NCBI GenBank assembly: GCA_017551515.1 | Contig: JAFZLK010000106.1 | Coordinates: 7,723 to 71,722 of the forward strand | Reading direction: 5' to 3' | From: Bacteroidales bacterium | Lineage (GTDB): Bacteria; Bacteroidota; Bacteroidia; Bacteroidales; ML635J-15 | DNA length: 64,000 nucleotides | Shown here: positions 1 through 64,000 of the stretch, piece by piece | Numbering within the stretch: the first letter of the stretch is position 1 | How the letters are laid out: the number at the start of each line of letters is the position of its first letter | Made by a program: the position numbers and the translations under genes | Notes under the pieces: model-generated | Seen by the model: only the letters and a program-made list of their open reading frames with translations | Database searches by the model: none | What the model was told of the DNA's origin: nothing

Positions 1-792
1 AATACGCTCTATTCCGAACTGATGAAGCTTCGCAGAAAAAAAATAATGGATGGTAAAGGTCCTGCTGGACAGGCATTCCCATCAAAACCAGAGCCCAAAC
101 TACCTGAGCCTAAACAAGTTCCGACAGCAACAGGCAACAAGGAAATCGGATTTTTGTCGAAAGAGCATGAAATAATCAGGATTTTGCTTCTGTACGGCAA
201 CAAGGTAATTAACAATCCACTCGACCACAACCGCGAAAATCCGCAAAGGCTGAAAGCAGCAGAACTCATGGTCGCACTTATGCTACAGGGAAACATCACA
301 GAACTCCGCAACAAAGTGAACCAACAGATTTTCAAGGAAATATCAGATGCAGTCATAAACGGGCGCGAAATTTCGGAAAAGGAGTTCATCAATAGTCCCG
401 ACCCTGCCATAAGCAGTGTAGCTGCCGATGCATGCGCATCCTCATACGAATTAAGCAAAATGTGGGAAAAGCATGGTTCGGTGTATTACAAGGAGGAAAA
501 CAAACTTGGTGAAATAATCACCGATGTTTACAGAAAGTACCTTTTGGAAATCAGGAAAGACGAAAAAAAGCAACTTTCGGCAGAATTAAAAGTGCAGATG
601 GAAACAAGTAAAAATCTAAAGTCAGAACTGACTGCCATCGAAGCAAACGGAAATTCAGAAGACGAAATCGAAAAACTAAGGACAGCCGTTGCCGAAAGTG
701 ACAACAAATCCATTGAAATTCTGAAAAGAATAAATGAGATCACTCAGGAAATAAAGGAACTGTCGATAACGCAAGGACGAGTAACAATATGA
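1..792 (+). CDS. C-terminal part of a DNA primase (DnaG)-like protein; 5' end lies outside the window
   Basis: Frame 1 is open from base 1 to the TGA at 790-792. The helical, charged C-terminal region resembles Bacteroidota primase tails. ATGA overlap with the next gene. Confidence 0.4.
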   Translation, partial: NTLYSELMKLRRKKIMDGKGPAGQAFPSKPEPKLPEPKQVPTATGNKEIGFLSKEHEIIRILLLYGNKVINNPLDHNRENPQRLKAAELMVALMLQGNITELRNKVNQQIFKEISDAVINGREISEKEFINSPDPAISSVAADACASSYELSKMWEKHGSVYYKEENKLGEIITDVYRKYLLEIRKDEKKQLSAELKVQMETSKNLKSELTAIEANGNSEDEIEKLRTAVAESDNKSIEILKRINEITQEIKELSITQGRVTI

Positions 793-1607
793 TAGACAAG
801 ACAATATCTTTCCCAAACGCAAAAATAAACATCGGACTTGACATTATCCGCCGACGCACGGATGGCTATCACGATATAAGCACGATTTTCTACCCCATCA
901 ACATAACCGATGCAATGGAAATTATGCCATCCGACAAATTCATCTTCGACAATCGTGGCATAAAAATCGACTGCGAAATTGAAAAAAACCTTTGCCACAA
1001 AGCATACAAAATGCTAAAGGAAGATTTCGACCTGCCACCAGTTAAGTTTGTGCTGTACAAGCACATACCTTTCGGAAGCGGTTTGGGAGCAGGTTCGTCT
1101 GATGCGGCATTCACAATAAAGATGCTCAACGAGATGTTTTCGCTGAAACTTTCTGTGGAACAAATGGTTGCATACGCATCGAGATTGGGTGCCGACTGTG
1201 CATTCTTCATCCACAACCAACCAATGCTGGCCGAAGGCACAGGAAATATTTTGCACGAAATAGACCTAAATCTTTCAGGAAAAACACTTGTTCTTGTACT
1301 TCCGCCAATTTCGGTAAACACCGCAAAGGCATACGCTGGCTGTCATCCGTCAGAACCACAATTTCACCTCGAAGAATCGATAAAACTTCCATTGCAACAA
1401 TGGAAAGACCGCATTAAGAACGACTTTGAGCCTACAGTTTTCGCAGAAAACCCAATGCTAGCCGAAATCAAGCGCAAACTTTACGAAAACGGAGCTATTT
1501 TCGCGCAAATGTCTGGCTCTGGCTCTACTATTTATGGCATTTTCGATGAAAAACCACAAAAGTTGGACATACCCAATTGCAAAATCGAAATAATTGAACT
1601 GAAATGA
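789..1607 (+). CDS. ispE: 4-diphosphocytidyl-2-C-methyl-D-erythritol kinase
   Basis: GHMP-kinase layout: N-terminal FPNAKINIGLDI and the PFGSGLGAGSSDAA phosphate-binding motif. 272 aa. Confidence 0.9.
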   Translation: MIDKTISFPNAKINIGLDIIRRRTDGYHDISTIFYPINITDAMEIMPSDKFIFDNRGIKIDCEIEKNLCHKAYKMLKEDFDLPPVKFVLYKHIPFGSGLGAGSSDAAFTIKMLNEMFSLKLSVEQMVAYASRLGADCAFFIHNQPMLAEGTGNILHEIDLNLSGKTLVLVLPPISVNTAKAYAGCHPSEPQFHLEESIKLPLQQWKDRIKNDFEPTVFAENPMLAEIKRKLYENGAIFAQMSGSGSTIYGIFDEKPQKLDIPNCKIEIIELK

Positions 1608-2362
1608 AAAGGACGATAACAACCATAATTGCAATTCTTACCACATTTTTGTCACTATTCTCGCAACAGAATTACGACACAACAGGTAATGCCGAATACT
1701 ACCGCAAGTTTGCATTTCGTTCTTTCTCAAACGAAAATATAACTCTCCCCTATCGTGAAGCCCAACTATGCAGTTCCGAAAACGGCAAATCGGCATTGGT
1801 GATATTCCTACACAGCAGTTCATATCGTGGAGACGACAATAAGTCGCAAATACGCGGCTCTGCAATCAGGAACATTGTTAACTACCTGGAACGCAACAAC
1901 ATAAAATCGATAGTCATTGCTCCGCAATGCGACAAGAACCACTTCTGGAACGACAGTGACTCGAAAGCAAGTTCAGCAACAAAGCAACTGATTGACAAGT
2001 TAATTGCCGACAATGCTAACATCGACAGCAAGCGAGTTTACATTTTCGGAGCATCGAGTGGCGGTTCGGGAGTTTGGCGTATGATTTCCGACTATCCCGA
2101 CACTTTTGCCGCGGCAATGGCTGTCGCCTCGTACCCATACAAGGTGTATCCAAAGAACATGGCACAAACTCCCCTATGCGTAGTTGTTGGAGCAAAAGAC
2201 AAGATTGCCAAACCATCACTAGTAAAGCCAACAATCAAGGAAATCCAGAAATATGGAGGTACAACAAATTTTATAATCGAAAAAGATTGCGACCATCTGT
2301 CTATATATGGCAACGCATTTAACGACAACAACTTGAAATGGATATTCAACAACAAAAAATAG
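1604..2362 (+). CDS. secreted alpha/beta-hydrolase (esterase / S9-like)
   Basis: Signal peptide, GASSGG nucleophile elbow (GxSxG), C-terminal DCDH. ATGA overlap with ispE. Confidence 0.7.
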   Translation: MKRTITTIIAILTTFLSLFSQQNYDTTGNAEYYRKFAFRSFSNENITLPYREAQLCSSENGKSALVIFLHSSSYRGDDNKSQIRGSAIRNIVNYLERNNIKSIVIAPQCDKNHFWNDSDSKASSATKQLIDKLIADNANIDSKRVYIFGASSGGSGVWRMISDYPDTFAAAMAVASYPYKVYPKNMAQTPLCVVVGAKDKIAKPSLVKPTIKEIQKYGGTTNFIIEKDCDHLSIYGNAFNDNNLKWIFNNKK

Positions 2363-2366
2363 TATC

Positions 2367-2948
2367 ATGAAATTCGACTCGCTTTCACAATGCAAAAAAT
2401 ACATAGCTGCAGATGCTTACAGGTACACAGGAACATATAGCAGAATGGCAAGGCTAATGCTTCGCTTGAAAGTCATCGGATTCCGATATACAAGAGTAAT
2501 GCGTATCTGCAGTTATCTGCGCTCCCGCAAATTGTTGTTTCCAATATATTTGATTTACAGACTAAAACTCAATAGGCTGTCATACAAATCAGGAATTCAA
2601 ATCCCCGACACCACCCAAATAGGAAAAGGGTTTTATATTGGACACTTCGGTTGCATTGTCATTAGCGCCCAGACCATAATAGGCAACAATGTAAACATAT
2701 CGCAAGGCATTACCATAGGAAGAACAAACCGCGGAGAAAAACAAGGAGTTCCCACTATCGGCAACGATGTTTATATAGGTCCTGGCGCCAAAATAATAGG
2801 CAAGATAAACATTGGCGACAACATTACAATCGGTGCCAATGCCGTTGTCACTTCGGATGTTCCCGACAACGCCTGCGTTGCGGGAATTCCAGCCAAAATC
2901 ATTTCTTATGCGGGAAGCGAAGGATATGTAAATAGGAAAGTAAAATAA
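2367..2948 (+). CDS. hexapeptide-repeat O-acetyltransferase (serine acetyltransferase / WcaB-like)
   Basis: Left-handed beta-helix repeats IGNNVNISQGITIG, IGNDVYIGPGAKIIG, IGDNITIGANAVV. Confidence 0.75.
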   Translation: MKFDSLSQCKKYIAADAYRYTGTYSRMARLMLRLKVIGFRYTRVMRICSYLRSRKLLFPIYLIYRLKLNRLSYKSGIQIPDTTQIGKGFYIGHFGCIVISAQTIIGNNVNISQGITIGRTNRGEKQGVPTIGNDVYIGPGAKIIGKINIGDNITIGANAVVTSDVPDNACVAGIPAKIISYAGSEGYVNRKVK

Positions 2949-2967
2949 TCAATTAAAATATAATAGT

Positions 2968-3279
2968 ATGATATTAGCAAGCATTGACACAATTCCAGGA
3001 AAGAACTTTGAAGTTTTGGGAATAGTAAAGGGAACAGTAGTACAGTCTAAACACATTGGACGCGACATTTTGGCAGGATTGAAAACCATAGTCGGTGGTG
3101 AAATACAAGGCTACACCGATATGCTTATCGAAGCACGCAACATTGCAACAGAACGCATGACAAAAGAAGCCGAAGCTCTTGGCGCAGATGCAATTATAGG
3201 TATGCGTTATTGCACCTCGGCAGTTATGGAAGGCGCAGCAGAAATTGTTGCCTACGGAACAGCGGTGAAATTTGTTTAA
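2968..3279 (+). CDS. YbjQ/UPF0145 family protein
   Basis: 103 aa. GGEIQGYTDML..AR..A..RM...A..LGADAIIGMRY is typical of the family. Confidence 0.8.
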   Translation: MILASIDTIPGKNFEVLGIVKGTVVQSKHIGRDILAGLKTIVGGEIQGYTDMLIEARNIATERMTKEAEALGADAIIGMRYCTSAVMEGAAEIVAYGTAVKFV

Positions 3280-3282
3280 TGT

Positions 3283-3348
3283 TTCAATGGCTGTCGCCGT
3301 TTCTATGTTTCTGGTTTCTAATTTATTTGTTTCTGGTTAACAACAAGA
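3283..3348. repeat. dispersed intergenic repeat (caatggc..gccgtttcta plus gtttctg/gtttcta words); related to 8311-8385
   Basis: ttcaatggctgtcgccgtttcta here versus ttcaatggcgaagccgtttcta at 8361-8382. The word gtttctggtt is shared. Confidence 0.6.
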
Positions 3349-3445
3349 TGCACAATATTTGTTGCAACATGTGTAGGGGCAGATTTGAAATCTGCTCCTA
3401 CATGTGCACCAAAATATAGAAACAATTATCATTTTTTTACCCAAA

Positions 3446-3475
3446 TCAAAAATCGTATTTCGTAAATCGTAAATA
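3446..3475. repeat. tcgtaaat-word repeat (family also at 14081-14105, 14876-14907, 62405-62437)
   Basis: tcaaaaatcgtatttcgtaaatcgtaaat; the same words recur at the other three loci. Confidence 0.6.
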
Positions 3476-3480
3476 AATTG

Positions 3481-3488
3481 TATTTTTG
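3481..3488 (+). promoter_or_regulatory. candidate Bacteroidota -7 box (TAnnTTTG) for the kamE-rsgA unit
   Basis: TATTTTTG lies 22 nt upstream of the ATG at 3511. Confidence 0.4.
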
Positions 3489-3510
3489 CGGTTTGAAAAA
3501 TTAATTTGCA

Positions 3511-4302
3511 ATGAGCGAAGGTCTATACTCAATGGAAGCCAAGGATTTCGACAAAACCTTGGATTTTACGAAAATAAAGCCGTATGGCGATACAATGAAC
3601 GACGGTAAGACTCAAATCAGTTTTACCCTGCCAGTTCCTGCAGGTGCAGAAGCCGAAGAAGCAGCCAAGCAACTCCTCAAGAGAATGGGATTTGAAAATC
3701 CACTTGTAGTTTACGCAAAGGAACTTACCGAAGGTTTCACATTCTTCAACTGCTACGGAAGCTGTACACATACCGTTGACTACTCGACAATACATGTTCC
3801 GAAGGTTGAATCAACCGTAATGAGCATGAAAGAAACCGATGACTTTATCCGCGAACACATTGGCCGCAAGATTGTCGTTATTGGCGCTAGCACAGGAACA
3901 GATGCTCACACCGTTGGTATAGATGCCATCATGAACATGAAGGGTTACGCAGGTCACTACGGCATAGAGCGTTACGACATGTTTGAGGCTCTTAACATGG
4001 GTAGCCAGGTCACAAACGAAGAGTTCATTGCAAAGGCAATCGAAGTACACGCCGATGCTCTCCTCGTTTCACAAACAGTAACACAGAAGGATGTTCACAT
4101 CAAGAACATGACCGAACTTGTCGAAATGCTTGAGGCAGAAGGCCTACGCGACAAGGTTATCCTCGTCTGCGGTGGTCCGCGTATAAGCCACGAGCTTGCG
4201 CAGGAACTTGGCTACGATGCAGGTTTCGGTGCAAACACCTACGCCGACGATGTTGCTTCGTTCGTTGCACAGGAACTCGACAGGCGATTGAACAACAAAT
4301 AG
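3511..4302 (+). CDS. kamE: lysine 5,6-aminomutase beta-subunit-like B12/PLP-binding protein
   Basis: 263 aa, colinear with KamE as I remember it: GLYSME..KPYGDTMNDGKTQISFTLP and IVVIGASTGTDAHTVGIDAIMNMKGYAGHYG. The second stretch carries the DxHxxG cobalamin motif and the NMKG lysine. Confidence 0.8.
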   Translation: MSEGLYSMEAKDFDKTLDFTKIKPYGDTMNDGKTQISFTLPVPAGAEAEEAAKQLLKRMGFENPLVVYAKELTEGFTFFNCYGSCTHTVDYSTIHVPKVESTVMSMKETDDFIREHIGRKIVVIGASTGTDAHTVGIDAIMNMKGYAGHYGIERYDMFEALNMGSQVTNEEFIAKAIEVHADALLVSQTVTQKDVHIKNMTELVEMLEAEGLRDKVILVCGGPRISHELAQELGYDAGFGANTYADDVASFVAQELDRRLNNK

Positions 4303-4307
4303 TGCCG

Positions 4308-5237
4308 ATGCTTAAAACTGGAACGGTTATACAGTCGAACGGCAGCAACTGCATAGTAGCCTGCGATGAACAAAAGTACGACTGCGTAATCAAAGGTAAA
4401 CTGAGGCAAAAAGGTTACAACTCGACAAATCCCGTAGCAGTCGGCGATATTGTCGAGTTTGACATTTCTATAGAGCCAGCCACAATCGCCAGCATACACG
4501 AACGCCGAAACTGCATAATACGCAAATCAACCAACCTTTCCAAGCAATCACATGTGATTGCCGCCAATATCGACCAGGCTGTATTCGTGTTCACAATGCA
4601 CCACCCCGAAACAACAACCGTCTTCCTCGACCGCTTTCTCGTTTCGGCAGAATCATACAGCATTCCAACAATCATCATTTTCAACAAGATAGACATTTAC
4701 AAGCCCAAGGAATTTGACCAAGTAGCCGAACTTATGGCAACCTACGCCGAAATTGGCTACAAGGTGATTGATGTTTCGGTGACGAAAAATCACAACCTCG
4801 ATGCAGTACGCGAAATCCTAAAGGATAAGGTAAGCCTTATTTCCGGACAAAGCGGAGTGGGAAAGACCTCAATTGTGAATGCTGTTTCGGGACTAAATCT
4901 GAAAACAGCAAGCATTTCCGACTCTCACGACTCGGGCAAGCACACCACTTCATTTGCACAGATGCTAAAACTCGACTTTGGCGGATACATTATTGATACT
5001 CCAGGTGTTCGTGCCTTCGGACTTGTGGAACTCGAACGCAATTGCATATCGCACTATTTCCCCGAAATCTTCAAGACTGCCGAAAAATGCCGTTTCTACA
5101 ACTGCACACACACCAACGAACCAGGCTGTGCCGTGAAAGAAGCCGTAGAAAATGGAGACATCGCGTGGAGCCGATACCATTCGTACACAAACATCTATTT
5201 CGACGAGGACGAAAAACATCGCAGAGAAGACTATTGA
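4308..5237 (+). CDS. rsgA: ribosome small-subunit-dependent GTPase A
   Basis: GQSGVGKTS P-loop, DTPG, and C-terminal zinc knuckle CRFYNCTHTNEPGC. An alternative GTG start at 4302 overlaps the kamE stop. Confidence 0.9.
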   Translation: MLKTGTVIQSNGSNCIVACDEQKYDCVIKGKLRQKGYNSTNPVAVGDIVEFDISIEPATIASIHERRNCIIRKSTNLSKQSHVIAANIDQAVFVFTMHHPETTTVFLDRFLVSAESYSIPTIIIFNKIDIYKPKEFDQVAELMATYAEIGYKVIDVSVTKNHNLDAVREILKDKVSLISGQSGVGKTSIVNAVSGLNLKTASISDSHDSGKHTTSFAQMLKLDFGGYIIDTPGVRAFGLVELERNCISHYFPEIFKTAEKCRFYNCTHTNEPGCAVKEAVENGDIAWSRYHSYTNIYFDEDEKHRREDY

Positions 5238-5315
5238 ACAACAAAAATGACATCCATCCAATATTTTTCGTAAATTTGCGCACTTTACTAATAAAGCATA
5301 ACGACATAAACATTT

Positions 5316-6083
5316 ATGGAAGAACGCCTTATACTAATATCAAACGATGACGGGATAGCCTCGAAAGGCATCGAAACGCTTATACGCATAGCACAACCTT
5401 ACGGAAAACTCGTAGTTGTAGCACCAGTAAACGCACAGTCGGGAAAATCTCATTCCGTATCGCTAACCACTCCCATCAGATATGAAATAAGACACAGTAG
5501 CAAGAATCTCGAAAAATATGTACTATACGGAACTCCAGTCGATTGCGTAAAAGGGGCTCTCACAAAAATCCTTCCACGCAAACCCGACCTGATGCTTTCG
5601 GGAATAAACCATGGAGCAAACTCGGCAATTAGCGTTGTTTACTCGGGAACTATGGGTGCGGCCATCGAAGCATCATTCTACGGAATCCCTTCCATCGGAC
5701 TTTCAATAATCACTCACGATGCAGATGCCGATTTCGAGACAATAGAAAAAACTGCTCCTGCACTTATTGAAAAAGTGCTCGAACATGGTCTTCCAAATCA
5801 GGTTAGCCTCAATGTAAATTATCCAGTCACCACTCCTGACAAATTCAAAGGTTTCAAAATCTGTACACAGACAAAAAGCTACTGGTACGAGGACTTTGAG
5901 GAAACAACCGACCGCTTTGGAAACATAGCATACTATCAGCGCGGGCACTTGGTGAACATGGAACCCGAAAATCCCGACTGCGACGAAAATGCTCTTGCAG
6001 AAAATTACGCAGCAATCGTTCCTGTGCGTGCCGACTTCACTGAATACAAAATGATTAACGAACTAAAGAATTGGAATTTATAA
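5316..6083 (+). CDS. surE: 5'/3'-nucleotidase SurE
   Basis: N-terminal ILISNDDGI and GINHGAN motifs. 255 aa. Confidence 0.9.
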   Translation: MEERLILISNDDGIASKGIETLIRIAQPYGKLVVVAPVNAQSGKSHSVSLTTPIRYEIRHSSKNLEKYVLYGTPVDCVKGALTKILPRKPDLMLSGINHGANSAISVVYSGTMGAAIEASFYGIPSIGLSIITHDADADFETIEKTAPALIEKVLEHGLPNQVSLNVNYPVTTPDKFKGFKICTQTKSYWYEDFEETTDRFGNIAYYQRGHLVNMEPENPDCDENALAENYAAIVPVRADFTEYKMINELKNWNL

Positions 6084-6084
6084 T

Positions 6085-6402
6085 ATGGAAGCAAGACCAA
6101 ACATGATAAAGCGCTTCAACAAGCCCATTTTCGGACTGTTGATTGGTATTATTGTACCTATAATCGCATTCTTCATCTATTTCCTTATCGAACACTTCAT
6201 GTACGGATGGGGATTTGTCGATTTCATAAACAGGCTTATCGAAATCAAGTCGATTCTACCACCAAGTCTCTGCGTTTTTGCCGACCTTATTCCCTATTTC
6301 ATTTTCAAGAAGTTGGATTACTGGTACGCCGTTAAAGGTCTGGTATTCTCGCTGGTAATCTACACGCTGATATTTGTCGTCCTCACATTCATGAAATATT
6401 AA
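6085..6402 (+). CDS. small integral membrane protein, unknown function
   Basis: 105 aa with three hydrophobic spans, packed between surE and lpxB. Confidence 0.5.
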   Translation: MEARPNMIKRFNKPIFGLLIGIIVPIIAFFIYFLIEHFMYGWGFVDFINRLIEIKSILPPSLCVFADLIPYFIFKKLDYWYAVKGLVFSLVIYTLIFVVLTFMKY

Positions 6403-7526
6403 TGAAGTATTTCGTAATTGCCGGCGAAGCATCGGGAGACCTGCACGGTTCCTTTCTTGTTGAACAGATAAAAATTGCCGACACTAATGCTAATATTGAA
6501 GGCTGGGGCGGTGATTTGATGTCGGCGCAAGGAGTAAAACTGCACAAGCATATCAAGGACTTGGCATTTATGGGGTTCGTAGAAGTTGCCAAAAATCTGC
6601 ATACAATTTTTGCAAACATAAAGCTTGTAAAACAGCAGATTACAGACTTCAACCCCGAAGCACTTGTGCTTGTAGATTATCCCGGATTCAACTTCCGCAT
6701 TGCAAAATGGGCGAAGAAACAAGGCTTCAAGGTGATGTATTTCATTTCACCGAATGTCTGGGCATGGAAGGCGAACCGCGTGTACAAGGTTCGCGACAAT
6801 ACCGACAAAATGTACACGATTCTTCCGTTCGAGAAGGCTTTTTACGCAAAATATGGCATCGATGTCGAATATTTCGGGCATCCGCTTGTCGATGTGATAG
6901 CATCGTACAAGGCAAAAAACATTGACGAGTTCCGCCAAATGCACAATCTTCCCGACAAGCCCATAATTGCAACAATGGCAGGCAGTCGCCGACAGGAAAT
7001 AAGCCGTATGCTTCCAATAATGGTCGAAACGGCACGAAAATTTCCGCAATACCAGTTCCTAATCACTGGTGCACCAGCAATCGACAGGGAATTTTACAAC
7101 CAATTTCTGACCGACAAACCCGAAAATATGGAATTGCTTTTCAATAGCACCTACGAAATCCTCTCCCATGCCGAAGCAGGACTTGTCACTTCAGGCACGG
7201 CTACCCTCGAAACTGCATTGTTTGGCGTTCCGCAAGTCGTATGCTACAAAGCTGATGCATTCTCGGTGTTCATTGCACGGCAAGTTTCGAAACACTCTGG
7301 AGTAAAATACATTTCGCTGGTAAACCTAATCCTTGACAAGCCCAGTGTGCGCGAACTCATCCAGGACGACCTTACCGTGCAAAACGCAACAGAAGAACTT
7401 AGCCAAATTATCATAGGTGGAACAAAACGACCGTCCATCGAAAACGACTACGCCGAACTTTACGGAAAACTCGGCGAAAAAGGCGTTTATAAACGAATAG
7501 CGGAAAATATTTGCAGAAATCTATAA
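6402..7526 (+). CDS. lpxB: lipid-A-disaccharide synthase
   Basis: N-terminal MKYFVIAGEASGDLHG and a GT19-type layout. 374 aa. Confidence 0.9.
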   Translation: MKYFVIAGEASGDLHGSFLVEQIKIADTNANIEGWGGDLMSAQGVKLHKHIKDLAFMGFVEVAKNLHTIFANIKLVKQQITDFNPEALVLVDYPGFNFRIAKWAKKQGFKVMYFISPNVWAWKANRVYKVRDNTDKMYTILPFEKAFYAKYGIDVEYFGHPLVDVIASYKAKNIDEFRQMHNLPDKPIIATMAGSRRQEISRMLPIMVETARKFPQYQFLITGAPAIDREFYNQFLTDKPENMELLFNSTYEILSHAEAGLVTSGTATLETALFGVPQVVCYKADAFSVFIARQVSKHSGVKYISLVNLILDKPSVRELIQDDLTVQNATEELSQIIIGGTKRPSIENDYAELYGKLGEKGVYKRIAENICRNL

Positions 7527-7540
7527 TCTATTATGCTGCA

Positions 7541-7592
7541 AAAAAAACGGAATCAGATCCCGAAACAAGTTCGGGATGACATTCCGTTTTTT
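7541..7592. terminator. bidirectional rho-independent terminator after lpxB
   Basis: A-run, outer stem cggaat/attccg enclosing inner hairpin atcccgaa-acaag-ttcgggat, then a T-run. Confidence 0.7.
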
Positions 7593-7620
7593 CATTTCTC
7601 GTTATTGTTATGCAAAACAA

Positions 7621-7650
7621 GGCTCACAATGCATTGTGAGCCTACAAATT
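7621..7650. repeat. palindromic repeat ggctcRcaatgcattgYgagcc plus ctacaa flank (copy 1 of 3)
   Basis: ggctcacaatgcattgtgagcc is a perfect 22-nt palindrome. Other copies are at 14056-14084 and 14852-14879. Confidence 0.8.
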
Positions 7651-7771
7651 ACATCCCCGCTACGCAGGTCTGTGATTTTTGGCTACACCTCAGCAAAACA
7701 AAACTCCTCGTTTGTTTTGTTCTGCTTTCGGTTTGCACAAAAATTGTCAATTGTTCATTGTAAATTATCCA

Positions 7772-8287
7772 TTAATCAACAAACCTTACCCCTTCCAAAA
7801 CTTCATGCAAGTCTGGATTTGTCGGGTCGGTAATATTATCGGTGGCAACACGTACAACATATTTCTTTTCAGTGTTGTATATGTAGCAGCACATCTTGAA
7901 ATAGTCGTTGTCGTCGGTGAAGACCTTCCAAGTGTAGTCACCGATTACAATGTCGTCGTGACGAGTCTCAGCAGGATACTTGGAAATGGTTTCCTCGAGG
8001 CTTGGAGAATCCCAGTGTTTAACTTCAAACTCGATTTTTGTTCCTTTTTTTCTAATTCCAGAATTAGAATAAGCAATATCGACTTCCCATTTTTCGGTTG
8101 GTAAAGTGATTTGATAATCGGAATAGTGATAGTAAGTCTCAGGTTCGGCCTCTACTGTCGGTTCCTGTTTTTCCTGTTCTACATTAATTGCAACATCTTC
8201 CGTTACAGGTTCGGAAGTCTTTCCGTTTGCATTACAGCCCATTCCCGCTATGGAAAATACGGCTAAGAATAATAAAATGTTCCTCAT
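7772..8287 (-). CDS. lipoprotein, unknown function
   Basis: Signal peptide with lipobox-like AGMGC. 171 aa; I recognise no domain. Confidence 0.6.
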   Translation of the reverse strand: MRNILLFLAVFSIAGMGCNANGKTSEPVTEDVAINVEQEKQEPTVEAEPETYYHYSDYQITLPTEKWEVDIAYSNSGIRKKGTKIEFEVKHWDSPSLEETISKYPAETRHDDIVIGDYTWKVFTDDNDYFKMCCYIYNTEKKYVVRVATDNITDPTNPDLHEVLEGVRFVD

Positions 8288-8310
8288 GTTAAGTTGTTTA
8301 TATGTTTTTG

Positions 8311-8356
8311 GTTTCTAGTTTCTAGTTTCTAGTTTCTGGTTTATAGTTTCTGGTTC
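8311..8356. repeat. imperfect heptanucleotide tandem repeat, 6.5 units of gtttcta/gtttctg
   Basis: Units are gtttcta x3, gtttctg, gtttata, gtttctg, gttc. The array lies 24-69 nt upstream of the start codon at 8287 (minus strand). Confidence 0.85.
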
Positions 8357-8399
8357 AATTTTCAATGGCGAAGCCGTTTCTAAATTAACAATCAAGGTG

Positions 8400-8407
8400 C
8401 AAAGTTA
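8400..8407 (-). promoter_or_regulatory. candidate -7 box (TAACTTTG on the minus strand) for the 7772-8287 lipoprotein gene
   Basis: caaagtta on the plus strand. This placement would put the heptamer array inside the 5' UTR. Confidence 0.3.
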
Positions 8408-8409
8408 AA

Positions 8410-9087
8410 TTATTTCTCGCAAACCGGACGAATCGGCAGACCGTCTTCGCGAGTGCCATAGTCGACACCATAATAATTTGCATGGAATATTATGTAACCA
8501 GCTCGGAAAGCACCATCTATGTCAATTGAATTTGCCCAATACTCACCGCTACCATAAGCGCCTTCGCTGAAAAGGATTTTTCCGCGATAGTAGCCAGCTG
8601 CTGGAAGGAAGATGCTTTGTCCGTTTGGTCCTTTAACCTCGTAACCACCTTCGGGCTTCCAGGTCCAAGTACACTTTGTTTTCAATTCTTTTAATTCCGC
8701 TATTGTCGGCATACGCCAACCATTGCCCCAATTGGCAGAAGCGGCATCGTCCGACAGTTCCAAGCTTGTCAACTTATCAGATTCACCAGCCGTATATTTG
8801 GTCAAATTTGTACCATTATAATACTTATAGCTGTCCTCAGTATAGTTGTCCTTTACAGTTGTTTCTCCCCAAGCAAAGTAGTCGCCGTACTCTTCCGGAG
8901 ATTTAGCTCCTACATTGCAGGTTGCCCATCTTACCGACAAGCCGAGGTCAACCCAGTCGTGACCGCCAAGATTTCCTGTAGGTATTTCCGCTGCAATGTC
9001 TTCATTATCTACGCTATAGCATGCCAACATTCCGACAACAGAAACGACAGCCAAGACGACCGCGATTATTAAATAAAACTTTTTCAT
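8410..9087 (-). CDS. lipoprotein with DUF1566/FISUMP-like domain (paralog 1)
   Basis: Signal peptide with Cys. GHDWVDLGL..WATCNVGA..PEEYGDYFAWGET and WRMPTIAELKEL motifs. Paralog of 9709-10425. Confidence 0.65.
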   Translation of the reverse strand: MKKFYLIIAVVLAVVSVVGMLACYSVDNEDIAAEIPTGNLGGHDWVDLGLSVRWATCNVGAKSPEEYGDYFAWGETTVKDNYTEDSYKYYNGTNLTKYTAGESDKLTSLELSDDAASANWGNGWRMPTIAELKELKTKCTWTWKPEGGYEVKGPNGQSIFLPAAGYYRGKILFSEGAYGSGEYWANSIDIDGAFRAGYIIFHANYYGVDYGTREDGLPIRPVCEK

Positions 9088-9110
9088 TTTAAATAGTGTT
9101 TAGGATTAAA

Positions 9111-9190
9111 GGCAAGAAGGCTAACAGCCAAGCAGTTTTGCTGTTCCGCTGTTAGGCTGTTCGCAGTTTGTCTGTATTGCTGTCAGCCTT
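9111..9190. repeat. ggctaacag / cttgcag word-type intergenic repeat with hairpin ctaacagc..gctgttag
   Basis: gaaggctaacag is shared with 9625-9636 and 10992. Related words occur at 62344-62400. Confidence 0.55.
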
Positions 9191-9202
9191 CATGTCACTC
9201 CG

Positions 9203-9571
9203 CTACTTGCGAGCTTCGCGATCTAATATCCTATTATGGCAAGGTTCTGTAATTCTCAGTTTATTTTCTTCGAGCAGGGTGTATGCACATCCTAATACCG
9301 ATTTGTCTGAAACATTGGTGAAGAATATTGAATCTTCAGTGGTCTCATAAGTAAAATCATAGCTTTTACTAGCATCGGATGAGATAAACTTTCCCGTTTT
9401 GTCATCGTTGAACTGATAAGTGGTGATTTCGCCGAAGAAATTACTTGTCCATTGTCCCTTTACCAAAGGAGATGTTGATTCTGATTCTTCGGTTTTTGCA
9501 CCGTTGTTGCACGAATAGAGCATTACCAATGCGAATGCTACTGTTGCCAATAATACTAATGTTTTTTTCAT
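9203..9571 (-). CDS. small lipoprotein, unknown function (paralog A)
   Basis: 122 aa with lipobox LYSC. 95 of 122 residues are identical to 10584-10952 by hand alignment. Confidence 0.65.
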   Translation of the reverse strand: MKKTLVLLATVAFALVMLYSCNNGAKTEESESTSPLVKGQWTSNFFGEITTYQFNDDKTGKFISSDASKSYDFTYETTEDSIFFTNVSDKSVLGCAYTLLEENKLRITEPCHNRILDREARK

Positions 9572-9610
9572 ATCTATAAAATTTTTAAATTAATAATTCT
9601 GTTTCTTGAT

Positions 9611-9706
9611 TGGCTCGAAGGCGAGAAGGCTAACAGGCTGACAGTCTTGCAGTCTTGCAGACAGGCTGGTCTTCCGTTAGACTGGCCTTCTGCTAGTCTT
9701 CTAGCC
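9611..9706. repeat. word-type intergenic repeat, duplicated at 10991-11083
   Basis: ctggtcttccgttagac and ggctaacaggc are shared with the second copy. Contains tandem agtcttgc x2. Confidence 0.6.
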
Positions 9707-9708
9707 CA

Positions 9709-10425
9709 TTATTTTGCGACAACAGGACGAATAGTGAGTCCATCATTGCGATACAAATTGCTAATTTCTCGATAATTCGAAGATGACTCCATCGTGAAAA
9801 TCAAAATCTTTGCCATATACAAGTTTTGTTCTAGAGAAAGAGAACGCGTCCAATAATAACCGTAGGTAATTTTTGAGGGATCACCTGAGATAAGGTCACT
9901 TTCTTTAAAATATCCAGCGGCTGGAAGGAAAATAGTTTTTCCGTTTGTTCCTTTAACTTCATAACCATTCGCTTTCTTAGTCCAAGTACATTTGTCAAGC
10001 AATTCTTTAAACTCTTCTTCTGTAGGAATACGCCAATCCTTACCCCAGTTTGCAGATGCAGCATCATCAGTTTCTTCCAAGATTTCCAGTTTATCATCAT
10101 ATGTATATTTGGTCAAACCAGCATCAAAATACCGATATGTTTCCCTATTGAAAATCTCTTTTGTCTTTGTTTCACCCCAAGCAAAATAATTGCCGTATTC
10201 TTCCGGTTTGCTTGCTCCTACATTGCAAGTCGCCCACTTAGTACCGCTTGGCAAACCCAAGTCTACCCAGTCGTGACCTACAAGGCTACCCGTTGTTGGC
10301 TCTTCGACAACGGCATTAGTGTTCTCTTCTTCACTTGAGGCTTCGGCAGTCTTGCCATTGCCATTACAACTTGCCAACATTCCTGCTACAGAAACAATGG
10401 CGAAAAATAATAAGAACTTCTTCAT
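9709..10425 (-). CDS. lipoprotein with DUF1566/FISUMP-like domain (paralog 2)
   Basis: MKKFLLFFAIVSVAGMLASC leader, then GHDWVDLGL..WATCNVGA..YFAWGET and WRIPTEEEFKEL. An upstream in-frame ATG at 10455 is less likely to be the start. Confidence 0.65.
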   Translation of the reverse strand: MKKFLLFFAIVSVAGMLASCNGNGKTAEASSEEENTNAVVEEPTTGSLVGHDWVDLGLPSGTKWATCNVGASKPEEYGNYFAWGETKTKEIFNRETYRYFDAGLTKYTYDDKLEILEETDDAASANWGKDWRIPTEEEFKELLDKCTWTKKANGYEVKGTNGKTIFLPAAGYFKESDLISGDPSKITYGYYWTRSLSLEQNLYMAKILIFTMESSSNYREISNLYRNDGLTIRPVVAK

Positions 10426-10583
10426 ATTCAATAATTTTAAAAGTTTAAAGTTCAATGTTCAAAAGTTCAATGTTCATTTTTTTGCTTTGGCTTGGAGTTC
10501 GTTGTCCACCTGAGCCTTAAAGCTTTGGGGGACAACAAACCTACAGCCGATCTAAAAATATTATTGGTGGAATGATTACATGT

Positions 10584-10952
10584 TTACTTACGCTTTTCGC
10601 GATCATATACCATATTGTGACCTGGATAATTAAATCTCAGCTTGTCATCATTGATAAATGTGTAAGCATATCTCTTTACCGATTTGTCTGCAACATTGGT
10701 GAAGAATATGGAATCAGTCGTTGTCTCGTAAGTAAAATCATAACTGTCACTAGCATTCGATGAAATAAACTTTCCAGTCATGTCATCGTTGAACTGATAG
10801 GTAGTGATTTCGCCAAAGAAGTTAAGCGTCCACTGTCCCTTTACAAACGGAGAGTTTGATTCTGATTCTTCGGTTTTTGAACCGTTGTTGCACGAATAAA
10901 GCATTACCAATGCGAATGCTATGCTTGCCAAAAGTACTAATGTTTTTTTCAT
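10584..10952 (-). CDS. small lipoprotein, unknown function (paralog B)
   Basis: 122 aa. Same leader and core as 9203-9571; the last 30 residues are divergent. Confidence 0.65.
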   Translation of the reverse strand: MKKTLVLLASIAFALVMLYSCNNGSKTEESESNSPFVKGQWTLNFFGEITTYQFNDDMTGKFISSNASDSYDFTYETTTDSIFFTNVADKSVKRYAYTFINDDKLRFNYPGHNMVYDREKRK

Positions 10953-10990
10953 ATCTTAAAATTTTTAAATTAATAATTCTATTTCTTGTT

Positions 10991-11083
10991 TGGCTAACAG
11001 GCTTACTGTCTAACAGGCTTGCAGACAGACAGACTGGTCTTCCGTTAGACAGGTCTTCTGTTTGCCTGTCAGCCTTTCAGCCC
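10991..11083. repeat. word-type intergenic repeat (second copy of 9611-9706)
   Basis: ggctaacaggc..ctggtcttccgttagacagg..cagccc. Confidence 0.6.
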
Positions 11084-11084
11084 T

Positions 11085-12077
11085 TTATTTGCGTACCCAA
11101 TCGGAAACTTCGTGCCATGCATTATTTCCTCGTGTTGTGCCGTTCTTGTGACCCCATTCTTTTTTCAAGTAATTAAATGCCACAATATTGCGACCATCAG
11201 CAAGTTCATAAACTACCCAGTAATGTATAGTTTTCTCCCATGTTGTTTCAGAATATTCACCCCACTTGGATTCCTTCCATTCGCTGGTAAGACCAACTGC
11301 TGCAACCTTGCAATTCTTAAGTTCGGGATGTTCTTCCCTGTTGAATCCTGCATAAGGACGCGACGATTCGTATTCCATAACTTCGCCTTCGGCAGCAGCA
11401 TTCTTCCATACAATCTTGTCTTCCAACATTTCAACTGTATATTTTAGTTCAGGGTCATAGTTTTTGTGCTTAATCGTGTACATCCTTTTATCAAGCAATA
11501 ATGCACCATAAACATATCCTGCAAGCAAACGATTGACTTTTCCTGTATATGTACCAGGAATATCTCCCGAATTTGAACCTTCTTCCTTTAAGTTACACAA
11601 AATATGACTACCTCCGTTGGGAAATTTTAACAACACTTTATATTCCATACCATAAACACCAGCATTTTTTACTTCAAATTTAAGCACTCCAAGATGCGGT
11701 GATACGATAGTTCCGTCTTCGCTTATTGAACCCTTGTCTTCGCCACGGTTGTTTGTAAACTTGCCTGTGCTGGGGTCTAGTTTAATAACATCACCTTTCT
11801 GGTTGCCTGCCATTTCTGTAAGCATTGTAAATTCCAATGTTGCTGGATTCCATGTGCAGACTGCCATCTCACCATTTTTGCCTACTGAGAATGTAGATGT
11901 TGCTGCCTTTGCATCTGCCTTAGGCATTTCACATTCCCTATTTTGGTTAGACTGCTGTGTCTTGTTCTTTACTGCCTTTGCGATTCCGCCCAAAAGTTGA
12001 GCATCGGCATTGTAACTTACACCAAACATAATGGCTAACAATGCCATAACCTTAAAAAATGTACTAATTCTTGCCAT
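11085..12077 (-). CDS. secreted protein, unknown function; leader shared with 12138-13400
   Basis: MARISTFFKVMALLAIMFGVSYNADAQL leader. 330 aa, no lipobox, no domain I recognise. Confidence 0.6.
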   Translation of the reverse strand: MARISTFFKVMALLAIMFGVSYNADAQLLGGIAKAVKNKTQQSNQNRECEMPKADAKAATSTFSVGKNGEMAVCTWNPATLEFTMLTEMAGNQKGDVIKLDPSTGKFTNNRGEDKGSISEDGTIVSPHLGVLKFEVKNAGVYGMEYKVLLKFPNGGSHILCNLKEEGSNSGDIPGTYTGKVNRLLAGYVYGALLLDKRMYTIKHKNYDPELKYTVEMLEDKIVWKNAAAEGEVMEYESSRPYAGFNREEHPELKNCKVAAVGLTSEWKESKWGEYSETTWEKTIHYWVVYELADGRNIVAFNYLKKEWGHKNGTTRGNNAWHEVSDWVRK

Positions 12078-12137
12078 AACTATTTTTTTTTTAAAATTAT
12101 CAAATTTGTTAATTATTTACTTGTGTCTTACCGTTGT

Positions 12138-13400
12138 TTAATAGTTTACAAAATACCAGTGAAACTTACCGTACAGATATTTCTCGGTCGTTGCATTTGC
12201 GACAAACCTTGACTCTCCGTAACTTCCACCACCTATATAATCCTGACGGATTGGGTACTGTGTAGCCAGCTTGTGACCTGGGTGCTCATCGTCGATAATA
12301 ATAACCTCCGCATGTTTGAGACGGTACTCGGGAATTCCAACAGAATTCTTAACTATATCCCACTTTGCCGTTGCATCGGCTGGACAAAAAACTTCAACAA
12401 GTTGCATTGAAGGATAGTTTTTCTTAAGTTGGCTCTTCAGGTTGTTCTCGATTGCTGCATCACGCTGTGACGGCTTGGTTACCGATCTCGTGGCTTTCTC
12501 GCAATGTGCAATACGCGCCTTGTCAAGTTCGTCGGCAGTACGGAACTTAATAGGAAGATTTGCAATCGAATCGGCTGGCATCTTGTCCATAAACGATTTA
12601 AGTTCATTAAGATAGAGATTTTCGGCAGTCGGGAAAATCTGTCCTTGTCCAACTATTTCGGTATCAATCCAATGCAAGATTTCGCGGATGAACCACATTT
12701 TTGCAACATCGGTCTTGCAGGTTGCTGCCTTATCGAGTTGTCCGCGCACATAACCGCTAATGTCGTTGAAAGCCGGAGTAACATCCTGTTCCATCGCTGT
12801 CTTTACATACATATTGTATAAGGTATTGTAATCAAGGACTTGTCCCATATTTACCATGCTGAGTAAGTCGGAAACCATATCTTTATCGTTAGATTTATTT
12901 TCCCAAGGCGACTTGTTCGACAAATTAGACTGTAGCGAGTAGAGTTCTCCAGTTGTTACTGGCCAATCTCCTGTTACATAACCTATTACAAATTTAGCCT
13001 GCGGCAACGCACCGATAAGCACATCGTAATCGATGCCGTACCTGAGGCTAAGCGCTTGTTCGAAGAAAACGAAGGCACGGGCTATGTCCTCGGGAGCCGA
13101 CTCCTTGGTGACTGTGGTTGCAACATGGAAGTTGTAGTCGGCAGCAGTCTCATACGGCGACATCTTATCCAATGCAGCCTTATCAACAGGGCTTAAAGAT
13201 TGCTGTTGCTGTGATGTTGGACTGCTTGAATTCTGTTGCTGCGTTTTGTCGGTCTGCGACTGGTTGTGCTGAATCTGCTGAACGGCCTTGTTCTTTGCCT
13301 TGTTGAGCACACCTCCCAACTGAGCATCGGCATTGTAACTAAAACCTAACATAACGGTCATTACCGCCATTACCTTTAATAAATTACTCATTCTTACCAT
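12138..13400 (-). CDS. secreted protein with Q-rich linker, unknown function
   Basis: MVRMSNLLKVMAVMTVMLGFSYNADAQL leader, then the low-complexity stretch QQIQHNQSQTDKTQQQNSSSPTSQQQQ. 420 aa. Confidence 0.6.
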   Translation of the reverse strand: MVRMSNLLKVMAVMTVMLGFSYNADAQLGGVLNKAKNKAVQQIQHNQSQTDKTQQQNSSSPTSQQQQSLSPVDKAALDKMSPYETAADYNFHVATTVTKESAPEDIARAFVFFEQALSLRYGIDYDVLIGALPQAKFVIGYVTGDWPVTTGELYSLQSNLSNKSPWENKSNDKDMVSDLLSMVNMGQVLDYNTLYNMYVKTAMEQDVTPAFNDISGYVRGQLDKAATCKTDVAKMWFIREILHWIDTEIVGQGQIFPTAENLYLNELKSFMDKMPADSIANLPIKFRTADELDKARIAHCEKATRSVTKPSQRDAAIENNLKSQLKKNYPSMQLVEVFCPADATAKWDIVKNSVGIPEYRLKHAEVIIIDDEHPGHKLATQYPIRQDYIGGGSYGESRFVANATTEKYLYGKFHWYFVNY

Positions 13401-13526
13401 AATATTCTGATTTAAATGTTATTAATAGTGTTACTTTATTATAAATTTTTCAATCGTTGTTCTTTCTAAAGCCATATTTTCGTTTCCTTATTTAATTTAG
13501 GTTTGGTCAACAATCAAATTGTAGGA

Positions 13527-13534
13527 CAAAATTA
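13527..13534 (-). promoter_or_regulatory. candidate -7 box (TAATTTTG on the minus strand) for 12138-13400
   Basis: caaaatta on the plus strand, with the 45-nt shared motif 21 nt further upstream. Confidence 0.35.
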
Positions 13535-13555
13535 GGCCTGTATGCCGTTTTGCTC

Positions 13556-13600
13556 TTTGTCATTTTCTGCCAAAACTTGTGCAGAGTCTTACAAAATGAC
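13556..13600 (-). promoter_or_regulatory. 45-nt operator-like motif, copy B (two TCTkmCAAA half-sites 21 bp apart)
   Basis: 38 of 45 nt are identical to 16749-16793. Half-sites are tctgccaaa (13566-13574) and tcttacaaa (13587-13595). Confidence 0.55.
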
Positions 13601-13740
13601 CTAAAATTTTGTGCATATCTGCACAATCATTTTGTGTATCATGCTGAAATACAAGAAATAAGAAAATGTAATGGATAATTGACAATGGATAATGGACAAT
13701 TAATAATTAACAATGGATACTCCCTCTCCGATGTCATGCT

Positions 13741-13769
13741 GAACTTGTTTCAGCATCTGTAATGAATAA
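13741..13769 (-). repeat. 29-nt hairpin element, second copy of 7554-7582 in reverse orientation
   Basis: The reverse complement, cagatgctgaaacaagttcagcatgacat, compares with cagatcccgaaacaagttcgggatgacat. All 4 differences are paired stem positions. Confidence 0.75.
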
Positions 13770-13802
13770 TGGACATTACGCCCCTTCGAACCTTCGACAG
13801 GC

Positions 13803-13861
13803 TCAGGGAACGTCTCAGGGAGCGATAACTCTGCTTACTGAGTCTGTCGAAATGAAAAATT
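13803..13861. repeat. long hairpin (14-bp stem, about 31-nt loop) in an ORF-free region
   Basis: ttcgacaggctcag pairs with ctgagtctgtcgaa, including one G-U pair. Confidence 0.6.
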
Positions 13862-14048
13862 TAGTAGGCTTGCAATAAATTGTAGGCCTACTAAAGCAAT
13901 GCTAACCGACAAATGTGAACAGGAATTTGGAAGTTTGCTCAAACAAATACTTGACAATAAGCAACTTACAGAAATTAGTACAAATTTACGACGAATCGAA
14001 AAATTGTACTGCACTCAAAATCAACGAATTTGCATATCAACCCAAAAC

Positions 14049-14111
14049 GATTGTAGGCTCGCAATGCATTGCGAGCCTACAATCGTAAATCAAAATTCGT
14101 AAATCCTATTG
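14049..14111. repeat. perfect 36-nt palindrome plus tcgtaaat words; left direct repeat flanking vapBC
   Basis: gattgtaggctcgcaatgcattgcgagcctacaatc (14049-14084). The segment 14056-14111 is repeated at 14852-14913. Confidence 0.85.
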
Positions 14112-14516
14112 TTCTGACGAATTTACCCAGTCAACGCATTTAACTCCAGGCATTAGGCTGAAATGCTTTATGTTGTGAGTTACAACAGTCAAGCCTAACC
14201 TACGAGCCGTTGCTCCAATGATAATATCGAAATCACCGACCGTATATCCTTTACTTACAATACTTTGGCGAATGTCGGCATAATCACGAATCCAGTCACC
14301 AAGAGGTAGCACAGTAAATGTATTTTCAATCTCCTTTGGCTCTTGAAGATGACGCTCTACAGCCTTGCTGTGCAGAGCACCATAAGTAAGTTCTGCAATA
14401 GTAACCTCAGAAGCAAAAATTTGATCTACAGGAGTTTTTGCAATATGGATGTCAACTCCACCACGATGACGGAAAAATTCAATCCAAGTATCAGAATCAA
14501 GAATATACCCTTTCAT
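14106..14516 (-). CDS. vapC: PIN-domain toxin, VapC family
   Basis: 136 aa with PIN acidic residues (LDSD, EVTIAEL, DFDIIIGATA) and THN..HF. Confidence 0.85.
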   Translation of the reverse strand: MKGYILDSDTWIEFFRHRGGVDIHIAKTPVDQIFASEVTIAELTYGALHSKAVERHLQEPKEIENTFTVLPLGDWIRDYADIRQSIVSKGYTVGDFDIIIGATARRLGLTVVTHNIKHFSLMPGVKCVDWVNSSEQ

Positions 14517-14522
14517 AACGAA

Positions 14523-14780
14523 CTAATCATCAAGGTTAATTTCACGATTTGCAGGACGACCATCATTACGATGCTTCATCATCTGATAGTACTCTTCTCC
14601 TTCTTCATCAGACCAACTTCCAGCCAATCTGAGAAAATCAGCCTTGCGTTCCTCTGCAGTTTTATTCAAAACACTATTTTCTGGCATAACCAATTTATTA
14701 GCAAGCCATTCGCGGTCACTCTGCGAAAGGGATAGTCCTTGCAGATAATTCCATAAATTATTTAATGCCGTTGTTGTCAT
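14523..14780 (-). CDS. putative antitoxin partner of VapC
   Basis: 85 aa, 6 nt upstream of vapC. It has an acidic C-terminal half (GSWSDEEGEEYY). The call rests on position and size. Confidence 0.6.
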   Translation of the reverse strand: MTTTALNNLWNYLQGLSLSQSDREWLANKLVMPENSVLNKTAEERKADFLRLAGSWSDEEGEEYYQMMKHRNDGRPANREINLDD

Positions 14781-14851
14781 ATGCTATCGTTTATTGTTGC
14801 CACAAAAATAGAGAAAATATTTTAATCAACAAATTTGTTTTGCAATACATT

Positions 14852-14913
14852 GGCTCGCAATGCATTGCGAGCTACAATCGTAAATCATAATTCTAAAATC
14901 GTAAATCCTATTG
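14852..14913. repeat. right direct repeat flanking vapBC (palindrome copy with 1-nt deletion plus tcgtaaat words)
   Basis: ggctcgcaatgcattgcgagctacaatcgtaaatcataattctaaaatcgtaaatcctattg. Confidence 0.85.
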
Positions 14914-14998
14914 CATATTGTCAGCAAACGGCGAAGCAATATTAACGCCGAAGGCATAGAAACCAGAAACGGCGTAGCCACAGAAACCGGCGAAGCCC

Positions 14999-16681
14999 TT
15001 ATTCCCCTTTATACTCCGACGGCGTTTTTCCGAAGAACTTCTTGAAAGCGCGAGTGAAACTCGACTGGTCGTCGTAGCCGCAACGGAGAGCGACATCCAT
15101 AATTGAAAGCGACTGGTCGGTGTCGAGCAGGTTGCGGGCCTTCTGCATGCGGATGCTTGTGATGTAGGCTTGCGGTGTGGTGTCGGCAACTGCAGCAAGG
15201 CGCCGACGGAACTGCGAAGTACTCATGGCAAGCTTCGACGCCAATTCATCAACATTGACACACGAAGCGTCTATCTGGTCGTTGATAATGGTCATTGTTT
15301 TCGTCAGGAACTGCTTGTCGCTCTCAGAAAGATCATCGGCATCGGGATTCTCGACCCTGATGATGTTCGCAAACTTTTCGTAAAGTTGCTCGTAATTGTT
15401 TTTCAACTCGTTGAAATCTAGCGAAATCTGCTTCAAACGATTTTGCTGCAACCTTGAACGACGACGCACACGCACATAAAAGAACACAATCACGCCCAAC
15501 AGCAAAATTGCCACAGCAATACCTACCGCCAGTATTATATTTCTATTCTTTACCTTTTGGTTTTCGTCCGACAAGTGTTCGTTGTCGTACTCGGCGGTGT
15601 AACGGGCAAGGCTCTCAGTAGCACCTTCATAGTAAAGTTTGTTCTTGATGTCGTTGTACTTGTCGAGTTCGATTTTTGCGCTGTCAGGATTTATGTCCCA
15701 CAAGGCCTCGTAAAGTCCCTTGCGTGCCTGCAGTTCGTTGAACGGATTGTTCATCTTGTTGCACAAGTCAGCCGACTCACGGAAATTATCTACAGCCTGT
15801 CTTTTCTGACCAAGAGCCATCAGCGCAGTACCGTTGTTGGTCAACGAGATAGCCAGCGACTGAACATTTCCCGTCTTACGGAAATAAGGTATTATGGTAT
15901 CGAAAATAGCAATGGCTTCCTCGTTGTTGCCCATACCTACCAGAATCGTGGCCTTTTGTGCAAGACGGACATTGAGATAGGGTTCCCTATTCTGCTGGCG
16001 TTCGAGCGAGACAGCACGGTCAGCATATTTGAGTGCTTCATCAAAATGACCGAGCGAGAACTCTGTTTCCGACAAGGTTCCGCAAGTGCGCGCAATTCGG
16101 GCAGGGTCGCAGGTCTTTTCGGCATACACCAAGGCCTCCTCCATGTAAACCAGTCCCTGCTGCGACTGCTTAGCGGAAACATAGATAGAACCAATTATGT
16201 TCAGGGAAGCACTTATGCGGTCGTTGTCGCCCGATTCGCGGTCAATCTGATTGCAGAGTTTGGCGTAACTGATAGCATCGTCGTACTTCGACTGACGCAT
16301 ATAGCAGATTGCAATCACGCTCAGGCATTCGCGCTCGTTCTCCTTATCGCCACAAGCTTGCAGCAAGGGCAACGCAACCAGACTGTAATCCGAACCTTTG
16401 TCGTAACGCTGCGTTGCCAAGTACCATTCGCCAGCCCAAAAGCAAACCGTCTTGCGCAAAGTGTCGGCCGGAGCATTGCTGTCGAAAATAATTGCATTGT
16501 CGGCAATTTGCTTTTCCGCAAAGCAAGTCATCAACCTGTTGGCATCCTTTACAGTCGGATTTTTGTCAAACACCGTCATCAAGGAATCAATCTCGTCGCC
16601 CTTGGCAAGATTTGCGCCAATGACAACAAACAATAGTGTCACTGCTAACAATTTCATATTTCTCATATCCAAAATTCCCAT
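14999..16681 (-). CDS. membrane-spanning TPR-repeat / AraC-type HTH transcriptional regulator
   Basis: Order: N-terminal signal/anchor, about 350 aa of TPR-like repeats, TM helix NIILAVGIAVAILLLGVIVFFYV, then C-terminal AraC HTH (QAYITSIRMQKARNLL..GYDDQSSFTRAFKKFFG). The start could instead be at 16666 or 16657. Confidence 0.8.
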   Translation of the reverse strand: MGILDMRNMKLLAVTLLFVVIGANLAKGDEIDSLMTVFDKNPTVKDANRLMTCFAEKQIADNAIIFDSNAPADTLRKTVCFWAGEWYLATQRYDKGSDYSLVALPLLQACGDKENERECLSVIAICYMRQSKYDDAISYAKLCNQIDRESGDNDRISASLNIIGSIYVSAKQSQQGLVYMEEALVYAEKTCDPARIARTCGTLSETEFSLGHFDEALKYADRAVSLERQQNREPYLNVRLAQKATILVGMGNNEEAIAIFDTIIPYFRKTGNVQSLAISLTNNGTALMALGQKRQAVDNFRESADLCNKMNNPFNELQARKGLYEALWDINPDSAKIELDKYNDIKNKLYYEGATESLARYTAEYDNEHLSDENQKVKNRNIILAVGIAVAILLLGVIVFFYVRVRRRSRLQQNRLKQISLDFNELKNNYEQLYEKFANIIRVENPDADDLSESDKQFLTKTMTIINDQIDASCVNVDELASKLAMSTSQFRRRLAAVADTTPQAYITSIRMQKARNLLDTDQSLSIMDVALRCGYDDQSSFTRAFKKFFGKTPSEYKGE

Positions 16682-16720
16682 CTTCCTTATTACTGAAAAA
16701 GTTAAGTTAATAGTAAACTA

Positions 16721-16728
16721 CAAAGTTA
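16721..16728 (-). promoter_or_regulatory. candidate -7 box (TAACTTTG on the minus strand) for the TPR/AraC gene
   Basis: caaagtta on the plus strand, 40 nt upstream of the ATG at 16681. Confidence 0.4.
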
Positions 16729-16748
16729 CGCCCGTGCGCACGAACAAG

Positions 16749-16793
16749 TTTGACATTTTCTTACAAAAATTATGCAGAATCTTACAAACTGAC
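16749..16793 (-). promoter_or_regulatory. 45-nt operator-like motif, copy A (two TCTTACAAA half-sites 21 bp apart)
   Basis: tcttacaaa occurs at 16759-16767 and 16780-16788. The motif begins 20 nt upstream of the -7 box. Confidence 0.55.
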
Positions 16794-16945
16794 ACGAAGC
16801 CGTATTGCTATCTCCTTCACAATCAAGGAATCATATTATACCTTAATTAATGTTTGACAAAAGTAAAAATAATTTATGTAATAGAGAATAACGGAGATTA
16901 ATTTTTAGTATGTTTGTTTCATTGCAACACATTGTGTCGCTGAAA

Positions 16946-17410
16946 TCAAAATCTCATATCGGACTTCATCAACCGTTTAAAAATATTCCGCACAATTGGA
17001 CAAGTCTCGGCATTCAACTCGCAAATTTTCAGTATGCTTTTAATGTTCTTTGAATCGGTATGCGGATATTCGCGACATGCCTTTGTGCGTGAATTGTACA
17101 ACATGCAGTAATTGTCGGGCATAAGGAAAGGACAAGGCATTTCCTTGAAAACATAATCCCCATCCTCATCAATGCGAAGATACAGGGCAATAAAAGCCGA
17201 TTCCTTCATTTTCAAATGAGTAGCCATGCGAGCTATGTCGTTTTGTATGAAGCGTGGACCAAGAGTGCGACAGCAATTGGCACATAGCAGGCAATCTATT
17301 TTCTCCGATTCCTCATCGTGCAGACGATGAAACAAGGCATCCAACTTCTTACCATCCAGTCGCTTAAGGCGTTTTATCAAATCGGAGTATTCGCCGTCCA
17401 TGCTATTCAA
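16946..17410 (-). CDS. YkgJ-family (UPF0153, CxxCxxCC) metal-cluster protein
   Basis: CLLCANCCRTLGP and a second Cys group (CPFL..C..C). 154 aa. Confidence 0.7.
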   Translation of the reverse strand: MNSMDGEYSDLIKRLKRLDGKKLDALFHRLHDEESEKIDCLLCANCCRTLGPRFIQNDIARMATHLKMKESAFIALYLRIDEDGDYVFKEMPCPFLMPDNYCMLYNSRTKACREYPHTDSKNIKSILKICELNAETCPIVRNIFKRLMKSDMRF

Positions 17411-18662
17411 CCTTTACCACTCTGTGCGACACCGAAACGCCCTCTGACTTTATGCTCACAATGTAAACACCATTGGGCAAGTCCGAAACATCGCGTACAA
17501 CAACCTCATCATCTGCAACTTGAACTGAATACGAAAGCACAAACCTTCCTAGCGAAGAATATACATTCACTGCAACTTCGCGAGGCTTTTCAGTTCTTAG
17601 TCTTACCACAAGTTCGTCATTCACAGGATTTTGCACAATCGACTGAAAACTGGCATCAGTATTTTCGGATGCATAACCGACATTGCCAAAATCCAACTCA
17701 GCTACAACTGGAAGATGGTCACTCATATTGTAGAGTGCATCAATCACATTGCTTGGCAAGGTATTGTTAGTCGGAGAATTAATAGAACCGTTGAACCTGT
17801 TTCCATCTTGACCTACAGCCCAGTACGAATCCTGACAATAGGTTATGCCTTTTGTTCCATTAATGATGCTTGATGACATGAGTATGAAGTCGAAACGGTC
17901 ATCCATACCGCCACCCGAAAAGCAATCGTTGTTACCGCTATGTGTCGACTGCGTGTGATATTCACTAAAATTCCAGTTATTGTTCCACTCTCCCATCTGG
18001 TTTAAAGGGTCGTAGAATGCAATCGGCAAGTAAGATGGATTTACAAGATACTGAAATGCTGGCTCTGACGCCCGATACACATTGAAGTCGCCACAGACAA
18101 TGTAATTGTCGCTGTTGCCCTGTGCAGTAAGATAATTCACAAGCTGTTGGATTTCTGTGCCACGTTGTGATTCATAGCCAGTTCCTGCCTTTAAATGGAC
18201 AATCGCAACCTTTAAAGTATCATTAGAGTAAAGATGCTTCAGTTTGTAAATGTTTATCTCGCGGATGTCGGTATCGACCTTTGTCTGGGCAACAAGTTTT
18301 AGTTTTGTATTATCATAAAAAAGAGCATTGTTCAGGTATTCGTTTCCAGATGCCGATGCTGCCGACCAGCGCCTTACTCCATTAACATTCAGCGAATTTC
18401 CAAGAATATAATAAATCGTAGATGATAAATTGGGATTTTTTCCAACTTCGCAGCAACAAAGTATGTCTGGTTGTTGGTTTGCGACAATTGTCGCCAAATA
18501 ACCAGCTTTGGACTGATGTGAATTGTTTTGTGTTGTACAGTAGCTTGTATAATTATTGAAATTCAACAAATTATAACTCATAACCTTAATTCTTCCCTGC
18601 GAAAAGCCTTGCAGGGAAAGCAAGATTACAACGGCAAAGAATATTCCGAACCTACAACGCAT
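17403..18662 (-). CDS. endonuclease/exonuclease/phosphatase (EEP) family protein with T9SS C-terminal sorting domain
   Basis: Signal peptide, EEP-like core (IVCGDFN, SDHLPV), and a C-terminal beta-sandwich tail ending GVYIVSIKSEGVSVSHRVVKVE. Confidence 0.75.
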   Translation of the reverse strand: MRCRFGIFFAVVILLSLQGFSQGRIKVMSYNLLNFNNYTSYCTTQNNSHQSKAGYLATIVANQQPDILCCCEVGKNPNLSSTIYYILGNSLNVNGVRRWSAASASGNEYLNNALFYDNTKLKLVAQTKVDTDIREINIYKLKHLYSNDTLKVAIVHLKAGTGYESQRGTEIQQLVNYLTAQGNSDNYIVCGDFNVYRASEPAFQYLVNPSYLPIAFYDPLNQMGEWNNNWNFSEYHTQSTHSGNNDCFSGGGMDDRFDFILMSSSIINGTKGITYCQDSYWAVGQDGNRFNGSINSPTNNTLPSNVIDALYNMSDHLPVVAELDFGNVGYASENTDASFQSIVQNPVNDELVVRLRTEKPREVAVNVYSSLGRFVLSYSVQVADDEVVVRDVSDLPNGVYIVSIKSEGVSVSHRVVKVE

Positions 18663-18671
18663 AATTCAATA

Positions 18672-21551
18672 CTAATTCATAACGGTTTTCTGCTTGACTT
18701 CTACAATCTTGCCATATTTAGCGAGTTCTTTCATGTCTATTTTCTTCTTGTTACCGACAATGGTAATAAGCACCGGACGACCAGCAATGTTTTGCTTGTA
18801 GAAATCAACTATATTGTCAAATTCCAATGACTTATATACTTCGTACTGCATAATACGCGGGTCTTCCTTGTAGCCGAAAAGTCTCCATTTCTCAACGGTT
18901 TCGGTAATATTGCGCTCATCGGGTTTGGATGTCAGCAACGACTGCATCAAATAATCCTTCACGCCACGCATACGCTTTTCCTTCCGTGGCATATCTTTGA
19001 TAAGTCCTGTCATAACCGAAATCGCCTCTATTGTCTTGTCGCTCTGTGTTCCCACAAATGCCAAGAACTTAGACTTTTCCTTTTGCGTCAAACCACTTCT
19101 GCTTACAGCGTATGCTGAATATGCCATCGAGCGAAATTCCCTAATCTCTTGGAATACAAGCGATGACATACCTGTACCGAAATACTGGTTAAATGCATCC
19201 TGACTAGCCATCTGCTTTTCGTCAAGCACTTCGCCCTCAATGTAGAAGTATATCTTACTCTGAGCCGCCTTAGAATCGTTGATGAGCAATATTGTATTCT
19301 CGGCATATTGCTTTGTCGGCAAAACCTTCGGGAAATCACCGCTAGCTGATATAGAACCTAAATCCATGGTTTTTAGCATAAAAATCACATCATCCGTACT
19401 CAAATTACCAGAATAATGCACGGTTAACGGGGAAGTCTTTACCTGCGAAAGGGCAGACACCATGTCATCGGATGTAATTTTCGAAATTTCCTTTGCACTT
19501 GTCCTGCGCAAATACCTTGAATTCTCGCCATAAATGCCGTACTGCAGCAATGCCGATGCAATATCGTCTGTCGATTTGCGCTCCATCTGGCGGGACATCG
19601 CATCCTCCTCAACAATCCTTTTTAGTTTTGAATCATCTGACTTTGCATCCTTAAGCAGGCTAATGACCAAACTAACCGACTCCTTAAAATACTTGTTGAA
19701 ACCGTCAATTGAAACGGTAAAATAATTGTCGTCGGCAGAAATTGAATACGATGCTGCATATTTCTGAAGTTCTTTGTTGAATTCGTCGTTTGTGTATTTT
19801 GATGTACCTATATACTGAAGATATGACGCCAGTTGATCGTATTTCGGATTATCCTTCAATCCCGTCTTGAACTTTATCTCCATGTTGAAGATGTCATTCT
19901 GGTCGAACTTTGAATAGTATAAGTCAACACCTTTAGCAATGCCATAAAACTCATAATCTTCTCCTTCCTTTACAAACTTTGGCGACATCGATTTCACTGG
20001 CATATCCTCAAATCTCAGAGCATAATCGGACGAAACCTCGGCATTTTCTGGAACAACTGGGTCGAAACCGGGTTTGTCCAACTTGTCCTTGCTCGGAAAA
20101 CCCATTTTTGAATGGTATGACAGATAGTTGTCGTTCAAATACTTTTCCGCAACCTTTTTAATGTCCTCAGGAGTTATGGTCTTTATATATTTCGGATAAG
20201 CAAGCACTTCGTCCCATTCCATGCCTGTAAGAAAACATTCTCCCATCTTGTAGGCACGCATCTCAGGATCTTCCATTTCCGACTCAAAATCCTTTATCAT
20301 TTCGAGCTTTATTGCCTCCAATTGCTCCTTGTCAACCTCCTCGGTACGCAGACGCTTTATTTCGTTAACTACCAGCGCTTCAGCATCCTCGAACTTCTGT
20401 CCTATGATTTTTGGAACGTACAATACCATCATTCCGCCATGGTCGAGGCGTTCGTTGTTGAGTGCCATTGCCGCCAACAACTTTCTGTCGTTCATAAGTT
20501 TGTCCAAGTAACCCGTTGATGATGCATTATTCAACAAAGTCTGGCATACGGAAAGTACATATTTATCCTTGTTGTTCATTGTCACCGTTCGGTAGCCAAG
20601 CACACCCATACGGACTGGTGTCAGCGCAACTTCGACCGATTCTACGCCATTGAAAGGCTTTTCCTCGTATTTGGGATATTCAGGAACTTCGCCCTTACGC
20701 CATTCGCCAAAATATTTTTCAATCATCGGTTTAATTTCCGAAATTTTGAAATTTCCCGTCATTATCAAAGCCATATTATTTGCGACATAATATGTATCAT
20801 ACATTTTCTGCATGGCCGTAAGTGACGGATTCTTAATATGGTCGGCTTTTCCTATGACTGTCTGTGTTCCGTATGGATGGTTCTTGTAGAAATGCGACAA
20901 AAACGACTCCATAAGGTTTGAAGTAAACTCATCAGCATACATGTTCTTCTCCTCGAACACCGTCTCCAACTCCGACTGGAACAACCTGAAAACCGGATGT
21001 TTGAATCTATGCGAGTACAACTCCATCCATTTTTCCATCTGTCCTACTGGAAATGCATTGAAATAAGCGACAACCTCATCAGATGTGAAAGCGTTTACCA
21101 TTGTTGCTCCCATTCCATCAAGCAACTTATCGAGTTCGTTTGGAATAGCGTACTTTCCTGCCTTGAGCGACAATTCATTGATTTCCTTTTGGATTTCCTT
21201 GCGACGAGCATCGTCTGTTGTTGCTGCAAGCTCATCATATTTCATCGAAATGCTGTCCAAGTAAACCTTTTCTGCCTTATAGTCAATGGTTCCTATTTCA
21301 TCTGTACCCTTAAACATCATGTGTTCAAGGTAGTGCGATGTACCGGTATGGTCGGCAGGATCATATTTTCCTCCCGTCTTGATTGCTATAGCACCAAGAA
21401 CCACCGAAGCATTCGGGTCTTCGTTAAGATATACATTCAGTCCATTGGACAACTCGTAATGCACAACATCAAGACTTTTATTCTTTTGTGAAAACGCAAC
21501 TAAGCAACAGGCTATAGCCAAGAGCAAAAAAACTATTTTTTTCATATCCAA
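18672..21551 (-). CDS. M16 (insulinase/pitrilysin) family zinc peptidase, double-length
   Basis: HYLEH inverted zinc motif (HxxEH) near the N-terminus. 959 aa with a signal peptide. Confidence 0.85.
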   Translation of the reverse strand: MDMKKIVFLLLAIACCLVAFSQKNKSLDVVHYELSNGLNVYLNEDPNASVVLGAIAIKTGGKYDPADHTGTSHYLEHMMFKGTDEIGTIDYKAEKVYLDSISMKYDELAATTDDARRKEIQKEINELSLKAGKYAIPNELDKLLDGMGATMVNAFTSDEVVAYFNAFPVGQMEKWMELYSHRFKHPVFRLFQSELETVFEEKNMYADEFTSNLMESFLSHFYKNHPYGTQTVIGKADHIKNPSLTAMQKMYDTYYVANNMALIMTGNFKISEIKPMIEKYFGEWRKGEVPEYPKYEEKPFNGVESVEVALTPVRMGVLGYRTVTMNNKDKYVLSVCQTLLNNASSTGYLDKLMNDRKLLAAMALNNERLDHGGMMVLYVPKIIGQKFEDAEALVVNEIKRLRTEEVDKEQLEAIKLEMIKDFESEMEDPEMRAYKMGECFLTGMEWDEVLAYPKYIKTITPEDIKKVAEKYLNDNYLSYHSKMGFPSKDKLDKPGFDPVVPENAEVSSDYALRFEDMPVKSMSPKFVKEGEDYEFYGIAKGVDLYYSKFDQNDIFNMEIKFKTGLKDNPKYDQLASYLQYIGTSKYTNDEFNKELQKYAASYSISADDNYFTVSIDGFNKYFKESVSLVISLLKDAKSDDSKLKRIVEEDAMSRQMERKSTDDIASALLQYGIYGENSRYLRRTSAKEISKITSDDMVSALSQVKTSPLTVHYSGNLSTDDVIFMLKTMDLGSISASGDFPKVLPTKQYAENTILLINDSKAAQSKIYFYIEGEVLDEKQMASQDAFNQYFGTGMSSLVFQEIREFRSMAYSAYAVSRSGLTQKEKSKFLAFVGTQSDKTIEAISVMTGLIKDMPRKEKRMRGVKDYLMQSLLTSKPDERNITETVEKWRLFGYKEDPRIMQYEVYKSLEFDNIVDFYKQNIAGRPVLITIVGNKKKIDMKELAKYGKIVEVKQKTVMN

Positions 21552-22433
21552 TTATTTATATTTCTTTTTAAAATCTTTTTTCTTCAAAACAAATGTAGAA
21601 ACTATCGAGATTCCATTCTTTGGGCTACGATCTAAATCCGTTTCCACCTTCGATAATTTATCCAAAATATCCATTCCCACCACAATCTCGCCAAAAACAG
21701 TATAGAAGCCCTCGAACATCGGCACTCCACCCCTCACTTTGTACTTGTCAATGTTATTTTCCGATATTGAGAACAACTCAACTCCATCGTTTTCAATCTG
21801 TGGTTTCACCATTTTCATCACGGTAGCATACAATTCGTTGTACAGCTTCATTGTTTTCATTGTGTGCAAAGCATCGAGACTGTCTTTCAATACCTTGTTT
21901 TCTGGCAAAGTCAAAAACTTGTCTATATATATCTTATAGGTATCGCGATTTCGAATTGCAACAGTAGTCTTTATTTCGTGAATGTCAATATTCTTGCTTC
22001 CATCAATAATGAAAAACAAGCTGGCATCGGATTTTTTTTCGGGATTTTTTGGTCCTTCAATCCGCTTCATTGCCACTGTGCCACGCAATGGTAGAATCTT
22101 TTCGTTGAACTCGGCAGGCAAAGTTCTGTCGCTGTCAAAATCCGCAGCAAGCATATCCTTTTCCGAGAATCCTTTGCGCAGTCCGAACGAATATTCGCTG
22201 TTGCGAACAGCATTATACACCATAGTTTCATTGTAAAAATTCGATGAACATTTCTTCATAAAATTATCGCGATGAGCTGGTGTTCCTTGATACAAACCAA
22301 CTACAAAACTGCCCGCAGTTGTTTCTATTTCAACATAATTCTTTACTTTCAACGGATTGCGGAGAACTGAGCAGGACTGCAAAAATCCGGCAGCGAAAAA
22401 GCATAAAAAAAGTATCCGCAATATTTTTTTCAC
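21552..22433 (-). CDS. cyclophilin-type peptidyl-prolyl isomerase, lipoprotein
   Basis: Lipobox LQSC. Split cyclophilin signature (GTPAHRDNFMKK .. FGEIVVGMDILDKL). Confidence 0.65.
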   Translation of the reverse strand: MKKILRILFLCFFAAGFLQSCSVLRNPLKVKNYVEIETTAGSFVVGLYQGTPAHRDNFMKKCSSNFYNETMVYNAVRNSEYSFGLRKGFSEKDMLAADFDSDRTLPAEFNEKILPLRGTVAMKRIEGPKNPEKKSDASLFFIIDGSKNIDIHEIKTTVAIRNRDTYKIYIDKFLTLPENKVLKDSLDALHTMKTMKLYNELYATVMKMVKPQIENDGVELFSISENNIDKYKVRGGVPMFEGFYTVFGEIVVGMDILDKLSKVETDLDRSPKNGISIVSTFVLKKKDFKKKYK

Positions 22434-22501
22434 AAATTATTAAATTTATATTGTTTTTTTTACTAATATTGTCGGCGTAAAATTAGAAAAAAATTTCAAG
22501 A

Positions 22502-22921
22502 ATGGATATGAAAAAAAATGTTGTAATATTTTTGGTATTAGCCATAGCGATTGGTGCAATGGTTATGATTGGCAGTTGCCGCCAACCTGTTCCGCCAAAG
22601 GCTATTGTAAAAATTGTCGATACTGACAAACAGCCTGTCGAAAATGCAATGGTGATTGTTAAAGCCAACAATTCGGACAGCGCGCACACCATGGTGTATT
22701 TCAAGGATGAAACAAAATCGGTTGCCGACACTCAGTACACATCTTCTGACGGTACGCTCGAATACGAATTCAAATACGAATCGATATTAAAGGTTGAAGC
22801 AACCAAAGGGACCGACAGAAGCCATCCGTTCATCAGAAGAGGCATGGGTGTTCTTGTTCTCGAAAACAACAAGACTGCCGAAGTTACAATTGAAATTAAC
22901 GAACAAACTGTATTCAATTAG
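22502..22921 (+). CDS. small lipoprotein with carboxypeptidase-regulatory-like beta-sandwich
   Basis: Leader ending GSC. The pattern VKIVDTDKQPVENAMVIV..SDGTLEYEF resembles a CarbopepD_reg-like fold. Confidence 0.45.
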   Translation: MDMKKNVVIFLVLAIAIGAMVMIGSCRQPVPPKAIVKIVDTDKQPVENAMVIVKANNSDSAHTMVYFKDETKSVADTQYTSSDGTLEYEFKYESILKVEATKGTDRSHPFIRRGMGVLVLENNKTAEVTIEINEQTVFN

Positions 22922-22929
22922 GATTTAAT

Positions 22930-24150
22930 ATGAAAAGATTTTTATCAGCCATTATACTTGTGGCATTTAGCGTTTGTGCTTTCGCTCAGGTGACAATTAC
23001 ATCCAGCAATTATTATCAGCCCGGAAGCATTGCAAGAGATGTTTATACTGTTGGAAATGATGCAACAGATTCTGTATCAACTGCGAACATTTTGACGACA
23101 CCGCTAAAATTCGGCAAATCACTCGAAACTCAATTTGTCAACACGACAGACTCGTTAATTTATTCAGAACCAGCAACAGAAGGGAAATTTACAGATGAAA
23201 CTTGCTCATTTGCAGATAGAAATGGAATGCGCATGCATCTAAAAGTTACTGAAGCAAAAGCCATCTGCCTAGGCGTTAGCGGAGCTTTGGCTCAATTGGG
23301 ACTTAACGACGACATAGAAGTTCCATTCGAAGAAGCAATGGATGTCATAACTTTTCCTGCACAGCTGAATTCGCAGACCAACAGCACAGCTCACGGCGTG
23401 TACCGTGAACATATCAGCGCATTGCAAGAATCTTTTTCAAGCATGGGATACGGCATGATTTACGATTTTGTTGTAGCCGAATATGACTCAATAATGATTG
23501 ACATACAAGTAACTTATAATTCGGTTTTTGATGAAACTGGAACATTAAAACTATCTGGCATCAGAATGTTGCAAGGCGATTATGAATATTTGCGAGAAAA
23601 AAGACAATACTCATACGTAACCAACATGTATATGCAAAGAAATGGTAGCACAGAGTTTACTATCATCAGTGATTGTACACTTACAAATCCAATGTTTGCA
23701 TATTATTTTGGAAGCGAAACCATAAATCTAGGAGATGCATTGGAAATGATGATGGGATTGTCGTTTCCAATGACATCGTCAAGCGTAACATTAAACTACT
23801 GGAGAGCTGACGACAATTACCCGATAGTTGAAATGGCAACCAATCCAAATTTAACTTACACCAAGCATATTGCAATAAGATATGGAGAAAACGATTCTGA
23901 TTTCGTGAAAGAAGCAGAAATTGCCGTTAATATATACCCTAATCCAACAACAGATTGCCTTAACATTGCAATAGACGATCTTGACAATGGCACAATGCAA
24001 ATATACACAACAAACGGTTCCCTCGTAAAAGAGGTCGAATTGAATGGCAACAATAACAGCATAAGTGTAAATGAGTTACATAACGGATGTTATTTCTTCA
24101 AGATTTCATACGGAGATAAAGAAATAAAAGGTAATTTTGCAAAAAATTAA
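22930..24150 (+). CDS. secreted protein of unknown function with T9SS C-terminal sorting domain
   Basis: Signal peptide. C-terminal IYPNPTTDCLNIA..GCYFFKISYGDKEIKGNFAKN is typical of a T9SS CTD. Confidence 0.7.
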   Translation: MKRFLSAIILVAFSVCAFAQVTITSSNYYQPGSIARDVYTVGNDATDSVSTANILTTPLKFGKSLETQFVNTTDSLIYSEPATEGKFTDETCSFADRNGMRMHLKVTEAKAICLGVSGALAQLGLNDDIEVPFEEAMDVITFPAQLNSQTNSTAHGVYREHISALQESFSSMGYGMIYDFVVAEYDSIMIDIQVTYNSVFDETGTLKLSGIRMLQGDYEYLREKRQYSYVTNMYMQRNGSTEFTIISDCTLTNPMFAYYFGSETINLGDALEMMMGLSFPMTSSSVTLNYWRADDNYPIVEMATNPNLTYTKHIAIRYGENDSDFVKEAEIAVNIYPNPTTDCLNIAIDDLDNGTMQIYTTNGSLVKEVELNGNNNSISVNELHNGCYFFKISYGDKEIKGNFAKN

Positions 24151-24160
24151 TTAAAGGTCT

Positions 24161-24237
24161 GGGGTATTAGCTCAGTTGGCTAGAGTGCATGGCTGGCAGC
24201 CATGAGGTCATCGGTTCGACCCCGATATACTCCACCA
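24161..24237 (+). tRNA. tRNA-Ala, anticodon GGC
   Basis: The cloverleaf folds by hand: acceptor GGGGTAT/ATACTCC with G3:U70, anticodon loop CTGGCAG, T-arm ATCGG-TTCGACC-CCGAT, and an encoded CCA. Confidence 0.9.
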
Positions 24238-24242
24238 GAAGG
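24223..24242 (+). repeat. 20-bp direct repeat, copy 1 (tRNA-Ala 3' end; att-like)
   Basis: cgatatactccaccagaagg is identical to 25402-25421. Confidence 0.9.
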
Positions 24243-24277
24243 GATTGCGAAAACTTCGCAATCCTTTTATTTTTTTC
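24242..24277 (+). terminator. hairpin plus T-run immediately after tRNA-Ala
   Basis: ggattgcga-aaact-tcgcaatcc followed by ttttattttttt. Confidence 0.65.
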
Positions 24278-24561
24278 TATCTTATTAAAAATCAGTACAA
24301 AAGCAATAACTTTTGCATATTACAATTTTGTGATATTTTTGCAATTTTTGTAATTTTTTTGATATTTTTGCTACCCAAATACAATATCATTGCTACCATA
24401 ATTGCTGATGACTGGCGAGGGTGAAATGCTGCACGAGTTGGGGGTATAGAACTTGCAAAGGCGAAAGCAAAGGAACTGCTCGAATATGCCGAGGAGCGTA
24501 CAATGCAAGGCGACAATTAGAGTGATAAAGAAAAAATATTTGCATTACGGATTTTTTTGTT

Positions 24562-24569
24562 TAACTTTG
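24562..24569 (+). promoter_or_regulatory. candidate -7 box (TAACTTTG) for the TA pair
   Basis: Lies 27 nt upstream of the ATG at 24597. Confidence 0.4.
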
Positions 24570-24596
24570 CAAAAGATAATTTAATTGTTTCTGATT

Positions 24597-24776
24597 ATGT
24601 CAAGACCTATAGCAGACACACCAGTACTCAGGGGCGAAGATGCCGTACGCTTTATGCTTGAGATGGAGCGCGAGGAACACCCCACAGCAGCGATGAAGAG
24701 AGCACGCAAAAGGGAGAGCGACAGGATTCGCAGGCTGATGGAGAAGTTTTACGACAGAATAAAGGATGCCCTATGA
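24597..24776 (+). CDS. putative antitoxin of the GNAT toxin
   Basis: 59 aa and charged. Its stop overlaps the toxin start (ATGA). The ORF track's TTG start at 24585 is less likely. Confidence 0.55.
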   Translation: MSRPIADTPVLRGEDAVRFMLEMEREEHPTAAMKRARKRESDRIRRLMEKFYDRIKDAL

Positions 24777-25318
24777 GCCTGAAGGGAGTTGATGATTTCA
24801 ACTGGAGGCTTCGCAAGCTGAACGAAACGACAACAATAAAGCCGTTTTACAGTGGCGATGAAGACCTTGACGACTTCCTTTTGTCCGATGCCGTAGCATA
24901 CTACAAGCAAAGGCTTGCAGTTACCTATATAATAGAAACACGGACAAAAACAGTCGCATACTTCACATTGTCCAACGACAGCATACGTCGCGATGTTGAC
25001 CTAAAAACATGGAACAAAATAAACCGCAAAGTTCCAAACTCGAAGCGCAAAGGAAATTATCCAGCAGTAAAGATAGGCAGGCTTGCGGTTGGAAAGGAAT
25101 ATGCTAGAGGTGGTTTCGGGGAATTCATAATCTCGTTTGTAAAAAACAAATACCGCGAAAATTTTGGCGACAGAAGTGCTGGTTGCCGTTTCATTACTGT
25201 CGATTCTTATGGTACTGCTACAGATTTCTACCAGAAACAAGGATTTAAGTTTTTCACAGAAAAGGACGAAGGCAAAGATACTCGAATAATGTATTTCGAT
25301 ATGTTAAGCCAAGCCTAA
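24773..25318 (+). CDS. GNAT-family N-acetyltransferase toxin (TacT/AtaT/KacT-like)
   Basis: FYSGDEDLDDFLLSDA, TYII, YPAVKIGRLAVGKEYARGGFG and FYQKQGF match the TA-type GNAT layout. 181 aa. Confidence 0.75.
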   Translation: MSLKGVDDFNWRLRKLNETTTIKPFYSGDEDLDDFLLSDAVAYYKQRLAVTYIIETRTKTVAYFTLSNDSIRRDVDLKTWNKINRKVPNSKRKGNYPAVKIGRLAVGKEYARGGFGEFIISFVKNKYRENFGDRSAGCRFITVDSYGTATDFYQKQGFKFFTEKDEGKDTRIMYFDMLSQA

Positions 25319-25401
25319 AGGCTGAAAAACTGACATTAAATTTGTTGCCAATTTTGTTACCATACAATCGTAACTCATTGATAAATAAGAAATATGTAGA
25401 G

Positions 25402-25421
25402 CGATATACTCCACCAGAAGG
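25402..25421 (+). repeat. 20-bp direct repeat, copy 2 (partial tRNA-Ala 3' end)
   Basis: cgatatactccaccagaagg. The upstream sequence is not tRNA-like. Confidence 0.9.
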
Positions 25422-25422
25422 A

Positions 25423-25446
25423 AGCGGCTGATTAGCCGCTTTTTTC
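25423..25446 (+). terminator. hairpin plus T-run after the distal repeat copy
   Basis: agcggct-gatt-agccgct followed by ttttt. Confidence 0.6.
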
Positions 25447-25786
25447 GTTTAATGCCCCAGAAATAAATCTGTAGCGAAAGAAAATGCATATATACCTAAC
25501 AACCAACATATTAATTGTTTATTATTGCTGTTCGCCAAAAGTTCCACAAAAGCCTGTAAATTACAATATATCAAACAATTACAGCAACAAAAAAGTATAA
25601 GCTTATTTTTTGAAAATTTATGATAACCTCGGAGAGATTACATAAACGTAGATATAATACATTGATTATAAAGCATTGGCGCATGTTTTTGCCTAAAAAA
25701 ATTGCAAAAACTGTGACAATGCAAAATATAGCGGATATCAATAATTGTTTATTAATATTTTTATATGAAATTCGGACAATTTTTAG

Positions 25787-25794
25787 TACTTTTG
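25787..25794 (+). promoter_or_regulatory. candidate -7 box (TACTTTTG) for the polyene cluster operon
   Basis: Lies 37 nt upstream of the ATG at 25832, in a 500-bp AT-rich gap. Confidence 0.45.
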
Positions 25795-25831
25795 CAGTTT
25801 TAAAAAATTTACATGCGCAAAGAATGTTGTT

Positions 25832-27370
25832 ATGATAACATTTACAGATAGATTGACACTAAATGAGGTTGAAAAGCTCTTGTTTTCAGCCGAAAACATA
25901 AATATATCCAAAGAATGGATTGACCGTGTTGATGACTGCTATCATTTTCTGGAAAAATTCGCTGCAGAAAAAGTCATCTACGGAATCAACACAGGCTTCG
26001 GTCCTATGGCACAATGGCGCGTTGACGACAACTACCTTTCTGACCTTCAATACAATATCATCCGCAGTCACGCCACAGGTGCAGGAGAACCATTGGAAGA
26101 CATTTATGTAAAGTCGGCAATGATTGCCCGTCTCGGCACTGTATTGCAATGCCGTTCCGGCGTTCATCCCGATGTTGCCAAACTGCTCATTTCGTTCATA
26201 AACGAAGGCATATACCCATTCATACCAATGCACGGAAGCGTAGGCGCTAGTGGCGACCTTGTACAACTGGCGCACATAGCACTTTGTCTCATCGGAGAAG
26301 GCGAAGTACACTACAAAGGCGAATGGCACAAATCTGCCGATGTGATGAAGCAACTCGGACTTACCCCATTGAAGATTCACATTCGCGAAGGTCTTTCAAT
26401 CACCAACGGCACTTCCGTAATGACGGGAATTAGCGTTGTAAACCAGATATATGCTGAAAATCTTCTCGACTGGGCAACTCTAGCAGCTGTATGGATGAAC
26501 GAAATCGCTTCTTCGTTCGACGACTATATGGCTTTGGAGGAAAACGAATGCCGTCGTCACGAAGGACAACAAGTAATTGCCCGCCGTATGCGCGAAATTG
26601 CCGAAGGTTCGCAGTGCATGAAAAAACGCGCTCACGAACTCTACGATTACGGACACAAGGACGTAAAAGTATTCGAACACAAGGTACAGGCATACTATTC
26701 GCTTCGTTGCACGCCACAGATTTTGGGACCTATATACGACACTCTGAAATATGCCCGCAATATAATCGAAGACGAACTCAACTCGGCTTGCGACAATCCA
26801 ATAGTTGACCCCGAATCGCAATACGTTTACCACGGAGGCAACTTCCATGGCGATTATATTTCACTTGAGGAAGATAAAGTCAAGATAGCACTTGTTCGTC
26901 TTGCTATGACATCCGAACGACAGCTCAACTACCTGTTCCACGACAGAATAAACGGCATTTTGCCGCCATTCCTGAACCTTGGAACTCTCGGACTGAACTA
27001 CGGAATGCAGGCTTGCCAGTTCACAGCAACTTCAACAACAGCAGAATGCCAGACACTCGCAATGCCGAACTATGTACACAGCATCCCGAACAACAACGAC
27101 AACCAGGACATTGTAAGCATGGGAACCAACACGGCATTAATTTGCAAGCATATAGTTGAAAACTGCTTCCAAATTATGGCAATCCAGTATATAGCTTTAG
27201 CTCAAGCAACCGACTGCCTAAAGATAGCAGACAAACTTTGTCCTACTTCACGCAAAGTTTATGAAGAAGTACGTAAAATAGTACCTCTGTTCATCGAGGA
27301 CACTCCTTTCTACAAGGACATTGCAAACATAGAAAACTATTTGAAAACTAATAAATTGAATTTGAAATAA
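25832..27370 (+). CDS. MIO-dependent aromatic amino acid ammonia-lyase (HAL/TAL family)
   Basis: GSVGASGDLVQLAH carries the Ala-Ser-Gly MIO triad. YGINTGFGPMA is present. 512 aa. Confidence 0.85.
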   Translation: MITFTDRLTLNEVEKLLFSAENINISKEWIDRVDDCYHFLEKFAAEKVIYGINTGFGPMAQWRVDDNYLSDLQYNIIRSHATGAGEPLEDIYVKSAMIARLGTVLQCRSGVHPDVAKLLISFINEGIYPFIPMHGSVGASGDLVQLAHIALCLIGEGEVHYKGEWHKSADVMKQLGLTPLKIHIREGLSITNGTSVMTGISVVNQIYAENLLDWATLAAVWMNEIASSFDDYMALEENECRRHEGQQVIARRMREIAEGSQCMKKRAHELYDYGHKDVKVFEHKVQAYYSLRCTPQILGPIYDTLKYARNIIEDELNSACDNPIVDPESQYVYHGGNFHGDYISLEEDKVKIALVRLAMTSERQLNYLFHDRINGILPPFLNLGTLGLNYGMQACQFTATSTTAECQTLAMPNYVHSIPNNNDNQDIVSMGTNTALICKHIVENCFQIMAIQYIALAQATDCLKIADKLCPTSRKVYEEVRKIVPLFIEDTPFYKDIANIENYLKTNKLNLK

Positions 27371-28098
27371 TGAAATACGCTCTCATCACCGGTGCTTCTC
27401 GTGGTTTGGGCAGGGCTGTCGCCTTGCGCCTCGCCAAAGACGGGTTTGCTGTAATAATCAACTACCAGTCGAACAAGGAAGCTGCCGAAGAAACATTGAA
27501 ACTAGTCCATGAAGTTGGCGGAATGGGAGAACTCCTCCCCTTTGATGTCGCCGATTCAAAAGCAATAGAAACTGCATTGGAATCGTGGCAAACTGCTCAT
27601 CCTGATGAATATATTTCCGTACTGGTCAACAACGCTGGCATCAGAAAAGACAATCTGATGATATTCATGCAGGAAACTGAATGGAACAATGTCGTTGACA
27701 CCACACTGAACGGATTTTTCTACATCACTCGCCGACTGCTAAAAGACATGATAACCCATCGCAACGGACGCATCATAAACATGTCGTCGCTGTCGGGACT
27801 GAAGGGACTGCCAGGCCAGACTAACTATTCGGCTGCAAAAGCTGCTCTTATCGGAGCGACCAAAGCATTGGCTCAGGAAGTTGCTGCAAGAAAAATAACC
27901 GTTAATGCAATTGCTCCCGGTTTCATTTCAACCGACATGACAAAGGAACTCAACGAGACCGAACTAAAGAAACTCATCCCGATGGGACGTTTCGGGAAAC
28001 CAGAGGAAGTCGCTAGCCTGACATCGTTCCTTGCATCTGACGAAGCTGCATACATCACAGGACAGGTAATTTCAATAAACGGAGGCTTATACACATAA
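27370..28098 (+). CDS. fabG: 3-oxoacyl-ACP reductase (FabG / ApeQ-like)
   Basis: TGASRGLGRA Rossmann motif and the S..YSAAK catalytic triad. Confidence 0.85.
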   Translation: MKYALITGASRGLGRAVALRLAKDGFAVIINYQSNKEAAEETLKLVHEVGGMGELLPFDVADSKAIETALESWQTAHPDEYISVLVNNAGIRKDNLMIFMQETEWNNVVDTTLNGFFYITRRLLKDMITHRNGRIINMSSLSGLKGLPGQTNYSAAKAALIGATKALAQEVAARKITVNAIAPGFISTDMTKELNETELKKLIPMGRFGKPEEVASLTSFLASDEAAYITGQVISINGGLYT

Positions 28099-28116
28099 AA
28101 ACAGGAAATTAGTATT

Positions 28117-29343
28117 ATGACAAGAAGAGTAGTCATCACAGGCATAGGCATCTGGTCTTGCATTGGCAAGAACAAGGAAGAAGTAACCGCATCATTACGC
28201 GAAGGTCGTTCAGGTATCGGCATCGACCCACAACGTATAGAATACGGCTATCGTTCGCCACTGACAGGAATCGTTGAAAAGCCACAACTTAAAGGCAAAC
28301 TCGACCGCAAACTCAGAATGTACCTTGCCGAAGAAGGCGAATACGCGTATGTAGCCACACTCGAAGCATTCCAGCAGGCAAATATTGACGACGAATACCT
28401 ACAGAACAACGAAGTTGGCGTAATTTTCGGCAACGATTCTTCGGCAAAGGCTGTCATCGAATCGCACGAGATGGCAATTGAGAAAAAAGACACCACTCTT
28501 ATTGGATCAGCAGCAATATTCCAGTCGATGAACTCGACAGTGACTATGAACCTGTCAACCATATTCCACCTCAAAGGAATAAACATGACTGTGAGCGCAG
28601 CCTGCGCAAGCGGATCTCACTCAATTGGTTTGGGAGCTTTGTTGATTCGCAACGGACTTCAAGACATGGTACTTTGCGGTGGCGCACAGGAAACCAACTA
28701 CCTATCGATGGGCAGTTTCGATGGTATAAGCGCTTTCTCAACTCGCATCGACGAGCCGACAAAAGCATCCCGCCCATTCGATCGCAATCGCGACGGACTT
28801 GTTCCTAGCGGTGGTGCAGCAGCATTGGTACTCGAAGACTACGACCATGCAGTAGCTCGCGGAGCTACAATATTAGCCGAAGTTTGCGGATACGGATTCT
28901 CGTCGAACGGCGAAAGCCACATATCGCAACCAAGCGAAGAAGGCTGTATGCGTGCAATGTTACGTGCCATAAAGGAAGCCGGCGTAAAAGCAGAAGACAT
29001 CGACTATGTAAACGCTCACGCAACATCCACCCCACAAGGCGACATGTTCGAGGCTTTGGCTTTGAAACAACTGTTTGGAAAGACACAAACGCCAATCTCT
29101 TCAACAAAATCGATGACCGGACATGAATGCTGGATGGCTGGCGCAAGCGAAATCGTCTACTGCATACTAATGATGCAGAACGGCTTCATCGCTCCGAACA
29201 TAAATTTCGAAAATCCCGACGAATATTCCGACGGGCTGAACATTGTAAACAAAGCTACAGACAAACAACTTAACACCATACTCTCCAATTCATTCGGATT
29301 TGGTGGCACAAATTCTGCATTAGTAATCAAAAAAATAAAGTAA
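28117..29343 (+). CDS. beta-ketoacyl-ACP synthase (KAS I/II type)
   Basis: Cys-His-His set: SAACASGSH, NAHATSTP, TGHECWMAG. Confidence 0.85.
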   Translation: MTRRVVITGIGIWSCIGKNKEEVTASLREGRSGIGIDPQRIEYGYRSPLTGIVEKPQLKGKLDRKLRMYLAEEGEYAYVATLEAFQQANIDDEYLQNNEVGVIFGNDSSAKAVIESHEMAIEKKDTTLIGSAAIFQSMNSTVTMNLSTIFHLKGINMTVSAACASGSHSIGLGALLIRNGLQDMVLCGGAQETNYLSMGSFDGISAFSTRIDEPTKASRPFDRNRDGLVPSGGAAALVLEDYDHAVARGATILAEVCGYGFSSNGESHISQPSEEGCMRAMLRAIKEAGVKAEDIDYVNAHATSTPQGDMFEALALKQLFGKTQTPISSTKSMTGHECWMAGASEIVYCILMMQNGFIAPNINFENPDEYSDGLNIVNKATDKQLNTILSNSFGFGGTNSALVIKKIK

Positions 29344-29345
29344 AT

Positions 29346-29909
29346 ATGAAACAGACATTATTGGTATTAGTTATTATTCTTACAGGAATAGCAACTGCAA
29401 CAGCAAAACCAGACGTAACGGTTATCAAGGGTTCTCTCGTAGAACTTAAAAAGTCTAACGCTAAGATTTTTGTCCGCTGGGACTACACCAACAGCACAAT
29501 CGAAGGCAAGGAAGTAAACGCTTATTTGAAGGAACGTGGCGATGACTGGGTTCGCGACTACGATGCAGAAATTTCAAGAGCTGAAAGTAACTTCAGAGAA
29601 CGCCTCGACGATGAATCGAAAGATGTTCAAACGACAACCGAAGAAAGTTCTGCCGAATATACCATTGTTATGAAAGTCAAAGACTTTAACTACGGTATAA
29701 CCGGATTGGCAGTCGCAGTAGGTTTTGGTGCTGGCGACTCTCATCTATATGGCACAATGGAAATTTACAAGAAAGGACAGTCGGAACCAATAGCAGTCCT
29801 CGATGTTGATGGAGTTCCAGGTGCTGGATTTGGCAACGAGATTCGTCGTGTAGAGGCATACCGCGAACTTGCAGAAAATTTGGCTAAGCTCATTAAGAAA
29901 GCAAAATAG
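29346..29909 (+). CDS. secreted protein of unknown function embedded in the cluster
   Basis: Signal peptide ending ATATA-KP. 187 aa; I recognise no catalytic motif. Confidence 0.55.
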   Translation: MKQTLLVLVIILTGIATATAKPDVTVIKGSLVELKKSNAKIFVRWDYTNSTIEGKEVNAYLKERGDDWVRDYDAEISRAESNFRERLDDESKDVQTTTEESSAEYTIVMKVKDFNYGITGLAVAVGFGAGDSHLYGTMEIYKKGQSEPIAVLDVDGVPGAGFGNEIRRVEAYRELAENLAKLIKKAK

Positions 29910-29916
29910 AAAACGA

Positions 29917-31017
29917 ATGGACTTATTTCCAGAATTAGAAAAAAAATATACTCGCGAACAACTTTCCGCCCGTGAAGCACAGCGACAGGCAGAATGGATT
30001 GCTTGGGGACCAGTGGTTTTCCAGGCATCGAGGTTAATGGTAAAATTCGGTATTCTCGACCTTCTCCGCGACAGCGACAATGGAATGACGCAGGAGGAAA
30101 TTGTAAAAGCTACAGGACTTTCTCCATACGCAGTAAAAGTGCTTATGGAAGCATCGCTATGCATAGGCACCGTGCTGATTGACAAGGACACCGACAGGTT
30201 CAGCATTTCAAAAACCGGCTGGTTTCTCTTGACCGACAAGCTCGTAAGGGTAAACATGGACTTCAACCACGACGTAAATTACGAAGGTTGGTTCAAACTC
30301 GAAGAGTCGCTTCTCGAAGGCAAGCCTGCAGGTCTGAAACATTTCGGCGACTGGCCGACAGTTTACGAAGGCTTGTCGCAGTTGCCAGAGCAAGTACAGA
30401 AAAGTTGGTTTGGTTTCGACCATTTCTATTCCGACAACTCGTTTGCTCAGGCCTTGGAAATTGTATTTTTCAACAAGCCGAAAACTCTGCTCGATGTTGG
30501 CGGCAATACAGGACGCTGGGCTTTGCAATGCGTCGGTTACGACAATGATGTAAATGTCACCATTATGGATTTGCCTCAGCAACTGGAAATGATGCGCAAG
30601 TTTACGGCAGGTCAAAAAGGTGCAGAACGCATCAACGGATACGGCATAAATCTGCTCGACAAAGCAGCCGCCTTCCCTACCGACAAGCACTACGATGCAA
30701 TATGGATGAGCCAGTTCCTCGACTGCTTCAGCGAAAACGAAATACTAAGCATTTTGTCAAGAGCTGCCAAAATAATGGATGACAAAAGCCGTGTTTACAT
30801 TATGGAAACATTCTGGGACAGACAGAAATACGAACCTGCAGCATTTTGTCTTACAATGACAAGTTTGTACTTCACCGCAATAGCCAACGGCAACAGCAAG
30901 ATGTATCATTCAGAGGATATGGCAAAACTTGTTCGTGAAGCAGGTATGGAAGTAGAAAAAATACATGACAATTTAGGTCATGGACATAGTATAATGATTT
31001 GTAAACGTAATAAATAA
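29917..31017 (+). CDS. SAM-dependent O-methyltransferase with N-terminal dimerisation/wHTH domain
   Basis: Motif I LLDVGGNTG. The ATG at 29917 is preferred over the track start at 29869, which overlaps the previous gene. Confidence 0.75.
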   Translation: MDLFPELEKKYTREQLSAREAQRQAEWIAWGPVVFQASRLMVKFGILDLLRDSDNGMTQEEIVKATGLSPYAVKVLMEASLCIGTVLIDKDTDRFSISKTGWFLLTDKLVRVNMDFNHDVNYEGWFKLEESLLEGKPAGLKHFGDWPTVYEGLSQLPEQVQKSWFGFDHFYSDNSFAQALEIVFFNKPKTLLDVGGNTGRWALQCVGYDNDVNVTIMDLPQQLEMMRKFTAGQKGAERINGYGINLLDKAAAFPTDKHYDAIWMSQFLDCFSENEILSILSRAAKIMDDKSRVYIMETFWDRQKYEPAAFCLTMTSLYFTAIANGNSKMYHSEDMAKLVREAGMEVEKIHDNLGHGHSIMICKRNK

Positions 31018-31022
31018 ATTAT

Positions 31023-31265
31023 ATGGATAGAAAAGAAATTGAAGCAAAAGTAAAAGAATTTTTGATTGAAGATCTTGAAATTGAAGAAGATAAGATAAAA
31101 CCTGAAGCTAGACTTAAGGAAGATATAGGTATCGACAGTCTCGATTTCGTTGACATCGTAGTTATAGTCGAAAGAAAATTCGGCTTTAAGATTAAGACGG
31201 AAGAGATGGTTAACATAAAGACTTTCAGCCAATTCTGCGATTATATTGAGCAAAAGACGGCCTAA
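31023..31265 (+). CDS. acyl carrier protein 1
   Basis: 80 aa with the GIDSLDFVDIV phosphopantetheine-serine motif. Confidence 0.85.
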   Translation: MDRKEIEAKVKEFLIEDLEIEEDKIKPEARLKEDIGIDSLDFVDIVVIVERKFGFKIKTEEMVNIKTFSQFCDYIEQKTA

Positions 31266-31268
31266 ATA

Positions 31269-32165
31269 ATGGCTGAAGAGCTGCAACATAACGAATGGTC
31301 GGGAAAGACTGACGGATTGCCGTGGATGCAACGTTCACTCATCGGCATGTTCCGTGTATTGCCTATATGGGTAATATACGGAATTATGGCAGTATTTATT
31401 GTTCCGTTCTACATGATATTCAGCAGAAAAGGTTATAAAGCCACATACTCTTTCTTCCGCAAACGCTTCCAATACGGACGATGGAAATCATTTTGCAAAG
31501 TATATGCAAACCATTTCCGTTTCGGGCAGGTAATATTGGACAGATTTGGCGTATATGCTGGCAAAAAATATAATTTTGTTGTAGAAGGACAGGAATACTT
31601 GGACGAACTTGAAACACATCCCGAAGGTTTTGTTCTGCTTAGCAGCCATGTTGGCAATTACGAAATTGCGGGTTATTCATTAAAGCCCAAAGCAAAGAGA
31701 TTCAATGCGCTGGTATTTGCAGGAGAAACAGCTACAGTTATGGAAAATCGTCGGAGGATGCTATCACAAAACAATATGAACATGATTCCAGTAATGGCAG
31801 ACATGTCGCATTTGTTTGCACTGAACACTGCAATCGACAACGGAGAAATTGTAAGCATGCCTGCCGACCGCATTTTCGGTTCGCAAAAAGCTGCTGAATG
31901 CACCTTCTTCGGAGAAACTGCACGTTTTCCTCTTGGCGCTTTTGCCTTGTCGGCACAGAAAAATGCTTCCGTACTTGCTGTTTTTGTAATGAAGGAAGCC
32001 ACAAAAAAATATCATGCATACGTCCGCAAAATCCAATGCGACAGGTCGGCAAAATTACGCGAACAAATGAGCCAAATGGCACAGAATTTTGCCGAAAATC
32101 TCGAGGAAATCGTCAGGAAATACCCGACACAATGGTTCAACTATTTTGATTTTTGGAAACAATGA
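31269..32165 (+). CDS. LpxL/HtrB-like lysophospholipid acyltransferase (ApeD-type)
   Basis: N-terminal TM segment, SSHVGNYE (HX4E) motif. 298 aa. Confidence 0.7.
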   Translation: MAEELQHNEWSGKTDGLPWMQRSLIGMFRVLPIWVIYGIMAVFIVPFYMIFSRKGYKATYSFFRKRFQYGRWKSFCKVYANHFRFGQVILDRFGVYAGKKYNFVVEGQEYLDELETHPEGFVLLSSHVGNYEIAGYSLKPKAKRFNALVFAGETATVMENRRRMLSQNNMNMIPVMADMSHLFALNTAIDNGEIVSMPADRIFGSQKAAECTFFGETARFPLGAFALSAQKNASVLAVFVMKEATKKYHAYVRKIQCDRSAKLREQMSQMAQNFAENLEEIVRKYPTQWFNYFDFWKQ

Positions 32166-32599
32166 AAGCAATTGACGACCTGACAATAGAAGAACTTATT
32201 CCGCAGAGACCGCCATTCGTAATGATTGACAGGCTGGTATCGAGCGACGAAGTGTATTCGGTAACGGAACTCACCGTACGCGAAGACAATCTGTTCGTCG
32301 AAGACGGACGGCTTTCGGCATCGGGACTGATTGAAAACATAGCCCAGACATGCGCAGCAAGAATCGGCTACATAAACCTAAACCACGGCGCAACTGTCAA
32401 AATAGGTGTCATCGGCTCTATAAGCAACTTGAACATTGAACGCACGCCAAAGGTCGGAGAAAAACTTACCACAACTATAAAACTGCTGGAAGAAGTTTTC
32501 CAAATGACTCTGGTCGAAGCGGTAACAACTTGCAATAACGAAGAAATCGTGCGCGCCAACATGAAAATAGCATTGACGGACATTGACTCAAAAAATTAA
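32153..32599 (+). CDS. hotdog-fold dehydratase (ApeI-like)
   Basis: LIPQRPPFVMIDRLV start, typical of APE-cluster FabA/Z-like dehydratases. 148 aa. Confidence 0.7.
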   Translation: METMKAIDDLTIEELIPQRPPFVMIDRLVSSDEVYSVTELTVREDNLFVEDGRLSASGLIENIAQTCAARIGYINLNHGATVKIGVIGSISNLNIERTPKVGEKLTTTIKLLEEVFQMTLVEAVTTCNNEEIVRANMKIALTDIDSKN

Positions 32600-33039
32600 T
32601 GACTATGGAAAATGAGAAGATATTATCGGTAACCAAACCTTTTGAAATCCGCTTCAGCGAAGTCGATTCAATGGGTGTTGTATGGCACGGACACTATTCG
32701 GTATACTTCGAAGATGCCAGAGAGGAATTTGGCAAAAAATACGATTTGGGCTACCTTATGATGTACGGCAAAGGCTTCTTCGAACCCATAGTTGACCTTT
32801 CAATAAAATACAAGAAACCGCTTATCTACGGCATGAAACCCGAAATTACAATCACCTACCGCCCTACCGATGCTGCAAAAATCATATTCGACTATGAAAT
32901 TCGCGACAGAGAAACCGGCGAAATCCATGTTACAGGTCGTACAATCCAGGTTTTCATGAACAAAAACAACTACCAGCTCGTACTTACAAATCCGGAATTC
33001 TACGAGGAATGGAAAAAAAGATGGGAGGTCGGAAAATGA
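32599..33039 (+). CDS. 4HBT/YbgC-type acyl thioesterase
   Basis: FSEVDSMGVVWHGHYSVYFEDAR motif. 146 aa. Confidence 0.8.
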   Translation: MTMENEKILSVTKPFEIRFSEVDSMGVVWHGHYSVYFEDAREEFGKKYDLGYLMMYGKGFFEPIVDLSIKYKKPLIYGMKPEITITYRPTDAAKIIFDYEIRDRETGEIHVTGRTIQVFMNKNNYQLVLTNPEFYEEWKKRWEVGK

Positions 33040-34154
33040 TTGTAAGCATTGCAAATAACATAACCTCGCCATTGGGCATGACGACTGCCGAAAACTACGC
33101 TGCAGTAAAAGCGGGCAAGTCTGCACTGAAGCGGTATGAAGGACATTGGGGTCTGCCCGAAGCATTTGTCGCATCGCTAATCGACAGAAGCAATTTCACA
33201 GACACCAGATATACCATAGTCGAACAGGTTGTAATACATTCTGTTACAAAAGCATTGGAAAGCGCGAACATAGACACTGCATCACCAAAAGTTTTATTTA
33301 TACTTTCTACAACCAAAGGCAATGTCTTTTTGCTCGACAAGCGCGAAAAAGAATTTCCGCAAGAGCGCGTGAGACTTGGTATAGCAGCACGACAGATTGC
33401 ATCACATTTCCACAATCCAAATGAACCAATTGTGGTTTCAAACGCATGTATATCGGGAGTTTGCGCACAAATTGAAGCAATGAGGCACCTTGAAAGCGGA
33501 AACTACGACTATGTAATAGTTTCTGGCGTTGACATACAGTCGGCATTCATAGTATCGGGATTCCAGTCGTTCAAGGCTCTCTCACCCGAAGAATGCAAGC
33601 CATTCGATGCAAACCGTCACGGATTGAATCTTGGTGATGCCGCTGCAACAATAATTTACACAAGAAAAGACACTGTATCCGAAAACGAATGGTGCGCTTA
33701 TCGCGGCGCCATCCGCAACGATGCAAACCACATATCAGGTCCGTCGCGCACTGGCGAAGGCAGCTACAGAGCATTGAAATATGTACTAGGTGACATAGAT
33801 ACTCAAAAAATAGCATTTGTAAACGCACACGGGACCGCAACACCTTACAACGACGAAATGGAGTCAATTGCCATCGACAGAGCCGGACTATCAAATATTC
33901 CAGTTAACTCACTCAAAGGCTACTACGGACACACAATGGGTGCTGCAGGCGTACTCGAAACCATAATGTCGATGCAAGCAATAGACGACAACAACATATT
34001 GGCAACCAGAGGCTTCGAAACCTTGGGTGTAAGCCGAAATATAAATGTTACTAACCAAAACCAACCGACTGAAAAACGGGCTTTCATAAAACTGTTGTCG
34101 GGATTCGGCGGTTGCAACGCTGCACTGCTAATGACGAAAGGAGGCTTGCTATGA
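33036..34154 (+). CDS. beta-ketoacyl synthase (APE-type)
   Basis: SNACISG, NAHGTATP and YGHTMGAAG give Cys-His-His. ATGA overlap with the thioesterase gene. Confidence 0.8.
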   Translation: MIVSIANNITSPLGMTTAENYAAVKAGKSALKRYEGHWGLPEAFVASLIDRSNFTDTRYTIVEQVVIHSVTKALESANIDTASPKVLFILSTTKGNVFLLDKREKEFPQERVRLGIAARQIASHFHNPNEPIVVSNACISGVCAQIEAMRHLESGNYDYVIVSGVDIQSAFIVSGFQSFKALSPEECKPFDANRHGLNLGDAAATIIYTRKDTVSENEWCAYRGAIRNDANHISGPSRTGEGSYRALKYVLGDIDTQKIAFVNAHGTATPYNDEMESIAIDRAGLSNIPVNSLKGYYGHTMGAAGVLETIMSMQAIDDNNILATRGFETLGVSRNINVTNQNQPTEKRAFIKLLSGFGGCNAALLMTKGGLL

Positions 34155-34705
34155 TGATACAACACAGAGTTTATATATCACCAGACAAAGTTATCGTCGA
34201 TGGCAAAGCATTGGAACTTACAGAAAAAGGCTCTGCCCTACTGACTCAGATTTACCGTAGCTACATTGGCGACTATCCGAAGTTTTTCAAAATGGACACT
34301 TTGTGCAAATTGGGCTTTGTCGCATCAGAATTGCTGCTCAATGCCGAAGGCACCAGAAATTTCGAGCCTAGAGAAGACCGCGCAGTTATCCTTTTCAACA
34401 GAAACGCATCGCTACAAGCCGACACAAACTACCAATCCACAATACAGGAAGCAGAAAATTTCTTCCCAAGTCCAGCGGCATTCGTTTACACACTGCCAAA
34501 CATTGTGACTGGCGAAATTGCAATCCGAAACAAGTATTATGGAGAAACTTCATTCATCGTAATTGAAGAAAACGATGAAAAAATAATAGAACAAAACCTG
34601 TCGGTTGCATTCCAAGACACTGATACAAAAAGCATAATCGGTGGTTGGCTCGACTGTACCGACGAAGAACATTTTGAAGCGAATATATTTTTAATGGAAA
34701 AATAA
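34151..34705 (+). CDS. KS-N-terminal-like protein without catalytic residues
   Basis: 184 aa. SPAAFVYTLPNIVTGEIAIRNKYYGE resembles the substrate-tunnel region of ketosynthases, but there is no active-site Cys or His. Confidence 0.55.
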   Translation: MMIQHRVYISPDKVIVDGKALELTEKGSALLTQIYRSYIGDYPKFFKMDTLCKLGFVASELLLNAEGTRNFEPREDRAVILFNRNASLQADTNYQSTIQEAENFFPSPAAFVYTLPNIVTGEIAIRNKYYGETSFIVIEENDEKIIEQNLSVAFQDTDTKSIIGGWLDCTDEEHFEANIFLMEK

Positions 34706-34718
34706 ATTAATAAAAGTT

Positions 34719-34976
34719 ATGGACGAATTGATTTACAAACTGAAACAGGAAATTATCGAAGCATTGAACCTCGAAGACATGACTCCAGAAGACATTGATG
34801 AAAACGCATCTCTGTTTGGCGAAGGTCTTGGACTTGACTCAATTGATGCACTCGAACTCATAGTGTTGATGGAAAAGAACTATGGCATAAAGCTGCAGGA
34901 TCCGAATCAGGGCAAGGAAATTTTCAAGTCTGTAAAGGTGATGGCTGAGTTCATCCAAAAGAACAGGACAAAATAA
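34719..34976 (+). CDS. acyl carrier protein 2
   Basis: 85 aa with the GLGLDSIDALELI motif. Confidence 0.85.
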   Translation: MDELIYKLKQEIIEALNLEDMTPEDIDENASLFGEGLGLDSIDALELIVLMEKNYGIKLQDPNQGKEIFKSVKVMAEFIQKNRTK

Positions 34977-36176
34977 ATGACTGCACCTATTTACATAACA
35001 GGCTGCGGCGTAGTTTCGGCAATCGGACTAAACCAAAAGGAATCTTTGGAAGCCTTGTTGGGCGAACGCTCTGGTGTAGGTCAACTTACTTATCTGAAGA
35101 CCGAGCACAAGGAGTTTCCTGTTGGCGAGGTCAAACTGTCGGATGCCGAGATGCGCAATCGTTTGGGAATTGGCGACAAGTCCATAACAACGCGCACAGC
35201 GCTTATGGGTATGCTTGCTCTTGACGAAGCGCTGAAACAAGCATTCATTACGCCAGAAATGCTCCATGAAATCGGTTTTATTTCAGGAACTACTGTTGGT
35301 GGGATGGACATGAGCGAGCAATTCTACCTCGACTACATAAGCTACGATGCCCATAAGGAATACATTTCTGTTCACGACTGTGGAAACTGTTCGGAAATGA
35401 CAGCCAAACATTTCGGCGACTTTGCATTTGTAACAACGCTTTCCACGGCTTGTTCATCAGCAGCAAACGCAATCATACTGGGTGCCAACATGATACGCTG
35501 TGGTGAGGCTGACATTGTGATAGTAGGCGGTAGCGAGTGCATAACAAAGTTCCATCTCAATGGTTTCAACTCGCTTATGATTCTCGACACAAAGCCGTGC
35601 CGTCCATTTGATGCAACCCGAAACGGACTGAATCTCGGTGAAGGTGCAGCCTACTTGGTTCTTGAATCGGAAAAAAGCGCCAAGAAACGCAATGCAAAAA
35701 TACAAGCCGTTCTTTCTGGCTACGGCAATGCCTGCGATGCTTTCCACCAGACAGCCTCATCGCCAGACGGCGAAGGCGCATACAGAGCAATGAAGGAAGC
35801 CCTAGAAATGGCTGGTGTAAAAACGACCGAAGTTGACTACATAAACGCTCACGGAACAGGAACTCCCAACAACGATGCTAGCGAAAGCCAGGCAATGAAA
35901 CGATTGTTCGGAGATAACGTTCCCCCTGCCTCATCGACAAAACCATTTACAGGTCACACCACAAGCGCATCGGGTTCAATAGAAGCCGTATTCTGCATTC
36001 TTGCATTGCAAAACGGATTTCTGCCAGTCAACCTGAACTTTTCACAACCAATGGAAGACGGCATAGTACCTGTTCACCAGTCGACTAAAAAAGACTTAAA
36101 GCACATTCTATGCAATGCATTCGGCTTTGGAGGCAACGATTCTTCATTATTACTTTCAAAATTTGAGCAAAAATGA
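34977..36176 (+). CDS. beta-ketoacyl-ACP synthase II-like (ApeO-like)
   Basis: STACSSAAN, NAHGTGTP and TGHTTSASG give Cys-His-His. Confidence 0.85.
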   Translation: MTAPIYITGCGVVSAIGLNQKESLEALLGERSGVGQLTYLKTEHKEFPVGEVKLSDAEMRNRLGIGDKSITTRTALMGMLALDEALKQAFITPEMLHEIGFISGTTVGGMDMSEQFYLDYISYDAHKEYISVHDCGNCSEMTAKHFGDFAFVTTLSTACSSAANAIILGANMIRCGEADIVIVGGSECITKFHLNGFNSLMILDTKPCRPFDATRNGLNLGEGAAYLVLESEKSAKKRNAKIQAVLSGYGNACDAFHQTASSPDGEGAYRAMKEALEMAGVKTTEVDYINAHGTGTPNNDASESQAMKRLFGDNVPPASSTKPFTGHTTSASGSIEAVFCILALQNGFLPVNLNFSQPMEDGIVPVHQSTKKDLKHILCNAFGFGGNDSSLLLSKFEQK

Positions 36177-37201
36177 CGAACAAAGAGATATATGTACTTT
36201 CTGCAAAGCAGATTTCGATACAGCAGCCACTGAGCGAGGAGTGGATGACCAATCCCACTTTGTATGATGTGCCCTTCTGCCGTTCAATAGACCCAAGTTT
36301 CAAGGAATACGTATCCCCTATCGAAGCACGACGCATGGGAAAAATTCTAAAGCGTGCACTTGCAACGTCGAAAGAAGCGCTGAAGGCATCAGGACTTGAA
36401 ACTGTTGATGCAATAGTCACAGGAACCGGCTACGGATGCATCGAAAACACTGAATTTTTCCTTGATGCCCTTTCAAAAGAGGGAGAACAACTGCTGAAAC
36501 CGACATATTTCATGCAATCGACTCACAACACAATAAGTTCGTTGGTTGCAATACAAACAAAAAATCACGGTTACAACGCAACATACGCACACAAAGGCAT
36601 CTCATTCGACAGCGCACTTTACGACGCATATCTGCAATTCCGCCTCAACAAAATAAGTTCGGCTTTAGTCGGTGGTCACGACGAGATGACCGAAACCTTT
36701 TATCAGATTCTGAAAAAAGGCGGTGTAATGGGTTTCGACAACGAAATTTGTGGAGAGGCCGCCGTTTCTGTGGTTCTGTCCGAGAAGCATGAAAATGCAA
36801 TGTGCAAACTTTCTGGTCACAAAATAATACATCAGCAAGGAATTGACTCGTTGAAGGAAAAAGTTGCAAAATTTCTTCAGGAAAATGGCAAAACATATTC
36901 CGACATCGACTTCGTACTCACTGGCATCAGTGGCTACAAGGCAAACGATGAAGCATACATGTCAGAAACAAAAGCACTCTTTGGCGATAGACCCTTGCTT
37001 AAATACAAAAATCTGTTCGGAGATAGTTTTACTGCTTCTGGAATCGGATTTTATGTCGCAACGCAATGCCTGAAATCGGGTTTCGTACCTCGTAACTTGT
37101 TCGTAAACGAAAAGGATATTACTGACAAGAAACCAAACAACATTTTAATTTTCAACCGTTCCGATGGAACGAACTATTCATTAACGCTATTGGAGAAATA
37201 A
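36173..37201 (+). CDS. ketosynthase partner lacking the active-site Cys (chain-length-factor / ApeC-like)
   Basis: MQSTHNTISS replaces the AC(A/S)SG nucleophile region. ATGA overlap with the preceding KS gene. Confidence 0.7.
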   Translation: MTNKEIYVLSAKQISIQQPLSEEWMTNPTLYDVPFCRSIDPSFKEYVSPIEARRMGKILKRALATSKEALKASGLETVDAIVTGTGYGCIENTEFFLDALSKEGEQLLKPTYFMQSTHNTISSLVAIQTKNHGYNATYAHKGISFDSALYDAYLQFRLNKISSALVGGHDEMTETFYQILKKGGVMGFDNEICGEAAVSVVLSEKHENAMCKLSGHKIIHQQGIDSLKEKVAKFLQENGKTYSDIDFVLTGISGYKANDEAYMSETKALFGDRPLLKYKNLFGDSFTASGIGFYVATQCLKSGFVPRNLFVNEKDITDKKPNNILIFNRSDGTNYSLTLLEK

Positions 37202-37203
37202 CC

Positions 37204-37557
37204 GTGTGGAAGATTTTTGGATTAGTATCACTGCAAACATTTTTCCTCGCAGGAGGACAGGTTCTGCTTAAACTTGGCTTGGAAAAGTTAGGCAAATTCG
37301 AGTGGTCGTGGGCATACTTCAAGACAGTACTGACAGACTGGTGGCTACTTGCATGTGGTGTTAGCTTCGGACTTGCAACCGTACTATGGTTTTTTATTCT
37401 GAAAAAATTTCCATTCAGCCAAGCCTACCCACTGACAAGTTTATCGTTCGTATTCGGAATGTTGGCCGCATGGTTAGTTTTTGGTGAAAGTATTCCTTTT
37501 TCACGATGGATTGGCTTGATTCTTGTCGTATCTGGTTGTTTCTTAATTTTAAAATGA
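37204..37557 (+). CDS. small EamA/SMR-like membrane protein
   Basis: 117 aa with four hydrophobic spans. GTG start 2 nt after the previous stop. Confidence 0.55.
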   Translation: MWKIFGLVSLQTFFLAGGQVLLKLGLEKLGKFEWSWAYFKTVLTDWWLLACGVSFGLATVLWFFILKKFPFSQAYPLTSLSFVFGMLAAWLVFGESIPFSRWIGLILVVSGCFLILK

Positions 37558-37558
37558 G

Positions 37559-38158
37559 ATGAAAAAGATATTTATAATTATAACCGCCTTAGTCGCAAGC
37601 ATTTTCAGTTTCGCGCAATCGAACGACGAAATAATGGCGAAGTTGACACAAGCCGCCGCTTCGATGAAATCGATGCAATGCAACTTCACGCAGAACAAAA
37701 CAATGTCAATGCTTGCAGAACCTACAATTTCCAAAGGTAGAATGTGCTATGTTTCACCCGACAAGATGAAATGGGAATACACCGACTCTTACCCTTTTGC
37801 AATCAAAGTTGACGGAGAAAAAATGACAAAGATTGCCAATGGAAAAGAGGAAATTCTTGATACAAAAAACAGAATGTACCAAGGCATGATGAAGATTATC
37901 ATGAGCAGTGCGACGGGCAAAAATCTGTTCGACAAGTCAGCATTCGACGTTACAATTTCCGATGACGGCAACTTCTGGCGTGCCGACATGAAACCGAAAA
38001 AGAGCGACATGAAACGAATGTTCAGCACAATGACTTTCTATTTCGAAAAGAAAAGGGACATCATCAACAAGGTTGTCCTTACCGAAGCCAACGGCGACAA
38101 CACAACAATACAGTTTACCGATATAATACTGAACGCGAACACTGAATCATGCAAATGA
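37559..38158 (+). CDS. LolA-like outer-membrane lipoprotein carrier protein (ApeL-like)
   Basis: Signal peptide. F.Q......L......G.........KMKWEY pattern. 199 aa. Confidence 0.7.
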   Translation: MKKIFIIITALVASIFSFAQSNDEIMAKLTQAAASMKSMQCNFTQNKTMSMLAEPTISKGRMCYVSPDKMKWEYTDSYPFAIKVDGEKMTKIANGKEEILDTKNRMYQGMMKIIMSSATGKNLFDKSAFDVTISDDGNFWRADMKPKKSDMKRMFSTMTFYFEKKRDIINKVVLTEANGDNTTIQFTDIILNANTESCK

Positions 38159-38526
38159 CAGACACCCTATATACAACCATCAATGTCGAAGACAACGAAA
38201 ACGGATTTGTAGCTGAAATAGAAACAAATCCGTCTCACATAATATACAAGGCACATTTTCCGGGAAATCCAATCACACCAGGCGTGTGCATCATAAAGAC
38301 CGCAGGAGAACTTCTCGAAAACAAAATTAACCGCAAATTGTGGCTCAAAACCGTTAAGAATGTAAAATTTCTATCGGTAATCATTCCTGCAGAAGGCAAA
38401 AGAATCAAATACACATTCTCAAACTTCAAGGAAGAAGATAACGACTGCAAGGTGCAGGTTTTAGTGAACGACGAAACAACAATTTACGCCAAAATATCAC
38501 TAACATTCAGCTATGAAAGAATCTGA
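38149..38526 (+). CDS. FabZ-like hotdog dehydratase (ApeP-like)
   Basis: HFPGNPITPGVCIIKTAGEL catalytic-His motif. 125 aa. Confidence 0.75.
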   Translation: MQMTDTLYTTINVEDNENGFVAEIETNPSHIIYKAHFPGNPITPGVCIIKTAGELLENKINRKLWLKTVKNVKFLSVIIPAEGKRIKYTFSNFKEEDNDCKVQVLVNDETTIYAKISLTFSYERI

Positions 38527-39262
38527 GGTATTGAAACTGTGCGTAATAATGCCGACCTACAACAACGGCGGAACTCTGCGAAATGTCGCGGAACGCGTGT
38601 TGGAGTTTACAAATGACTTAATCATTGTAAACGACGGCTGCACAGACAATACACCAGAAATTTTAGCAGATTTTGGCGACAAAATCACTGTCGTGGATTA
38701 CGGGAAAAACCGTGGCAAAGGCTACGCCTTGAAAAAAGGTTTCGAAAAAGCCAGAGAACTCGGTTTCGACTACGCAATTACCATCGACTCCGACGGTCAG
38801 CATTTTCCAGAAGATATTCCCTTGTTTATTGATGCAATAAAGCAAAAAAGAAATGCATTAATTGTTGGAAGCAGAAATCTGAAGCAAGAAAACATGCCTG
38901 GCGGAAACACTTTTGCAAACAAGTTCTCGAACTTCTGGTTCAGAGTTCAAACTGGCATCAATTTACCCGACACGCAGACTGGCTACAGGCTTTATCCTCT
39001 AAAAAATATGCCAAGCCTTTGTATGCTTACATCACGCTACGAAGCAGAATTGGAGTTACTTGTTTTCTCTGCATGGCGCAACATACCGCTGATTCCCATA
39101 AAGATAAATGTATTCTACCCCAAAGCCGAAGAACGCATTTCGCATTTCAGACCTTTCTGGGACTTCTTCAGAATCAGTGTACTGAACACTATATTATGCT
39201 TTGTGGCTATTTTCTACGGATGGCCGTCACGACTAATAAGGAAATGGAGGTCGCATGAATAG
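38513..39262 (+). CDS. family 2 glycosyltransferase
   Basis: VIMPTYNNGGTL and DSDGQH (DxD), with a C-terminal TM segment. Confidence 0.8.
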   Translation: MKESEVLKLCVIMPTYNNGGTLRNVAERVLEFTNDLIIVNDGCTDNTPEILADFGDKITVVDYGKNRGKGYALKKGFEKARELGFDYAITIDSDGQHFPEDIPLFIDAIKQKRNALIVGSRNLKQENMPGGNTFANKFSNFWFRVQTGINLPDTQTGYRLYPLKNMPSLCMLTSRYEAELELLVFSAWRNIPLIPIKINVFYPKAEERISHFRPFWDFFRISVLNTILCFVAIFYGWPSRLIRKWRSHE

Positions 39263-42200
39263 ATTTTTCCTTTCAATATACGACTACCTGTCAAAGCGCA
39301 AAGTCCTTTCAATAATCATATTATTGACAATCACCGCTTTGTGCGTACTTTCCGCATTGCAACTCGACTACAAGGAAAACATTGCCGATTTTCTGCCTAC
39401 CGACCCCGAAAAGGAAAAATACACATCGGTTTATAACGACCTTAGCAACCAAGGGCAAATAACTGTAATCTTCTCATCAGACGATACCGACGAACTGATG
39501 TCGGCAATTGACGACTTTGAAACAAACTGGGAGGAGGCCGACACCGCACATTTGGTTACCGATTTAAGATGCAAGATTGACGACGGACAAGTTTTCGATG
39601 CGATTGATTTCATACGCGAGAACCAACCATTGTTCCTTACCGAAAACGATTACCAGCGAATGGACTCGCTACTTGCCGACTCCAGCCATGTAGCAACCTG
39701 TCTGCAAAACATCAAGCGATTGCTATCGTTCCCGACTGCAAGTTTCGTCGTGGAAGGAATAAAAGCCGACCCGCTAAACCTATATTCTCCAACCTTACAA
39801 CGACTGACGGCTCTGAATGCTACCGAAGGTTTTGTAATAAACGACGAATACCTGATGAACGAAAGCGGAGACAAGGCTTTTGCATTTCTCTCCTCTCCTT
39901 TTGCCGGTAGCGACACAAAAAACAACGCCACACTGGTCGAACTGATAAACAATGTCATTGATACCACGACAAAAAGCCATCAAGGAGTAAAGATTTCGGC
40001 TGTTGGAGCTCCAACCATAGCAGTCACCAACGCCCAGCAAATAAAAAACGATAGTTTTCTATCCATCGCACTTGCCTTGGTTCTGATTTTCGGCATACTG
40101 ATGTTCACAATGGCAAGGAAAAGAAACCTGATATGGCTTGGCATATCGATTCTTTTCGGATGGATTTTCGCATTGGCAATCATAGCATTATTCAAAACAA
40201 GCATATCGATAATTGTCATCGGCATCGGTTCGGTAATATTGGGCATTGCAGTAAACTATCCGCTACACTATCTCGACCACATCAAGCAGCAACCCGACAA
40301 GCGCGAAGCCCTGAAAGATGTTATCCAACCGCTTGTCATTGGAAACATCACAACCGTTGCTGCATTCGCATGCTTGATATTCGTAAAAGCCGAAGCTATG
40401 CACGACCTTGGTCTTTTCGGAGCGCTTATGCTTATCGGCACGATACTTTTCGTAATGGTTTTCCTGCCATTGCTGGCCGTTGTACCGAAAAAGAAACACA
40501 AACTTTTCGTCGATAGCGGAAAAGAGCCTAACGAAAAATGGAGAAAGGCAAAGATTTACGCATTCTGGCCTTTGGTAATCGTAACCATCATTCTCGGCTA
40601 CTACAGCCAAGAGACAACCTTCGATTCAGACCTACACAACATCAACTACATGACAGAGCAACAAAAGGAAGACATTGCCCTGCTCAACGAGTCGATGCAA
40701 AAGGAAGGCAAAACTGACCTTATATATGTAGTCTCGGAAGGCAGCGACCTGCAACAAGCTCTGCAACAAAATGAAAAAATAATTAGCAACCTGAAAAAAT
40801 CTATTCCGCAGAATGTAAATGTAAGCATCTCGGGACCAGACGGACTTTTGCCTTCGACAGAGAGCCAAACCGAATCGCTAAAAAGATGGAATGAATTCTG
40901 GAGCAAGCACACCGACATAGCCAACGAAATAAAAAAAGAAGCCATAGCGAACGGATTTACTACCAGTGCATTCGCACCATTTACCGACAATCTCGAAAAG
41001 CAATACGATACAAAGTCGCAAAGCGAAATGCTACCGCTACTTGAACTATGCAAAACTTATACCTTACAACACGATTCATTAACTCGCGTTGTAAACTTTG
41101 TGCGTGTACCTGCAGAGTTTTCCGACACTTTGAAACAACAGCTTCGTCAGACATTACCTGACAATGGATTTGCATTCAGCATGTCGGACATTGGAAGCAA
41201 TCTGGTAACAGTTTTATCCGAAGATTTCGACTACATACTATATGTATGCAGTATAGTCGTATTTTTCTTCCTTTGCATCTCGTTCGGACGACTTGAATTG
41301 TCGATACTCGCCTTCCTGCCGCTTACCATCGGCTGGGCATGGATATTGGGCTTGATGTACTTCTTCGGAATAAAATTCAACATCGTAAACATAATTCTTG
41401 CGACATTCATATTCGGACAAGGCGACGACTACACCATTTTCATAACCGAAGGTCTTCTGTATGAATACGCGTATGGCAAAAAGATGCTCAAAAACTATCG
41501 CAACAGCGTTATTCTATCTGGAGTTCTGATGTTTATCGGCATTGGAACGCTGATTTTTGCAAAGCATCCTGCCATGAAGTCACTCGCCGAAGTCGCAATA
41601 GTAGGCATGATGACAGTTGTTTTGATGGCATGCTACCTACCGCCTGTCATTTTCAACTGGCTAACAAAGAAGAATGGACAACTTCGCGATGTACCGGTAA
41701 CATTCAAGCGACTTTTGTACACATTTGTATCGCTTCTTGTATTTTTCTTATCGGCATTTGTACTAGTAACGCCATTTACACTGATATACAAGCTTATCGG
41801 TCGTGATAGCGAACGCAAACGACTATGGTATCACAAACTTATAGTTGTTTTCAACAGATTTGCGATTCTTCGTCTGCCAGGTGTAAAATATTCACTTGAT
41901 AATCCTTACGGAGAAGACTTTGAAAAGCCGGCAGTCATCATTGCCAACCACCAGTCGCACCTTGACTTGTCGTGTATAATGATGCAGTCGCACAAGATAG
42001 TAATACTTACCAACGACTGGGTATGGAAAGACCCAATATACGGACTTATTATAAGATATGCTGAATTTTATCCAGTATCGGATGGATACGACAAAAATAT
42101 TGAACGCCTTAAAAACCTTGTCGCCAGAGGATATTCGGTTGTAATTTTTCCCGAGGGCACACGTTCTGTTACGGGAGAAATCATGCGATTCCACAAGGGC

Positions 42201-42779
42201 GCATTCCAACTCGCACAATCGCTCAACATCGACATTCTGCCTATATTCATACACGGAGCCAACCATGCAATGCCCAAAAATGACATAATCCTACGCGAAG
42301 GCGCACTTCATGTTGAAATAGGACAAAGGTATTCGGCAGAAAAAGTGCAAGCGGTTACCGCACGAGAGCTGACCTCTTACTTCCACAAATACTATATAGA
42401 ACATTTCGAAGAAATACGCAACAAGTGCGAAGACACCGAATATGTCTCGAAATATGTACGATACAAATATATCTACAAGGGCAACGATGTGGAACGCACA
42501 AGCCGTGCAAACATTAAGAAAATAAAGGCACATTCGGAAGAAATCAACACTTTGCAAAACAATAGCATAACAATAAGGAACAGCGGATTCGGAGAACTAG
42601 CATGGACAATTGCTCTCGTTCACAGGCAGACACAAGTTTATGCCTTGGAAACCGATATGGACAAGTTCCTGATAGCTTCGCATTGCACCTGCATTCCACA
42701 GAACCTTCACTTCATCAACGATGAAAACGAATTACCATCCTGCGAACTAACAATTGACTGCCAAACGTTTCTGAAATGA
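39255..42779 (+). CDS. fusion protein: MMPL/RND-like exporter + PlsC-type acyltransferase + uncharacterised C-terminal region
   Basis: 1174 aa with two blocks of 5-6 TM helices separated by soluble domains. NHQSHLD (HX4D, about nt 41944-41970) and FPEGTRS (about nt 42147-42167) are followed by about 160 aa with no motif I can name. Confidence 0.75.
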   Translation: MNRFFLSIYDYLSKRKVLSIIILLTITALCVLSALQLDYKENIADFLPTDPEKEKYTSVYNDLSNQGQITVIFSSDDTDELMSAIDDFETNWEEADTAHLVTDLRCKIDDGQVFDAIDFIRENQPLFLTENDYQRMDSLLADSSHVATCLQNIKRLLSFPTASFVVEGIKADPLNLYSPTLQRLTALNATEGFVINDEYLMNESGDKAFAFLSSPFAGSDTKNNATLVELINNVIDTTTKSHQGVKISAVGAPTIAVTNAQQIKNDSFLSIALALVLIFGILMFTMARKRNLIWLGISILFGWIFALAIIALFKTSISIIVIGIGSVILGIAVNYPLHYLDHIKQQPDKREALKDVIQPLVIGNITTVAAFACLIFVKAEAMHDLGLFGALMLIGTILFVMVFLPLLAVVPKKKHKLFVDSGKEPNEKWRKAKIYAFWPLVIVTIILGYYSQETTFDSDLHNINYMTEQQKEDIALLNESMQKEGKTDLIYVVSEGSDLQQALQQNEKIISNLKKSIPQNVNVSISGPDGLLPSTESQTESLKRWNEFWSKHTDIANEIKKEAIANGFTTSAFAPFTDNLEKQYDTKSQSEMLPLLELCKTYTLQHDSLTRVVNFVRVPAEFSDTLKQQLRQTLPDNGFAFSMSDIGSNLVTVLSEDFDYILYVCSIVVFFFLCISFGRLELSILAFLPLTIGWAWILGLMYFFGIKFNIVNIILATFIFGQGDDYTIFITEGLLYEYAYGKKMLKNYRNSVILSGVLMFIGIGTLIFAKHPAMKSLAEVAIVGMMTVVLMACYLPPVIFNWLTKKNGQLRDVPVTFKRLLYTFVSLLVFFLSAFVLVTPFTLIYKLIGRDSERKRLWYHKLIVVFNRFAILRLPGVKYSLDNPYGEDFEKPAVIIANHQSHLDLSCIMMQSHKIVILTNDWVWKDPIYGLIIRYAEFYPVSDGYDKNIERLKNLVARGYSVVIFPEGTRSVTGEIMRFHKGAFQLAQSLNIDILPIFIHGANHAMPKNDIILREGALHVEIGQRYSAEKVQAVTARELTSYFHKYYIEHFEEIRNKCEDTEYVSKYVRYKYIYKGNDVERTSRANIKKIKAHSEEINTLQNNSITIRNSGFGELAWTIALVHRQTQVYALETDMDKFLIASHCTCIPQNLHFINDENELPSCELTIDCQTFLK

Positions 42780-45769
42780 AAAAATGTATTGTCATAGGAA
42801 GTGGACTTGGTGGACTATCCACAGGTGTGATTCTAGCAAAAAACGGCTACGAAGTAACCGTTTTTGAGCAAGCCAAGCAAATTGGCGGTTGCCTGCAATG
42901 TTTCTGGCGCAATGGCGTTAAGTTCGAAACAGGAATGCATTTTGTTGGCAGTCTTGATGATGGTGAAGTGCTTTCCAATTATTTCAACTTCCTTGGCATC
43001 AAGGACAAGGTTGAAGTTTCACGTATGGATACCTGTTCGTACAATACCATTTCGCTCAATGGCGAACGTTTTTCCATCGCAAACGGACACGAAGAGATGA
43101 TTGAAAGTCTGGGTAAAAGATTTCCTAATGAAAAGGACAATCTTCGCCGCTACTGGCAACTTGTAGATACGGTGGCACAAGAATCCCCTTTTTATGACTT
43201 GAACCGTATTGACAGGAATCCGCAACTTGACTTACGCCTATTCACAACAAGTATCAACGAGGTAATCGACGAGGTAATAACCGACCCTACTTTGCGCAAT
43301 GTACTTGTCGGGGATATGTCGCTTTATGCAGCTCAACGCGACCGTACACCATTTTCTACATACGCCTTTGTGTCGAACTTCTATAATCGAAGTGCATTCA
43401 GGATTGTGGGCGGAAGCGACAACATTGCAAAGGCACTTGCCGAAGTAATAAAAGAAAACGGAGGCAAGATTTATACTGGCTGCCGTGTCGTAAGAGCTCT
43501 TAGCAAAAATGGTTCGGTAACAAGAGTGGAACTTGAAAACGGAGAATTGATAGAAGGCGACGTATTTATTTCCGATGTACATCCTATGCAGTTGAGCAGT
43601 ATGTTTACAGGCAAGGAATTGCGCCCGTCATTCTATTCACGTATTGAGTCGATAAAGAACACCCCATCGGTATTTTCTCTTTTCTTGAAGTTCACGCCGG
43701 AAGCAATGCCATATATGAATACAAACTTCTATGGTTATTCATGCAATTCGCCATGGGATATGGAAAACTACGACGATAAAAGTTGGCCTCGTGGTTATTT
43801 GTATATGCACCATTGTCACGAGAAGGAACAAAAGTTCGCAAAAAGCGGCGTTATTCTAGCCTATATGCTTGCCGATGAATTGTCGGAGTGGGCACAAACG
43901 ACTATTGGAAAACGAGGAGAAGCGTACGAGGAGTTTAAACGTACAAAAGCGGAAAAATTACTTGATGCCGTTGAAAGGGATTTTCCTGGCCTACGGTCGT
44001 ACATTGAAGAATATTACACAGCAACTCCCTTAACCTACCGCGACTATACAATGTCTCCCGGCGGTTCGATGTACGGTATGGCAAAAGACTTGACTTTAGG
44101 TTTGGCTGGTCGTGTGTCGTACAAGACGAAGTTGCCGAACTTCTACTTGGTGGGACAGAACATAAACGCACACGGAATACTTGGCGTATTGGTCGGAACA
44201 TTGAACGTTTGCTCTGCTCTGCTTGGCGAGGATAAGGTTCATGCGCAAATGCTGGAGGCAAATAATTTGGTTAAATCAGCAGAACAAAAGACGGTGCTGA
44301 TTATCGGTGGAGGTCTTGGCGGTCTTGTAACTGGTGCTTTGCTCGCCAAGGAGGACTACAAGGTGACCGTTCTGGAGAAAAATGCCATAATCGGCGGCGG
44401 TTTGCAGACTATAAGGCGCAAAGGCGTTGATTTTGCAACGGGAATGCACTTTTTTGGAGGATTTAACAAAGGTGATAATCTTTACAAAATCTTTGATTAT
44501 CTTGGCATTGCCGACAAACTGAACCTTATGCCAACCGATGAGAATGCCTGTGACGTTGTAACCATAGCCGACGACAACGCCACATACCGACTTCCCAAAG
44601 GCAAAGAAAATCTGGTGAAATACCTTTCAGGAATTTTCCCAGATGAGACTGAAAACATTAGGCAATATATTGACAAACTTTTCGAACTCTCTCAGGAAGA
44701 AGACCTTTTCTATATGCGCGAAAGGTCTGCGGAACCGAATTTCACATCGTTGTCCGAAGATTTTATCAATCCGTATAACGTATTAATAGACAAATACATA
44801 CATAATCCAAAACTAAAAAGACTTCTTTACTACTTGAAACCGCTTTTTGGTGGTGAGGAAAATACAACTCCTGCATTTTTCAATGCGTTGCTCAGTGTGT
44901 TGCACATTGGCGGTACATTCCAGTTTGTAGGCAGTGGTCAGCAGATGGTTGACTTGCTAAAAAAAATCATTGAGGACAAAGGTGGTTCTGTTATTTCAAA
45001 CGAAGAAGTCACAAATATCGAAGTTGAGGATCATTTGGTTACAAAAGTCGTGACAAAGAATGGCAATTCATATACTGCCGACAGTTACATTTCCGATGTT
45101 CATCCCGATGTTTTAATGAAGATTATCAGCGACAATGCTTTCCCTGCCGCTTTCAGGAAACGACTGAAATTGATTCCAGAATCGACTTCAAGTTTCAAGG
45201 TTTACATAAAATTCAAGGAAAAATCGTTCCCGTTCTTGAACAATGCTAATTTCTACTACAACAGCAACTTAAACTGGCCACAAGGCATAATGTATGTAAC
45301 TCCGCCTGTTGAAAACCAAGGCGAGTTTGCGAAGTCAATGGCGATTATCAGTTTGATGGATTATGCTGATGTCAAAAAATGGGAAAATACCGAAACCGGA
45401 CATCGTGGCGAGGAATATGAACAGTGGAAGCAGAAAACTACAGAAAAAGTACTTGACGTAATGGAGAATATATATCCTAATTTTAGGAATTTCATTGATT
45501 TTTCATTTGCATCTTCACCTCTTACAATTCGCGACTTCTTGGGCAACAAGGAAGGTTCGATTTATGGTTTCCAGAAGGATAGCCGAAACTTGATGCTTTC
45601 GCAAATGTCGGTAACCACCAAGGTGAAAAATCTATTTCTTACTGGGCAGAATGTTAACATTCACGGATTCTGCGGAGTGTCTCTCACTGCAATAGAAACA
45701 GCGGAAGCCCTTGTCGGACACAATACCATCGTAAAAAAAATAAACGAACACTATAATATTTACAAATAA
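42776..45769 (+). CDS. tandem-duplicated CrtI/RetSat-like FAD-dependent oxidoreductase (two about 500-aa halves fused)
   Basis: Two dinucleotide-binding starts: IVIGSGLGGLSTG at aa 5 and LIIGGGLGGLVTG at about aa 508. The halves align along their N-termini. Confidence 0.8.
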   Translation: MKKCIVIGSGLGGLSTGVILAKNGYEVTVFEQAKQIGGCLQCFWRNGVKFETGMHFVGSLDDGEVLSNYFNFLGIKDKVEVSRMDTCSYNTISLNGERFSIANGHEEMIESLGKRFPNEKDNLRRYWQLVDTVAQESPFYDLNRIDRNPQLDLRLFTTSINEVIDEVITDPTLRNVLVGDMSLYAAQRDRTPFSTYAFVSNFYNRSAFRIVGGSDNIAKALAEVIKENGGKIYTGCRVVRALSKNGSVTRVELENGELIEGDVFISDVHPMQLSSMFTGKELRPSFYSRIESIKNTPSVFSLFLKFTPEAMPYMNTNFYGYSCNSPWDMENYDDKSWPRGYLYMHHCHEKEQKFAKSGVILAYMLADELSEWAQTTIGKRGEAYEEFKRTKAEKLLDAVERDFPGLRSYIEEYYTATPLTYRDYTMSPGGSMYGMAKDLTLGLAGRVSYKTKLPNFYLVGQNINAHGILGVLVGTLNVCSALLGEDKVHAQMLEANNLVKSAEQKTVLIIGGGLGGLVTGALLAKEDYKVTVLEKNAIIGGGLQTIRRKGVDFATGMHFFGGFNKGDNLYKIFDYLGIADKLNLMPTDENACDVVTIADDNATYRLPKGKENLVKYLSGIFPDETENIRQYIDKLFELSQEEDLFYMRERSAEPNFTSLSEDFINPYNVLIDKYIHNPKLKRLLYYLKPLFGGEENTTPAFFNALLSVLHIGGTFQFVGSGQQMVDLLKKIIEDKGGSVISNEEVTNIEVEDHLVTKVVTKNGNSYTADSYISDVHPDVLMKIISDNAFPAAFRKRLKLIPESTSSFKVYIKFKEKSFPFLNNANFYYNSNLNWPQGIMYVTPPVENQGEFAKSMAIISLMDYADVKKWENTETGHRGEEYEQWKQKTTEKVLDVMENIYPNFRNFIDFSFASSPLTIRDFLGNKEGSIYGFQKDSRNLMLSQMSVTTKVKNLFLTGQNVNIHGFCGVSLTAIETAEALVGHNTIVKKINEHYNIYK

Positions 45770-45811
45770 ACTTATACATTTGCAATTGTACAAAACATTA
45801 TCTATAAATTG

Positions 45812-47116
45812 ATGGACACTGTAAAACTAAAACTGATATATCCGAAGTGGAATAAGTTGCCCGGACAGACAACATTCAACCTGCCGCCTCACGGACCAGT
45901 AGCATTTGCAGCCACACTGCCCGAATATGTTGACATTTCGTTTACCGACGAGAACGTAGAGGCAATCGACTTTGACGAGGAATGCGACCTCGTTGCATTG
46001 TCGATGATGCTTACAACTCAGGTAAAACGTGGCTGGGCGATTGCCGACGAATACCACAAGCGAGGCAAAAAGGTCATCGCTGGAGGTATTTCCACTATGC
46101 TTCACGCAGAGGAAATGGTAAACCATGTCGATAGCGTATTCCTCGGCGAGTCGGAAGGTCGTTCAGAGCAGGTAATAATCGACTGGAAAAACGGATGCCT
46201 GAAGAAGATATACAACTACATGGGCAACCAGCCGCCAATCGAATCGGTAGGTCCTTGCCGCCGTGACTTGTACAAGCGCGAACTCTACAACCACAAGGGT
46301 GTACAGATGGTTGACCTTTTCCACGCAAGCCGTGGTTGTCGTTTCAGTTGCTATCCTTGCGCAGTGTCGTACCTGGGTGGTAGAAAGTTCCGTCCGCGTC
46401 CAGTTGACAAGGTCGTTGAGGATATGGCAAGCATCGACAACAACCGTCTGTTTATCGTTGATAACTCGCTGGCACAGGACAAGCAATGGGAAATGGAACT
46501 TTTCAAGGCGATAGCACCGCTGAAGAAAAAATGGATAAGCCACACCATCGAGGACGACCCCGAAGTGCTTGACCTTGCAGCAAAAGCAGGTGCTTGGTAT
46601 GTATATCAGGCAGTTTACGATACTTCAGACTACATCAAGGAGCGCGTAAAGAGATACCACGACTACGGAATTGGCGTTGAAGGCACAATTTTACTTGGCC
46701 TTGATAACCAGTCGGTTGATGATTGCAAGCGACTTATTGACTTCCTCGGTGAGATTGATTTGGACTTGGCAGAATTTACCGTAATGACACCTTTCCCGCA
46801 CACCAAGGCATACGACGACTTGTTGCGTCAAGGTCGAATCTTCGATTTCGACTGGAATCACTACAATGCAGGTCAGGTTGTTTTCCAACCAAAGTTGATG
46901 ACACCGGAGCAGTTGCAGGACGTTTACGAATACGCTTGGAAGAGTTTCTATGCTGCCGAAACTCAGGAATCAAAGATGTTCAGATTGTTCTGCAACGTTG
47001 CACTTCGTGAGATGGAAGAAGGTACATATCGTCCACGTAACAGAAAGTTGGCAAACAAGTCGTTTGGTCGCGATGTTGACAGAAGCAAGAGAAATGTAAA
47101 CCTTAGACCAGAATAA
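45812..47116 (+). CDS. B12-binding-domain radical SAM enzyme
   Basis: CRFSCYPC is the CxxxCxxC cluster motif, preceded by a Rossmann-like B12-binding N-domain. 434 aa from the ATG at 45812. Confidence 0.8.
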   Translation: MDTVKLKLIYPKWNKLPGQTTFNLPPHGPVAFAATLPEYVDISFTDENVEAIDFDEECDLVALSMMLTTQVKRGWAIADEYHKRGKKVIAGGISTMLHAEEMVNHVDSVFLGESEGRSEQVIIDWKNGCLKKIYNYMGNQPPIESVGPCRRDLYKRELYNHKGVQMVDLFHASRGCRFSCYPCAVSYLGGRKFRPRPVDKVVEDMASIDNNRLFIVDNSLAQDKQWEMELFKAIAPLKKKWISHTIEDDPEVLDLAAKAGAWYVYQAVYDTSDYIKERVKRYHDYGIGVEGTILLGLDNQSVDDCKRLIDFLGEIDLDLAEFTVMTPFPHTKAYDDLLRQGRIFDFDWNHYNAGQVVFQPKLMTPEQLQDVYEYAWKSFYAAETQESKMFRLFCNVALREMEEGTYRPRNRKLANKSFGRDVDRSKRNVNLRPE

Positions 47117-47128
47117 ATTTTAAAAGCA

Positions 47129-47491
47129 ATGAAAGTTTCAAAAGAATATTACGATGAGATTTTCCCTTTCAAGGGCGAATGGGACATGGAATCATCTTGC
47201 GGACTTAAGATAAGGGAATTTGAAGGCAAAAAATACGTAATTGTAACCGAATTGTACCAAGAAAACCCAGGCACATCGGTAACATACGCAGGCAAAAAGT
47301 TGGCTGACCAGATTTGCGAAGCAAAAAATCTGAAACTGGAGGACATCATTTATCTGGAATGTACGCCTAACACCAATTCAAAGTTGTCGTTTTACGACGA
47401 GGAGTATTTTCAGGTGGATTTCTTTGCCGATATGCAGCACAAGTACCGTCAATTGTCGAAAGACGAAGTTATGAAAATATTGGGAAGGTAA
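47129..47491 (+). CDS. small cytoplasmic protein, unknown function
   Basis: 120 aa, tightly packed between the rSAM and hydrolase genes. I recognise no motif. Confidence 0.5.
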   Translation: MKVSKEYYDEIFPFKGEWDMESSCGLKIREFEGKKYVIVTELYQENPGTSVTYAGKKLADQICEAKNLKLEDIIYLECTPNTNSKLSFYDEEYFQVDFFADMQHKYRQLSKDEVMKILGR

Positions 47492-48351
47492 TGTTGAAGA
47501 AATTAGTGCTTTATACTTTGTTTGTTTTTCTTGTCGGAACAGCCACCGCACAGGAGAAAATCTTTTTGTGGCAGGATACTGGCACAAAGAATTGGAAACA
47601 GACGACATTGACACCATATTTGGCTGAAAATAACACTAGTGGCACAGCTGTAATCGTTTGTCCAGGAGGAAGTTACTTTTGGCTTGCCGAAGAAACCGAA
47701 GGCCATGGCGTTGCAAGATGGTTGCAATCTAACGGAATTTCTGCATTTGTACTAAAATACCGTGTTGCAGGATTTTCAGCATTTTTCTGGAATCAACGCA
47801 CTAAAAAACACGGCAACCAGTACCCCGATATGTTCAACGATGCACAACAAGCAATAAAATGGGTGCGCGAACACGCAAAAGAATACAAAATTGACCCAAA
47901 CAAGGTAGGCATAATGGGTTTTTCGGCTGGCGGACATTTGTCGATGTCAACCGTATGCTACAGCAGTAAGGACCAACGTCCGTCGTTTGCCGCACCGATT
48001 TATCCGGTTGTTACAATGAATCCGCCATACGTTCACAAACGCTCACGTCGTGCATTACTAAACGAACGCAGACAAAACGACCAAACCATGCGCGACTCTC
48101 TTTCGCTCGAAATGCATGTACCTGCCGACTGTCCGCCTGTGTTCTTGGTAAACTGCGTTGACGACCCTACCGTAGAATACCACAACTCTATTTTGCTCGA
48201 TTCGGCACTGACAGCAAAAAATATAAAGCACAAATACATACAATACAAGACTGGCGGTCACGGCTTTGGCGCTAGCGATGAAAAAGGTACAGAAGAATGC
48301 CGTCAATGGAAAAACGAGTTCCTAAAATGGCTGAAAGAAAACATTTATTAA
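47491..48351 (+). CDS. secreted alpha/beta-hydrolase (esterase/lipase type)
   Basis: Signal peptide, GFSAGGH nucleophile elbow, C-terminal GGHGF. Confidence 0.75.
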   Translation: MLKKLVLYTLFVFLVGTATAQEKIFLWQDTGTKNWKQTTLTPYLAENNTSGTAVIVCPGGSYFWLAEETEGHGVARWLQSNGISAFVLKYRVAGFSAFFWNQRTKKHGNQYPDMFNDAQQAIKWVREHAKEYKIDPNKVGIMGFSAGGHLSMSTVCYSSKDQRPSFAAPIYPVVTMNPPYVHKRSRRALLNERRQNDQTMRDSLSLEMHVPADCPPVFLVNCVDDPTVEYHNSILLDSALTAKNIKHKYIQYKTGGHGFGASDEKGTEECRQWKNEFLKWLKENIY

Positions 48352-48360
48352 TGACATTAA

Positions 48361-49662
48361 ATGATGAATAACAACGACATAGAATACAAATCGGTTGAAG
48401 AAATAAAAACATTCCAAGAAGAACTGCTACACAAGTCTCTTGCATACCTGCAGGCAAATTCACCATATTACCAGCGAATGTTCAAGAGCTACGGCATCAA
48501 CATCAACAAGATAAAGCACATCGAAGACCTTGTTAAGATTCCTTTTACAGAAAAGAAAGACCTTCAATTGTTCAACGAGGAATTTAGATGCTGTCCAAAA
48601 GAAAAAATCATCGACTACATCACCACCTCAGGAACCTTGGGCGACCCCGTGACATTCGGCTGTACCGAAAAAGACCTGCAACGGCTTGCATACAACGAGA
48701 AGAAATCCTTCGAATGCGCCAATGTGCACCCAGGCAATGTCGTACAACTTATGACCACTTTGGATAAACGCTTCATGGCAGGACTTGCATATTTCCTCGG
48801 TCTCCGAGAACTTGGTGCAGGCATTATCCGCGTGGGAAACGGAATACCGGAACTGCAATGGGACACTATCAAGCGCATAAAGCCCGACACAATAATGTGC
48901 GTACCTTCGTTCATACTCCGCCTCATACAATATGCCGAAGAACACAACATCGACTACAAGAACAGTAGCATCAGAAGAATAATAGGCATAGGCGAAGGTC
49001 TGCGCGACCAGAATTTCGAACTCAACCTGTTGGGCAAGAAAATAAAGGAGAAATGGGATGTTCAGTTGTTCGCCACATACTCGTCAACGGAAATGGGCGC
49101 AACCTTCTCGGAATGCGAGTACGGAATGGGCGGTCATGTGCATCCGGAACTTATCATAGTAGAAATTATCGGTGAAGACGGATTGCCAGTCCCCGACGGA
49201 CAACCCGGAGAAATTGTAGTGACAACACTTGGCGTGGAAGCCATGCCATTGCTTCGCTTCCGCACAGGCGACATTGCAGCAAAAATTGTCGACAAGTGCA
49301 AGTGCGGACGTAACTCATACCGCCTCACCCCTCTCGTCGGCCGTATGAACAACATGATTAAACTCAAAGGCACAACATTGTATCCACCTGCAATAAACGA
49401 TGTGCTTGACAATACAGATTATGTTGAAAACTATGTCATCGAGGTAAGGCAGAATGAAGCAGGAACCGACGATGTAACAGTAAAGATCGGACTTAAGGAA
49501 GAACAGGATTTCGATGTTGTAAAGGAATTAAAAGACAGTTTCCGCTCGCGCATCCGCGTGGCACCGCAAATTGAAATTCTCCCTGTAGAGGAAATTCAAA
49601 AAATTAATTTCCCCGCCAAGAGCCGTAAACCAATAAAATTTATCGATTTAAGGAAAAAATAA
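48361..49662 (+). CDS. PaaK / F390-synthetase-like adenylate-forming aryl-acid ligase
   Basis: TTSGTLGDP adenylation P-loop-like motif. 433 aa, the size typical of PaaK-type ligases. Confidence 0.75.
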   Translation: MMNNNDIEYKSVEEIKTFQEELLHKSLAYLQANSPYYQRMFKSYGININKIKHIEDLVKIPFTEKKDLQLFNEEFRCCPKEKIIDYITTSGTLGDPVTFGCTEKDLQRLAYNEKKSFECANVHPGNVVQLMTTLDKRFMAGLAYFLGLRELGAGIIRVGNGIPELQWDTIKRIKPDTIMCVPSFILRLIQYAEEHNIDYKNSSIRRIIGIGEGLRDQNFELNLLGKKIKEKWDVQLFATYSSTEMGATFSECEYGMGGHVHPELIIVEIIGEDGLPVPDGQPGEIVVTTLGVEAMPLLRFRTGDIAAKIVDKCKCGRNSYRLTPLVGRMNNMIKLKGTTLYPPAINDVLDNTDYVENYVIEVRQNEAGTDDVTVKIGLKEEQDFDVVKELKDSFRSRIRVAPQIEILPVEEIQKINFPAKSRKPIKFIDLRKK

Positions 49663-49670
49663 GCGCAATA

Positions 49671-50774
49671 ATGTTTGATGATATAAGGCCATATTATACG
49701 GAAGAGATTCCTGCTGCAATGCAAAAAATTGCCGACAGTGAAATCATTCCTCATATAGTCAACTATCTGATGCCAGGAACCGATGTAGAGTCATTTCGCG
49801 AAAGATTGAGAAAAGTCAGAACCACATACGAGTTCCAAAGTGGCATTATATCAGAATGTATTGATATTATTCTAAAAAAGACAACGAGCCAATTCGTCTG
49901 GACAGGAATAGAAAACATTAGCGAAGACAAACCTTACCTGTACATTTCAAACCATCGCGACATAGTTCTGGACGCAATGTTACTGCAATATCTGTTAATA
50001 AAGGAAAATCACAGAACAAGCCAGATAACATTCGGTAGCAACCTTATGCAACATCCGTTTATCGTTGATTTCGGCAAAGTAAACAAGATGTTCAAGACGG
50101 AACGAGGTGGCAACAGAGTTGAATTTTACAACAACCTGACCTATATGTCGAAATACATCAGGCATGTCGTTACCGAAAACAAAGAATCCGTGTGGATAGC
50201 ACAGCGCAACGGTCGTACAAAGGACGGACTTGATGTCACCGACCCAGCCATAATAAAAATGTTCTGGTCGAGCCGAAGGGACGACAAGATACAATCGCTG
50301 GCAGAAATGAACATTACGCCTGTATCTGTTTCATACGAATGGGACCCCTGCGACAAGTTGAAAACACTGGAACTATATCACACAAAAATCGACGGCAAAT
50401 ACAATAAAGTTCCAGGCGAAGACATCACCAGTATCCTAACTGGCATAAAACAGCCGAAAGGAAAAGTAAACTTTCATATCTGCAAAACACTAACTGAAAA
50501 CGACTTACGCAAAATAGACAGTTTGGAAGGAAATTATTTCTCGAACATTGCAAAACAGATTGACGAGCAGATAAACTCAAACTATGCTATAAATCCGAAC
50601 AATTATATAGCGCACGACATTCGTAGCGGAGAAGCGAAATACGCTAACCAATACACCGACGAGCAAAAAAAGCAATTCGTGGAATACATGAATTGGATTG
50701 ATGAATACAAAGACTTGGACAAGAATCTTTTGCGTGAAATTTTCCTCGGCATTTACGCCAACTGCATAAGGTAA
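49671..50774 (+). CDS. PlsC-domain glycerolipid/lysolipid acyltransferase-like protein
   Basis: NHRDIVLD (HX4D) motif. 367 aa. Confidence 0.65.
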   Translation: MFDDIRPYYTEEIPAAMQKIADSEIIPHIVNYLMPGTDVESFRERLRKVRTTYEFQSGIISECIDIILKKTTSQFVWTGIENISEDKPYLYISNHRDIVLDAMLLQYLLIKENHRTSQITFGSNLMQHPFIVDFGKVNKMFKTERGGNRVEFYNNLTYMSKYIRHVVTENKESVWIAQRNGRTKDGLDVTDPAIIKMFWSSRRDDKIQSLAEMNITPVSVSYEWDPCDKLKTLELYHTKIDGKYNKVPGEDITSILTGIKQPKGKVNFHICKTLTENDLRKIDSLEGNYFSNIAKQIDEQINSNYAINPNNYIAHDIRSGEAKYANQYTDEQKKQFVEYMNWIDEYKDLDKNLLREIFLGIYANCIR

Positions 50775-50818
50775 GCAAGAAACACGAAGTCATGATTGCT
50801 CGCTATTACTTTTTGTAA

Positions 50819-50826
50819 TACATTTG
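50819..50826 (+). promoter_or_regulatory. candidate -7 box (TACATTTG) for cutC
   Basis: Lies 16 nt upstream of the ATG at 50843 and marks the likely downstream boundary of the cluster operon. Confidence 0.35.
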
Positions 50827-50842
50827 CAAAAACTATTTAAAC

Positions 50843-51547
50843 ATGACTGTAGAAATTTGCGCCAATTCGGTTCAATCGGCAACAAATGCCGCCAATGGCG
50901 GAGCCGACCGCATAGAACTTTGCCAAAACCTCAACGAAGGTGGCACGACCCCATCGTATGCAACAATAAAATATTGCGTAGAGAAACTTCCGCTCAAAAC
51001 AATGGTGCTTATACGCCCTCGTCCTGGCGATTTCTGCTACAACGATGCCGAATACGATGCAATAAAGGAAGATGTACTTATGTGCCGACAACTTGGCGCA
51101 CACGGAGTTGTCGTCGGTTTCCTTGACAAAAACCTTGACATTGACACCGTAAAAACCGCTGAAATCGTAAAGCTTGCCCGCCCAATGGAAGTTACTTTCC
51201 ACCGTGCATTCGACCGTTGCAGAGATTGGCACAAAGCACTGGAACAGATTATCGAATGCGGTTGCGACAGAATTCTGACTTCAGGGCAATGCAAAACAGC
51301 ACCCGAAGGAATCGACAATCTGCGCGAAATACAGAAACAAGCAAACGGAAGAATAGCTATTCTAGCAGGAAGCGGAGTGAATTCCCAAAATGCAGCAGAA
51401 ATTATCCGTACAACTGGTGTTTGCGAAGTGCATTCATCTTGCAAGCATACCGTTGTGAATCCACAAAAGACAAACATTGAAGATTCAAGCAAATACAACG
51501 AAACTGATTTAGAGGAAGTTAAGCGACTTATTGAAGCCGTTTCATAA
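50843..51547 (+). CDS. cutC: copper homeostasis protein CutC
   Basis: MTVEICANSVQSA..NGGADRIELC start and TIM-barrel layout. 234 aa. Confidence 0.85.
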   Translation: MTVEICANSVQSATNAANGGADRIELCQNLNEGGTTPSYATIKYCVEKLPLKTMVLIRPRPGDFCYNDAEYDAIKEDVLMCRQLGAHGVVVGFLDKNLDIDTVKTAEIVKLARPMEVTFHRAFDRCRDWHKALEQIIECGCDRILTSGQCKTAPEGIDNLREIQKQANGRIAILAGSGVNSQNAAEIIRTTGVCEVHSSCKHTVVNPQKTNIEDSSKYNETDLEEVKRLIEAVS

Positions 51548-51559
51548 TAAAACAACAAC

Positions 51560-54184
51560 ATGAAGAAAGTACTAACAATCGTAGCACTAACAATTTTCAC
51601 TTTTTGCGCATGCAAAAAGCAAAACGAACAGCATTTCATCACCGATGAAACATACCGCACACAGGTGGAAAACGATTATGAGGCGCGCAAACAACTAGCA
51701 TCAGGCAGAAGCGAGGAATTGTTTTCTGTTTTCAATGAAAACCTCAGTACCGAAGAACGCGAAGCTCTAGAATTTCTGTACGCCTACATGCCATACAGCG
51801 ACCTTGCCGACTACGATGGTGATTTCTTCCTGAACCAAGTGAAATATGCGTTCAAGGCTCGTGACTTTTTCTCATGGGGAAAGAATGTTCCCGAAGATAT
51901 TTTCCGTCATTTTGTGCTGGTGTATCGTGTCAACAACGAAAACCTTGATACTGCGAGAATGTTTATTTTCAATGAGATAAAAGAACGCATAAAAGACTTG
52001 TCCATGTACGATGCCGCATTGGAAGTAAACCACTGGTGTCACGAAAAGGTATGCTACAGAGCATCTGATGCCCGCACATCTGCACCGCTGGCGACAATAC
52101 GCACAGCATTCGGACGATGCGGTGAAGAATCCACATTCACAGTAACAGCACTTAGAGCAGTAGGCATTCCTGCACGCCAATGCTACACACCGCGCTGGGC
52201 GCACACCGACGACAACCATGCATGGGTGGAAGTGTGGGTTGATGGCAAATGGTACTTCTTAGGCGCCTGCGAACCCGATGCCAAACTAGACATGGGATGG
52301 TTTGCCGCACAATCGACACGATGCATGATGGTTCATTCCAATGCTTTCGGCAAATACAAGGGAGACGAGGAAATAAATCATCGCGGAGAACTATTCTCGA
52401 AAATCAACATGCTTCCCAACTATACCGATACCAAGAAGATAACAGTAAAAGTTGTTGACAAGGCAGGCAAAACCGTCGAAAATGCCACCGTACAATTTAA
52501 ACTGTACAATTACGCAGAATACTACCCAATAGCATCAGGCAAAACCGACAAGGAAGGCAACGCAAGCCTGACCACCGGACTTGGCGACTTGCTAATATGG
52601 GCAAGCAAAGACGGCATTTACGACTATGCAAAGATAGATGTTAGACAAACCGACAACATAACGCTTACACTCAACCGCGAAGCAGACAAGGAATACGAAG
52701 AGGATTTCGACATAGTTCCGCCCAATGGCAAGCCAGTGACGACCAACCTCACACCAGACGAAGCAGACAAAAACAACAAACGACTTGCATACGAAGACTC
52801 GATACGAAATGCTTATTTAAAAACTTTCCCTACAGATGCCGAAATTGCAGAAATTAAAAACGAAAACCTTACTGCAGAACAAATTAGCGAGATTGTAAAG
52901 AAAAGCGAAGGCAACTACGAGGAAATCATTTCGTTCCTGAATGAACATTCGAAAAAGAACGAAAACCTATTCCTATACGAATTTCTAAAATCATTGTCTG
53001 ACAAGGATTTGCGCGACACAAAAGCAATAACGCTCAACCAGCATATTGTTGAATATGACAATAAATACACAAAAGATGCCTTCGTAAAAGGCATACTTCC
53101 TGCACGCATCGAGGTTGAAATGATTCGTCCGTGGCGGCAGTTCCTCAGCGAGAAATTCATTGAAATTTTAGGCAATGTCCCCTCATATTCCGACATTTTG
53201 GACTGGACAAAAAACAACATCCCAATCGACAATGAAGGCAACTATTTCAACTGCCCTATTTCGCCACGCGGAGTTTTTGAGCTTCGCCATGCCGACAACC
53301 GTTCGCGCGACATTTTCTTCGTTGCTGTATGCCGTTCGATGAACATTCCTGCATACCTTGACAATGCAACGCGACAGATTTTTGTTTACGAAAACGACAA
53401 ATGGAACATTGTCTCGCTCGAAGAAGAAAAAGCTGTTGCTCCGACAGGCAAACTAGTCCTAAGATACAATGGAAACAAAGATTTAAAGCCACAATACTGG
53501 ACGCATTACACAATTGCAAAGTTTGAAAATGGCGACTTCACAACTTTCGACTACGAAGACGATCCGCGAGTTGCCGAATTTCCTATCAAACTCGACCTCG
53601 AAGAAGGCTACTACATGCTTTCAACAGGCAACCGCTACAGCGACGGCGAAGTCTTGTCGCACTTAGAGTTCTTCAACATTAAGCATGGCGAAACAATAGA
53701 GCGTGAAGTAAAAATACGTCCGTTAGTCCAACGCGAAAAAGCATTTTACGGATTTATTTCAGATAACACACAGATTGAACACAACGGCAAACCCCTAAAC
53801 ATAAAGGACTTGGCAAAAGAAAAACCGCTAGTTCTATGCTTCATCGACCCAGTACGCGAACCGACAAAGCATACTCTAAAAGAATTTGGGGCAATGCGTG
53901 AATCATACGAAAAATGGAACGGAAACATACTGATGGTAATTCCTTCGGAGAAACTTACCGAACCATTCTCGGCTGAAAAATGGAATCTGCCCAAGCAGAC
54001 AATAGTAACCACCGACACCAACGGACTTTTGGAAAAGATTCTTGCCGACACCAAGCAGCAGTACAACGACAATCCGCCGCTAATATTCCTTATTGACAAG
54101 AATGGCAAAATATTTTTCCGTTCCGACGGATATAGGATTGGCACGGCGGAACTGATTTTCAAAAGTTTGGCTAATGGCAATTAG
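51560..54184 (+). CDS. lipoprotein with transglutaminase-like core and C-terminal thioredoxin-like fold lacking CxxC
   Basis: Lipobox FCAC. The GRCGEESTF nucleophile region is followed by H and D further on. The C-terminal TlpA-like segment has FIDPVREPTKH where WCxPC is expected. Confidence 0.7.
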   Translation: MKKVLTIVALTIFTFCACKKQNEQHFITDETYRTQVENDYEARKQLASGRSEELFSVFNENLSTEEREALEFLYAYMPYSDLADYDGDFFLNQVKYAFKARDFFSWGKNVPEDIFRHFVLVYRVNNENLDTARMFIFNEIKERIKDLSMYDAALEVNHWCHEKVCYRASDARTSAPLATIRTAFGRCGEESTFTVTALRAVGIPARQCYTPRWAHTDDNHAWVEVWVDGKWYFLGACEPDAKLDMGWFAAQSTRCMMVHSNAFGKYKGDEEINHRGELFSKINMLPNYTDTKKITVKVVDKAGKTVENATVQFKLYNYAEYYPIASGKTDKEGNASLTTGLGDLLIWASKDGIYDYAKIDVRQTDNITLTLNREADKEYEEDFDIVPPNGKPVTTNLTPDEADKNNKRLAYEDSIRNAYLKTFPTDAEIAEIKNENLTAEQISEIVKKSEGNYEEIISFLNEHSKKNENLFLYEFLKSLSDKDLRDTKAITLNQHIVEYDNKYTKDAFVKGILPARIEVEMIRPWRQFLSEKFIEILGNVPSYSDILDWTKNNIPIDNEGNYFNCPISPRGVFELRHADNRSRDIFFVAVCRSMNIPAYLDNATRQIFVYENDKWNIVSLEEEKAVAPTGKLVLRYNGNKDLKPQYWTHYTIAKFENGDFTTFDYEDDPRVAEFPIKLDLEEGYYMLSTGNRYSDGEVLSHLEFFNIKHGETIEREVKIRPLVQREKAFYGFISDNTQIEHNGKPLNIKDLAKEKPLVLCFIDPVREPTKHTLKEFGAMRESYEKWNGNILMVIPSEKLTEPFSAEKWNLPKQTIVTTDTNGLLEKILADTKQQYNDNPPLIFLIDKNGKIFFRSDGYRIGTAELIFKSLANGN

Positions 54185-56694
54185 AAGCCAACTGCAAATC
54201 TCATACGAATACCATGCCGAGCAGAGAAATCGTTATATAATTCTTTTTGGTTAATACGGAACACATATTCTATCTGTAAGCACTTGAAAAGGTTTGCAAT
54301 TCCTACTCCAGCCTCCATATACGGAATCAATGTAGGTTCCCTCAAATAATCAGGCATCTCAAATATCTCACCGTGTTTTTTATTCTGCAACTTGCCATAA
54401 AAAATCTTGAACGAATATATTTCGCGAAGTTTCAACTTCTTTATCAACGGTATGTGATTAAAAATCATACCATATGTGCTGAAATAAATATGTGCGTGGG
54501 CATATATGTCGCTAACAAAAGAGGAATGATGCAGCAAGTTGAAATGGTAGCGTGCCTGTCCCAAATCCATCGCACCCTGTGGCATGTGAAGCAATGGGAA
54601 CGGCACATCGCCAAGCACACCGCCAACCTCTACCATATACAAAATCATAAGCTTATTGCTGACATTTAAACGCTGCTTGAGTGAAAAATTAGCACACCAA
54701 TACAAATCCGATTTCTCTATTGCATGAACATCGTAGTAACCGCCCATAAGCGACAGGTTATAAACAGGAAGTCCATTTCCAAAGTACATGCGTGTGAAAA
54801 AATCCTCCTCAAATGTCTGGTCATGTGAAAAACGCAAATTAAGCAATAGCGTGTATGTCATAAAACTTTTGATTTCGGGAAGTTCAATGCCAGAGCCATC
54901 GTCATGTGCATGAAAGTCCAAGAATGCATTATTTTCAAACAATTCCATTTTCGGTCGTACAAGAAGCGAAAACGAGTTGCTAATATCATACTCAAATGTC
55001 AAATCCAAAGTCCGGCTACGCATCATATATGGATTGGGCTTGTATGTAGTTACCGATGAAATGAAGTTTCCAGACCCCTGTTGCGATGGCTGTTCTTTTG
55101 TAAACTCACCAAACTTATTGTGTGTTAGTTCAAAATAATCATATCGCGTATTCACCGTAAGTATCGACCTGTGCTTGGAATTCAACTTGTACGCCACAGT
55201 ACCGCCATAAGCCAACTCCTTGTTCCTCAATCCCATGCCTATATAACCTCCGACAAAAAAACGCTTCGAAACCTTGCTGCTTGTACGCAAAGGTATTGAA
55301 AAACGCGGGCCTTCTATCAAGTTATTATGGAAAAACATATAATGCGGACCTAGATCGACATATCCTAAATTGTAGTAACCAAACATACACATATACGTGA
55401 ACTTGTCGGCAAAACGGAACCACCCGTTCTTATGGAATTCCTTTATGCCTTCGTATGCCTGATTCTCAAAAGAATCAAGCGGTGTTTTTATCTTTGAAAG
55501 GATCTCCTCCTCCGACATCAGTGGAACATCGTCTATGACTGGCGTACTATCATTCTCCGATGACACCGTATCCTTAGGCTCAACAATGAAGGTATTGATT
55601 TTTTTCACTGCAAACGACTGCGTCTTGGTACTGGTGCTGTCGTGCGTTACAATCGACATGTTCATCCTCAACGACTGCGCACTATAGAACCATTTTCCCA
55701 AGTTATTTTTCTCGTATGACACATCAATAACCACATCGGACACAAAATTTATATTAGCACTGTTAGGCACAACCGCACGAATCTCCGTTATCGCCCAGCA
55801 GTCGGATGTAGCCCACAGATGCCCCTCAAAAGCAAGCGACCTTTTGCTTTTGGGAAAGAAATTAAATTTATACTGCTTGACACCGTCCTTCATTACACTA
55901 TCGGAAAGATACACATTGTAATCGAAAATAGAAGTGGAACCGACTGGACTCGGCACTCCTCTTGTAAATATATCAAGCTGATTGTTATAAAAATTTAGTT
56001 CGGTGGTTATCTTGTCCAGCACAACAGTCTTAATTTCGGCACTAATACCCGATAAAATCATTGCACATGTATCGTTAAGCACCTCTATATCCTCGTTACT
56101 TGCCCGTTTTCCTCTAACATGCCGCAAAAGTTGCTCCATAATCAAAAAAGGCATCCTGACCGTGGAATCCGTCTCCTGAACAAAAGCAGATGAGGACTTT
56201 CCAAGAATTTTGGACTTTGTTATTCTCTTTTGTTTTATTCCTGTCAAAAATATCGTGGTTCGCGAATAATCATTGTAAGTTATGTTTGTTATCAAATCTG
56301 GATTATTATGCTTACGATTCTCTATAATCTTGTTAAGCAACATCCTATCGTACGAATAGTCGGGCTTGACAACAATTTCATCTATCACCTGAACATCTTC
56401 TTCAAGTAATATTTCAATAGCCGATTCGTTGGAAACCTCAATTTCGACAGGAACATATCCCAAGAAACTTGCCACAATATCACATGGCAACTTCTTAACT
56501 CTGAACTTGAAAAAACCATTTTCGTCAGTCGTCGTACCTATTGCAGCATCCTTAACATATACTGAAACATACTGCAAAGGAAAACCCGTCTTGGCTTCAT
56601 ACACATATCCTTTGATTTCCTGGGAGAACGAATACAATGCCAGCGACAAAAAAACAACGATAAGCAAAGCTCTTTTCATACAACAATCACGCAT
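54181..56694 (-). CDS. carboxypeptidase-regulatory-like domain plus DUF5686-like outer-membrane protein
   Basis: N-terminal GYVYEAKTGFPLQYVSVYV..TTTDENGFFKF CarbopepD_reg-like domain and a large beta-rich C-terminus. The likely true start is the ATG at 56679 (MKRALLIVVF). Confidence 0.65.
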   Translation of the reverse strand: MRDCCMKRALLIVVFLSLALYSFSQEIKGYVYEAKTGFPLQYVSVYVKDAAIGTTTDENGFFKFRVKKLPCDIVASFLGYVPVEIEVSNESAIEILLEEDVQVIDEIVVKPDYSYDRMLLNKIIENRKHNNPDLITNITYNDYSRTTIFLTGIKQKRITKSKILGKSSSAFVQETDSTVRMPFLIMEQLLRHVRGKRASNEDIEVLNDTCAMILSGISAEIKTVVLDKITTELNFYNNQLDIFTRGVPSPVGSTSIFDYNVYLSDSVMKDGVKQYKFNFFPKSKRSLAFEGHLWATSDCWAITEIRAVVPNSANINFVSDVVIDVSYEKNNLGKWFYSAQSLRMNMSIVTHDSTSTKTQSFAVKKINTFIVEPKDTVSSENDSTPVIDDVPLMSEEEILSKIKTPLDSFENQAYEGIKEFHKNGWFRFADKFTYMCMFGYYNLGYVDLGPHYMFFHNNLIEGPRFSIPLRTSSKVSKRFFVGGYIGMGLRNKELAYGGTVAYKLNSKHRSILTVNTRYDYFELTHNKFGEFTKEQPSQQGSGNFISSVTTYKPNPYMMRSRTLDLTFEYDISNSFSLLVRPKMELFENNAFLDFHAHDDGSGIELPEIKSFMTYTLLLNLRFSHDQTFEEDFFTRMYFGNGLPVYNLSLMGGYYDVHAIEKSDLYWCANFSLKQRLNVSNKLMILYMVEVGGVLGDVPFPLLHMPQGAMDLGQARYHFNLLHHSSFVSDIYAHAHIYFSTYGMIFNHIPLIKKLKLREIYSFKIFYGKLQNKKHGEIFEMPDYLREPTLIPYMEAGVGIANLFKCLQIEYVFRINQKELYNDFSARHGIRMRFAVGF

Positions 56695-57015
56695 TGCCCA
56701 TCATTTTTCAACAACACCGACCGAAAAAGCATTATCTGCGAATATTTTTCGTAACCATACAAATGACTTCTATAATTTTACTTAAAGCACCTAATCTTCT
56801 GCTTTTGCGAAGTCCGTTATACAAAAGGAAGATTTTTATGGCATTGCAAAATTATATTTTTTTTAGGTATATAACGAAGTATTTGTATACAAAAATTCAC
56901 AACTGACACACGCAATTAATACTCTATGTACCAACACATTGCTTATATAAATTAACAATAAAGCATGGCTCAAAGAGACATCTCTAAAATTTTCAATGAT
57001 TGTATTTAACGCCTA

Positions 57016-58806
57016 TCAATCAAGCTTTAGCACAGCAAGGAATGCCGACTGCGGAACTTCAACAGAACCTATCTGGCGCATACGCTTCTTTCCTTCCTTC
57101 TGCTTTTCGAGCAACTTGCGCTTACGGGTAATATCGCCACCATAACACTTTGCTGTAACATCCTTACGCACAGCCTTTACCGTCTCACGAGCGATAATCT
57201 TGCCGCCTATTGCCGCCTGAATTGCAACATCAAACTGATGACGTGGAATGAGTTCCTTCAACTTTTCACACATACGACGACCAAAAGTCTGGGCATTGCT
57301 AACATGCGTCAAGGTTGAAAGCGCATCTACCATTTCTCCGTTAAGCAAAATGTCAAGGCGTACAAGTTTCGACAGCTTGTATTCAGACTGATAGTAATCG
57401 AACGATGCATACCCCTTCGAAATACTCTTCAGCTTGTCGTAGAAATCGAAAACAATCTCACCCAAAGGCAAATCGAAATGCAACTCCACCCTATCGGCAC
57501 TCAAGTAAACCTGATTGAGGAAAGTGCCGCGCTTGTCGATGCACAATTTAATTATAGGTCCAACATAATCGGCTTTTGTGATGATAGTGCCGCGAATGAA
57601 CGGTTCCTCAACATGGTCAAGGTAATTTGGACCAGGCATTCCCGAAGGATTGTGAACTTCAACCTTTTCGCCCTTGGTTGTGTATGCAAGATACTGAACA
57701 TTAGGCACTGTTGTAATGACATCCATCTTAAACTCGCGGTCAAGACGCTCCTGCACGATTTCCATGTGAAGTAATCCGAGGAATCCACAACGGAAACCGA
57801 ATCCCAACGCAGCCGACGATTCCAAATCGTAGGTCAGAGATGCATCGTTTAGTTGCAGTTTTTCTATAGAAGCGCGGAGTTCCTCGTAATCATCCGCATC
57901 GACAGGATAAATACCAGCATAAAGCATTGGCTTCACCTCGGAAAATCCAGCAATTGCCTCAGCACAAGGTCTTTCCACATGAGTAATAGTATCGCCAACC
58001 TTAACTTCGACGGCTGTCTTAATACCAGAAATTATATAGCCCACATCGCCAGCCGATAAGGTTTTGCGTGGAGCGTAATCCATCTTCAATACGCCAATTT
58101 CCTCGGCATTGTACTCACGACCTGTATTTACAAACTTTACCAAATCCTTTGCATTAACCGTACCGTTGAAAATGCGGAAATACACGACTATTCCGCGGAA
58201 TGCATTGAATACCGAATCGAAAATCAACGCCTCAAAAGGTGCCTCAGGGTCGCCTTTTGGCGCAGGAATCCTGTTTACAATTGCCTCAAGCACTTCTTCT
58301 ACCCCTTCGCCAGTCTTGCCACTTGCACGAAGAATATCCTCTCGGTCGCAACCGATAAGGTCAATGATTTGGTCTTCAACCAATTCGGGCATAGCCGCAT
58401 CAAGGTCAATCTTGTTCAGCACAGGAATAATTTCCAAATCGTGGTCTATTGCCTGATACAACACAGAAATAGTCTGTGCCTGAACACCTTGCGTAGCATC
58501 TACCACCAACAAAGCTCCCTCGCAAGCAGCAATGGAACGACTGACCTCGTATGAAAAGTCAACATGTCCAGGAGTATCAATAAGATTCAGAACATACTTT
58601 TGTCCGTCCTTTGCCTCATAGTCCATTTGTATGGCATGGCTCTTAATGGTAATACCGCGCTCGCGTTCCAAGTCCATGTCATCTAGAACCTGATTCTGGA
58701 AATTTCGGTCGGAAACTGTACCCGTATATTGTAAAAGACGGTCGGCCAAGGTGCTTTTACCATGGTCGATATGTGCTATGATACAAAAGTTGCGTATGTT
58801 CTTCAT
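57016..58806 (-). CDS. lepA: translation elongation factor 4
   Basis: [32 protein letters not shown] and the C-terminal LepA domain. 596 aa. Confidence 0.95.
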
Positions 58807-58833
58807 TAACTATGTTTTTTCAAAATCAACGCG

Positions 58834-58841
58834 CAAAATTA
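58834..58841 (-). promoter_or_regulatory. candidate -7 box (TAATTTTG on the minus strand) for lepA
   Basis: caaaatta on the plus strand, 27 nt upstream of the lepA ATG. Confidence 0.4.
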
Positions 58842-59043
58842 CATAAAAACAGCGACTTCTGAAAACATATGCCAAACAAAACTGGCGATTTGCTTTGAAA
58901 CAAATTTCCACAATCAGCACAATGCATTAAATACCAATACATTACCAACACAAAAATAATAATTTACAAAAAAATCAGAAAATATGCAATATTTAGGAAT
59001 TATTATGTATCTTTACACCGAATATGCACTAAATTTTTCGATT

Positions 59044-60198
59044 ATGAGAACTACAATATTAATATTGATGGCATTAGCAATATTAGTTATGCCAATTACA
59101 GCACAAAACATAACACGCACCGACGACAACGGCAACACACTGTATTTCGGACTAAGGTCAAACAAAGCCAACAAGTACGACAAGGTGAAAACACCGCCTT
59201 CATACGAAGTCATTGCACCACTCACACCTGCCGTAGGCAAGTCGGAAACCGTAAAAAACGCCATTGATACAATGTGGGTGCCTTTTGTTTATGAAACAAT
59301 TCAGAAGTACAACAACGACATAAACGGAATTGTGACTGTACCAAAACGCATCAACTACCAAGGTGTAAACTATCCAATTACAAGCATTGGCACTCAAGCG
59401 TTCAAGGATTGTAAAAAGTTGAAAAAGGTGCTTCTGCCACTATCGGTTACAGAAATCGGAAACGAAGCATTCAGCGGATGCATCGAACTAACAGAAATTG
59501 CACTACCACCAGAACTCAAAAAAATAGGCAATTTTGCTTTCGAGCATTGCAAAAAAGTGAAAACCATCGAATTATACAGCGAAACACCACCAGAGTTCGG
59601 TCAGCACAGCGACTTCTACCTATATGGTGTAACACTTGTAGTTCCTCCCAAAACAGCCGATATATACAGCACAAAGGAACCGTGGAGCGACGCAAAGTCA
59701 ATTGTTGAACGCACCGACAACACCACGTCAAGCATATTTTGGGCGACAGCCGAAACTGGTCAGAAATTCATCTGCAAGATTACCAATCAGGACGAAGGCA
59801 CAGCATCTATCATTTCATACGGCATAATGACGCCATACATCAACAGCGAAGAATCGTACGACGATGTTGCCGGAGAAATGAAAATTCCGTTCTCAGCAAA
59901 AAAAGAGGAAGTACCTTTCAACATCAACACGTTGGAACAAAACGCATTCAATAGTTGCGACCTAACAAACGTAAGAATCCCAGCCACAATAACCAAGATT
60001 GAAAAAGGAGCATTCAAAAACTGCAAGCAACTGACATATGTCAGAATTGACGGTGGAAATGTTGAAATAGCAGAAGATGCCTTTGAAGGACTTCCTGAAG
60101 ATGCAGTTCTTTCTGTACCAAAACTTTGTGGTTCGTACTACAAGCAACTTCCTGCATGCAAAAAGTTCAAGGAAATAAAGGAAGCAATGTCTAAGTAA
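59044..60198 (+). CDS. BspA-like leucine-rich-repeat surface protein
   Basis: Signal peptide from the ATG at 59044. Repeated units of the IG..AF..C..L..I.LP type. Confidence 0.7.
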   Translation: MRTTILILMALAILVMPITAQNITRTDDNGNTLYFGLRSNKANKYDKVKTPPSYEVIAPLTPAVGKSETVKNAIDTMWVPFVYETIQKYNNDINGIVTVPKRINYQGVNYPITSIGTQAFKDCKKLKKVLLPLSVTEIGNEAFSGCIELTEIALPPELKKIGNFAFEHCKKVKTIELYSETPPEFGQHSDFYLYGVTLVVPPKTADIYSTKEPWSDAKSIVERTDNTTSSIFWATAETGQKFICKITNQDEGTASIISYGIMTPYINSEESYDDVAGEMKIPFSAKKEEVPFNINTLEQNAFNSCDLTNVRIPATITKIEKGAFKNCKQLTYVRIDGGNVEIAEDAFEGLPEDAVLSVPKLCGSYYKQLPACKKFKEIKEAMSK

Positions 60199-60318
60199 TT
60201 CAAAGATTGCTTACGCGAACTAAAGGTTCAAAGATTCAAAGATTTGAAAATTCAATTATTTGAAAAAGCATAGGTTTGAAATCCAAAGTATATGCCTTGT
60301 ATTCTAAAATAAGGTGCT

Positions 60319-62343
60319 TTGAGAAATATAACCATATATATTGTCATTCTGATTGCTGCATTATCCACAACAAACACCTATGGTCAAGTAGCATTTACCG
60401 ACAGCAACCTGCCGATTATAGTCATAAACACTTGTGGCAATACCATAAACAACGAAAATCCTATTAGGTCAACCATGAAAATAATCTTCCACGAAGACGG
60501 AAATAGGAATTATTTGTCAGACACCTCGAATCTGCAAGCACTGAACTACAACGGATACATTCAAATAAAATTACGAGGCAACTCTTCTCAATATCAGACA
60601 AAAAAGCCATACTCGATTCACACTATTCATGTCAACAACGACAATAACAATGTAAGCTTGCTTGGACTGCCGCCGGAAAACGACTGGGTTCTGAACAACA
60701 TAGCATTCGACCCCTCATATATCCGCGACTTCATATCGTATGGCCTGTCAGAAAAAATGGGCAATTACGCGCCTAGATGCCGCTTCTGCGAAGTAGTTAT
60801 TGACGGCAACTATGAAGGTCTGTACGTTTTTACAGAAAAGATGAAAGCTGACAAAAATAGAATTGACATTGAAAAAACGCCAGAAAATCCGTATAATAGC
60901 AGCGATTATGGTTACATTATAAAAGCAGATAGAGATATAAACCAAACTTCATGGTTCGACTACCCATACCACACATCATATTGCGATTCAATAATGTATT
61001 CGATAACTTATCCTAAAATAGAAAACATAAGACCGTCAGAAATTGAATACATGCACAACTATTATTTTGAACTCACAGAAAATATTCATGAACAGAACGA
61101 TGCCATTGATATCGGCTTTCCTTCTATGATTGACATTCAGTCGTTCATTGATTTTATGCTTATTGGCGAATTTTCATCAAATGTTGACATTTACCAGCTT
61201 AGTACATATCTACACAAGGATGCTAAAGGAAAACTTCGTGCGGGTCCAGTATGGGATTTCAACCTTACATTCGGCAACGACATACAGACCAACCGCAGCC
61301 GCTACAATGTATGGCAATTCTCGAACTACACAAACGAAGGTGCAAAATTTTGGACAGACCTTTTCAACAATTCAACATACCGCTGCCACATGTCAAAACG
61401 ATGGCACGAAGTTACGGCCGAAAGCCAGCCATTAAACTACGAAAACGTATGTTCGTTCATTGACGAAACACAATCAATTATTGCAGAAGCAGTTCCTCGT
61501 GATTGCGCCAGATGGCAAACTACAAACCACCAAGCAAGCAACATAGACTCGATGAAAAACTGGATACAAAAACGCGTGGAATGGATGAACAACAACATCG
61601 GTTCGTGCGAACAATGTCAAGACGAATCTGTTCCTGACCTTGTTATTTCCAGCATTAACTACAACCCGCCACAACAAAGCTTAATCAACAGTGACAAACT
61701 GGAATTCATAGAGATAACCAACAACAGCGACGAGCGAGTAAACCTAACAGGAATATATTTCGGAGGAATGGGACTATGCTATACTTTCCCGGTTAATTCA
61801 TTCCTAATGCCAAACCAAAAGGCTACAATATGCTCCGACAGCCTGCAATTCGTATCCCACTACGCACAAATACCATTCGGACAATATACGCGACAACTTT
61901 CCGATCAATCACAACGATTAGTTCTATACGATGCATGGTGCAATCTCATTGATGAAGTAACATATAGTTGCAATCCGCCATGGCCAGAGGAAGCCAATGG
62001 TCACGGCTATTTTCTCGAGCTTATTGACATAAACTCCGACAACAGCCTCGCCGAAAACTGGAGAGCGACAAAAATACCTTCATCCGAAATAGAAATATCT
62101 CAGCAAAGAGCCTCAATGGTATACCCCAACCCATTTTACGACTTTATACAAATAGAAACTAACACGCCCGAAACGACATATAGTATCATTAATGCCATCG
62201 GTCACGAAGTATTTTCGGGAGAATTCACCGGCAACGCAACAACAATAGACACAAGCGAACTTCCTGCAGGAATCTATATTATAAGAATAAAGTCGGACGA
62301 AGAAACTATCTGTCTAAAGATTGTAAAGGTGATAAAAGGCTAG
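60319..62343 (+). CDS. CotH-family protein with lamin-tail-like domain and T9SS C-terminal sorting domain
   Basis: TTG start followed by a good signal peptide. CotH core (YIRDFISYGL..CRFCEVVIDGNYEGLYVFTEK), an LTD-like segment (LEFIEITNNSDERVNLTG), and a CTD (VYPNPFYDFIQI..GIYIIRIKSD). Confidence 0.75.
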   Translation: MRNITIYIVILIAALSTTNTYGQVAFTDSNLPIIVINTCGNTINNENPIRSTMKIIFHEDGNRNYLSDTSNLQALNYNGYIQIKLRGNSSQYQTKKPYSIHTIHVNNDNNNVSLLGLPPENDWVLNNIAFDPSYIRDFISYGLSEKMGNYAPRCRFCEVVIDGNYEGLYVFTEKMKADKNRIDIEKTPENPYNSSDYGYIIKADRDINQTSWFDYPYHTSYCDSIMYSITYPKIENIRPSEIEYMHNYYFELTENIHEQNDAIDIGFPSMIDIQSFIDFMLIGEFSSNVDIYQLSTYLHKDAKGKLRAGPVWDFNLTFGNDIQTNRSRYNVWQFSNYTNEGAKFWTDLFNNSTYRCHMSKRWHEVTAESQPLNYENVCSFIDETQSIIAEAVPRDCARWQTTNHQASNIDSMKNWIQKRVEWMNNNIGSCEQCQDESVPDLVISSINYNPPQQSLINSDKLEFIEITNNSDERVNLTGIYFGGMGLCYTFPVNSFLMPNQKATICSDSLQFVSHYAQIPFGQYTRQLSDQSQRLVLYDAWCNLIDEVTYSCNPPWPEEANGHGYFLELIDINSDNSLAENWRATKIPSSEIEISQQRASMVYPNPFYDFIQIETNTPETTYSIINAIGHEVFSGEFTGNATTIDTSELPAGIYIIRIKSDEETICLKIVKVIKG

Positions 62344-62442
62344 AAGAAGAAAAGGCTAAAAGTCCCCAATAGGCTTCAAGCCTGTTAGCCTTTATGCTTG
62401 CAATCATTCTAAAATCGTAATTCGTAAATCGTAAATTAAACT

Positions 62443-62450
62443 TATCTTTG
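62443..62450 (+). promoter_or_regulatory. candidate -7 box (TATCTTTG) for the YfcC-type transporter gene
   Basis: Lies 19 nt upstream of the ATG at 62470. Confidence 0.4.
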
Positions 62451-62469
62451 CACACAAATTTTGCAAACG

Positions 62470-64000
62470 ATGTTCAAGAAAGTTCCACATACATACGTCA
62501 TTGTATTCTCAATAATAGTCATTGCGGCAATACTCACATGGATAGTTCCTGCAGGACAATTCGAACGCACTACAAAAGCCCTATCCGATGGCAGCACCAC
62601 CACTGTAATTGTCGAAAACTCATACCACGAAGTGGATGCAAGTCCACAGACCTGGCAGGTTTTCACCTCAATATTCGACGGATTCAAAAAACAGGCAGGA
62701 ATTATAGCATTCATATTGCTTGTCGGCGGAAGTTTCTGGATTTTGAACGAAAGTCGCGCATTGGCAGCAGGCATCAATTCATTTCTTCGTTTCAGCAAAC
62801 GGCTCGAAAAACGAAAATTTATACAGAAAATCGATGTAAACAATATAATAATGGTGCTGATAATGACACTTTTCAGTGCGTTTGGCGCTATTTTCGGCAT
62901 GAGCGAAGAAACTATTGCCTTTGTAATAATATTCGTCCCATTGGCAATATCAATGGGCTACGACTCTATAACAGGACTTTGCCTTGTGTATGTAGCTGCA
63001 CATTTAGGTTTTGCAGGAGCAATATTCAACCCGTTTACAATAGGAATTGCTCAGGGAATGTCGGATTTGCCGTTGTTCAGCGGTTGGGAGTACAGATTTG
63101 TGTGCTGGCTTGTGATTAACGCAGTAGGATTTACATTTATACTTTGGTACGCATCGCGCATAAAGAAAAATCCACAGAAGAGCCTCACCTACTCCATCGA
63201 CGAATACTGGCGCAATAACAACAGCAGCCATGCCGATGACATTGTTTACAATACACCCAAAGCAGCATGGGCAAGTTACATAATTGTTTCTGCTGCGGTG
63301 ATTCTATTCTCGGTATTTTACCCAATTTCACATCTCAAAGTCGGAAATGCAGAATTCGAGTTTGCCGCAATTCCGATAGTTTCGGGGCTTTTCGTTCTCA
63401 CATCGTTTTTTATGCTTCGCAAATCGGTACATTTTTACATAATAAACCTACTATTTTTCACGGTTTTCTACCTTATTGTAGGGGTCATGGGCTACGGCTG
63501 GTATGTTGAAGAAATCGGCGGACTTTTCCTCGCTATGGGCATAGCCGCAGGAATAGCAATGAACAAGTCGGCAAATGACATTGTGAAAATGTTTCTCGAC
63601 GGAGCCAAGGACATTTTCTCGGCAGCCTTTGTGGTTGGTCTTGCGGGGGGAATTATCGCCATACTCACCAACGGCAATATCATCGATACCATAATGAACA
63701 GCCTCTCGAACGGAATGCAGGACTCTGGAAAAGAAGCCTCGCTGTCAATAATGTACGGAATACAGACATTCCTAAACATAATCATCCCGTCTGGTTCGGC
63801 CAAGGCAGCACTCACAATGCCTATTATGGCGCCATTTTCCGACCTTGTAGAGATTTCAAGGCAGACAACCGTTTTAGCCTTCCAGTTTGGAGATGGCTTT
63901 ACCAACATGATTACACCTACATCGGGCGTTTTGATTGGCGCATTGGGAATGGCAAAAATTCCGTTCAACCTCTGGTTCAAGTTCATCTGGAAATTCATGC
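62470..64000 (+). CDS. YfcC / DcuC-like anaerobic carrier family membrane transporter; 3' end outside the window
   Basis: My own frame-1 translation reads MFKKVPHTYVIVFSIIVIAAILTWIVPAGQFERT... through ...IIPSGSAKAALTMPIMAPFSDL..FQFGDGFTNMITPTSG with no stop up to base 64000. It is absent from the ORF track because it has no stop in the window. Confidence 0.8.
   Translation, partial: MFKKVPHTYVIVFSIIVIAAILTWIVPAGQFERTTKALSDGSTTTVIVENSYHEVDASPQTWQVFTSIFDGFKKQAGIIAFILLVGGSFWILNESRALAAGINSFLRFSKRLEKRKFIQKIDVNNIIMVLIMTLFSAFGAIFGMSEETIAFVIIFVPLAISMGYDSITGLCLVYVAAHLGFAGAIFNPFTIGIAQGMSDLPLFSGWEYRFVCWLVINAVGFTFILWYASRIKKNPQKSLTYSIDEYWRNNNSSHADDIVYNTPKAAWASYIIVSAAVILFSVFYPISHLKVGNAEFEFAAIPIVSGLFVLTSFFMLRKSVHFYIINLLFFTVFYLIVGVMGYGWYVEEIGGLFLAMGIAAGIAMNKSANDIVKMFLDGAKDIFSAAFVVGLAGGIIAILTNGNIIDTIMNSLSNGMQDSGKEASLSIMYGIQTFLNIIIPSGSAKAALTMPIMAPFSDLVEISRQTTVLAFQFGDGFTNMITPTSGVLIGALGMAKIPFNLWFKFIWKFM

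Follow-up and report, generated by a model that had tools for sequence, protein, structure and literature searches.

Organization of the locus

The analysed window, a 64-kb stretch of DNA, contains 25 co-directional and tightly packed ORFs between positions 25832 and 50774 of the plus strand (Table 1), as originally predicted. Five ORFs that had been extended to a TTG or an early ATG codon were cut back to the likely ATG starts at 29917, 32162, 33036, 34151 and 45812. After this trimming all gaps between g01 and g20 are at most 18 nt, which agrees with the predicted lack of longer gaps from 25832 to 45769. Neighboring genes overlap by 1-14 nt at 11 junctions rather than at the 10 counted before. 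The sole 42-nt gap, at positions 45770-45811, was correctly described together with the later gaps of 12 nt or less, but it is followed by five genes and not six.

The TAnnTTTG box that had been noted ahead of the first ATG is present as TACTTTTG, and we infer that it serves as the promoter of the flxA operon. A second box, TACATTTG, could be an internal promoter ahead of the radical-SAM gene. The TAnnTTTG motif is not enriched across the window (73 matches against 63 ± 7 expected). Three of its five plus-strand copies between 25 and 51 kb lie one each in the three intergenic gaps that exceed 20 nt, namely upstream of g01, in the 42-nt gap (45775-45782) and upstream of cutC (50819-50826).

Table 1. 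Genes and promoter-like boxes of the locus, with window positions and the basis of each assignment
Feature	Position	Strand	Assignment	Basis
TACTTTTG	25787-25794	+	TAnnTTTG, Bacteroidota -7-type promoter box	read in sequence; 38 nt before flxA ATG
g01	25832-27370	+	FlxA, tyrosine ammonia-lyase (MIO), makes 4-coumarate starter	NCBIfam FlxA_rubin_TAL (837.7 bits, cut-off 700); Pfam Lyase_aromatic
g02	27370-28098	+	FlxB, FabG-type SDR ketoreductase	NCBIfam FlxB_rubin_SDR (411.8 bits, cut-off 340)
g03	28117-29343	+	FlxC, KAS I/II-type ketosynthase, Cys-His-His	Pfam ketoacyl-synt N and C domains; active-site alignment
g04	29346-29909	+	accessory 187-aa protein, N-terminal signal peptide	no Pfam/NCBIfam match
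g05	29917-31017	+	FlxJ-family SAM methyltransferase	NCBIfam FlxJ_fam_MTase (622.3 bits, cut-off 560)
g06	31023-31265	+	FlxD, acyl carrier protein, DSLD	Pfam PP-binding; motif
g07	31269-32165	+	FlxE, LpxL-like acyltransferase, equivalent to ApeD	Pfam Lip_A_acyltrans
g08	32162-32599	+	FlxF, hotdog dehydratase, ApeP-like	weak NCBIfam FabZ match
g09	32599-33039	+	FlxH, 4HBT thioesterase	Pfam 4HBT_2
g10	33036-34154	+	FlxI, ketosynthase, Cys-His-His	Pfam; active-site alignment
g11	34151-34705	+	FlxL, short KS-N-terminal-like protein	35-43% identity to FlxL-position gene of reference clusters
g12	34719-34976	+	FlxM, second ACP, DSID	Pfam PP-binding; motif
g13	34977-36176	+	FlxN, ketosynthase, Cys-His-His	Pfam; active-site alignment
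g14	36173-37201	+	FlxO, chain-length-factor-like KS partner	Pfam Ketoacyl-synt_2; active-site alignment
g15	37204-37557	+	117-aa EamA/ArnE-ArnF-like membrane protein	Pfam EamA; NCBIfam ArnF (4e-13) and ArnE (2.5e-12), both below cut-off
g16	37559-38158	+	LolA2 (FlxQ), periplasmic carrier	NCBIfam LolA2_flexi (145.8 bits, cut-off 125)
g17	38149-38526	+	FlxS, hotdog dehydratase, ApeI-like	Pfam FabA and ApeI-like, both weak
g18	38513-39262	+	FlxT, GT2, polyprenyl-phosphate-sugar synthase type	Pfam Glycos_transf_2
g19	39255-42779	+	FlxU, MMPL exporter fused to PlsC-type acyltransferase	Pfam MMPL and Acyltransferase
g20	42776-45769	+	997-aa fusion of two CrtI/FlxV-like FAD oxidoreductases	Pfam Amino_oxidase, twice
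TACATTTG	45775-45782	+	box within the 42-nt gap	30 nt 5' of radical-SAM ATG
g21	45812-47116	+	B12-binding radical-SAM enzyme	Pfam B12-binding and Radical_SAM, below cut-off
g22	47129-47491	+	120-aa protein, invariably 3' of radical-SAM gene	no Pfam/NCBIfam/PDB match
g23	47491-48351	+	secreted alpha/beta-hydrolase esterase	Pfam BD-FAE and Abhydrolase_3; signal peptide, GFSAG
g24	48361-49662	+	FlxY, 4-coumarate-CoA ligase, PaaK fold	NCBIfam FlxY_rubin (703.7 bits, cut-off 520)
g25	49671-50774	+	PlsC-family acyltransferase, final cluster gene	Pfam Acyltransferase

Core polyene genes

The 25-gene region is almost certainly a flexirubin-type aryl-polyene cluster, which would make a tyrosine-derived membrane pigment. 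Five gene products (FlxA, FlxB, FlxJ, LolA2 and FlxY) score above the curated cut-offs of NCBIfam flexirubin equivalogs, and 19 of its 25 genes are arranged collinearly with those in the flx clusters from Persicobacter (pPP6), Aureispira (pAUEa) and four Chitinophaga-type metagenome contigs. Both results strongly support the aryl-polyene/flexirubin assignment made in the original prediction, and its gene inventory was reproduced by Pfam, NCBIfam, motifs and active-site alignment.

Compared to the reference clusters, FlxA shows 49-53% identity and carries its MIO motif, ASGD, at residue 139, while FlxC shows 60-66% identity. In the alignment of ketosynthase active sites, the Cys of g14 is replaced by Gly and both His residues are gone. 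The orthologs of g08 in the reference loci are PF22817 ApeP-like proteins, and the Aureispira ortholog of g11 is annotated as 'beta-ketoacyl synthase N-terminal-like'. The biochemistry of the FlxY ortholog from C. pinensis has been published (PMC3992019). The FlxJ-family enzyme g05 probably methylates the aryl ring, since methionine labels the flexirubin made by C. pinensis (PMC3992019).

Candidate lipid attachment and export genes

Searches with FlxE (g07) returned 2733 homologs at E<=1e-20, the top 120 of which all share at least 73% identity with it. The small membrane protein g15 sits in the position of the FlxP deacetylase; it is kept across the gut family and missing from the reference clusters, and we propose that it may act as a flippase subunit for polyprenyl-phosphate sugar. 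The glycosyltransferase g18 matches the NCBIfam models AglJ (7e-22), PpgS (9e-17) and ArnC-type (3e-9), all below cut-off, and lacks the DUF2062 domain, in contrast to the reference FlxT of ~380 aa. Similarly, g19 has no C-terminal methyltransferase domain, whereas the reference FlxU (~1280 aa) includes Methyltransf domains; FlxU of four gut relatives (L095, L096, L097 and L099) has the same form as g19. The final gene, g25, has 6567 homologs at E<=1e-10 and is fast-evolving (42-65% identity in relatives), and its ortholog marks the cluster end in the same four relatives.

Gut-specific genes and their distribution

By gene content, the gut family has its own conserved module: the second FlxV paralog within g20, the B12-radical-SAM enzyme g21, the 120-aa protein g22, the secreted esterase g23, the PlsC-like acyltransferase g25 and the ArnE/F-like flippase g15. 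The earlier inventory did not list g15, g20, g21 and g23, nor the two proteins without a family match, g04 and g22. No counterpart of g04 was found in the reference clusters; it is confined to the nearest relatives (L001, L002 and L004), with weak matches in L048, L061, L062 and L064. The two halves of g20 are 31% identical to each other. Its N-terminal half is closest to canonical FlxV (33-38% identity to reference FlxV), and its C-terminal half is a gut-specific paralog with 62% identity to the sole FlxV-like gene of L096.

The radical-SAM gene g21 is the best-conserved gene of the 3' module. It is 99% identical at the amino acid level and 89% at the nucleotide level to its counterparts in L044 and L046, across genera, which indicates strong purifying selection, and 91-93% identical in amino acids to those of L095, L096 and L099. 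The protein has a CxxxCxxC motif (CRFSCYPC at residue 176), and it attains the cut-off of no NCBIfam model. Altogether 666 proteins match it at E<=1e-30, and only two full-length 50%-cluster representatives reach at least 53% identity; the relative P0502 is a fusion with an MMPL/HpnN-like transporter. Its neighbor g22 is 74-93% identical in relatives and has no match in Pfam, NCBIfam or PDB; its AlphaFold2 single-sequence model, with a pLDDT of 48, is too uncertain to use. The esterase g23 is fast-evolving (58-86% identity in relatives), and its matches to NCBIfam models of acetylxylan and pectin acetylesterases stay below cut-off. Homolog searches with g21, g22, g23 and g25 found no characterised homolog supporting a function. 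For g21 we tentatively suggest that it tailors the lipid or polyene without oxygen, perhaps by C-methylation.

These strongly conserved gut-specific additions, the second FlxV paralog and the radical-SAM enzyme, could also point to a non-pigment or shortly conjugated aryl-alkyl lipid of the outer membrane, the chain of which would be saturated, cyclised or methylated by the radical-SAM enzyme and the doubled FlxV of the retinol-saturase/CrtI type. Such a product is improbable, even though g21 is weakly similar to ladderane, hopanoid and BchE-type radical-SAM enzymes of lipids and tetrapyrroles and an antioxidant pigment is less obviously useful to a strict anaerobe. The cluster has the KS/CLF/KR/DH set and lacks an enoyl reductase, as do all characterised APE/flexirubin clusters, in which this set forms the polyene; colored flexirubin producers have FlxV too, and no homolog of the tailoring enzymes has a demonstrated function.

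The nearest genomes, 97% identical in FlxA, are MAGs of uncultured Bacteroidales from the rumen and gut, and the upstream flank is common only to L001-L003. The cluster is kept across dozens of gut Bacteroidales species, and searches with FlxE and g25 found its homologs to be very abundant in rumen assemblies. Among the genomes compared, the variant is confined to gut and rumen Bacteroidales.

Proposed pathway

We moderately favor a reading of the region as a functional biosynthesis and export operon, the product of which would be a lipid-anchored aryl polyene free of dialkylresorcinol (DAR). The steps from FlxA through FlxJ are backed by family assignment, while we infer those of attachment, export and tailoring. 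FlxA would deaminate tyrosine to 4-coumarate, FlxY would convert it to 4-coumaroyl-CoA, and one of the ACPs (g06 or g12) would receive the starter. The type-II ketosynthases g03, g10 and g13, together with g11 and the Cys-less partner g14, would then extend the chain, with reduction by FlxB and dehydration by the hotdog enzymes g08 and g17 in every round, to give a conjugated aryl-polyene acyl-ACP; FlxJ would methylate the ring. The acceptor of the polyene acyl group may be a glyco- or phospholipid of the membrane, as it is for the Xenorhabdus aryl-polyene lipids (APELs), and not a dialkylresorcinol. For this attachment, the candidates are g07 (LpxL-like), the PlsC domains in g19 and g25, and the GT2 g18 acting with g15, the ArnE/F-like flippase. 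Export of the lipid could fall to the MMPL portion of g19, and LolA2 could take it on to the outer membrane. Oxygen-independent tailoring by g21, its partner g22 and the doubled FlxV oxidoreductase may replace two parts of aerobic clusters, the SAM-methyltransferase domain and the halogenase that depends on O2; the strong purifying selection on g21 and the fusion of a family member to an MMPL/HpnN-like lipid transporter are in line with such a role of g21.

The polyene acceptor

As originally predicted, the window encodes no FabH-like DarB: neither Pfam scans nor phmmer with E. coli FabH against six-frame ORFs of at least 80 aa found a FabH/KAS-III-like ORF in the 64 kb. Distant relatives of KAS-III, for example OleA and PqsC, are recovered with the E. 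coli FabH query. In 80 related genomes (~1.7 Mb), the 10 kb on either side of flxA contained no KAS-III gene, nor did the 10 kb downstream of the last cluster gene in L095, L096, L097 and L099. However, the lack of darAB at the locus carries no information by itself, because the 25-gene flxA-flxY set of C. pinensis (Cpin_1853-1877) also lacks darAB, which is kept ~5000 genes away at Cpin_6850/6851 (PMC3992019). Seven further flx loci have no darAB in cis, and neither does any Chitinophaga-type flx locus examined. The original prediction had argued from missing darAB, three acyltransferases and a GT2 to a (glyco)lipid anchor. This step fails, since true flexirubin producers carry acyltransferases, GT2, LolA and exporter equally: the C. 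pinensis flx locus, like the window, has an LpxL-like acyltransferase, a GT2, LolA and an exporter-acyltransferase (PMC3992019).

The anchor itself is nevertheless plausible on other grounds, namely the absence of FlxW, as well as of halogenase, deacetylase and PPTase, the lack of nearby KAS-III genes and the lack of resorcinol clusters in ruminant-gut MAG surveys. FlxW (C45/AAT), which is proposed to couple polyene and DAR, is present in every reference cluster with a visible 3' part and absent from the window and the 80 related loci. It is not universally tied to dialkylresorcinols, because the Azoarcus arcuflavin cluster has darAB without the C45 enzyme. A catalog of Caprinae gut MAGs lists ~242 arylpolyene clusters in Bacteroidetes families, with the 'resorcinol' product type missing and zero 'other' clusters in those families, and cattle digesta MAGs are without resorcinol-arylpolyene hybrids; this support is indirect, as it comes from incomplete genomes and may depend on how hybrid clusters were binned. 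A lipid anchor is further favored because homologous core genes make the Xenorhabdus APEL, an aryl polyene esterified to GalNAc-phosphate-diacylglycerol, and because the GT2 resembles polyprenyl-phosphate-sugar synthases including PpgS, and g15 resembles ArnE/F.

The same observations bear on a canonical flexirubin, for which the window would hold the polyene half and unlinked darAB, with a BtrH-like enzyme and an ABC transporter, would complete an aryl-polyene dialkylresorcinol ester. This is possible but less probable. The split flx and dar loci of C. pinensis and the dar-less Chitinophaga-type loci are in line with it. Moreover, a BtrH_N/DUF4872 gene directly follows the cluster in two relatives (L096 and L099). 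This gene family, as a 'BtrH-like peptidase', is also found with darAB in C. pinensis, F. johnsoniae and Azoarcus, so that a DAR-type acceptor could apply to the wider family. On the other side are the missing FlxW, the lack of KAS-III genes around the related clusters, the MAG surveys, and the window itself, in which no BtrH-like gene was found.

Comparison with known flexirubin clusters

Six genes of the C. pinensis flxA-flxY set are missing from the window cluster, which has no FlxW, halogenase, deacetylase or PPTase. These differences, as well as a lone FlxA homolog that adjoins hisS in ~15 related genomes, would fit a decaying or silent flexirubin remnant that lost these genes and the dar genes on becoming a gut anaerobe and makes no product. 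Such decay is highly unlikely, given that all 25 ORFs and all catalytic motifs are intact, that the gene set is kept over many species and hosts with clear purifying selection, for instance on the radical-SAM gene, and that rumen assemblies are very rich in homologs. The locus, carried by an uncultured rumen Bacteroidales bacterium, belongs to a well-known cluster type and represents a version of it that is specific to the gut.

Gene content and assignment to the flexirubin family

Judged by its sequence, the window carries an unmistakable member of the flexirubin family. Pfam and NCBIfam agreed with all entries of the gene list in the original prediction, and the assignment to the aryl-polyene/flexirubin family made there was upheld by five products that exceed NCBI's curated cut-offs for the NCBIfam flexirubin equivalogs (see table) and by the collinearity of 19 of the 25 genes with flx loci. 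The tyrosine ammonia-lyase FlxA, which would supply the 4-coumarate starter, has an intact MIO motif (ASGD) and is accompanied by the 4-coumarate-CoA ligase FlxY. The type-II FAS-like machinery is collinear with flxB-flxS and comprises several ketosynthases (KS), a CLF-like partner, two ACPs, a ketoreductase (KR) and two dehydratases (DH); an enoyl reductase is absent from it. The Cys-His-His residues are intact in the ketosynthases g03, g10 and g13, and the CLF-like g14 has Gly in place of Cys and has lost both His, while the ACPs retain their DSLD and DSID motifs, respectively. The export and anchoring genes include LolA2, GT2 and the MMPL-acyltransferase, with FlxU and FlxT being shorter than the reference proteins.

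The antiSMASH aryl-polyene core set, namely KS (apeO/R), ACP (apeE/F), CLF (apeC), DH (apeI/P), KR (apeQ) and transporter (apeM), is represented by functional equivalents rather than by demonstrated Ape orthologues (g03/g10/g13, g06/g12, g14, g08/g17, g02 and g19, respectively). The sequence ties of the window and reference flx proteins to Ape consist of weak Pfam ApeI-like and ApeP-like matches. Several genes were missing from the original list: a 997-aa protein in which two CrtI/FlxV-like FAD oxidoreductases are fused (g20), a B12-binding radical-SAM protein with an intact CxxxCxxC motif (g21), a secreted alpha/beta hydrolase that has a signal peptide and a GFSAG motif, a 117-aa membrane protein similar to ArnE/F (g15), and two proteins that match no family.

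Coordinates and scores of the features discussed (window, the 64,000-nt stretch; L numbers, related genome loci)
Feature	Sequence	Position	Strand	Score (bits)	Cut-off (bits)	Remark
FlxA tyrosine ammonia-lyase (FlxA_rubin_TAL)	window			837.7	700	
FlxB reductase	window			411.8	340	
FlxJ-family methyltransferase	window			622.3	560	
LolA2 (LolA2_flexi)	window			145.8	125	
FlxY acyl-CoA ligase (FlxY_rubin)	window			703.7	520	
Cluster, 25 ORFs	window	25832-50774	+			
TACTTTTG, TAnnTTTG match	window	25787-25794	+			38 nt 5' of first ATG
TACATTTG box	window	45775-45782	+			within 42-nt gap, 30 nt 5' of radical-SAM ATG
TACATTTG box	window	50819-50826	+			17 nt 5' of cutC ATG
GC-rich hairpin, then T-run	window	~25421-25447				closes GNAT gene upstream of cluster
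Radical-SAM protein	window	45812-47116				
Radical-SAM protein	L044	8904-10205				
Radical-SAM protein	L046	15637-16938				
BtrH_N/DUF4872 and dehydrogenase genes	L096	11167-13222				
BtrH_N/DUF4872 and dehydrogenase genes	L099	12879-14954				
Lone FlxA-like gene (example)	L055	9902-11515				
Lone FlxA-like gene (example)	L047	9941-11524				
263-aa protein	window	3511-4302				beside rsgA, surE, lpxB
Predicted T9SS cargo, endonuclease/exonuclease/phosphatase family	window	17403-18662				Por_Secre_tail
Predicted T9SS cargo, 406 aa, annotated without function	window	22930-24150				Por_Secre_tail
Predicted T9SS cargo, CotH-kinase/LTD	window	60319-62343				Por_Secre_tail
tRNA-Ala(GGC)	window	24161-24237				just after T9SS-sorted protein gene

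Layout, boundaries and promoter boxes

The ORF list of the window contains the 25 same-strand ORFs that had been described. Five of them were called from an upstream TTG or an early ATG; once their starts are trimmed (to 29917, 32162, 33036, 34151 and 45812), each gap within g01-g20 is 18 nt or less, as predicted, and 11 junctions overlap by 1-14 nt, in place of the 10 originally counted. The sole 42-nt gap, also recognized before, sits upstream of the final five genes.

The TAnnTTTG box that had been placed ahead of the first ATG is present there. This octamer is not enriched in the whole window (73 copies versus 63 +/- 7 in shuffles); three of its five plus-strand copies at 25-51 kb occupy each of the intergenic gaps that exceed 20 nt, of which there are just three. 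This placement points to a single main promoter, perhaps a second one inside the cluster for the five-gene 3' module, and a separate one for cutC, the first gene beyond the cluster. A sigma-70 promoter and intrinsic-terminator scan of the 44-52.5 kb region performed no better than shuffles; sigma-70 is, besides, the wrong promoter model for Bacteroidota. Upstream synteny with the window does not extend past the three closest genomes, yet dozens retain the cluster, which places the 5' boundary at flxA. The sequence beyond the PlsC-like gene varies among the relatives L095, L096, L097 and L099, and we therefore set the 3' boundary at this gene. The GNAT gene that precedes the cluster is absent even from the closest genomes (L001-L003).

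Outside these boundaries, three predicted T9SS cargo proteins flank the cluster. The 263-aa protein combines ornithine-4,5-aminomutase dimerisation and B12-binding domains; its partner subunit is not visible.

Distribution among gut Bacteroidales

Altogether 80 related loci were obtained from a genome-collection scan with FlxA, and all belong to uncultured Bacteroidales MAGs, from red deer, yak, goat, buffalo, sheep, cattle, horse and human gut. Some of these MAGs bear the label Candidatus Limimorpha, Muribaculaceae or Alistipes sp. CAG:435. Across the 80 loci, FlxA identity ranges from 97% down to 73%. Homologues are extremely abundant in rumen assemblies, and ENA scaffolds as long as 306 kb encode the window's own proteins. 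Viral contigs searched with an FlxY alignment gave no match.

About 15 genomes of gut Bacteroidales (L043, L045, L047, L049, L052-L055, L058, L063, L070, L071, L075 and L077) contain a lone FlxA-like ammonia-lyase gene (74-77% identical), the 10 kb around it being devoid of further flx genes. In both annotated loci of this kind (L047 and L055) it is followed immediately by histidyl-tRNA synthetase. The lone gene may be a stand-alone TAL or HAL, or part of a split cluster.

A conserved 3' module specific to the gut family

The gene order FlxV, radical SAM, 120-aa protein, esterase, FlxY, acyltransferase recurs in six relatives (L044, L046, L095, L096, L097 and L099); in L044 and L046 flxA has been shifted to the cluster's 3' end, in convergent orientation to the module. 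The radical-SAM protein of the window shares 99% amino acid and 89% nucleotide identity with those of L044 and L046, nearly all nucleotide differences being synonymous, whereas FlxA is only 77% identical between the same genomes. Recent transfer of the radical-SAM gene between genera was ruled out, as the nucleotide identity is just 89% despite 99% at the protein level; these values therefore point to very strong purifying selection. In three more distant genomes the protein is still 91-93% identical. Among relatives, the 120-aa protein g22 is 74-93% and FlxY 85-92% identical, while identity falls to 58% for the esterase and to 42% for the acyltransferase. Within the fused g20, the N-terminal half is closest to canonical FlxV and the C-terminal half is orthologous to the only FlxV-like gene that L096 has.

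In a representative library of 1.84 billion proteins, identity to the radical-SAM protein reaches 53% or more in just two full-length cluster representatives. Beyond these two, it has relatives in a large, uncharacterised B12-radical-SAM family with 30-38% identity to g21 (666 proteins at E<=1e-30), none of whose tested members reached a curated NCBIfam cut-off. In one representative of 1210 aa (P0502), a B12-radical-SAM domain that is 34% identical to g21 is naturally fused to an MMPL/HpnN-like RND lipid transporter (residues ~137-750), a hint that this family acts on membrane lipids. PDB sequence searches with the radical-SAM enzyme, g22 and the terminal acyltransferase g25 returned nothing informative, and a single-sequence AlphaFold2 model of g22 was unusable (pLDDT 48).

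Evidence on a dialkylresorcinol branch

Flexirubins are aryl-polyene esters of a dialkylresorcinol alcohol, which is made by DarB (KAS-III type) and DarA, and they change colour reversibly in KOH. The original prediction derived a lipid anchor from the lack of dar genes together with three acyltransferase domains and a GT2. This reasoning is invalid as stated, because the Chitinophaga pinensis locus has identical properties yet makes a dialkylresorcinol ester; independent evidence nevertheless leans toward the same conclusion, and we regard a dialkylresorcinol-free product as marginally probable. The statement that the window holds no FabH-like DarB candidate stood: phmmer searches with E. coli FabH, a query that reaches relatives as distant as OleA and PqsC, found no KAS-III-like ORF in the window or in ~1.7 Mb around flxA of the 80 relatives (+/-10 kb). 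This argues against a split flexirubin pathway with darAB elsewhere in the genome, which we consider rather unlikely. Four relatives likewise lack a KAS-III gene within the 10 kb that follow the cluster.

The C45/AAT Ntn-hydrolase FlxW, which has been proposed to couple polyene and dialkylresorcinol, is missing throughout the gut family, with no tblastn match to three FlxW queries in the window or in L001-L080, and PF03417 is absent from L095, L096, L097 and L099. These absences likewise speak against a split pathway, but Azoarcus makes a dialkylresorcinol ester without a C45 enzyme; the absence of FlxW alone was for this reason rejected as proof that no dialkylresorcinol is made. Surveys of MAGs also disfavour, indirectly, darAB at a distance. 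In a Caprinae gut catalogue of >5000 MAGs analyzed with antiSMASH, ~242 arylpolyene clusters were counted in Bacteroidetes families, with no 'resorcinol' product type and with 'other' at zero for those families (PMC9769736 Table S10). In cattle, resorcinol-arylpolyene hybrids are missing from 1904 digesta MAGs and present only in epithelium-associated genomes (PMC12918008).

In L096 and L099 a BtrH_N/DUF4872 gene and then an NAD-dependent glycerol-3-phosphate dehydrogenase gene directly follow the last acyltransferase. A gene of this kind, encoding a BtrH-like peptidase, accompanies darAB in C. pinensis, Flavobacterium johnsoniae and Azoarcus (PMC3949708 for Azoarcus), and its dar association in three known systems lends the split pathway some support in these two relatives. 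The window itself has no such gene, which weighs the other way; cutC and a transglutaminase-like gene occupy that position. L096 additionally carries two OMP_b-brl_2 genes, as does the F. johnsoniae flexirubin cluster.

Beyond the gut family, KAS-III genes were found neither near the flx clusters of the plasmids pPP6 and pAUEa nor in five metagenomic flx contexts, those of Persicobacter-FlxE homologues, all of which are dar-less; the portions seen of both plasmids contain no dar genes. Against plasmids, tblastn with E. coli FabH retrieved unrelated KAS-III genes only (Ralstonia, Azospirillum and Methylosinus), and the BtrH-like protein of L096 led to no dar cluster. Against the PDB, FabH found OleA, PqsD and CorB, with no usable DarB or StlD alignment.

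Proposed pathway and anchor

As shown by family membership, FlxA would convert tyrosine to 4-coumarate, which FlxY would activate to 4-coumaroyl-CoA. Type-II elongation on ACP, with ketoreduction and dehydration and no enoyl reduction, would then yield an aryl-polyene acyl chain; on the same grounds FlxJ is predicted to methylate the ring, and the MMPL exporter together with LolA2 to deliver the product to the outer membrane. The GT2 is similar to synthases of polyprenyl-phosphate sugars, among them ArnC and PpgS, a GalNAc enzyme. If the aryl-polyene lipids of Xenorhabdus are taken as a guide, the LpxL-like acyltransferase, g15 (ArnE/F-like) and the PlsC domains could assemble an anchor of the glyco- or phospholipid type. 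Judging by the genes present and by the lack of dar and FlxW, we infer that the polyene would be esterified to a sugar-phosphate-glycerolipid rather than to a resorcinol. The secreted esterase may replace the absent CE4 deacetylase. More speculatively, the radical-SAM enzyme, g22 and the doubled FlxV could carry out oxygen-independent tailoring, as would be consistent with an anaerobe having lost the O2-dependent halogenase.

Taken as a whole, our tentative proposal, put forward with considerable doubt, is that strictly anaerobic rumen and gut Bacteroidales make a dialkylresorcinol-free, tyrosine-primed aryl-polyene membrane lipid of an undescribed class, abundant in ruminant microbiomes. It would be tailored without oxygen by a dedicated and extremely conserved B12-radical-SAM enzyme, the 120-aa protein as its partner and the duplicated FlxV, and anchored via a polyprenyl-phosphate-sugar route (GT2, ArnE/F-like flippase and PlsC-type acyltransferases), and would form a third structural branch beside flexirubins and proteobacterial aryl-polyene lipids (APELs).

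Significance

Aryl-polyene clusters are among the commonest biosynthetic clusters of Gram-negative bacteria. To our knowledge, a complete aryl-polyene product is known for just one proteobacterial system, and the products known from Bacteroidota are limited to flexirubin esters made by cultured aerobic genera. The cluster type is not new, since arylpolyene clusters in gut Bacteroidetes are routinely counted, the flexirubin set is well described and the window is a clear member. In the literature searched, we found no description of a gut or rumen variant with a conserved radical-SAM module, from which FlxW, halogenase, deacetylase and PPTase are missing and which apparently lacks the resorcinol branch. 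Among uncultured anaerobic Bacteroidales of ruminants, horses and humans, the tyrosine-primed flexirubin-type version occurs widely and is strongly selected; it has its own conserved accessory module and shows no sign of a dialkylresorcinol branch.

If the product is a new aryl-polyene lipid, rumen bacteria would carry it abundantly in their outer membrane, with possible roles in oxygen/ROS tolerance at the epithelium or in host interaction, and an orphan B12-radical-SAM family would gain a function. For genome mining, 'flexirubin-type cluster' would then no longer equal 'makes flexirubin'. If darAB lie elsewhere in these genomes, the cluster would represent a conventional split flexirubin pathway whose host is unusual.

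Comparison with known clusters

The closest described counterpart is the polyene cluster flxA-flxY of C. pinensis DSM 2588 (25 genes, Cpin_1853-1877; Schoner et al. 2014, PMC3992019), for which FlxA was demonstrated to be a TAL and FlxY a 4-coumarate-CoA ligase, and whose darB and darA (Cpin_6850/6851) are distant from the flx locus (PMC3992019). Gene-by-gene BLASTP against six reference loci gave collinear orthologues for 19 of the 25 window genes, at 25-66% identity. The window and C. pinensis-type clusters share the TAL and ligase starter system, FlxB, three Cys-His-His ketosynthases, the CLF-like FlxO, a short FlxL, two ACPs, two hotdog dehydratases, a thioesterase, the FlxJ methyltransferase, the LpxL-like acyltransferase, LolA2, GT2, the MMPL-acyltransferase exporter and FlxV, in near-identical order and with darAB in cis in neither. 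However, FlxG, FlxK (halogenase), FlxP (CE4 deacetylase), FlxR, FlxW and FlxX (PPTase) are lacking from the window; FlxW, FlxK, FlxG and FlxX are absent from all 80 related loci as well, and FlxP and FlxR have isolated weak matches only (L052/L048 and L074, respectively). FlxU lacks the methyltransferase domain and FlxT the DUF2062 of the reference proteins. Gained in the window, and confined to the gut family, are the ArnE/F-like g15 at the FlxP position, a second FlxV paralogue fused to the first, the B12-radical-SAM enzyme, g22, the secreted esterase and the terminal PlsC-like acyltransferase. The host, an uncultured anaerobic rumen Bacteroidales bacterium, also differs from the C. pinensis-type hosts.

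Annotated flx clusters of the Chitinophaga type are plasmid-borne in Persicobacter psychrovividus (pPP6) and Aureispira anguillae (pAUEa), and five metagenomic contexts of this type were also found (one without DNA). The two plasmids, of 157 kb (L083/L085) and 122 kb (L084/L082), carry complete flexirubin-type polyene clusters including FlxW; that of pAUEa crosses the record origin, and pPP6 also bears a type III-like CRISPR-Cas locus with a primase-polymerase.

The F. johnsoniae UW101 cluster (Fjoh_1074-1110) shares the polyene core, export genes, LolA2 and FlxY. Its darB/darA (Fjoh_1102/1103) lie between the flxF and flxE equivalents, whereas flxE and flxF overlap directly in the window, and unlike the window it encloses an ABC transporter, a BtrH/NlpC-like peptidase and outer-membrane beta-barrel genes. 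The arcuflavin (xanthomonadin-dialkylresorcinol hybrid) clusters of Azoarcus sp. BH72 share the GT, LolA, acyltransferase and exporter set, and there the dar locus is split from the polyene locus; in contrast to the window, they draw their starter from chorismate (XanB2), have darAB accompanied by a BtrH-like peptidase, and contain neither TAL nor FlxY (PMC3949708).

The ape clusters of Xenorhabdus doucetiae and E. coli CFT073 share with the window the type-II KS/CLF/ACP/KR/DH polyene machinery, the LpxL-like acyltransferase, GT2, LolA-like carrier and MMPL exporter, and, like it, contain neither dialkylresorcinol genes nor a C45 enzyme. Their starter is 4-hydroxybenzoate, supplied via an adenylating enzyme, and not tyrosine via TAL and 4CL. 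They further differ in their proteobacterial hosts and in lacking FlxV, radical-SAM, esterase and FlxJ-type genes. The APEL product is a polyene esterified to GalNAc-phosphate-diacylglycerol (Grammbitter et al., bioRxiv 10.1101/2020.12.19.423268).
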